DNA from: a virus
Taxonomy: Duplodnaviria; Heunggongvirae; Uroviricota; Caudoviricetes
Length of the DNA stretch: 22,219 bases
IMG/VR virus record: IMGVR_UViG_2029527006_000005
Reading direction: 5' to 3' (one strand)
Shown here: piece after piece, positions 1-22,219 of the stretch
Numbering within the stretch: position 1 is the first letter of the stretch
Layout: each line of letters opens with the position of its first letter
Made by a program: the position numbers and the translations under genes
Notes under the pieces: model-generated
Told to the model about the DNA's origin: nothing
The model's database searches: none
Seen by the model: only the letters and a program-made list of their open reading frames with translations

Positions 1-1
1 C

Positions 2-657
2 GATGTTCATCATATCTTCAGACCAATGATACTCATTTTCACAGATAGTACGACCAACTTCCTCAACGTATTGAGTACTGAAATGATTAGCTAAGTTAAT
101 CGTCATGGTACTCTTACCAGTACTCTCAACACCAATAATACAAACCTTCTTAACGAAGTGTTGCTTCGCTGCTGGTGCTAAGTAATCCCAATTTCCATAA
201 ACATCTTTGCGTACTTTGGTAGCACTAATGTTTACAGTACTACGATCAGGATCAATTAATACATGTTCAGCTTCGGGCCAGTGAGTACTGAAGTAATCAT
301 TGTACTCAGTTTCGGATGAGAACACTTTATGAATATATGTTTCACCGAATGAGTTCCACACCGCATCGCGTACTAGCTGTGTGAACTCCGTAGAACCGTC
401 TGGGTAGCTCCAGATTTGACTCTCGTCCACGAATGATACATGTACGTTCTTCATGTGTTTAAACGTGTCCTTGAGCCATAGAGGCGATTACGGAGGGTTA
501 ACCGACCGTACAAGTCATCGCTTAGGTTATTCTGGAACTTCTGATCCCAGCAGAGAATAACGTACAATTTATCAACCAAAGCCGCCGCTTTCGTGATGGC
601 TGAGATATGCCCCGTAGTTAACGGGGCGAACTTACCAAAGAATAAACCGTTGTTCAT
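2..657 (-). CDS. nadR: NadR-type NMN adenylyltransferase / ribosylnicotinamide kinase, interrupted by a 1-nt frameshift at ~481; runs off the left edge
   Basis: ORF 451-657 has GKFAPLTTGH (T/HxGH nucleotidyltransferase motif). Shifting frame at 481 gives LWLKDTFKHMKNVHVSFVDE...NISATKVRKD...KKVCIIGVESTGKST (Walker A)...VEEVGR, open to the window edge. This is the typical NadR domain order. Confidence 0.9.
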
Positions 658-1269
658 TTACTTCTCCGCTAGTTTCTGAGCGACATAAGCTAAGATTGCT
701 TTCGCTTCAATCTTTTCTTTGTCAGTACCGTTCAAGATCAACGGACGCATTTCTACTAGTACTTCTTCGAAGTTCAAATGAACACTTAATTCAGATTGAA
801 CTACTTCTTTAGGTGTGAAGATTTCAATGAGATTATCAAGTATATCATAATGATTATCACGAGTGCTGTTATTAATAACTTTCAATTTATTGAACAAACG
901 TGCATCACCACTGAACTTGTACTTTTCTTGTAGTACTTTTAATTGTTCTAGTACACCTGCTTCATCATCACGCCAGTGTAAGATTTCACCACCATCAGAA
1001 TTTTTATCTGCAATAACGAACTTATGTTCCGTGGTTAGTTGAGTAACTAGTTCAGAAAAGATATCAAAGAAATTACCATTCATTAGTACACGCCCGGTAA
1101 TGTCACGGATTGTTGCTGTGTGCAAATGATAGTTGTGTTTCTTACGTAGAATTGAATACAACTTGTAATACAAGCCTACACGATGACCAGTGAAATGAAT
1201 GGTCTTTTGTTCTTCATTCTTTTTGTAAACGGTAAACGTATTAGTTTCATGGAACAATGGAATAGGCAT
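658..1269 (-). CDS. hypothetical protein (203 aa, MPIPLFHETN...)
   Basis: Start moved from 1404 to the ATG at 1269, just after the upstream TAA at 1271-1273, which removes a long overlap; the stop abuts the nadR start. Confidence 0.8.
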   Translation of the reverse strand: MPIPLFHETNTFTVYKKNEEQKTIHFTGHRVGLYYKLYSILRKKHNYHLHTATIRDITGRVLMNGNFFDIFSELVTQLTTEHKFVIADKNSDGGEILHWRDDEAGVLEQLKVLQEKYKFSGDARLFNKLKVINNSTRDNHYDILDNLIEIFTPKEVVQSELSVHLNFEEVLVEMRPLILNGTDKEKIEAKAILAYVAQKLAEK

Positions 1270-1270
1270 A

Positions 1271-1888
1271 TTATACTTTCTCCTGAACGTGATAGATATG
1301 AGCACAGTATACCTTATTGATCTCTGGCTCGTCAAACAAATAATCACACTGTGGGTTCTGAGTGCCGATATACTTACCCCACTTTTCCCAACGCCAACCG
1401 TCATCTTCGGGTTGACCTTGTTTAAGTACTGGCATTAGTGCAATAACGTACTGCTCATCAGGATTGATGATCGCACCTTTCCAGTACTCAAGGGCTTGCT
1501 CTACATTGTCACAAACCATGTAGCAGCCTATAAGGTTTTGGTTAAAGAAGGCTTCACCATCACTGACCGCATCGCCATTACGTGTTACGTTTGGATATGA
1601 ATCAATCAGTTTCACATTGGAACTACTATCAATAGTTCCGTGAAAATTACCACCCAATGTTAACCATACACCTTTCTGTACTTCTTCAATACAATCAACC
1701 GCAAAGGTTCCATCCTCTTCTGCTTCATCAGCAAAAGATTCCCACCATTTATGATTAGTATCTGCGAACGTAGTTACCAGTTGTAATTCAACACCATCCA
1801 CATCGCGAATTTCCAGTACTTCGGTTGTGCCGTGGAAGTCTTTTTGTTTATTGTGTTCTTCAACATCAATTTTCATTGATACTAACAT
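1271..1888 (-). CDS. hypothetical phage protein with Trp-rich GWRWEKWGKYIG motif
   Basis: 205-aa ORF with TAATG stop/start coupling to the upstream gene; function not recognised. Confidence 0.8.
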   Translation of the reverse strand: MLVSMKIDVEEHNKQKDFHGTTEVLEIRDVDGVELQLVTTFADTNHKWWESFADEAEEDGTFAVDCIEEVQKGVWLTLGGNFHGTIDSSSNVKLIDSYPNVTRNGDAVSDGEAFFNQNLIGCYMVCDNVEQALEYWKGAIINPDEQYVIALMPVLKQGQPEDDGWRWEKWGKYIGTQNPQCDYLFDEPEINKVYCAHIYHVQEKV

Positions 1889-2184
1889 TATAAACCCCCT
1901 TGGACAATCCCCAAGCCAGCACAGATACCAATGAAGTACAGATACGCTTTTTGAAGATCTTCAGTTCTGCATTTACCCTCTAAGTTAGAGGTTCTGATCG
2001 TAAATTGCAAGTACTGTGATTCATGACAAAGAAGCTGAATACCTTCATTACGGTACATATCATTGAATGCTTTCAGTACTTGTTGTTCTGCTGCCGCAGA
2101 ACGTTCTTCATCGAACTTCCCATCAGGGAAACGGTACTTTAAGTAATCAATTGTTTGTACTGTCTTGATCATTAGTTCACTCAT
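1888..2184 (-). CDS. hypothetical protein
   Basis: 98-aa ORF overlapping both neighbours by 1-4 nt. Confidence 0.75.
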   Translation of the reverse strand: MSELMIKTVQTIDYLKYRFPDGKFDEERSAAAEQQVLKAFNDMYRNEGIQLLCHESQYLQFTIRTSNLEGKCRTEDLQKAYLYFIGICAGLGIVQGGL

Positions 2185-2807
2185 TGGATGTTCACCTTAT
2201 TAGATAACATGTAATCCATCACCATTAGAATCTTTTTGGATTCTTCTGGGTTCGTGTCGATTAGTGCAAGAGCTTTCTTCAACTCAGCAGGAGCATAATA
2301 CTCCATTGTCCAGTTCATGTCAACTTCTTCTTTCAGTACAGGATTGATCACATAATCCTGTACAATCTTCTGTGCTTCGTCACACGTATTTTTCCAAACA
2401 GTGAAGTACGTTTTTAAGTTCTGTGGTAGTACTGGAGATTGAAAAACTTCATAAATTTGTTGACGACGACCAACAATGTTAACTTTAACATCCTTACCGT
2501 GATGCAATTTATCAACATTTTCAATAATAATATCATATGGGTATTTCATGAGGCATTGACCATTGAATTCTTCAGTAATCATTATATCAAAACCGGAAAT
2601 GGCAGTACCAATCTGAATGATAGATACAATATCGGTAGCAAGTATTGCATCTTTGTATGTAAGTACTGGCTCATCGATATTATATTTGCGTTTTGCGGCT
2701 TCTTCAATATAAGACAAAAAGATTTCAAACATTTCACGAAAGTCTTGATTGTTTTCACTGGAGAGTTTTTTTCCGTTCATTTTCATTGAAATTCTGAAGT
2801 GATTCAT
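2181..2807 (-). CDS. hypothetical protein (208 aa, MNHFRISMK...)
   Basis: ATG at 2807 follows a purine-rich RBS (AAGGGG) next to the upstream stop; this avoids the 98-nt overlap of the longer ORF. Confidence 0.75.
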   Translation of the reverse strand: MNHFRISMKMNGKKLSSENNQDFREMFEIFLSYIEEAAKRKYNIDEPVLTYKDAILATDIVSIIQIGTAISGFDIMITEEFNGQCLMKYPYDIIIENVDKLHHGKDVKVNIVGRRQQIYEVFQSPVLPQNLKTYFTVWKNTCDEAQKIVQDYVINPVLKEEVDMNWTMEYYAPAELKKALALIDTNPEESKKILMVMDYMLSNKVNIQ

Positions 2808-2820
2808 TTTTTCATTCCCC

Positions 2821-3246
2821 TTAGATAAACATTTCTGAACAGCGAGAATTACGGTCATACACTTCCTGATCTGTCTCGTCAAAGAAAACACCAGATAAGC
2901 ATTCCGAAATAAATTCACGTGCTTCTACTTTAGTCGCGAAGATGCGGTTCAGGTTGTACTTACCGTGTGTAGTATTGATACCACAGTCATGAATACTACA
3001 ACCACTACGCCATGACTGACCATTCTGACTGATGCGAATCACATCAAAGAACAGTGAATCAGTACGGGAATTTGTTGAATAGTGCCAGTTCTTTGGGAAT
3101 GAAGTAACGATCATCTTTTGGATATTTGCATCCAGATCAATATTGTCTTTATTACCTTTAGAAACCGATTTAACAATACTTGAACCGTATACGTGATAAA
3201 CGATTTTACCCGGAGCAATACCTTTGGTAGTGTTGATAGCAGCCAT
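2821..3246 (-). CDS. hypothetical protein, first gene of an early operon
   Basis: 141-aa ORF with AGAGGA RBS, downstream of the promoter at 3293-3321. Confidence 0.8.
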   Translation of the reverse strand: MAAINTTKGIAPGKIVYHVYGSSIVKSVSKGNKDNIDLDANIQKMIVTSFPKNWHYSTNSRTDSLFFDVIRISQNGQSWRSGCSIHDCGINTTHGKYNLNRIFATKVEAREFISECLSGVFFDETDQEVYDRNSRCSEMFI

Positions 3247-3292
3247 GTTTGATTCCTCTTAATGTGTTAGTGTATGTCGTTTCGATATAGAT

Positions 3293-3328
3293 ATAATAAC
3301 AAAAGGGCTGACTCTCGTCAACCCTTTT
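3293..3328 (-). promoter_or_regulatory. sigma70 promoter overlapping an intrinsic-terminator hairpin
   Basis: TTGACG-17-TATTAT; the -35 is the 5' arm of the hairpin AAAAGGGTTGAC-GAGA-GTCAGCCCTTTT. Confidence 0.8.
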
Positions 3329-3337
3329 TTTAATTTA

Positions 3338-3655
3338 TTACGCTCTTTTGCACATAACAGTTGCAGCCAGTACATCATTCTGTTTAGTCATACTTCCAAC
3401 ATAATCACCACTGTCCAGCTTTGCCAGTTGGTTGATGTGTACACCTACCATTGCACCACCATGATCAACAATTTCATCTAAACGCTTAGATTTGAATACT
3501 TCATCATTCTTCAGTACTGTATAGTCATAACTTACGGTCATTACTTGACAGTTGTAGTCCACATCATTGTATTGGTCATATGCGTAATTTACAACTAACA
3601 GACCCAAAACTGCCACGAGCAACCAGATTCCGGTACTAAGAGAATAATATTTCAT
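3338..3655 (-). CDS. membrane-anchored protein, N-terminal TM and two Cys; probable paralog of 4582-4911
   Basis: Hydrophobic N-terminus, YNC motif, C-terminal AATVMCK. Confidence 0.75.
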   Translation of the reverse strand: MKYYSLSTGIWLLVAVLGLLVVNYAYDQYNDVDYNCQVMTVSYDYTVLKNDEVFKSKRLDEIVDHGGAMVGVHINQLAKLDSGDYVGSMTKQNDVLAATVMCKRA

Positions 3656-3664
3656 TACTGTTCC

Positions 3665-3958
3665 TTATAGTTCTTCAAAGAAAGCCCACTCTGAGTTTTC
3701 CATACGAATAACACGACCTTTAGCGTTAACCATTATAATGGTTTCTGCACTCCAGTCAAGCCTGAATTTCGTATCAGCGTCTTGCATTTGCTTTCTGACG
3801 TACACAGCCTTAAGATCAGCACTGAATAGATTATTCAAGTACTTACGTAGTTTAGTATCACTATAGTACTCAGTACCATCAAACTTGAACTTGTGAACTT
3901 GGGTGTAGTCACCCTCAAGTTTGTCTACAAGTTCCTGTATTACTTTTAAGCGTTTCAT
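3665..3958 (-). CDS. hypothetical protein
   Basis: 97-aa ORF, AGGTGA RBS, operon packing. Confidence 0.75.
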   Translation of the reverse strand: MKRLKVIQELVDKLEGDYTQVHKFKFDGTEYYSDTKLRKYLNNLFSADLKAVYVRKQMQDADTKFRLDWSAETIIMVNAKGRVIRMENSEWAFFEEL

Positions 3959-3966
3959 TCGATCAC

Positions 3967-4179
3967 CTATTCAATAAAGTCAAAGATTTCAACCACAATA
4001 AGATTAAACTTATCATAGTATGTGGACTTGTCAATGTAATAGTTCAGTACTTTCTCGTGTGCATCATCTGAATCATCAGCACTGACTACGTGAGAGAAGT
4101 TACACTCACAGTTGGTGTAACCAGTTTCAGTGAGAGTTTGAACTTGAACTTTACCTACAGCAGTGAAGTACTTTTTCAT
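3967..4179 (-). CDS. hypothetical protein
   Basis: 70-aa ORF with TAATG coupling. Confidence 0.7.
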   Translation of the reverse strand: MKKYFTAVGKVQVQTLTETGYTNCECNFSHVVSADDSDDAHEKVLNYYIDKSTYYDKFNLIVVEIFDFIE

Positions 4180-4511
4180 TATTCAGCCTCAAATGTTTCT
4201 TCAAATGGTTTACTACGCCCTGAAATTTCCATAGGGTCTGGACTATTAGCACGATCAATTACAGCGAGTGCTGCATTCTCAATGTCATTAACATTGAAGT
4301 ACTCAGTTGCGTACATAGCAAAGGAACCTTCACCTTCGCTTTCGTAGTATGAAACCTCAACCACTGGTTGTTCTTTATAACCAACAAAGTGAGAAGTATC
4401 ACGTTTGATGACCATACCGAATTCCTCACCTAATGGAACTATTACACGAGCAACAGTGTTGTTAGTGATGAGTTCAATGATTTCATACAGATCAGTTGTT
4501 TGTGCGTTCAT
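4179..4511 (-). CDS. acidic hypothetical protein
   Basis: 110-aa ORF, GAGGA RBS, first gene after the promoter at 4543-4572. Confidence 0.75.
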   Translation of the reverse strand: MNAQTTDLYEIIELITNNTVARVIVPLGEEFGMVIKRDTSHFVGYKEQPVVEVSYYESEGEGSFAMYATEYFNVNDIENAALAVIDRANSPDPMEISGRSKPFEETFEAE

Positions 4512-4542
4512 TTAATTAATCCTCTTTGTTTGCGATGAAGTA

Positions 4543-4578
4543 ATTATAGCAAAAAGGGCTGACCGAAGTCAACCCTTT
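4543..4578 (-). promoter_or_regulatory. sigma70 promoter overlapping a terminator hairpin; near-copy of 3293-3328
   Basis: TTGACT-18-TATAAT; hairpin AAAGGGTTGAC-TTCG-GTCAGCCCTTT with UUCG loop and U-tract. Confidence 0.8.
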
Positions 4579-4581
4579 ATT

Positions 4582-4911
4582 TTAAATCTTCTTACACACC
4601 ACAGCAGCGGTTTTCACATCATTAACTGGTATTGCGTTTGTTGCATACTCACCATTGAATTCAACGAAATGATACACGCGAATTCCTAAGAAAGTACTGC
4701 TAGTTAGTTTCAACTTCTGTAGTTCTGATTCGAACACAACCTTTGAACCAGCAAGAGGCTTGTCATCTTGTGTTGCACCGACCATATAGCAATTGTACTG
4801 CTGGTCAACCACTTTGTTAATCACAACATCAATTGCTGGTTTAGCTAAGAATGCCAACCAAAACCCAACCGCTGTTAGTACTAATACTACACAGAAATCT
4901 TTGAAGCTCAT
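4582..4911 (-). CDS. membrane-anchored protein, N-terminal TM and two Cys; probable paralog of 3338-3655
   Basis: Hydrophobic N-terminus, YNC motif, C-terminal TAAVVCK. Confidence 0.75.
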   Translation of the reverse strand: MSFKDFCVVLVLTAVGFWLAFLAKPAIDVVINKVVDQQYNCYMVGATQDDKPLAGSKVVFESELQKLKLTSSTFLGIRVYHFVEFNGEYATNAIPVNDVKTAAVVCKKI

Positions 4912-5876
4912 TGAATACCCCGTTCGTTCATATGTTTACGTATACGTGATACTACATCATTATAGCAACGATGTAAAGAGGTACGTGAATTATATTTACG
5001 TCCCTTTGGATCGGTATAAGTAAACCCTTCTGCGGCTAGAGTCCAGAATGACTTCTCATCGTCCTTATTCAAGCCGTGAACCGCTTCTACCAACGCCCGG
5101 TCATCAGGGGTTAGGTCATGGAAAATAACCTCTAGTAGCTCGTTCATGGTGCTTTCATCAGTAACTAGACCCGGATCAAGGTGGAAGTCTGAACTCTCAC
5201 CCTTGATTACGTCTTGGAGCATTACGGAACCATCTTCGTTCACAGGTGTATCAAGACTGATTGCATTGTTTGTATACTTCATAACACGATTCACTGATAC
5301 AATATCAATACCAGTACCTTCAGCAATTTGATCATTGGTTGGGTTGCGACCATTAGTACTAATGTAACGCTCAATGAAGTTCTGAATCGTTACGTTGTTC
5401 ACGGATTGGTACTTAGGTAGTGCAACCATACGTGCTTCTTCGTTGCCGTAGTTGTACATGGTCTGACGAATAGCTGTCGTTGCATAAGTACTGAAGGATG
5501 CCTTTTGTGTAGTGTCAAAGCGACGGATAGCATGGATCAATCCTTCGAAACCGTATTGTACTTTATCTTGGAATTGAATGTTACACGTGCACTTACGTGC
5601 TACTGCGTAAACTAAACCACTGTTACAACGTACAATCAAATCCATGTTCTTAGCTACATCAATACCTGCATTGATGCGGTCAATTAGGATCTCATTGGTC
5701 AACCCTTCTGGTAGACGTTCTTTAGTATTGTACGCTTCAGATGTAACAATACTTGCAATCTCTTCTTCAACTTCGTCATCACTGTTATGCAAGATGGCAT
5801 TAACTGTTTTGTTCTCGTTTTGGAAACACTCGTCTAGTACTTCATCGTGGATTGATTCTAGATTTAGTTTTTTCAC
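4908..5876 (-). CDS. sigma70-family RNA polymerase sigma factor (RpoD/RpoS-like regions 2-3, divergent region 4)
   Basis: Region 2: NSGLVYAVARK...DKVQYGFEGLIHAIRRFD...FSTYATTAIRQ. Region 3: GRNPTNDQIAE...ISLDTPV. GTG start at 5876 after an AGGAG RBS. Confidence 0.9.
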   Translation of the reverse strand: MKKLNLESIHDEVLDECFQNENKTVNAILHNSDDEVEEEIASIVTSEAYNTKERLPEGLTNEILIDRINAGIDVAKNMDLIVRCNSGLVYAVARKCTCNIQFQDKVQYGFEGLIHAIRRFDTTQKASFSTYATTAIRQTMYNYGNEEARMVALPKYQSVNNVTIQNFIERYISTNGRNPTNDQIAEGTGIDIVSVNRVMKYTNNAISLDTPVNEDGSVMLQDVIKGESSDFHLDPGLVTDESTMNELLEVIFHDLTPDDRALVEAVHGLNKDDEKSFWTLAAEGFTYTDPKGRKYNSRTSLHRCYNDVVSRIRKHMNERGIQ

Positions 5877-5894
5877 GCATACTCCTGAATTGAT

Positions 5895-5922
5895 AAAAAA
5901 TGCCAGTCTTCGTAACTGGCAT
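5895..5922 (-). terminator. intrinsic terminator upstream of the sigma gene
   Basis: ATGCCAGT-TACGAAG-ACTGGCAT followed by a T-run on the minus strand. Confidence 0.75.
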
Positions 5923-5924
5923 CT

Positions 5925-5953
5925 ATAATACATAATATTTTTCTTTATAGCAA
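5925..5953 (-). promoter_or_regulatory. putative sigma70 promoter for the phage sigma gene
   Basis: TTGCTA-17-TATTAT; the predicted +1 falls inside the 5' arm of the terminator. Confidence 0.55.
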
Positions 5954-5954
5954 A

Positions 5955-6458
5955 TCAAATGTTATAAATTCTAACTTGATTGCTGGTAAAACGATCACTG
6001 TAGTGAACCGTCTTAAATGCTGCAATTGCTTCTTCCATCGTGGGTTTGAAGTCATAAACTTCTAACGCTTTTTTCAAAGCGTCTGCACCACTACCAGTAC
6101 AATACCATGCATCAGATTTAAGGGCAAAGAATTTCTTATGCACCTTACCTTTCAGTATATAGATATGTAATAGCCAGTTTTTGTCCACAAGAAAACAACT
6201 ACTAGTACGTTTGTATTTTTTGTGCGAAGGAACAATCGGTGTTCCATGTGCTAAGTACTGAAGGATTTTAGTACTCTCACTGCATGAACCACTTTCAACA
6301 AAGACACGATCATGTACATGAATAGCTTTAACACCATTGTCATTGTACTCATCGTATGAATTCCACGGCAAACCGAATAGAGTTTCGTTTATTGTGGAAG
6401 TAGTGCGGGTGTCGGTAAGAACGACACCCAATTTATGATTGACGTAGATAGTCGTCAT
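5955..6458 (-). CDS. Ntn-hydrolase, HslV/proteasome beta-subunit-like peptidase
   Basis: N-terminal MTTI...LTDTR, later GVKAI, YCTGSGAD and C-terminal DRFTS match the spacing of T1-family catalytic and structural motifs. Confidence 0.7.
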   Translation of the reverse strand: MTTIYVNHKLGVVLTDTRTTSTINETLFGLPWNSYDEYNDNGVKAIHVHDRVFVESGSCSESTKILQYLAHGTPIVPSHKKYKRTSSCFLVDKNWLLHIYILKGKVHKKFFALKSDAWYCTGSGADALKKALEVYDFKPTMEEAIAAFKTVHYSDRFTSNQVRIYNI

Positions 6459-6459
6459 A

Positions 6460-6750
6460 TCACTCGTCCGTTTTGACGCCGGGAATTGTAATTTTGTAAT
6501 CTTCAGGGATTACATTAAATTCAACACCTTCAATCAATTTGAAGTACGAAATGTAATTGTCTTCCATTTGGTGCTGATCACAATAACCGTACTCTTCAAT
6601 ATACTGCCTATACCATTTTTTGGTAATATGATTGTAGAAAGCAACACTAATAACTGGTACACCATCGCGTGAAAAGATAACAATGTTATAAGCACCGCTG
6701 CTAGGTGGAATCTGATTACTAAATGGTGAGTACTCTAGAAATTCTGACAT
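6460..6750 (-). CDS. hypothetical protein (weak DUF551-like pattern)
   Basis: 96-aa ORF; IPPSSGAY..V...W pattern only. Confidence 0.65.
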   Translation of the reverse strand: MSEFLEYSPFSNQIPPSSGAYNIVIFSRDGVPVISVAFYNHITKKWYRQYIEEYGYCDQHQMEDNYISYFKLIEGVEFNVIPEDYKITIPGVKTDE

Positions 6751-6998
6751 TATGCAATCCCCAATTCAGTTAAAATGCGGCGTTTGAGAGATGCAACGTT
6801 TTGCTCGTGCTTAGTCTTTCTGTTGAAAGCTGCGTCAATCTCTTTGTACTTGTTATCAATCTCTTTGGTGATTACACCACCACTTGCAGCAAGACCTGCA
6901 TTGATTTCAGCATACATAGTATTGATATGTCCACGTAAACCATCAACAATACTTTGTTGGTATAGTACTTCCGATGCGGTAATTTCAGCTTGGCTCAT
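6750..6998 (-). CDS. small helical/coiled-coil hypothetical protein
   Basis: 82-aa ORF coupled to both neighbours. Confidence 0.7.
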   Translation of the reverse strand: MSQAEITASEVLYQQSIVDGLRGHINTMYAEINAGLAASGGVITKEIDNKYKEIDAAFNRKTKHEQNVASLKRRILTELGIA

Positions 6999-7351
6999 TG
7001 TTCGGTTGCCTCTAAAAGTTTGTCCAGTGATTCATTGTACTCTGGGTACAAATCCAGTTCATTCAAATCATTACAGAAACGAATATCAGTTGCACAGTTC
7101 ACGCAGTAGTTCTTGTGCATTACTGAGTTAAAGAATACCACATGCTTATCGCTTTGGCAAGCAGTACGGTTGCAGCGAGTAATACCTTTACCCGGCAGTG
7201 CATCATGTGCACCTGTCATGACACATTCAGAAGCCAGTGATGACATGCGACGGAAGTCGTTGTTTGCTTTAGCTTTGGCGTGTTCTTCATTCAGACCAGT
7301 ACTCATCAGGTGAGCAGTACGATTCTTAACAAATGCATAACGATGACCCAT
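6995..7351 (-). CDS. hypothetical protein with putative Zn-binding motif (CxxxxC...CxxC)
   Basis: RCNRTACQ...NYCVNCA; AAGGAG RBS; own promoter. Confidence 0.75.
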   Translation of the reverse strand: MGHRYAFVKNRTAHLMSTGLNEEHAKAKANNDFRRMSSLASECVMTGAHDALPGKGITRCNRTACQSDKHVVFFNSVMHKNYCVNCATDIRFCNDLNELDLYPEYNESLDKLLEATEQ

Positions 7352-7379
7352 GATGTTCTCCTTTGATTAATGTACAATA

Positions 7380-7412
7380 ATTATAGCAGCCAACGTTTTG
7401 TGCGTCAACTGC
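7380..7412 (-). promoter_or_regulatory. sigma70 promoter within a G-U-containing hairpin
   Basis: TTGACG-17-TATAAT; GCAGTTGACG/CGTTGGCTGC stem with three G-U pairs. Confidence 0.8.
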
Positions 7413-7420
7413 TTTTTGGT

Positions 7421-7843
7421 TTAGAATTTGAAGTTTTCTAACATTTCATCCGAAAGACTCAAATCTGGAACGTACTTGAGAATGATTGCTTTTGGTGTTT
7501 CAAAAGCAATGTCAGATAAACGTTCAAGCAATTTTTCGTACTGTTCTGGTGTGAAGTTTTTATGCTTCATGTTCCAGATTTTGTTTTGGAAATCTGCACC
7601 CGGCATCTTACCTACTTCTTCATAGAAGGCTTTGAGTAGTGCTTCTTGAGTACTGTAATAAGCCCACTGAGGTAGTGGAACCATACCTTGAATTTCACCG
7701 GAATCGCACATTACCAGTACTTTAGTAGTGAGATCTGAACCTACTACAACACGACCTTTCATGACTACATTTTGCTCAAGATTAATAAAAGCAAAAATAT
7801 CCACATTGTTAACGTCTGCACGGTCTACATGAACCCAAGCCAT
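7421..7843 (-). CDS. hypothetical protein
   Basis: 140-aa ORF with GAGGA RBS after its promoter. Confidence 0.75.
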   Translation of the reverse strand: MAWVHVDRADVNNVDIFAFINLEQNVVMKGRVVVGSDLTTKVLVMCDSGEIQGMVPLPQWAYYSTQEALLKAFYEEVGKMPGADFQNKIWNMKHKNFTPEQYEKLLERLSDIAFETPKAIILKYVPDLSLSDEMLENFKF

Positions 7844-7873
7844 TTCTATATCCTCGTTTGTTTGTATGCCAGT

Positions 7874-7902
7874 ATTATAACAATGACCGCCGAAGCGGTC
7901 AA
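7874..7902 (-). promoter_or_regulatory. sigma70 promoter with the -35 in a C(UUCG)G hairpin
   Basis: TTGACC-17-TATAAT; TGACCGC-TTCG-GCGGTCA. Confidence 0.85.
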
Positions 7903-7909
7903 GTGTTTT

Positions 7910-8323
7910 TTAATCTTTCATTTGTTGGAGTAGATAATGCTTGTACAAACCATTCTGTACTAAAACAATACTCGAACCAGCGATGAATAGGATGAAGGTG
8001 ATTAGACCTAACCCAATTTCATTGAACTGAATGAATGCTGCACTCATGCCTAACCACAAGTACATTGGGTAGAATGCTAAGTTACGCAAACCAACAAATG
8101 TACGTAGATAGAACTGGTAGAATGAACCATCAGGATTCTCGCCCTCTTCAATGTATCCAAGACCATTGAACACAGTAAGGAAGAATGCAAAGAATGCAGA
8201 TAACTTTAGAACACCACTCGCGATTGTGTGCCAACCGTCTGAGAAGATATCTAGTACTGGCATACCTTCAATGAAGCATACCCCGATCACTACTGTAAAG
8301 AAAATGTATAATGCCTTGATCAT
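7910..8323 (-). CDS. polytopic inner-membrane protein (~4 TM)
   Basis: Four hydrophobic stretches in 137 aa. Confidence 0.75.
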   Translation of the reverse strand: MIKALYIFFTVVIGVCFIEGMPVLDIFSDGWHTIASGVLKLSAFFAFFLTVFNGLGYIEEGENPDGSFYQFYLRTFVGLRNLAFYPMYLWLGMSAAFIQFNEIGLGLITFILFIAGSSIVLVQNGLYKHYLLQQMKD

Positions 8324-8766
8324 AATTTAACTTCCTCTGCTTGTTCTTGACGGGCTTTACGTAAAACCTCGTGTTGTCTGTAAGTTTTTACGTGCTTGTT
8401 GTGGTTCTTTCTGACTGCACTGATACCCAAGTATAACACAAATGAAACGATAATGACACCAAAATTTTCCCATTTGTATACGCCGTACAAGAACGGGACT
8501 AAGTACACGTTATTCCAAATCCACCACAACCGACGATTACCAAAACTTTGAATCGAATCGGTACATTTCCACATATCATCAGCCATGTAAGAAATACATA
8601 AACCAGCACTGAATACACAGAATGCAATCATGATTACTCTGGATATGATCTCCAAGTGCCGTGGCATGTCATAGGGAATTACGCCCGGTAGTAGTGTATC
8701 CATAAAGTAATACCCGGATACAATTGTAATAAGTAACCAGTACTTCAAATATGTCATCTTTAACAT
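8320..8766 (-). CDS. polytopic membrane protein with basic C-terminal tail
   Basis: ATG at 8766 after an AAGAGG RBS; 3-4 hydrophobic segments. Confidence 0.75.
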   Translation of the reverse strand: MLKMTYLKYWLLITIVSGYYFMDTLLPGVIPYDMPRHLEIISRVIMIAFCVFSAGLCISYMADDMWKCTDSIQSFGNRRLWWIWNNVYLVPFLYGVYKWENFGVIIVSFVLYLGISAVRKNHNKHVKTYRQHEVLRKARQEQAEEVKL

Positions 8767-8778
8767 TTTGTACCTCTT

Positions 8779-8800
8779 AAGAAAGGCCACATAGTGGCCT
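8779..8800 (-). terminator. intrinsic terminator
   Basis: AGGCCAC-TAT-GTGGCCT-TTCTT just after the stop of 8809-9300. Confidence 0.7.
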
Positions 8801-8808
8801 GATTGTTA

Positions 8809-9300
8809 TTAGGATTTCTTAGATTTGATACCCCACGCTTCAGCAATGCTATCAATCTGTGCTTGCATCTTAACGGGGTCAGCATCTTTTACTTTGTTGT
8901 TCTGGATCTTAGCACTGAAATCATGAGAAGATAGTGCATTAGCCGCTGCAACAGTTTGAGACTTCTTAGTTAAGTACTTACCTTGTGTAAGGAATACTTC
9001 ACAGAAAGCATTCTTACCATCGTAAGCACCTACTGTTTGTACGTCAGTTAAAGTACGATCAATGATGGTAGCTTTAACATATCCAGTACTGAGAAGTGTT
9101 GTGATTACAGTGAAGACTACAACGAAATCCGTATCATCCCAATAGAGTACCCATTTAGTAAAGCCCAACGCGTCTTTCTTTAACTTAATACAGTTAGAGA
9201 AGGTGTAGCTTTTTAGGTTCTGTTCCATTGCGTCAGAGATCGATAGATAACCTTGACGCTTGCTCATAGCAGTGGATAGTTTGGTTGCAACGATATTCAT
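8809..9300 (-). CDS. basic hypothetical protein, apparently monocistronic early gene
   Basis: 163-aa ORF with AAGGAG RBS, flanked by a consensus promoter and a terminator. Confidence 0.8.
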   Translation of the reverse strand: MNIVATKLSTAMSKRQGYLSISDAMEQNLKSYTFSNCIKLKKDALGFTKWVLYWDDTDFVVVFTVITTLLSTGYVKATIIDRTLTDVQTVGAYDGKNAFCEVFLTQGKYLTKKSQTVAAANALSSHDFSAKIQNNKVKDADPVKMQAQIDSIAEAWGIKSKKS

Positions 9301-9325
9301 AATGTCTCCTTCGATTTATAAAAAG

Positions 9326-9354
9326 ATTATACTACTGTTAGTTCAACCTGTCAA
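9326..9354 (-). promoter_or_regulatory. consensus sigma70 promoter
   Basis: TTGACA-17-TATAAT; the -35 overlaps the TGA of the upstream gene. Confidence 0.9.
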
Positions 9355-9833
9355 TGGTAAAGGGCTTTCTTTTGTTTGCTAGATTTTGCATCTTTATTTG
9401 CCGTGCGTTTCATAATCTTAGCAGCTTGCATCATCTGGAAAGCCAACCGTGGAGGAACTAACTTATCGTAACCATTGATTTCAACACTATCATCATTTTG
9501 GAGTGTAAAGCGAATTGTTTTACGCTTAGGTGGTGAAATCTCAAAGTAATTACCCCGATTTTTATCCCACGCCCACGATAAGTTCTCGTCTTTACTAAAG
9601 AACATGCGTAACGCACGTTCCATTGCAGTTAGTAATTCAAAATCCATCTTGGATTTACCACTCTTTAAGAAACAGTTATACATAAAGAATGATTGGAACC
9701 AAATTACAGGGAACAAATACCATCCTTCCTGTGCGGAAACATGGAACGCATACCCAACATGTGGCTGTAAATCAGTCCACGAAAGTACTACACAAAATAA
9801 GACAATGATGCCTAGAATAGCTAAGATACTCAT
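9351..9833 (-). CDS. membrane-associated hypothetical protein
   Basis: N-terminal hydrophobic segments and basic C-terminus. Confidence 0.75.
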   Translation of the reverse strand: MSILAILGIIVLFCVVLSWTDLQPHVGYAFHVSAQEGWYLFPVIWFQSFFMYNCFLKSGKSKMDFELLTAMERALRMFFSKDENLSWAWDKNRGNYFEISPPKRKTIRFTLQNDDSVEINGYDKLVPPRLAFQMMQAAKIMKRTANKDAKSSKQKKALYH

Positions 9834-10033
9834 GATAGCTCCCGAAGGTGAATAATGATTGTGGCTGTGGTTGCAATATCACCGAAGCGATATGCGTGTT
9901 CAATTGAATTGACTACGTACTTAGTTGGTGTACCAGTCATACTGCTTATACTAACTCCGTGACCAATAATAGGTAGTACTTCTACATCGATCTCTTTCTG
10001 ACAATACCCATCAAAATGAAGTTCTACTTTCAT
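9830..10033 (-). CDS. small hypothetical protein
   Basis: 67-aa ORF with ATGA overlaps on both sides. Confidence 0.7.
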   Translation of the reverse strand: MKVELHFDGYCQKEIDVEVLPIIGHGVSISSMTGTPTKYVVNSIEHAYRFGDIATTATIIIHLRELS

Positions 10034-10602
10034 AGTGCTAGTTCCTGTAGTGGTTTAATAATATTAAGTACTGGATAGTTCTCAATCTGAGGACGACCAA
10101 CAGCACCAGTAATTACGGTTTCAAGTGCACGGATATCTTTAACGAAATTGTAACCTTCGAAAGAGATTTCCTGACGGCGTTCATTGTACAACGCCCACAG
10201 TACAATGTCAGCTTTTTTCTCAATCTTTTTCAATTGACGAGTACTGACACAGGGGCCGAAGGTTAACCATGAACCGTACTTAATACCCTTAACTTCAATG
10301 CGTAGACCGTTGACGTACAGATCACATTCAGCTTCCCGGTTTTCGAACTGGAAAGCAGGATCAACATCAAGGGGTTTACCAAGAAGTTCTTCGATTTCAT
10401 TAAAGAGAATCCACGAGGCATGTTCTGCTACCATCCCAACGAAGTGTGCGTGGGGGTGGTTGAAGCCATAAGGAGACTTCGCAGCAGAGGCAATACGTTC
10501 ATATTTCTCTGACTTTGCGATGGCTTTAGCCATGAAGGAATCGGCTTCGTCACTGAATAGCTTGACGGTCATCTTATCATTCTTAATAGTTAAACGGCTC
10601 AT
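10030..10602 (-). CDS. PD-(D/E)XK restriction-endonuclease-fold nuclease
   Basis: GMVAE...ECDLYVNGLRIEVKG fits the E...D...ExK catalytic pattern, followed by ADIVLWALY beta strands. Confidence 0.65.
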   Translation of the reverse strand: MSRLTIKNDKMTVKLFSDEADSFMAKAIAKSEKYERIASAAKSPYGFNHPHAHFVGMVAEHASWILFNEIEELLGKPLDVDPAFQFENREAECDLYVNGLRIEVKGIKYGSWLTFGPCVSTRQLKKIEKKADIVLWALYNERRQEISFEGYNFVKDIRALETVITGAVGRPQIENYPVLNIIKPLQELAL

Positions 10603-10629
10603 TTCTGTACTCCCATTGGAATTTCAATT

Positions 10630-10658
10630 ATTGTACCAAAATTATCATGCTCAGTCAA
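10630..10658 (-). promoter_or_regulatory. sigma70 promoter (proximal)
   Basis: TTGACT-17-TACAAT. Confidence 0.75.
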
Positions 10659-10700
10659 GCACGAAATAAAATATATCGGGTTCTTCCCGATCTATGAAAC

Positions 10701-10728
10701 ATTATACCACAACGGCGTATGAAGTCAA
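10701..10728 (-). promoter_or_regulatory. sigma70 promoter (distal, extended -10)
   Basis: TTGACT-16-TATAAT with TGn, followed by the hairpin ATCGGG-AAGAA-CCCGAT at 10675-10691. Confidence 0.65.
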
Positions 10729-10745
10729 TTTTTCTTTTTTTTGGG

Positions 10746-10751
10746 TAAATA
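10746..10751 (+). promoter_or_regulatory. possible T4-like late promoter core (TAAATA)
   Basis: TAAATA lies ~30 nt before the only plus-strand gene, and no sigma70 -35/-10 pair is evident; a weak 6-mer in AT-rich DNA. Confidence 0.35.
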
Positions 10752-10780
10752 CCATAACATTAATATATTAAGGGGGAAAA

Positions 10781-11920
10781 ATGGCAAGACCAATAGCAGG
10801 GATAAATGACTATCCTTATGGTGTTTGTGGGTTCATTGCTAACGGAGTTCGCTTCCATAATCAGACTACAGCAACTAACTACAGAATTTATAAACAACGT
10901 TCTGATGTTATGTTCGACTTGATAGATCCGAGTACTGAAGTAGTTACCCAGAAGCTATTACTCACTGGCGTTGACATTACTGGTGTTCCTTTAGATTATT
11001 CTTTAACTGATAGCCAATTGGTAAACATGATTCCAAGAAATACTTTCTTCGTTCGTGGTTACAATAACTCTCATACCATTGAAGGTTTCGTTGTTCGTTT
11101 CCTTTATAATAAGAAAATCCTAAGTAACGGAAAAGTACTTTATGATATCTACACTCCTGAGTGTGGAATCCCACCAATTGATATTTCTAACATAATCGTT
11201 AATCCAGTACAAGATGGTGACGTACAAATCACAGGTAACATTATCGTTCCCGGTGGTGTAGTCAACACTAATGATATGGTGATTACCGCAACACTACCTG
11301 ATGGTACAGTACTAAATGGTACAGTCAATCCAGATGGTTCATTTGTATTTGACATTCCTGATGGTGTGCCAGCTACGGGTGACATTGTAATTAAGATTAC
11401 TTCACCAAACTACATAGAGAAAGAAGTAACTATCCCTATCATTCCAGCGGGTGCTGATTCTGATTACGTAACTGAAGTATACGTACCTAGTTCATCACAA
11501 ACTGAGAACGCAGGTGTTTATAGTTCTTCAGTACTACAAAGCGTTCACGGACGTGGAACTGATCTAGTAGTTCAGCTACAAGCTGATAGTACTGATCGTG
11601 TACTATTCGACGCTGATATCAGTGTTGTTGACGGTGACATTACTGTTCAGAAATATGACAACGAACCATACTATATTATCATAATTGGTAAGACGTTGCA
11701 AACTACACCTTATGCACAGGCCATTTCTTGGACTGCTAGTGGCGATGGGTTTGTTTCCAATATTACAGCACTACAACACGGTAAGCAAAACATTTCCGTG
11801 ACAGTGTATGACGGTGATAATGTTAGTACAGTACAAATGACAATCGAAGTAGATGAAGAAGTTGTTCTCAACTCCGATGTTGATTTTGTTGGCAAAATCG
11901 TAATTGCTGGTAAAGCATAA
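10781..11920 (+). CDS. putative virion structural protein with bacterial Ig-like domain and two C-terminal beta-rich repeats
   Basis: 379 aa, GGGGG RBS; Ig-like stretch VQITG...VITATLPDGTVLNGTVNPDGSFVFDIP; two ~55-aa modules HGxxx..V..Y...I(I/V)IxG. Confidence 0.7.
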   Translation: MARPIAGINDYPYGVCGFIANGVRFHNQTTATNYRIYKQRSDVMFDLIDPSTEVVTQKLLLTGVDITGVPLDYSLTDSQLVNMIPRNTFFVRGYNNSHTIEGFVVRFLYNKKILSNGKVLYDIYTPECGIPPIDISNIIVNPVQDGDVQITGNIIVPGGVVNTNDMVITATLPDGTVLNGTVNPDGSFVFDIPDGVPATGDIVIKITSPNYIEKEVTIPIIPAGADSDYVTEVYVPSSSQTENAGVYSSSVLQSVHGRGTDLVVQLQADSTDRVLFDADISVVDGDITVQKYDNEPYYIIIIGKTLQTTPYAQAISWTASGDGFVSNITALQHGKQNISVTVYDGDNVSTVQMTIEVDEEVVLNSDVDFVGKIVIAGKA

Positions 11921-11924
11921 AAAC

Positions 11925-11955
11925 AAAAAGGCGACCTTATAGGCCGCCTTTTTTT
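11925..11955. terminator. bidirectional intrinsic terminator between convergent genes
   Basis: A-run, GGCGACCT-TAT-AGGCCGCC stem, T-run. Confidence 0.85.
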
Positions 11956-11963
11956 ATTCCAAA

Positions 11964-12836
11964 TTATTGACCGTTGAAGTAACGAGCAATGATTTCAGAT
12001 AGAGTCATTTCAACGTTCTGTACGGAGAAGGTATAGATTAGATTCTTATAACCGTCAATTGCACTTTCCGCTTCGTCTTTACCAAACTGTGCTTTGATAG
12101 TTTCGAATAGTGATTGCACACGTTCGTTTTGTAGTGCACCATCAACGAATTCAGAAATGAATTCTTTTAGTTGCTTATCAGTTAGGTCACCAATACGTGG
12201 CTCTAGTGCAGTACCAAATAGTTGCTTGAACTCTTCTACTGATAGTTTCTTAGCACCATGCTCTGCATCAACTTTAACATTCACTGTATTCTCGACAATA
12301 CTAGAAACACCAGTAAAGATACCATCTAGTACACTAGCGAAATCTTTTGTTTTATTCTCTGGCTTTGGGGTTTCTTTCTTTTCATAAACTACTGGATCAT
12401 CTTGAACTTTAGTAGGTTTATTTTCAGGCTGTGCTTTCTCGAAGATACTACGTGCCATTGCGAATAGATCATCTTTTGCATCAAATGCTTTCTCTAGCTT
12501 GCTGTCAATACGGTCTAGAACGGCCTGTACCGCAAGGTCTTGAACTTTATTAGTAGCAGTAGCCCGTAGGGTTCCTAGTACGCCTTGAAGCGATTGTACG
12601 GCTTCCTGTGCAGCATTTAGTACTGAATCAGTCTTGGTTGATTGGGTATCACCAACTGGTGCTTTAGAATTTAGGATATCGGTTAGTTCAGCTAGACCGT
12701 CTTTGGCAGCAGATGCGGAACTGAATGGAACTACAAATGAATCACCCGTTGTACGAATGACTAGTTCTTTACCATCTACCTCTAGACCTTTTACGGTACT
12801 AGCAATGAAACTTACGCTGTGAAATTTAGTAAACAT
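11964..12836 (-). CDS. hypothetical protein (290 aa; small N-terminal domain, helical middle, Lys/Glu/Pro linker)
   Basis: GGAGA RBS, own promoter and terminator. Confidence 0.85.
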   Translation of the reverse strand: MFTKFHSVSFIASTVKGLEVDGKELVIRTTGDSFVVPFSSASAAKDGLAELTDILNSKAPVGDTQSTKTDSVLNAAQEAVQSLQGVLGTLRATATNKVQDLAVQAVLDRIDSKLEKAFDAKDDLFAMARSIFEKAQPENKPTKVQDDPVVYEKKETPKPENKTKDFASVLDGIFTGVSSIVENTVNVKVDAEHGAKKLSVEEFKQLFGTALEPRIGDLTDKQLKEFISEFVDGALQNERVQSLFETIKAQFGKDEAESAIDGYKNLIYTFSVQNVEMTLSEIIARYFNGQ

Positions 12837-12861
12837 ATTTTATCTCCATTTGTTGACTTCT

Positions 12862-12899
12862 TTATTATATCACATAAATCGTGATTTGTCTCAAGATTT
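12862..12899 (-). promoter_or_regulatory. extended -10 promoter with ATCAC-N7-GTGAT dyad; near-copy of 19572-19609
   Basis: GAGACA-17-TATAAT with TGn. Confidence 0.75.
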
Positions 12900-13220
12900 T
12901 TTCATCTCTTGAAAAATATAATGTACATTCGCTAGGTCATTGAGGGTGAAGCCAAAATCCTGTGTGTACATAAGGGTGTGGTAAAAGTAATGGGATGGGT
13001 GTTCTACTTCCTCTTCACGGATGTAGATTCCAAATTCAGTACAAGCAAATTGAATGCTATCTCTTCCATTTTCTTTAGAAAAGAATAGTAGTACTTGGTC
13101 GAACGAACTAGGATCAAACTTTAAACGATATGATGTAGTACCTACTTTGTACTCTTTACCGTTCTTGAACTCTGATAAACCTTGGACGTAATTATTCACT
13201 GTCTGTGTTATCTTCTGCAT
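12891..13220 (-). CDS. hypothetical protein, possible divergent member of the EEEYFQ family
   Basis: Start moved to ATG 13220 (MQKITQ..., GAAGG RBS); SHYFYHTLMYTQDFGFTLNDL only weakly matches the family motif. Confidence 0.7.
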   Translation of the reverse strand: MQKITQTVNNYVQGLSEFKNGKEYKVGTTSYRLKFDPSSFDQVLLFFSKENGRDSIQFACTEFGIYIREEEVEHPSHYFYHTLMYTQDFGFTLNDLANVHYIFQEMKKS

Positions 13221-13677
13221 AAGCACCTTCTCTAAATCCACCAATAGCATATTTGTTAGACATGTTTTTGATGTACAATTCAAATAACTGTTTGATACCT
13301 TCCTCGATTTCTTCATCGCAGTACATATCATCTAAGCACATTAGTTGGAAATATTCTTCCTCAGACTTAGCACGTTTTAAACTAATTCCAGATGATAACC
13401 AATCAATAGAAATAGAATCTCTTAAACATTTCACTGTAGTGAAATTGCGGTTATCTTTTAATTCAAAACCATTTTCATGAAAATACAAAGTTATGCTATT
13501 TAATTTACCATAATCTTCTAATTCCATAATAGCACGAACAATTACAGTTAGTGCTCGTTCTTTCATTTTGGGAATATCTTCAACTATAATTTCAGTTACT
13601 GAACGCCCTCGGTGTCCTTGTGGTCCAGATATTGAACCATAATGATGTTGGCTATTGAACCCCATTCCACCCACCAA
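13192..13677 (-). CDS. EEEYFQ-family hypothetical protein (start uncertain: 13677, 13665 or 13566)
   Basis: SEEEYFQLMCLDD motif. Confidence 0.75.
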   Translation of the reverse strand: MVGGMGFNSQHHYGSISGPQGHRGRSVTEIIVEDIPKMKERALTVIVRAIMELEDYGKLNSITLYFHENGFELKDNRNFTTVKCLRDSISIDWLSSGISLKRAKSEEEYFQLMCLDDMYCDEEIEEGIKQLFELYIKNMSNKYAIGGFREGAYAEDNTDSE

Positions 13678-14029
13678 TATTCAATGCGTTAACAATACTT
13701 CTGAAATGGATCTCAAAGCAATCTTTGATTAGTAGCTCAATTGTTTCATCACAACCAATCTCACCAGTACAAGAGGATTGAAAGTATTCTTCTTCACATA
13801 AGTAACGTGGGAAGGTATAAGAAGATGCAGGGGTGAATAGCATTACCTGTAACTCATTTACCACCATTCCGATACCCTTACGGGAATCATTGATTTCAAT
13901 CTTACGTGGACCGATACTGTAAGAATACCCCTTCGTTCTGCCAGTACTTTTATAGTTCTCAACAAAACCAGTTAAGTGCTGTACAAGAGCATTGTATTGT
14001 AGCATATCAGGAGAAGGATTGTTTGACAT
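13652..14029 (-). CDS. EEEYFQ-family hypothetical protein
   Basis: CEEEYFQSSCTGE motif. Confidence 0.75.
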   Translation of the reverse strand: MSNNPSPDMLQYNALVQHLTGFVENYKSTGRTKGYSYSIGPRKIEINDSRKGIGMVVNELQVMLFTPASSYTFPRYLCEEEYFQSSCTGEIGCDETIELLIKDCFEIHFRSIVNALNIGGWNGVQ

Positions 14030-14315
14030 TAGTTAGTAACTCCTGTGCTTCACGTTTCTGACGGAAGATAGTAAAGACACCTTCACCGTCACCAAGTGTA
14101 TTAGCATAAGGTAAATTCTTTTTGGTATCGTAGACAACAAAACCCCAATAATCACCACGTTCGCTATACCAAGGACGAAGATTAAAACGTTCGTTGGACC
14201 CATTCTTTTCTCTGTATAGCTTGTACTCACAGCTTTGACAACGCAAAATGCACCAGTACCGAATCGCCATACAAATAACGATAGTTGTACAAATAATATA
14301 TAGTGCTGAAATCAT
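14007..14315 (-). CDS. small membrane-anchored hypothetical protein
   Basis: N-terminal hydrophobic helix. Confidence 0.7.
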   Translation of the reverse strand: MISALYIICTTIVICMAIRYWCILRCQSCEYKLYREKNGSNERFNLRPWYSERGDYWGFVVYDTKKNLPYANTLGDGEGVFTIFRQKREAQELLTNVKQSFS

Positions 14316-14722
14316 TTCTTTTGGATCTCCTTCACATAGTAATTGATAGCTTCTACTAAACCAAACCCATTCATACCAGAACCATTAATTGATACATTGT
14401 AATCAATCATGATCTTTGTTTCAGTTCCATCTTCATTGTACTTAGTCCACATAGTACCATCACGATGTAAAGTGACGTTGTTGTTTAAGATGAAATCAAA
14501 CATCTGTTCTTTTGTTAGTTCATCTTTCCAAATAGTTACTTCATGGCGTACTCCATCATGAGTACTGCTACCAGTGCGTTCACCAATGTAGTACTGAGTC
14601 ATGATTTCAAAATCTAAATCATCATCGATGTGAATGGTTTCATCAGTAATAATTGATTGTATCACAACACCAGTCTTGTCGTCAACCCAACGTTCATTCA
14701 ATTTTAATTTTAGTTCAGCCAT
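14312..14722 (-). CDS. hypothetical protein
   Basis: 136-aa ORF with GGAGG RBS. Confidence 0.8.
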   Translation of the reverse strand: MAELKLKLNERWVDDKTGVVIQSIITDETIHIDDDLDFEIMTQYYIGERTGSSTHDGVRHEVTIWKDELTKEQMFDFILNNNVTLHRDGTMWTKYNEDGTETKIMIDYNVSINGSGMNGFGLVEAINYYVKEIQKK

Positions 14723-14736
14723 GATAACCTCCGATT

Positions 14737-14759
14737 AAAAATGGCACGGAAACGTGCCA
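14737..14759 (-). terminator. intrinsic terminator
   Basis: TGGCACG-TTTC-CGTGCCA-TTTTT after the AAA ATPase stop. Confidence 0.8.
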
Positions 14760-14764
14760 ATGTG

Positions 14765-16016
14765 TTACTTCGTTTTAAGTGCAGAAATAAATGCCGTAAA
14801 ATCTTCACGGTGTTCGAGATATAGGGATTGTAAATCGCAACCCGCTACTGTGTCAAACTCTTTCTGTGGTACTTCTTTTTCTGGGTACATTAGTTTAATG
14901 TACTCTTTGACTTCTGCATCTTCAAGATATGGGATCTCGAAGGTATAATCAACACGCCCTTTACGGGTCATCGCTGCGTCAATTTTCTCTAAATGGTTAG
15001 TGGTTAGGAACACCACTGTATCATCTAATGATACTACACCGTCAAGTACGTTTAGTACTTTAGATAGTGATAGTACTTCCATTAGTTCTGCCATCCCATT
15101 AGTGTTGTCGTTTTCATCCTCTCTGGAATGAAGTGCACGACATGAGTCAAAATCTTCGATTAGTACAATACTGTTCTTAGGTACAGAAGCCATTGTCTTT
15201 TTCGAAAGTCATGTTGCTCATTGTGGTAATATCAATAATGCAAATGTTTTTCTTGAAGTGAGAAGCAAGTGCTTTAATTGTACTACTTTTACCTGTACCC
15301 GGTAGACCATGAAGGATATAGGTTTGCTTGTATGATAGGCCACGTTTTACGTACCAATCGCGATTGGCGTAGAAGTACTCTAAGTTGCTTACCAATTCGT
15401 CTTTGATATCTTTGCGTAGAATAACGGATTCTAGTGGACGTTTGTTTACACGAGAAATTTCATTCCATTCTTCTTTGTAGTTAAAGATACTTAGATCAGT
15501 TTCTTTTGGTTTAACAGCAAAGTCTTCTACTAACGCAATTAGTGGTTTTTGATTGCGGCCTAGTGTTTTGATAATAATATTTTGTTTCTCTTTCTCGGAA
15601 CCAGAACTTTGTAGAGTTCCTTTCGAGAACCAGAATAGACGTTTCTTGTAGAAGAAGAAGTGTGTTCCGTAACCTGCACCAATTACATAGGTCTTAGCTA
15701 GTGCTTTACTATCATCGTCATCATCATCCCATCTGCGATGGAATTTACCATCTAGTGAAAGATAGCGTGACCATTTCGCATATGGACTTTTAAGATACCA
15801 ATCCATGAATGCTAAAAAGTGTGCTTCATTACCACTCCAACCAGCGTTGTTCAATTCAAGAGTGGTAATACTTTGACTGTATAGGAAGTTCCATACAGTA
15901 GGAATAAAACGTACTAGATACGTTACTACAGCCGCCCCATATAATGTATAAAGACCAACCATCCAAGGATAGTCTTTCATCATTTGACTAAAAAATGACA
16001 TGTACTCCGTGATCAT
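14765..16016 (-). CDS. BCS1-like AAA ATPase (TM + BCS1_N + AAA), split by a 1-nt frameshift at ~15198-15202
   Basis: GYGTHFFFYK, KTLGRN, KRPLESVIL, WYVKRG, GLPGTGKSS (Walker A) in 15177-16016. IVLIEDFD (Walker B), LNVLDG, FLTTNH, RKGRVD (Arg finger) in 14765-15193. Removing one A from GAAAAAG joins them as ...TFEKTMASVPKNS. Confidence 0.88.
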
Positions 16017-16255
16017 TCTTTCTCCCCTGCCTTATCAATTAGACGTAAAAATTTAGTAATATAATCCGGGTGTATATCCTTACCGTTGAACGGAATAGAT
16101 AGATGTTCTACTGCACCCTCAACCCTGAACACATGATGTGTACTGCCATTTGATACGCACGTAATACCACAACGTGCAGCAATCACTTTCAGCTTAGGAA
16201 TGGTCCAGTTGCGTTTGTTACGACGCATTTTTTCAATCGCCTTATCACATTTCAT
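16013..16255 (-). CDS. hicA: HicA-like toxin (dsRBD-fold mRNA interferase family)
   Basis: 80 aa, basic, NGSTHHVF...LSIP...IHPDYITKFL fits the HicA pattern; GAGGTG RBS before ATG 16255. Confidence 0.75.
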   Translation of the reverse strand: MKCDKAIEKMRRNKRNWTIPKLKVIAARCGITCVSNGSTHHVFRVEGAVEHLSIPFNGKDIHPDYITKFLRLIDKAGEKE

Positions 16256-16263
16256 TATGCACC

Positions 16264-16680
16264 TCATTTTATGCCATGTTTGATTTTCTTCTCCACGTAT
16301 TTTTGTGAAATACTCTTAAGTACTGCGAGATGCTCGTACTTAAAATTAGTTGTCATTGGATATACTGTTGGTAAACAATCAAAGTATGATCGCTCTATGT
16401 CGAATTCAATCACGAAGTCTTCATTCCATGTATTAGTTCTACGTGTTAAATCCCATGTATTCAAGATAAATTCAGTTTCACTATACAAATCTATTAGCAT
16501 AGTATATCGGTCTTGTGGTGGGAACCATTCAATTCGCATGGATCGTGAATCCATCCCATAGCCTATATTAAAAGATACTTCCATTTGAGTTTTTTCTATT
16601 TTAACTCTATGGTGGTATATGGGTTCAAAGAATGCATTAAAATCTTTATCTACGCTCTTAAGTGCTTTTAGAAGTGACAT
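16264..16680 (-). CDS. hypothetical protein, possible divergent EEEYFQ-family member
   Basis: IERSYFDCLPTVYP followed by an amphipathic helix. Confidence 0.75.
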   Translation of the reverse strand: MSLLKALKSVDKDFNAFFEPIYHHRVKIEKTQMEVSFNIGYGMDSRSMRIEWFPPQDRYTMLIDLYSETEFILNTWDLTRRTNTWNEDFVIEFDIERSYFDCLPTVYPMTTNFKYEHLAVLKSISQKYVEKKIKHGIK

Positions 16681-16696
16681 AGGTTTCCTTAATATT

Positions 16697-16712
16697 GGGG
16701 AGTTTCCTCCCC
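16697..16712 (-). other. GNRA-tetraloop hairpin without U-tract (mRNA processing or stability element?)
   Basis: GGGGAG-GAAA-CTCCCC between a stop codon and the next RBS. Confidence 0.55.
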
Positions 16713-16717
16713 TTAAA

Positions 16718-17647
16718 TTACATCATCATGCGTATTTCACGCATAATAGTAGATAAACTCAAAACAAAATCTTTAAACTTCGGTACGTTTTCATACGTAA
16801 TAGAAACACGTTGCATTGTTAAAGCACGAATCACTAAAATAGATGCACCGTGATTATTAATACGTAGTAGATTATCAATAATGATCTTATGCTTTTCTAT
16901 TTCTGTTTCAAATCCAACAGGAATACGAGTTGCACTTAGACATGCGGCGTCTAAAACAGTAAAGTCATTTAGATCAGTACTGGCTAAGTCATCCCAAGAA
17001 TAACGTTGTAATCCATCTGGTGGAACAAATTGTGTATTGAAATATGGTTTAATATCATCGAAGATGCTTTCAACTAAATCACAGAAATTTTCACTGTATC
17101 TGTCGCTTATACTAAACTCATGATCAGAACTGTTAAAAGGTACATGTAAGTCACCAATCACGTACTTGTTAAGACGTGATGGAACTGCATACTCATTAAA
17201 TGCAGAATGAATTTCTGCTATAGATAGAGTAATACCAGCAGCAGTGATAGTATGGTATGGCTCATACACCATCTGGGTATAGTTATGCTCACCAACCATG
17301 ATTTGGACAAACTTTTCAAACAGCGGATCAGATTCCAGCATGTAATCAGAATCGTCATTATTACCATTACATTTCAGTACAGAAATAAGGAATTTTCTTT
17401 CGCTTACCTGACCATGTGTTATGTGCTGACGAAAATCCAAATCTGGTCTTCCATAAAGATCAACTGAGAATGGATTATTAGAACGCCCACCTATCATGCG
17501 ATATCCAGTTTCATCCATAAGTTTCTTGTACTCCGAAACTACACGTTGTGAATCAGACTGTGGATGCTTATGGAAGTACTCACCAGTACCGCTATAGTTT
17601 GCTTTATAATCTAGAAGAAACTTGTAGAAATCTTCACGGCTAATCAT
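16718..17647 (-). CDS. hypothetical protein (309 aa)
   Basis: Long ORF in operon context; no recognised motif. Confidence 0.85.
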   Translation of the reverse strand: MISREDFYKFLLDYKANYSGTGEYFHKHPQSDSQRVVSEYKKLMDETGYRMIGGRSNNPFSVDLYGRPDLDFRQHITHGQVSERKFLISVLKCNGNNDDSDYMLESDPLFEKFVQIMVGEHNYTQMVYEPYHTITAAGITLSIAEIHSAFNEYAVPSRLNKYVIGDLHVPFNSSDHEFSISDRYSENFCDLVESIFDDIKPYFNTQFVPPDGLQRYSWDDLASTDLNDFTVLDAACLSATRIPVGFETEIEKHKIIIDNLLRINNHGASILVIRALTMQRVSITYENVPKFKDFVLSLSTIMREIRMMM

Positions 17648-17649
17648 GT

Positions 17650-17979
17650 TTAAACCTCAGCACGTTCGTTGACTAGAATTCCTTCCTCAGAATATTCTAA
17701 ATCAAAACCATTACCGAACATAATGCACATCATCCAGTACACTACATTTTCCTGTTCATAGTCTTCTTGCATAGCGTATAGCTTGTTGAGCTTCACCATA
17801 TCATGAAGAGTTTCACGCACTTCAACTTCACGATTACCATGCATACGGCCTACAATCTTTGTAAGCATTGCAATGCCGTGTTCTAAATTATGTTCTGCTA
17901 CATCATCACCAAAGTCACGCTTGACTAGTGAAACAATTAGGCGTTGTGCTAGTTCATCTGGCTCAATATGTTTTGACAT
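17650..17979 (-). CDS. hypothetical protein
   Basis: 109-aa ORF with TAATG coupling. Confidence 0.75.
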   Translation of the reverse strand: MSKHIEPDELAQRLIVSLVKRDFGDDVAEHNLEHGIAMLTKIVGRMHGNREVEVRETLHDMVKLNKLYAMQEDYEQENVVYWMMCIMFGNGFDLEYSEEGILVNERAEV

Positions 17980-18200
17980 TACTTATCCTCAGTTACGATG
18001 CATGGGATTGCAGGAGTAAACCACTTATCTAGACCATTACTCAACGCAATATGTGTACCCTCTTTGTTAACCCAGACCTGTTTCACTTCAACCGGGTCAA
18101 ACACTTCAGTACCCCACGGTGTATCACATTTTACTGTAAAGCCAGCGAACGATGCAGTACTGAAAGCTAGCAAAGCTGCACCTAAAATGATTTTTTTCAT
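17979..18200 (-). CDS. small secreted/periplasmic protein (Sec signal peptide, two Cys)
   Basis: MKKIILGAALLAFSTASFA|G with AxA cleavage site; AAGGAG RBS; own promoter. Confidence 0.8.
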   Translation of the reverse strand: MKKIILGAALLAFSTASFAGFTVKCDTPWGTEVFDPVEVKQVWVNKEGTHIALSNGLDKWFTPAIPCIVTEDK

Positions 18201-18227
18201 GCTGTTCTCCTTCATTAAGATACACCC

Positions 18228-18256
18228 ATGATATCGCAAATGCCCTAGATTGTCAA
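18228..18256 (-). promoter_or_regulatory. sigma70 promoter
   Basis: TTGACA-17-TATCAT overlapping the end of the upstream gene. Confidence 0.75.
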
Positions 18257-18766
18257 GCAATCATCGTCAGTTTTTAACGTCTTTGCAAAACGAATTATCT
18301 TTTTGAATAGATCAAGTTCGAACGGAAATACACGGTGCATTGATTGCAATTGAAATAGATATCCTTCATCTAGTTCATCAGGGTTTAAATCTTTAATGAT
18401 AATACGTTCAATAAGATCACCGCAAATTTCATCAACCAATTCAATATGAGTATTGAATATATCAAAACCACGACACATCTTCTCAGGAACAATATCGTCG
18501 GTAAATTCAATTGTTACATTAGTTGCATCTGTGATACGTTTAGTACCATCAGAGTTCTCATAGAAGTCAATACTAAAGTACTGGTTAGCAACTGCTGTCC
18601 AACTAGACGATTCTTGTTCGGTTTTGATAAAATCATTATGTCTACAACCTTCACGGTGCATATATTCAGCGGTGTCAATTGCATCTTCAAGATAGCCGAA
18701 ATAAAGAGATTTATTCCGAGCTTCGATCAATTGAGAAGCAAATGTTCTAGGACCAGTTACTATCAT
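18245..18766 (-). CDS. EEEYFQ-family-like hypothetical protein
   Basis: LDEGYLFQLQSMH; AGGAG RBS. Confidence 0.8.
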   Translation of the reverse strand: MIVTGPRTFASQLIEARNKSLYFGYLEDAIDTAEYMHREGCRHNDFIKTEQESSSWTAVANQYFSIDFYENSDGTKRITDATNVTIEFTDDIVPEKMCRGFDIFNTHIELVDEICGDLIERIIIKDLNPDELDEGYLFQLQSMHRVFPFELDLFKKIIRFAKTLKTDDDCLTI

Positions 18767-19187
18767 TTAATTTTCTCCTATTAATACGAACTTCTAATGA
18801 GTACAAGAGAATTTGTTTAAGTACGTCAGGATTCTCAACCAAGAAGTCGAAATCTTGAATAGTACTTTGTTGGAATATTTCTTCTTCTGATAAGTCCACA
18901 AATGGTGTAGTATCGATTTGCATTGTTTCTGTTACATTAAGAGATTTATCCTCAACGTAATTAAAATTATCATAGCTAATGGTAATTCTATCAGGGAAGA
19001 TATCAATTACACCACCATACAAACCTTCGGAATAAAACGTCATATTAGTACTTTGTTCACGAGTGGTTTGTTCACCACTAGAAGTCCAGAAATTAATACG
19101 CGTCATTTCATCTTGATTAATTTCAAAAGCAGGACTATCAATATATTCAAATAGTTTTCGGAAGTGGTCTAGATCATGAAAAATCAT
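18747..19187 (-). CDS. EEEYFQ-family hypothetical protein
   Basis: LSEEEIFQQSTIQDF; GAGGA RBS. Confidence 0.8.
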   Translation of the reverse strand: MIFHDLDHFRKLFEYIDSPAFEINQDEMTRINFWTSSGEQTTREQSTNMTFYSEGLYGGVIDIFPDRITISYDNFNYVEDKSLNVTETMQIDTTPFVDLSEEEIFQQSTIQDFDFLVENPDVLKQILLYSLEVRINRRKLNDSNWS

Positions 19188-19200
19188 AAAATTTCCTCAA

Positions 19201-19226
19201 AAGAAAAGGAAGCTAATCGCTTCCTT
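19201..19226 (-). terminator. intrinsic terminator after tRNA-Leu
   Basis: AAGGAAGC-GATTA-GCTTCCTT-TTCTT. Confidence 0.8.
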
Positions 19227-19230
19227 GTTG

Positions 19231-19316
19231 TGGTCGGGGTAGTGGGATTCGAACCCACATCCATTTAAGGGAGGCATTTTAAGTGCCTTGCGTATTTCCA
19301 GTTTCGCCATACCCCG
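19231..19316 (-). tRNA. tRNA-Leu (anticodon UAA), CCA encoded
   Basis: Acceptor stem CGGGGTA/TACCCCG, anticodon arm AGGCA-CTTAAAA-TGCCT, long variable region, T arm GTGGG-TTCGAAT-CCCAC, ACCA end. Confidence 0.95.
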
Positions 19317-19319
19317 TTA

Positions 19320-19567
19320 GCTGGAATCCATTTTTTTGTCATATAAGCCGATGAGTTTAATTGCTGTTGGATTCCAAATTGTGTTGTTGAGGTGGTGTTT
19401 TAATCCACGCTGACAGGTGACCTTATCGTTATTACCTGCGGCTCTCCCTTAAGCTACTCAACGGAAATTTATCAGAACGGTTCTTCAAGCCTCTACTACA
19501 TGTGCCTATTGCCGTCGCTCAACACACCCTTCGCTTTCTTCGGTTGCGATAACCTTTCCCGTCTGAT
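19320..19567 (-). ncRNA. candidate structured ncRNA / tRNA-precursor leader with three domains, including a degenerate tRNA-like cloverleaf (19384-19463)
   Basis: No listed ORF; predicted +1 (19567) coincides with the first stem ATCAGACGG/CCGTTCTGAT; cloverleaf-order stems; perfect 9-bp stem TGGAATCCA/TGGATTCCA. Confidence 0.6.
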
Positions 19568-19571
19568 AATT

Positions 19572-19609
19572 ATATTATATCACATTTTCAATGATTTGTC
19601 CCAAGAATT
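19572..19609 (-). promoter_or_regulatory. extended -10 promoter for the ncRNA-tRNA unit; near-copy of 12862-12899
   Basis: GGGACA-17-TATAAT with TGn. Confidence 0.75.
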
Positions 19610-19611
19610 TT

Positions 19612-20043
19612 CTATTTTGTCACAGAAAATTGAGGTTGACGACGAATGATTGAATCCCGTAACCATAGAATAGCAAACAACTGTTCGTATGTCAAGCCAT
19701 GAAAATCGGTTACAGTACTCAACTGGAAGAACTCACCATCATCCATACTGGTAGTATAAGATTCCGGTAAATCCAGTTCAATGCGGTTGAAGTTCTTATT
19801 TGTGTATTCAGTTAGAGTGAACTTGTTAGTACTGACAGAACCCTCTAATCCGAACTCCAAACCATCTTCAGTACAGAACAAATCAAAGAAGTATGCATCA
19901 CCCTGATTGCTGTACGTAAGTAAATGGTTGTTGTTAACATCATAACATGAACGTGGAATTTCAAGTAATGAAATATTATCATGACCTTCCAGACGCCCAA
20001 GGATGTGTGTAATTATTTGAGGCGTTAGGTATTTGATTTTCAT
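19612..20043 (-). CDS. EEEYFQ-family hypothetical protein
   Basis: MDDGEFFQLSTVTDF. Confidence 0.8.
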   Translation of the reverse strand: MKIKYLTPQIITHILGRLEGHDNISLLEIPRSCYDVNNNHLLTYSNQGDAYFFDLFCTEDGLEFGLEGSVSTNKFTLTEYTNKNFNRIELDLPESYTTSMDDGEFFQLSTVTDFHGLTYEQLFAILWLRDSIIRRQPQFSVTK

Positions 20044-20519
20044 TTAACGTTCTCCCAATCTGACACTACTGTTTCATAGAAGGACTGAATAGCAGTCATT
20101 GTATCTTTAATTAGTACTTCTAATTCCCACGGAATGGGAGCACCTTTCAAACAATCCTTTTGGAAATGTTCTTCTTCGGTTTCGTTGAAGTAGCCAATTC
20201 TACAATAGTCTTTTATGTTCTTGGTTTCGTCATCTTCATCACCATCATCTTCGATGATTGATAAAGAGAAACGATTCTTATTGTACCACCAGCAGCACAT
20301 GTAATCAAATCCGGGAGCGAAGTTTAGTACAAGCATCCTATACGATTCAGTACTGTTATAGTAAGTAGTACCCGGACCAAAGTACATTGCAGGGTATTCT
20401 ACTTTCCGACCATCATCAAACTGTAGCTGTTCGCTAGGGCTTAGACGAATGGGTGTTGATTCATTAGGTAGCACTAGATTACGCAATAACGTAATAAGCT
20501 GTTGTTCGTCAAAAAACAT
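20040..20519 (-). CDS. EEEYFQ-family hypothetical protein
   Basis: ETEEEHFQKDCL; GAGGA RBS. Confidence 0.8.
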   Translation of the reverse strand: MFFDEQQLITLLRNLVLPNESTPIRLSPSEQLQFDDGRKVEYPAMYFGPGTTYYNSTESYRMLVLNFAPGFDYMCCWWYNKNRFSLSIIEDDGDEDDETKNIKDYCRIGYFNETEEEHFQKDCLKGAPIPWELEVLIKDTMTAIQSFYETVVSDWENVK

Positions 20520-20538
20520 ATACTGTCCTCAATTAAAA

Positions 20539-20576
20539 CCTGTACTGATTATACACCAGTACAGGAGGGGTGTCAA
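20539..20576 (-). promoter_or_regulatory. consensus sigma70 promoter with the -10 in a hairpin loop
   Basis: TTGACA-17-TATAAT; CCTGTACTG-GTGTATAAT-CAGTACAGG-TTTT. Confidence 0.85.
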
Positions 20577-20579
20577 GAA

Positions 20580-21374
20580 TTATTCACTGACATTTATGCT
20601 GTGCATAGGCAACGGGCTTCGCGTGTCCAACACATGAGGTGTTGTATCTTTCATGGTTAAATGAAGTATTTCTGTTTTCTTGAATTTGTTCATCCGAATT
20701 AGATCATCATGTAGATCATTATAATCATCACGTAGATGAGTGTCCCAACCTTTAGGTACAGTTAGCCACGGTTCAAACGAAACAATTCTTTCGTTGTAGA
20801 AATAGTGTGTTGCATCAATATCAAAACCAACTGGAACCACTAGGTCGTAAACATTAACAATGCGTTCTTCTGTATGAATACCATAAGGTTTAGTGGTAGC
20901 ACCTAAGCTAGTGGTAGTACTTCGATGAATGAAGTGACAATCACGGAATAGCTCATTTAGATTTAGTGTTTCGTTGTTTTCGAATTCATAGATACGAGAG
21001 CACTTGAAAGTACCTGCACCTAGTTCACTTTGTTCATAAACGTTAATCATGTAGGTATATGAACAGTACTCAACGTTGTTTGCATGACCACGAAGTTCAG
21101 TCATTTTACCCATAAGTACTGCTTGATTATAAATGTCATCATCAGTGAATTCTACCATATCTGAATTGGCTACGTCAATAGCGTCGAGTTGTGCTAATAG
21201 TGCTTTATCTTCATCAGATAGATGGTCTTGTTCAAAGTACGCATCTAGGTCATTAAAGATTGCACCACCTTCAGTACTTAGACTTTCGGCATCTTTGTAC
21301 ACTTCAGCCATACGCTCATAATAATCGTCTTGAAATTTTTGTTCATCTGTCCTAGATTTGTTATTGTCGTCCAT
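20580..21374 (-). CDS. hypothetical protein with very acidic N-terminus (264 aa)
   Basis: Asp/Glu-rich first ~85 aa; TDDDIYNQAVL weakly resembles the family motif. Confidence 0.85.
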   Translation of the reverse strand: MDDNNKSRTDEQKFQDDYYERMAEVYKDAESLSTEGGAIFNDLDAYFEQDHLSDEDKALLAQLDAIDVANSDMVEFTDDDIYNQAVLMGKMTELRGHANNVEYCSYTYMINVYEQSELGAGTFKCSRIYEFENNETLNLNELFRDCHFIHRSTTTSLGATTKPYGIHTEERIVNVYDLVVPVGFDIDATHYFYNERIVSFEPWLTVPKGWDTHLRDDYNDLHDDLIRMNKFKKTEILHLTMKDTTPHVLDTRSPLPMHSINVSE

Positions 21375-21383
21375 GTTGTTTCC

Positions 21384-21608
21384 TTAGAATGAATCAGGCT
21401 TGGCTATGCTGCGTACAGCACCCATGAAGCCCTTTTGTAGATCTGTCTTGGCGATGTTCAACCAACGCTTGTCAACGTCTGGTGTATTGGCTAGCTTCGC
21501 CATAAGCTCACCAACTTGAGCACCAAGCTCTTTAACTTCGTTCATAAGTTCAATCTCTTCTGTACTTAGTTCACGATAGCCTTTAATTTTACGATGTTGA
21601 TTATCCAA
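21384..21608 (-). CDS. acb2: anti-CBASS protein Acb2 (cyclic oligonucleotide sponge), TTG start
   Basis: [29 protein letters not shown]...[27 protein letters not shown] closely matches my recollection of Pseudomonas phage Acb2 (MDNQHKKIKGYRDLSQEEI...RWLAIGKTDIQTGMM...AQPDSF). Confidence 0.9.
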
Positions 21609-22041
21609 TTTGTTTAGTCCTCTCTGATATGAGTTCGTTTAATTGTTCGATGAAGCCGAAAACAATCATGTTCTCTTCCATCGTTAGTTTTAAATCAGTA
21701 ACAGTACTATTTTGAAAGTACTCTTCTTCTGTTGAGTATATTCGTGTGGTATCATGAACCCACTTTCCCAATTGACACATTTCAATTTCAAATATAAATT
21801 GAGTTTCATCATCCGGTACTGGAGTAATGAATACATCTAGTTCGAAATTGTCATTGCAAATGATACTAATGAATATAATACCATTGCTGTGATTCTTCAA
21901 ACAGTACTGGTCATCTTTCTGAATGTTGCAGTACTGTTCACCTAGTACAGCACAGTCATTCTCATCAAAGCCATTATAAGTCATGATATCAAATGGTTTG
22001 AAAAGATCTACTTTCTCTCGGAAGATAGTGTATAAACTCAT
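21601..22041 (-). CDS. EEEYFQ-family hypothetical protein
   Basis: [15 protein letters not shown]. Confidence 0.8.
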
Positions 22042-22219
22042 CGTATGTTTACCTTAGTTTCATAGAAACGTGAACGGATAGCATCAAAGAAGTCTTTCAT
22101 TTCTTTTTGATCTTCATAAGAGAATGGAAGGTCTTGAACCGTAGTAGCTTGGAAGTACTCTCCACTGTCACCGTAGAGTTTAAATTCATACTCTAAAATA
22201 CTATAGTCATTCTCTCCAT
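22038..22219 (-). CDS. EEEYFQ-family hypothetical protein, 5'-truncated by the window edge
   Basis: Manual translation: ...[45 protein letters not shown], with an ATGA overlap into the next gene. Confidence 0.75.
   Translation of the reverse strand, partial: GENDYSILEYEFKLYGDSGEYFQATTVQDLPFSYEDQKEMKDFFDAIRSRFYETKVNIR

Follow-up and report, generated by a model that had tools for sequence, protein, structure and literature searches.

The palindrome AGTACT is heavily over-represented in RaK2-like jumbo phages and may be a selected DNA word

AGTACT occurs 72 times in a 22,219 bp stretch of viral DNA (hereafter, the window), about ten times as often as chance predicts. The window is a piece of a giant RaK2-like (group 2.2) jumbo phage. 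Tentatively, we favour the view that AGTACT is a selected DNA word of these phages. It may be recognised genome-wide by a putative DNA-binding protein, more probably from the phage than from the host, with each site bringing a small additive benefit.

Results

Dinucleotide-preserving shuffles of the window (n = 100) gave 7.22 ± 2.65 sites, with a maximum of 14. Hence, the original prediction of about 70 sites against about 8, a nine-fold excess, was close to the mark. The G+C content is 38.1%, near the 37% first estimated. AGTACT ranks first by count among all 4,096 hexamers of the window. The motif, 6 bp long and without strand, saturates the entire stretch (1..22219). Sites start at positions 74, 119, 236, 284, 758, 932, 1425, 1483, 1815, 2010, 2075, 2428, 2662, 3513, 3838, 3865, 4046, 4167, 4298, 4693, 4877, 5355, 5487, 5836, 6254, 6270, 6729, 6964, 7298, 7649, 7716, 8253, 8739, 8973, 9085, 9784, 9975, 10067, 10240, 10931, 11134, 11308, 11530, 11588, 12619, 13090, 13943, 14561, 14590, 15054, 15072, 15374, 16319, 16976, 17575, 18156, 18577, 18861, 19047, 19714, 19828, 20113, 20349, 20916, 21065, 21115, 21273, 21703, 21717, 21903, 21930 and 22154.

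For gene-level counts we used 41 chosen ORFs (cut-off 80 aa), which hold 68 of the 72 sites. All three codon phases are used, as predicted: phase 0, always Ser-Thr, has 26 sites; phase 1, x-Tyr-x, has 17, four of them Glu-Tyr-Phe; and phase 2, x-Val-Leu, has 25. Of the remaining four sites, at least one falls, by eye, in a short minus-strand ORF of fewer than 80 aa, and another lies within a frame running off the window end. All 72 sites are probably intragenic. One pair, 14 bp apart (21703..21722, minus strand), lies within the EEEYFQNST peptide of a small, acidic, paralogous protein. The paired sites read GAAGAAG-AGTACT-TTCAAAAT-AGTACT-GTT, with Glu-Tyr-Phe in phase 1 and Ser-Thr in phase 0. 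The pattern EEEYFQxST matched two window ORFs.

Synonymous-codon shuffling, with protein sequence and per-gene codon usage fixed, left 17.2 ± 3.7 sites (maximum 27), against 68 observed in genes. Shuffling codon order left 8.6, half that figure. A dicodon-Markov model was also exceeded (11.3 expected and 17 observed in phase 1; 16.4 and 25 in phase 2), and the dicodon classes contributing to this expectation are themselves about four-fold enriched. A maximal-order Markov model of the bare sequence predicted 64.9 sites. This is close to 72 because the sub-words AGTAC, GTACT and GTAC already carry the same excess. Enrichment thus persists under the codon- and dicodon-preserving nulls on which the original prediction was staked.

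Where flanking codons permit, the synonymous codon that completes AGTACT is chosen in about 95% of cases, compared with about 40–50% elsewhere. For Tyr, the ratio of TAC to TAT is 17:1 between NAG and TNN but 148:156 elsewhere. Of the 26 Val codons lying between NNA and CTN, 25 are GTA, versus 37% elsewhere. AGT-ACT encodes 26 of 42 Ser-Thr pairs (5.7 expected), and such pairs are themselves in excess (42 versus 27 expected in the window). Choice among synonymous codons accounts for most of the writing of AGTACT, with part of it at the expense of amino-acid sequence. Since codon choice reaches 95% just where AGTACT is completed, the cause lies at the DNA level. The shuffles and dicodon model uphold the same early reading, that the cause is not at the protein level.

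Mean spacing is 311 bp, with a coefficient of variation (CV) of 0.78 in the window, within about 2 SD of a Poisson process. Across whole genomes of relatives the CV is 0.97–1.18. Hence, the proposed unit of about 300 bp is only a mean density with Poisson-like scatter. There is no sign of a requirement for even coverage; motif-directed conversion would give the same pattern.

The closest relatives of the window are 7t3 and fENko-Kae01. For genome counts, TCATGA (AGTACT reversed) was the control word, and figures are AGTACT/TCATGA. We found 850–1,360 AGTACT sites in each of 11 RaK2-like genomes: 7t3 (853/145), fENko-Kae01 (941/150), BF (1072/152), GAP32 (1011/169), 121Q (903/134), XbC2 (1105/186), XaC1 (1356/130), RaK2 (937/142), CBB (1235/187), Hallingskeid (1313/200) and Kaldavass (1114/174). 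The check in relatives called for at the outset therefore found enrichment in 11 of 11. In 7t3, 121Q and BF, AGTACT outnumbers every other hexamer. Other six-base palindromes are missing entirely: at least 22 in each of these three genomes, 23 in XaC1 and 16 in RaK2. The excess was absent from Pseudomonas phage PA5oct (15/40; 97 AGTACT expected), phi92 (1/13), T4 (29/51) and E. coli K-12 (400/1,147). An unrelated 32-kb phage family is also AGTACT-rich, with 140 AGTACT, 59 CAGTACTG and 0 GCGC in 32,211 bp. In a BLAST comparison with the jumbo phages, the only genes in common were a lysozyme and a homing endonuclease, with no candidate DNA-binding gene among them. The original prediction knew of no description in phages, and our literature search likewise found no paper describing AGTACT enrichment.

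We tabulated flanking bases for the window and five whole genomes. All six disfavour G at −1 and C at +1. The left flank varies independently of the right, with palindromic 8-mers mostly at 0.8–1.2 of expectation (extremes 0.59–2.64, on small counts). The 8-mer GAGTACTC is the rarest of the four AGTACT palindromic 8-mers in all six sequences (3–23 per genome, versus 67–247 for CAGTACTG). In Serratia phage BF, early promoters read aaaAGTACTTGCAA-N9-AGTACT-(g/t)-TATAAT. Hence, AGTACT has fixed places beside sigma-70-type −35 and −10 boxes. BF also has a 20-kb zone that is two to three times denser in sites. E. coli Chi (GCTGGTGG) is present at about 10–20 times expectation in the five RaK2-like genomes counted; the same count in PA5oct showed no excess. 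RaK2-like genomes hoard functional words, of which Chi is an example.

The fixed spots in BF promoters make a putative DNA-binding protein, recognising AGTACT throughout the phage genome, the most likely mechanism. Directional pressure on the DNA itself would place AGTACT in genes in every frame, and may still be acting. The half-sites and the flank preference (not G before, not C after) appear to act independently and symmetrically, as would be expected of a dimeric reader that has two-fold symmetry and contacts the half-sites additively. Such a reader is more probably encoded by the phage than by the host. Every added site would bring a small, additive benefit.

Alternatively, the reader could be a host protein. 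An Enterobacterales RNA polymerase holoenzyme, nucleoid or division protein would bind AGTACT, and phages would gather copies of AGTACT to draw it in or titrate it, in the way that they gather Chi for RecBCD. Consistent with this, the 32-kb family is equally saturated and has no plausible reader gene in common with the jumbo phages. In BF, AGTACT is found inside promoters with host-type boxes, the same genomes hoard a host word, Chi, and Pseudomonas-infecting PA5oct lacks the trait. However, AGTACT is under-represented in E. coli and is therefore not a host 'self' word. The SlmA box of E. coli (GTGAGTACTCAC), a host site with AGTACT as its central six bases, has flanks that the phages disfavour, as the GAGTACTC counts show. 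The trait is also present in two phages recorded as isolated on Xanthomonas, but this argument is weak because such phages also carry enterobacterial Chi (counted in XaC1 only). Overall, we consider a host reader unlikely.

We next turn to site turnover. Between the window and 7t3, 15 of 33 aligned sites are kept, versus 21% for all hexamers. Between 7t3 and fENko-Kae01, AGTACT loss is 4.0%, compared with 6.2–6.4% for background hexamers. Hence, among near-identical (99%) relatives, loss is slower than background by only about one third. With fENko-Kae01 as outgroup, sites were gained 15 times and lost 26 times on the 7t3 and Munch tips. The rate of gain per one-off neighbour is 0.0054, versus 0.0007–0.0025 for five control words. 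Gains involve all six positions, with transitions and transversions alike. In strictly clean alignment regions there were six losses and two gains, counts too small to interpret. AGTACT sites are kept above background and new sites are still arising.

A neutral drive might produce such gains. Here, motif-directed mutation or gene-conversion bias, for example palindrome-biased heteroduplex repair in T4-like recombination, would create AGTACT from near-cognates without benefit. Poisson spacing, the modest extra conservation, the failure to find a reader and the presence of a conserved nuclease in the clade are all compatible with this. Conversely, gains at all six positions, by every kind of change, cannot be put down to one type of lesion or mismatch. 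Nor is there any depletion of the transition neighbours AGTATT and AATACT (0.95–1.26 of expectation in whole genomes), which also removes the support for an early suggestion of repair-driven (VSP-like) origin. Drive also leaves the shift of amino-acid sequences towards AGTACT, the exact positions held in BF early promoters and the convergence of an unrelated phage family to be explained, and would itself require an AGTACT-specific enzyme. We therefore regard neutral drive as rather unlikely.

The most conserved gene of the window is an ORF of 190 aa (10030..10602, minus strand), itself holding AGTACT at 10067 and 10240. It encodes a predicted, clade-specific PD-(D/E)xK nuclease. Homologues are 54–88% identical, and those with names are all from RaK2-like phages. 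Residues E60, D94 and E103-x-K105 are invariant. The AF2 model (pLDDT 89.5) is equally near Hjc resolvase (Z 8.0, rmsd 2.7, 103 aligned) and the homing endonuclease I-Ssp6803I (Z 8.0, rmsd 2.8, 110 aligned), followed by several type II restriction enzymes. All five AGTACT-rich whole genomes searched have a single copy, and none was detected in PA5oct or in the 32-kb family. On a contig of 43% G+C with 40 AGTACT against 3.3 expected (12 times expectation) and no GCGC, there is a diverged homologue (E 1e-59). An HTH gene and an N6_N4 methyltransferase gene flank a distant relative, forming a restriction-modification-like row. Circumstantially, the predicted nuclease is a candidate enzyme acting on a DNA word.

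T4-type phages replicate from recombination intermediates, and nicks enhance T4 late transcription. The nuclease could nick or cut AGTACT in replicating DNA, seeding recombination-dependent replication or loading the sliding clamp for late transcription. If so, more sites would mean more starts. The intact catalytic signature, the restriction-enzyme/resolvase fold and the gene's distribution are in keeping with this. However, gene presence is inseparable from shared ancestry, and the 32-kb family is AGTACT-rich without a homologue. Contigs with more distant homologues are not AGTACT-rich (5 versus 2.9, 1 versus 3.4 and 15 versus 6.9), although GTAC is at 2.7 times expectation in one of these. 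At Z 8, the best fold matches do not exceed typical background, and they include structure-specific resolvases. A nanopore study reported motif-linked nicks in another phage and none for two jumbo phages (PMC11780129). We judge self-directed cutting improbable.

A HIP1-like link to methylation was originally suggested. Here, a phage methyltransferase or other modification of AGTACT or GTAC, with linked repair or protection, would raise motif frequency. HIP1 is linked to methyltransferases, as the original prediction noted, and some clade members encode such enzymes: N6_N4 in BF and GAP32, C5 in GAP32 and 121Q, and adenine and cytosine methylases reported for CBB. However, the N6_N4, C5 and D12-class families are patchy, and the proposed search for a GTAC-type enzyme found no DNA methyltransferase family shared by the clade. 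All three families are absent from 7t3 and fENko-Kae01 despite 853 and 941 sites. In a native-versus-amplified nanopore comparison, modified motifs in Hallingskeid and Kaldavass, which hold 1,313 and 1,114 AGTACT sites by our count, were only GATC, CCWGG and TGCAT (PMC11780129). The undepleted AGTATT and AATACT also argue against this scheme, which is very improbable. Methylation of AGTACT is not supported as the mechanism.

Finally, a by-product of codon or dicodon usage, or of the paralogous EEEYFQxST proteins, is barely credible: GTA, TAC, AGT and ACT are common codons, the paralogues set two sites in a conserved peptide and the maximal-order Markov expectation is near the observed count, but the synonymous shuffle and codon-context counts refute this as far as shuffles can, the paralogues supply only about three of the 72 sites, and relatives are also enriched in non-coding promoter DNA.

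The window also encodes a phage sigma-70-family factor of 341 aa (4908..5933, minus strand), assigned from Pfam Sigma70_r2 and Sigma70_r3 and the annotation of relatives. Its homologue is within a stretch suspected in the CBB paper (PMC5259590) of being the early, host-takeover gene region of RaK2-like phages, which suggests that the window is early-region DNA. No homologue of the HTH_37 regulator adjoining the CBB sigma gene could be detected in 7t3, fENko-Kae01, Munch, 121Q, BF or the window. No ParB_N gene was found. A homologue of RE_ScaI, the ScaI-type endonuclease, was not detected in a search that had no positive control.

Discussion

Several observations sit awkwardly with AGTACT as a selected word. 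These are the lack of a DNA-binding candidate shared with the 32-kb family, the lack of ParB_N and RE_ScaI hits, the modest conservation and the Poisson spacing.

AGTACT is the ScaI/Eco255I site, and its core, GTAC, is that of RsaI. Phages usually shun ScaI-type sites, as phi92 (one site) and PA5oct (15 against 97 expected) do, whereas here the site is the commonest hexamer. Unlike a SlmA site, AGTACT here disfavours the flanks that SlmA needs, and GAGTACTC is the rarest of the four palindromic 8-mers.

Chi, DNA uptake sequences and KOPS resemble AGTACT in being dispersed copies, each of small effect, and are enriched by selection because proteins read them. However, they are asymmetric and strand-oriented, with known readers and a host genome rich in them; AGTACT is palindromic and E. 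coli is poor in it. GATC in E. coli is a short palindrome read genome-wide, on both strands, by Dam, SeqA and MutH. AGTACT differs: no methylation of it is reported, no methyltransferase is conserved, and its sites are spaced no more evenly than a Poisson process would place them.

The original comparison with HIP1 (GCGATCGC) is apt as an analogy. HIP1 is a highly iterated palindrome of cyanobacteria, kept by selection. Both words are short palindromes that occur in genes, in every frame, many times more often than expected. Conversely, AGTACT is 6 bp long and resides in the genomes of virulent phages, where palindromes are otherwise purged. It has no conserved cognate methyltransferase and no modification reported in two relatives. 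Unlike HIP1, AGTACT is also built into the early promoters of BF.

AGTACT is enriched beyond codon and protein usage

The window contains 72 copies of AGTACT, its commonest hexamer. Dinucleotide-preserving shuffles produced 7.22 ± 2.65 copies, with a maximum of 14, and AGTACT is 9.8-fold over-represented. The saturation is real and strong. We selected 41 ORFs from a mechanical ORF list, with no gene caller. These ORFs hold 68 of the sites, in phases reading Ser-Thr (26), x-Tyr-x (17) and x-Val-Leu (25). By eye, the remaining 4 sites seem to fall within frames that are short or cut off. Hence, probably all 72 are intragenic.

Shuffling synonymous codons within each gene, so that protein and codon usage were fixed, gave 17.2 ± 3.7 sites (maximum 27) compared to 68 observed. 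Codon choice depended on context. The AGT-ACT combination encodes 26 of the 42 Ser-Thr pairs, where 5.7 are expected. For tyrosine, the TAC:TAT ratio is 17:1 within the context NAG_TNN and 148:156 elsewhere. Similarly, GTA accounts for 25 of 26 valine codons within NNA_CTN and 37% elsewhere. This dependence on context is the clearest evidence against codon or protein usage as the cause. A dicodon-Markov model also fell short of the observed counts (11.3 versus 17 and 16.4 versus 25), and the contributing dicodon classes are themselves 4-fold enriched. The original prediction placed the cause of enrichment at the level of DNA, and would have been refuted had the excess vanished under codon- and dicodon-preserving nulls. 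Neither null accounts for the observed sites, so this DNA-level part of the prediction stands.

The pressure for AGTACT also bends protein sequence. Window proteins contain 42 Ser-Thr pairs where 27 are expected, and shuffling synonymous codons leaves twice as many sites as shuffling codon order (8.6). Separately, a paralogous protein family with the motif EEEYFQxST was considered as the source of the excess. This was rejected, since the family explains only about 3 window sites.

The window derives from a RaK2-like jumbo phage

ORFs cover approximately 90% of the 22.2-kb window and nearly all are on the minus strand. The source is a jumbo myophage of the RaK2-like type ('group 2.2'). DNA matches were limited to the Salmonella and Klebsiella phages 7t3, SE_PL, Munch, PHA46 and fENko-Kae01, with 78% identity across 18-22% of the window length. 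The best match is to the 7t3 group (22%), and by DNA sequence the phage is new. Gene order is that of 7t3. Among 30 window ORFs, Pfam matches were found only for a sigma-70-family factor (4908-5933, minus strand) and a BCS1-like AAA protein (14765-15193 and 15177-16016, minus strand). The homologous stretch of phage CBB is within a region that its authors suspect to contain early, host-takeover genes (PMC5259590).

Two local features were also seen. The BCS1-like AAA ATPase, encoded by one 411-aa ORF in 7t3, is divided in the window between two ORFs that overlap (142 and 279 aa), which may reflect a frameshift, an error of sequencing or a genuine split. Beside tRNA-Leu(TAA) (19231-19316) is a 424-bp gap without long ORFs (19188-19611), which has no AGTACT sites.

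AGTACT saturation is a property of the clade

All 11 RaK2-like genomes tested have between 853 and 1,356 AGTACT sites, and AGTACT is the top hexamer in 7t3, 121Q and BF. These genomes hoard AGTACT while eliminating dozens of other palindromes altogether. At least 22 six-base palindromes are absent from each of 7t3, 121Q and BF, while 23 are absent from XaC1 and 16 from RaK2. The tetramer GCGC is missing from the window (~29 expected) and from all five genomes (215-346 expected in each). Also missing from all five are AGGCCT, CGTACG, CTCGAG, CTGCAG, GAGCTC, GCATGC, TCCGGA and the non-palindromic GAGCCC. A single copy of CAGCTG occurs among the five, in RaK2. The window has no CCWGG.

Outside the clade, the pattern disappears. 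The sister lineage PA5oct has 15 AGTACT sites, compared to 97 expected, and lacks the palindrome purge. Phages phi92 and T4 have 1 and 29 sites, respectively. In E. coli K-12 (NC_000913.3, 4.64 Mb) AGTACT is under-represented, with 400 copies versus 1,147 of the reversed control word TCATGA. Hence, the window is ~37-fold denser in AGTACT than this genome.

The trait is present in two phages recorded on Xanthomonas. We do not take this as proof of a host-independent trait because one of them, XaC1, carries the E. coli Chi octamer GCTGGTGG at ~10 times expectation, which suggests an enterobacterial history. Chi is ~10-20-fold over expectation in 7t3, 121Q, BF, XaC1 and RaK2, and in whole genomes its copies are commoner on one strand (24 + 7 in 7t3, where ~2.3 are expected). 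There is 1 copy in the window and no enrichment in PA5oct.

AGTACT resembles a selected, symmetric recognition word

We compared sites between relatives. In 12 kb aligned between the window and 7t3, at 74% identity, 15 of 33 AGTACT sites were kept, compared to 21% of all hexamers. Between 7t3 and fENko-Kae01, which are 98.8% identical, 4.0% of 816 sites differ. The equivalent figure for background and same-composition hexamers is 6.2-6.4%. Using fENko-Kae01 as an outgroup, we polarised changes at the 7t3 and Munch tips and found 26 losses and 15 gains. The gain rate per one-off neighbour was 3-7 times that of four unrelated control words, and ~2 times that of TGTACA, a control with the same GTAC core. 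Polarised counts replaced an unpolarised gain rate, which merely restates equilibrium enrichment. New AGTACT sites therefore continue to arise, and the word is no decaying relic. The comparison of close relatives was also restricted to clean regions, which left too few events to be informative.

The excess is in the GTAC core (216 versus 77) and both pentamers. In whole genomes, words altered at an outer position (NGTACT and AGTACN) are enriched 1.4-2.9-fold, while those altered at an inner position are close to 1. Left and right flanks are statistically independent. In the window and all five whole genomes tabulated, G before and C after the site are disfavoured; in the window they occur at 7 and 13 of the 72 sites, respectively. 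The favoured flank varies with lineage, being C...G in 121Q and RaK2 but A...T in BF, XaC1 and 7t3. We infer that independent, symmetric flanks reflect a reader of two-fold symmetry whose half-sites act additively. Most likely, AGTACT is a selected, symmetric protein-recognition word, of which each of many copies would be weakly beneficial.

A putative nuclease is a candidate reader

Five AGTACT-rich genera have 161 genes in common, of which 85 have no match in PA5oct. Among those 85, the sole window gene is the ORF at 10030-10602 (minus strand, 190 aa). This is also the window's most conserved gene, with 54-88% identity across the clade. In 24 homologues, E60, D94, E103 and K105 are invariant, so that the catalytic E...D...(D/E)xK signature is retained, with E103-x-K105 as its last part. 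The high-confidence structural model (pLDDT 89.5) is nearest to the resolvase Hjc (Z 8.0, rmsd 2.7, 103 residues aligned) and the homing endonuclease I-Ssp6803I (Z 8.0, rmsd 2.8, 110 aligned). Type II restriction enzymes DpnI, NhoI and SwaI follow, with Z of 6-7. The top matches are mostly PD-(D/E)xK nucleases, with middling Z scores of a size also typical of background matches. Together, the invariant residues and predicted fold identify a putative, previously undescribed PD-(D/E)xK nuclease with a restriction-endonuclease-like fold. The ORF matched no Pfam family, and its sequence profile matched no PDB sequence.

A profile search found 188 distant relatives in metagenomes. One is flanked by an HTH gene and an N6_N4 methyltransferase gene, in a restriction-modification-like row. 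The link between nuclease and AGTACT, including possible type II cleavage of the word, is circumstantial because it derives from distribution in the clade and this distant relative adjoining a methyltransferase gene. Co-occurrence outside the clade was not convincing. One contig, at 43% G+C, has a diverged nuclease copy and 40 AGTACT sites (3.3 expected), while contigs with more distant homologues are not AGTACT-rich. In one of the latter, a metagenome contig (L327; 9,894 bp, homologue E 4e-41), GTAC reaches 2.7 times expectation and occurs with every flank, AGTACT is unenriched and GCGC is present. The distribution of the nuclease cannot be separated from phylogeny.

Other readers were sought. 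A search for RE_ScaI, run without a positive control, gave no conserved match. No homologue of the HTH_37 regulator adjoining the CBB and GAP32 sigma gene was detected in 7t3, fENko-Kae01, Munch, 121Q, BF or the window. In CBB, 1.2 kb without annotated genes (329406-330630), upstream of the regulator and sigma-factor genes, contains four AGTACT sites.

Modification, repair, promoters and spacing

AGTACT could be enriched as the target of a DNA modification, as the original prediction proposed. Methyltransferases of families PF01555 (N6_N4), PF00145 (C5) and PF02086 (D12) do occur in the clade. However, they are patchy, and none of the three was found in 7t3 or fENko-Kae01. In a 2025 nanopore study of native versus amplified DNA, only GATC, CCWGG and TGCAT were reported as modified in Hallingskeid and Kaldavass (PMC11780129), which have 1,313 and 1,114 AGTACT sites, respectively. 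The same study detected motif-linked nicks in another phage (PMC11780129). Modification of AGTACT is unlikely.

Repair was a further suggestion of the original prediction. A Vsr/VSP-type process should deplete the transition neighbours of AGTACT. Instead, observed/expected ratios for AGTATT and AATACT are 0.95-1.26 in 7t3, 121Q and BF. Furthermore, gains of AGTACT involve every position and every kind of change. These data argue against any single mutational or VSP-like route.

In relatives, some sites are linked to promoters. Each whole genome has one 20-kb zone with 2-3 times the usual AGTACT density. The zone of Serratia phage BF is packed with promoters that read aaaAGTACTTGCAA-N9-AGTACT-(g/t)-TATAAT. 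Here, one AGTACT abuts the -35 box and another, ~20 bp away, abuts the -10 box. A protein bound at these sites would overlap RNA polymerase contacts. Promoters were rejected as an explanation for the window, which has no pairs of the early-promoter type and in which probably every site is intragenic.

No regular spacing or maximum-gap rule was found. Gaps between sites are Poisson, with a coefficient of variation of 0.97-1.18 in whole genomes (Poisson = 1.00), and give no indication of functions that need even coverage. By region, site counts are over-dispersed, with variance/mean of 2.6-3.8 in 5-kb bins.

An unrelated phage family shares the trait

Scanning IMG/VR identified an unrelated family of ~32-kb phages, at 40-41% G+C, saturated with AGTACT and the AGTACT-containing CAGTACTG (1 per 230 bp; AAGTACTT is another AGTACT-containing sequence). 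A 32,211-bp provirus (L234 and L235) has 140 copies of AGTACT, 59 of CAGTACTG and no GCGC. Other loci of the family are L195, L197, L199, L206, L214 and L222. The idea that these are satellites, mimicking a jumbo helper, was rejected because its members carry terminase, portal, capsid and tail genes of their own. We recognised neither integrase nor replication genes. By BLAST, the only genes common to jumbo phages and the 32-kb family encode a T4-type lysozyme and a homing endonuclease of the HNH type, with no reader gene among them; the family has no homologue of the putative nuclease. Nothing in the phage collection matched it. The one gene with a counterpart in E. coli genomes is the first, encoding a pyridoxal-phosphatase-like HAD hydrolase, which matched two genomes at 79% identity.

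We also scanned bacterial genomes for three close copies of CAGTACTG. At least 120 loci have three copies within ~52 bp, compared to ~2 expected. They include L080, L082, L087, L098, L108, L111, L113 and L135 (Porphyromonas pasteri), with others in further Bacteroidales, Rhodococcus, Planctomycetes and elsewhere. Of the 80 loci listed, none was an enteric element. The repeats look like a dispersed family with no relation to the phages.

Implications and comparison with known systems

In the textbook view, phages avoid palindromes. One hoarded palindrome, for which codons and proteins are bent, implies that DNA is read by an undescribed process in this widespread group of giant phages. A more specific reading, which we consider improbable, is that AGTACT serves as a genome-wide mark in RaK2-like jumbo phages and, independently, in the 32-kb phages. 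A dedicated symmetric protein, possibly the window nuclease, would read the mark, which would act on phage DNA only. The outcome could be early-promoter shut-off, initiation of recombination-dependent replication, or sparing or selection of phage DNA while host DNA is destroyed. If so, the virus would tell its own DNA from that of the host by sequence, without modification. A reader, if found, could explain how phages with unmodified DNA treat the two differently.

We found no paper describing AGTACT saturation. New here are the context-dependent codon statistics, from a new lineage, the counts of polarised gains and losses, the independence of half-sites and the nuclease lead. So are the negative results for methylation, regular spacing, ParB, a ScaI-type enzyme and the satellite idea. 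These giant phages infect enteric and plant-associated bacteria, and some are described as under study for phage therapy or biocontrol. Their very dense ScaI and RsaI sites matter for cloning and typing, and recoding or synthetic-genome work on RaK2-like phages would need to respect AGTACT. The word is also a cheap marker for members of the clade in metagenomes.

Comparison with known systems sets AGTACT apart from most. Restriction-site avoidance makes ScaI and RsaI targets rare, whereas AGTACT is in large excess. Strand marking of the Dam/SeqA/MutH kind differs, since AGTACT modification is unreported and spacing is no more even than chance. SlmA-binding sites have GTG...CAC flanks; the corresponding octamer, GAGTACTC, occurs only 3-23 times per genome. 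Loading sites of the ParB/parS type go with an element-encoded ParB_N protein (PF02195), of which 7t3, 121Q, BF, PA5oct and the 32-kb phage gave no match, while control genomes did. The HIP1 palindrome is associated with a cognate DNA methyltransferase and AGTACT is not. In other respects AGTACT is HIP1-like: it is over-represented beyond oligonucleotide and codon bias, and its sites are conserved beyond background, with a modest effect between close relatives.

What the first reader, a model, noticed from the sequence alone, without database searches (positions are those of the whole stretch)
19320..19567. Undescribed ~250-nt three-domain structured RNA ahead of tRNA-Leu
Seen, on the minus strand from the predicted +1 at 19567. 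Domain 1 (19471-19567) is closed by ATCAGACGG/CCGTTCTGAT, with inner hairpins TCGC/GCGA and GTG-TGTTG/CAATA-GG-CAC. Domain 2 (19384-19463) is a cloverleaf. Domain 3 (19322-19376) is closed by a perfect TGGAATCCA/TGGATTCCA stem around TCAT/ATGA. tRNA-Leu and a terminator follow. An alternative pairing, GACGGGAA..TTATC with GATAA..TTTCCGTT, competes with the cloverleaf acceptor stem, hinting at a switch. This is the largest gene-free gap in an otherwise dense window. Established: large structured ncRNAs such as GOLLD occur beside phage tRNAs. Inference: a new phage ncRNA, released by tRNA processing, possibly acting in translation control or anti-defence.
Basis: partly seen in the sequence, partly recalled or inferred. 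Interest (0 to 1): 0.8.

Follow-up and report, generated by a model that had tools for sequence, protein, structure and literature searches.

The report
Three separate RNAs before tRNA-Leu
The 250 bases ahead of a giant phage's leucine tRNA gene are not one large RNA but three independent, conserved small structured RNAs strung in one transcript with the tRNA: an unclassified four-helix RNA, a tRNA look-alike, and a hairpin "handle" of a type found only in phages that encode a Ro60-like RNA-binding protein.

Summary
No Rfam family matches except tRNA-Leu. The "three-domain RNA" does not hold, because the three parts occur separately elsewhere.

- **D1 (19471-19567)** is a four-helix RNA. It stands alone behind its own promoter in K64-1, sits directly before tRNA-Leu in RaK2, and follows tRNA-Ser in Erwinia phage Kaldavass.
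- **D2 (19386-19462)** is a tRNA-shaped RNA with a 15-nt loop and an altered T loop. It stands alone in K64-1 and is nearly invariant in environmental relatives.
- **D3 (19322-19376)** belongs to a repeated, strand-specific hairpin family (stem followed by ACAGCAA) packed against tRNA genes. I found 4-9 copies in all 11 relatives that encode a DUF2828/DUF7788 protein, which I modelled as Ro60-like. I found 0-1 copies in all 6 relatives without that protein. Longer family members carry permuted tRNA-like modules, as YrlA does.

The proposed switch is not conserved.

Best reading: a promoter-to-terminator small-RNA/tRNA operon, cut by tRNA-processing enzymes into separate stable RNAs. The closest parallel is T4 RNAC/RNAD. 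This scan had already noted handle RNAs beside a Ro60-like gene in Felix O1-type phages. Transcription, processing and function remain untested.

The parts
19574..19602 (-). Early-type sigma70 promoter (GGGACA, 17-nt spacer, TG-extended TATAAT). The predicted start lies near 19567.
   Evidence: A near-identical 39-nt copy lies at 12863-12901. The same promoter type precedes D1 or D2 in 7t3, K64-1, RaK2, Munch and fENko-Kae01.
19471..19567 (-). D1, a 97-nt four-helix RNA. P1 pairs 19559-19567 with 19471-19480. P2 pairs 19551-19554 with 19542-19545. P4 pairs 19533-19536 with 19487-19490. P3 pairs 19522-19527 with 19500-19505 and carries a 16-nt loop. Purine-rich junction strands are conserved and contain AGUA opposite GAA.
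   Evidence: RNAalifold and per-pair tables on 5-7 homologues. Covariance model R2 finds it in 7t3, the UViG relative, K64-1 (two copies), RaK2 and Kaldavass. No Rfam match.
19386..19462 (-). D2, a 77-nt tRNA-shaped RNA. The acceptor stem pairs 19457-19462 with 19386-19391. The D arm is 19441-19454. The anticodon-like arm is 19413-19439 with a 15-nt loop at 19419-19433. The T-like arm is 19392-19408, with 4 bp and a 9-nt loop.
   Evidence: The cloverleaf is the minimum-energy fold of the trimmed module in both the window and K64-1. The acceptor stem covaries. ARAGORN and Rfam tRNA do not call it. Model R1 weakly hits true tRNAs at 15-22 bits. It is nearly invariant in relatives from four sequencing runs.
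19322..19376 (-). D3, a 55-nt hairpin handle. The 5' arm UGGAAUCCA (19368-19376) is followed directly by ACAGCAA (19361-19367). A 37-nt loop follows. The 3' arm UGGAUUCCA is at 19322-19330 and ends 5 nt before tRNA-Leu.
   Evidence: It belongs to a repeated family that co-occurs with a Ro60-like protein.
19231..19316 (-). tRNA-Leu (anticodon UAA) with encoded CCA.
   Evidence: ARAGORN. Rfam tRNA, 54.4 bits.
19206..19226 (-). Intrinsic terminator: an 8-bp stem followed by a T run.

Best explanation
The gap is a non-coding small-RNA/tRNA operon of a RaK2-like jumbo phage. One early promoter drives a transcript of about 360 nt that ends at the terminator after tRNA-Leu.

**Layout (shown).** The 250 nt ahead of the tRNA are three autonomous modules, not domains of one RNA.

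**Processing (inferred).** RNase P cuts at the 5' sides of D2 and of tRNA-Leu. Host 3'-end processing separates the pieces, much as T4 RNAC and RNAD are made from its tRNA cluster.

**The pieces:**
- **D1** is a previously unclassified four-helix RNA. Its conserved three-way junction and its internal loop (AGUA opposite GAA) look like a protein-binding or tertiary-contact site.
- **D2** is a tRNA mimic. It keeps the acceptor, D and anticodon-like stems. Its anticodon loop is replaced by an invariant 15-nt loop, and its T loop is altered. Most likely it engages a tRNA-binding factor as a decoy or adaptor rather than decoding.
- **D3** is the minimal, handle-only member of a phage Y-RNA-like family: a stem made from the two ends, then ACAGCAA. 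Its likely partner is the phage's Ro60-like protein (DUF2828/DUF7788). Longer members carry a permuted tRNA-like body on the same handle.
For: **The modules are separable**
- BLAST with each module alone finds it at different loci in different phages.
- K64-1 has D1 alone with its own promoter and a T run, and D2 alone next to an ORF.
- Munch and fENko-Kae01 have D2, D3 and tRNA-Leu with the D1 core deleted.
- CBB and GAP32 have D3-type hairpins only.
- RaK2 lacks a cassette of about 485 nt that holds an ORF plus D2.

**Structure is under selection**
- D1 pair tables.
- D2.
- D3.
- In four sequencing runs, D2 shows 0-1 differences where D1 shows 13-17.

**Position relative to tRNAs**
- D1 directly follows tRNA-Ser in Kaldavass and precedes tRNA-Leu in RaK2 and in the second K64-1 copy.
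- D3-type hairpins start 0-2 nt after tRNA 3' ends.
- They end exactly 5 nt before tRNA 5' ends in five cases.

**D3 and the Ro60-like protein**
- The motif has 4-9 clustered, same-strand copies in all 11 relatives that encode a homologue of Felix O1 ORF42.
- It has 0-1 mismatched copies in all 6 relatives without that homologue.
- The protein models with pLDDT 84. Its 13 best PDB matches are all Ro60/TROVE proteins (E about 1e-8, TM about 0.58, full length).
- Felix O1 RNAs next to that gene show the same design of a stem followed by UACAGCAA.
- A long family member in GAP32 hits Rfam YrlA at 44.7 bits. It folds as a stem with a T arm, a closed acceptor stem and a D arm.

**Analogue**
- T4 RNAC and RNAD lie in the T4 tRNA cluster, are confirmed by Northern blot, and have no known function (PMC3014915; PMC9697503).
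Against: - I have no direct evidence of transcription, ends or processing. The only RNA-library signal is one metatranscriptome contig from a relative, and that could be DNA.
- D2's T loop lacks the G53-C61 pair and C56, so recognition by RNase P is uncertain.
- The window's own genome is not held, so I could not show that this phage encodes the Ro60-like protein.
- The co-occurrence of the D3 motif with the protein rests on about 4 lineages with it against about 3 without. These are not 17 independent events.
- D3's loop is itself conserved between distant phages. Some D3-type copies score as weak promoter-like sites, so a DNA-level role is not excluded.
- The alignments hold few sequences: 6 for D2 and 7 for D1, or 3-5 lineages.
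- No function has been shown for D1 or D2.
Confidence: 0.6

Rival explanations
1. One reading: one ~250-nt three-domain RNA. Its domains work together, and an alternative pairing between D1 and the D1-D2 linker acts as a switch.
For: - The three parts are contiguous and in the same order in the window, in 7t3/SE_PL and in the UViG relative.
- Sequencing contigs from relatives also cover them in this order.
- In the window the alternative duplex is predicted at -12.2 kcal/mol.
Against: - Each part occurs without the others elsewhere.
- The distributions across phages differ. D3-type hairpins track the Ro60-like protein, while D1 and D2 do not.
- The alternative duplex is absent from 7t3 and the UViG relative.
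- The linker is retained where D1 is deleted.
- The whole region is no more stable than shuffled sequence.
Confidence: 0.07
2. D1, or the whole leader, is a cis-acting regulatory element such as a riboswitch or attenuator. It would control read-through into D2 and tRNA-Leu.
For: - D1 begins at the predicted transcript start.
- It has a three-way junction with conserved junction bases, as many aptamers do.
- In K64-1 copy A, the closing stem is followed by a run of six T residues.
Against: - There is no conserved expression platform. The window, 7t3 and Kaldavass have no T run after P1.
- In Kaldavass, D1 lies inside a tRNA cluster, directly after a tRNA 3' end, not at a 5' end.
- No Rfam riboswitch matches.
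- tRNA genes are not known riboswitch targets (general knowledge).
Confidence: 0.1
3. The modules are mainly DNA-level or relic features. D2 would be a decaying tRNA pseudogene. D3-type inverted repeats would be promoter, terminator or recombination cassettes, like the PeSLs of T4-type phages, that shuffle tRNA-region cassettes.
For: - Modules are shuffled between phages like cassettes.
- Three D3-type copies in CBB score 9 of 12 as promoter-like sites.
- PeSLs combine promoters with stem-loops and mediate modular shuffling (PMC2839356).
- Model R1 scores real tRNAs weakly, so D2 derives from a tRNA.
Against: - D2 is the best conserved part of the locus, including its odd loop. It is 95% identical between the window and K64-1 while the flanks are unrelated, and it has 0-1 differences in environmental relatives. 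That is the opposite of decay.
- Its acceptor stem keeps pairing through four double changes.
- The D3 arms covary to keep pairing.
- D3-type copies are confined to the tRNA region, lie on one strand, and are flush with tRNA ends.
- The window's D3 is not flagged as promoter-like.
- Promoter-like sites in the CBB tRNA region are no more frequent than in shuffled sequence.
Confidence: 0.15
4. The gap encodes one or more small proteins.
For: 7t3 annotates a 65-aa CDS antisense to D1. The window has ORFs of 20-49 aa.
Against: - The window's ORF and the 7t3 CDS show no similarity.
- Single-base indels separate the window and 7t3 within D1.
- The substitution pattern is compensatory in stems.
Confidence: 0.02

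Closest known systems
T4 RNAC and RNAD (species 1 and 2 small stable RNAs of the T4 tRNA cluster)
   Same: - Small non-tRNA RNAs lie in the same transcription unit as phage tRNAs, flush against a tRNA gene.
- RNAC carries a tRNA-type T arm.
- Their function is still unknown (PMC3014915, PMC9697503).
   Different: - There is no detectable sequence or structure homology. Models R1 and R2 do not hit rnaC or rnaD.
- The T4 RNAs lie downstream of the last tRNA. Here the modules lie upstream of it.
- T4 has no D3-type handle motif in the region examined.
YrlA / bacterial Y RNAs bound by Ro60 (Rsr); Rfam RF02553; Chen et al. 2014, PMC4201824
   Same: - D3-type RNAs have a stem formed by the 5' and 3' ends.
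- Longer family members insert a permuted tRNA-like body (T arm, loop-closed acceptor stem, D arm), exactly as YrlA does.
- A Ro60-fold protein is encoded by the same phages.
   Different: - D3 itself has no tRNA-like body and gives no YrlA hit.
- The Rsr-binding GNCGAA(N)G motif is absent. The conserved motif here is ACAGCAA after the 5' arm.
- The protein is DUF2828/DUF7788, is not detected by Pfam TROVE, and lies about 100-200 kb from the RNAs rather than adjacent.
Handle RNAs next to the Ro60-like gene of Felix O1-type phages
   Same: - The design is the same: a terminal stem immediately followed by (U/A)ACAGCAA, with either a short loop or a permuted tRNA body, inside the tRNA cluster.
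- The partner protein family is homologous, at 40-44% identity.
   Different: - The stem sequence differs: AGACC... in Felix O1 against GGAAUC... here.
- In Felix O1 the protein gene directly precedes the RNAs. In the jumbo phages it is distant.
- Binding has been shown in neither case.
Canonical tRNA (Rfam RF00005), compared with D2
   Same: - Four-arm cloverleaf.
- D arm of tRNA type (UAGCU..GGGAGAGC).
- 4-nt variable region.
- Model R1 cross-hits real tRNAs.
   Different: - The loop is 15 nt (17 nt beyond the G-C pair) instead of a 7-nt anticodon loop.
- The T loop is AUUAAAACA, without the G53-C61 pair or C56.
- The acceptor stem has 6 bp.
- No CCA is encoded.
- ARAGORN and RF00005 do not call it.
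PeSL cassettes of T4-type phages (Arbiol et al. 2010, PMC2839356)
   Same: Repeated intergenic elements containing a stem-loop, at the borders of shuffled cassettes in a plastic early region.
   Different: - PeSLs are strong sigma70 promoters with G/C-rich terminator hairpins upstream of ORFs.
- D3-type elements have at best weak promoter-like matches.
- They have long loops, abut tRNAs, and track a Ro60-like protein.

Membership tests
tRNA (for D2) | Cloverleaf with acceptor, D, anticodon and T stems | tested here: met
   The cloverleaf is the minimum-energy fold of the trimmed module in the window and in K64-1. 98% of cells are paired across 6 sequences, and the acceptor stem covaries.
tRNA (for D2) | 7-nt anticodon loop with U33 and a purine at position 37 | tested here: not met
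   The loop is 15 nt and invariant except at one position.
tRNA (for D2) | Canonical T arm (5 bp with G53-C61, loop UUCRANY) | tested here: not met
   The stem is 4 bp and the loop is 9 nt, AUUAAAACA or AUUUAAACA.
tRNA (for D2) | Detected by ARAGORN or Rfam RF00005 | tested here: not met
   ARAGORN fails at default and relaxed thresholds and in intron mode. cmscan at E<=10 gives no tRNA hit there.
YrlA / Y RNA (for D3) | Match to Rfam RF02553 at the gathering score | tested here: not met
   No hit in the window at E<=10. The best family relative, in GAP32, scores 44.7 bits against a gathering score of 69.
YrlA / Y RNA (for D3) | GNCGAA(N)G Ro60-binding motif in the 5' strand of the terminal stem (PMC4201824) | tested here: not met
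   The 5' strand reads UGGAAUCCA followed by ACAGCAA.
YrlA / Y RNA (for D3) | tRNA-like domain (T arm, acceptor-like stem, D arm) inside the stem | tested here: not met
   D3's 37-nt loop has none. It is present in the longer members in CBB and GAP32.
YrlA / Y RNA (for D3) | A Ro60 orthologue encoded by the same genome | tested here: inconclusive
   Pfam TROVE is absent from 5 relatives. A Ro60-fold DUF2828/DUF7788 protein is present in 11 relatives. The window's own genome is not held.
Phage handle (Y-like) RNA family linked to DUF2828/DUF7788 (for D3) | Terminal stem from the two ends, immediately followed by ACAGCAA on the 5' side | tested here: met
   Felix O1 shows the same design.
Phage handle (Y-like) RNA family linked to DUF2828/DUF7788 (for D3) | Several same-strand copies clustered in the tRNA region of genomes that encode the protein | tested here: met
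   4-9 copies in all 11 genomes with the protein. 0-1 mismatched copies in all 6 without it. The window itself holds one copy.
Phage handle (Y-like) RNA family linked to DUF2828/DUF7788 (for D3) | Physical binding of the RNA by the protein | not testable with these tools
   Needs pull-down or gel-shift experiments.
T4 RNAC/RNAD-type stable RNAs | Lies in a tRNA transcription unit and abuts tRNA genes | tested here: met
   Promoter, modules, tRNA-Leu and terminator in the window. D1 abuts tRNAs in RaK2, K64-1 and Kaldavass.
T4 RNAC/RNAD-type stable RNAs | Sequence or structure homology to rnaC or rnaD | tested here: not met
   Models R1 and R2, with filters off, do not hit T4 positions 70908-71171.
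T4 RNAC/RNAD-type stable RNAs | Accumulates as a stable processed RNA in infected cells | not testable with these tools
   Only assembled contigs were available. One metatranscriptome contig from a relative covers 19335-19544.
PeSL (for D3) | Strong sigma70 promoter combined with a short terminator hairpin | tested here: not met
   The window's D3 is not among the promoter-like sites. Three CBB copies score only 9 of 12, and there is no excess over shuffles. The stem encloses a 33-120-nt loop.
Riboswitch (for D1) | Known aptamer family, or a conserved expression platform | tested here: not met
   No Rfam match at E<=10. A T run follows P1 only in K64-1 copy A.

The most novel reading that the evidence does not exclude
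The operon is an RNA toolkit for a phage Ro60-like particle and for conflict over tRNAs.
- D3-type handles load the DUF2828/DUF7788 ring. In one relative this gene sits beside an RNA ligase and a 2H-phosphoesterase-like gene.
- D2 is a dedicated decoy or adaptor tRNA. Its invariant 15-nt loop captures a host factor that targets tRNAs, either a defence nuclease or a modification enzyme.
- D1 is a new protein-binding RNA class.

Together these would be an undescribed RNA-based layer of counter-defence or RNA repair in jumbo phages.
Probability: 0.15. Interest if true: 0.85.

Novelty: new variant of a known kind. Interest (0 to 1): 0.6.

Why it matters
- Phage tRNA clusters have been known since T4 to hold small stable RNAs of unknown role. 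This locus adds two RNA families with covariation support and no Rfam entry: D1 and the D2 tRNA mimic.
- It also ties a third element, D3, to a repeated handle family that co-occurs with a Ro60-fold protein across four lineages of jumbo phages.
- This gives concrete, testable candidates for Ro60/Y-RNA-type particles and for tRNA mimicry in phages that can be grown in the laboratory (7t3, Munch, fENko-Kae01, CBB, GAP32).
- It shows that such leaders are built from shuffled RNA modules. That matters for annotation, because several records place hypothetical proteins over them.

Tried and rejected
**Searches that found nothing useful**
- Rfam at the gathering score and at E<=10 gave nothing but tRNA-Leu.
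- ARAGORN with relaxed scores, intron mode and tmRNA mode gave nothing for D1-D3.
- The window's own genome is not held.
- Pfam TROVE was absent from five relatives. That was misleading, because the Ro60-like protein is DUF2828/DUF7788.
- A sequence search of the PDB with that protein gave no hit.
- IMG/VR pattern scans for D1 and D2 returned only the phages already known plus chance matches.
- Searches of the held paper library found nothing on these RNAs or on DUF2828 in phages.

**Ideas tested and dropped**
- Kissing pairs between the D1 P2 and P3 loops, and between the D2 and D3 loops, were checked by eye across homologues and are not conserved.
- D3 as a sigma70 promoter: only weak and inconsistent matches.
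- Small ORFs were rejected.

**Sequencing runs**
- Only assembled contigs were available.
- They show relatives carrying D1, D2 and D3 in four studies, including one metatranscriptome contig.
- They cannot show RNA ends, strand or expression level.

Full report
**Setting.** The window is part of a RaK2-like jumbo phage.
- A virion protein is 67% identical to those of Salmonella phages 7t3 and Munch and Klebsiella phage fENko-Kae01, and 38-51% identical to Asteriusvirus, Mimasvirus and Eneladusvirus phages.
- The window also encodes a sigma-70-family protein.
- The DNA is held by runs from an ant fungus-garden metagenome, its probable source.
- No whole genome is held for it.

**The observation.**
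- Genes are densely packed on the minus strand. The 424-nt gap at 19188-19611 is the exception.
- The gap contains a TG-extended promoter at 19602-19574, tRNA-Leu(UAA) at 19231-19316 and a terminator at 19226-19206.
- Rfam matches nothing there, even at E<=10. ARAGORN finds nothing under relaxed settings.
- There is no conserved ORF.
- Folding energy does not single the region out. The whole 251 nt gives z -0.23, so the case rests on comparison with relatives.

**The three parts are separable.**
- BLAST of the whole gap matched different parts in different phages.
- Searching each part alone made this explicit.
  - D1 is in 7t3/SE_PL and, at another locus, in K64-1-type phages and RaK2.
  - D2 is in 7t3, Munch, PHA46 and fENko-Kae01, and at yet another locus in K64-1-type phages.
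  - D3 is in the 7t3 group and also in CBB and GAP32.
- Reading the loci confirms this.
  - K64-1 has D1 alone behind the same type of promoter, followed by a T run.
  - K64-1 also has D2 alone behind another promoter, followed by an ORF.
  - RaK2 has a promoter, D1 and tRNA-Leu.
  - Munch and fENko-Kae01 keep the promoter, D2, D3 and tRNA-Leu, but only a short stub of D1's closing stem.
  - A 366-kb IMG/VR phage repeats the window's layout.
  - RaK2 differs from K64-1 by a cassette of about 485 nt that holds an ORF plus D2.

**D1 (19471-19567).**
- Covariance model R2 found D1 in 7t3, the IMG/VR phage, RaK2, twice in K64-1 (the second copy just before tRNA-Leu), and in Erwinia phage Kaldavass directly after tRNA-Ser.
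- An anchored alignment gives four helices.
  - P1 is 9-11 bp in all seven sequences, with five unrelated sequence versions.
  - P2 is GGUN/NACC, or GGC/GCC in Kaldavass. K64-1 copy A and RaK2 carry a 28-nt insertion in its loop.
  - P3 has five different paired versions.
  - P4 (AAGC/GCUU) is nearly invariant.
- The junction strands are the most conserved part. They place AGUA opposite GAA, as in loop-E-type motifs. That resemblance comes from my own knowledge and was not tested.
- D1 is absent from Rfam and from T4.

**D2 (19386-19462).**
- Trimmed to its ends, the module's minimum-energy fold is a cloverleaf in both the window and K64-1.
- The K64-1 acceptor stem differs at four positions, all compensated.
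- The remainder, including the 15-nt loop, is 93-95% identical between phages whose flanks are unrelated.
- In contigs from four other runs, D2 shows 0-1 differences where D1 shows 13-17.
- Model R1 finds one copy per genome. It occurs only in the window's clade and in K64-1-type phages.
- R1 scores real tRNAs at 15-22 bits. D2 is therefore a tRNA derivative under strong selection, not a tRNA and not a decaying pseudogene.

**D3 (19322-19376).**
- The 5' arm plus ACAGCAA is a repeated, strand-specific motif confined to tRNA regions: 8 copies each in CBB and GAP32, and 4 each in 7t3 and the IMG/VR phage.
- Copies start 0-2 nt after tRNA 3' ends, end 5 nt before tRNA 5' ends, or precede ORFs.
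- The arms covary: 95.6% of cells are paired, four pairs change on both sides, and no shuffle in 500 reached the observed value.
- Some copies enclose 84-120 nt that contain orphan T arms.
  - One in GAP32 hits Rfam YrlA at 44.7 bits.
  - It folds as a stem with a T arm, a loop-closed acceptor stem and a D arm.
- Pfam TROVE is absent from these phages.

**Link to a Ro60-like protein.**
- Earlier notes of this scan pointed to a Ro60-shaped protein with handle RNAs in Felix O1-type phages. I tested that lead.
- Felix O1 ORF42 is annotated as an RNA-binding protein and matches Pfam DUF2828 plus DUF7788.
- It has homologues at 40-44% identity in 11 of 17 jumbo relatives.
- Those 11 are exactly the phages with 4-9 motif copies. 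The six without the protein have 0-1 mismatched copies.
- A model of the protein (pLDDT 84, pTM 0.80) has Ro60/TROVE proteins as all of its 13 best PDB matches. These include D. radiodurans Rsr and a Thermus phage Ro60.
- Felix O1 RNAs next to ORF42 have a terminal stem followed by UACAGCAA. One of them carries a T arm and a D arm.
- D3 is therefore best read as the minimal, handle-only member of a phage Y-like RNA family.
- Binding itself is inferred. The co-occurrence rests on about 4 lineages with the protein against about 3 without.

**The proposed switch.**
- The alternative duplex is predicted only in the window.
- Its 3' partner sequence is retained where D1 is missing.

**How it most likely works.**
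- Shown: one promoter, three independently conserved structured modules, one tRNA and one terminator.
- Inferred: a single primary transcript is cut by RNase P at D2 and at tRNA-Leu, and by host 3'-processing enzymes, into separate RNAs. This would resemble T4 RNAC and RNAD (PMC3014915; PMC9697503).
- Inferred roles:
  - D3 is bound by the Ro60-like protein.
  - D2 acts as a tRNA mimic through its invariant loop.
  - D1 is a protein-binding RNA.
- Nothing here shows expression or phenotype.

**Verdict.**
- The novelty lies in D1 and D2 as unclassified RNA families, and in placing D3 in a family of handle RNAs linked to a Ro60-like protein.
- This scan had already met that family in Felix O1-type phages, on other DNA.

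Noticed in passing
L014:5022-5152 (GAP32); L013:2908-3056, about 3150-3300 and about 4530-4650 (CBB); L014:3615-3760: CBB and GAP32 each carry several RNAs in which a permuted tRNA body sits on the D3-type stem. The body consists of a variable arm, a T arm, a loop-closed acceptor stem and a D arm. This is the YrlA architecture without the Rsr-binding motif. ARAGORN does not call them, and some lie under annotated hypothetical proteins.
   Followed up: partly
L013:1262-1380 (CBB), L014:1772-1894 (GAP32), and Kaldavass L037 (minus strand, downstream of D1): A tRNA with normal acceptor, D and T arms carries a 57-nt insert in place of the anticodon arm. It scores 47-50 bits against Rfam tRNA. The insert holds a hairpin with GUA in its loop, followed by the ...CAGCAACC handle motif. 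ARAGORN does not call it.
   Followed up: partly
L066:1336-2976 (IMG/VR relative); L067 (JGI contig 3300007747): A Ro60-fold DUF2828/DUF7788 protein is encoded in 11 jumbo relatives. In one metagenomic relative its neighbours are an RNA ligase (PF09414) and a weak 2H-phosphoesterase-like match, which looks like an RNA-repair neighbourhood.
   Followed up: partly
L035:2198-2295, equivalent to L038:1501-1598 (K64-1): K64-1 has a second D1 copy about 600 nt after the first, just before tRNA-Leu. It lacks the P2 insertion. The 3' half of RaK2's single D1 matches this second copy, which suggests recombination between copies.
   Followed up: no
window 12863-12901 and 19573-19611: Two near-identical 39-nt promoter elements are conserved through the spacer. 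The second one drives the RNA operon.
   Followed up: no
window 4908-5933 (minus strand): A phage-encoded sigma-70-family protein with regions 2 and 3 (PHROG 351).
   Followed up: no
L001:2939-3751 (7t3) and L006:1799-2611 (Munch): An HNH nuclease gene sits immediately after tRNA-Leu in 7t3 and Munch. It is absent from the window and from fENko-Kae01. The tRNA-Leu sequences also differ strongly between the window and 7t3.
   Followed up: no
L001:2493-2690 (7t3_040); PHA46, CBB_461 and GAP32_440 records: Public records annotate hypothetical proteins over D1, D2 or D3-type elements. At least the 7t3 CDS antisense to D1 looks spurious.
   Followed up: partly
L015:156-207 and L016:140-200: In some D3-type copies the 3' arm (AAGGAUUC) lies 7-8 nt before an ORF start codon. 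It could double as a Shine-Dalgarno sequence that the hairpin sequesters.
   Followed up: no
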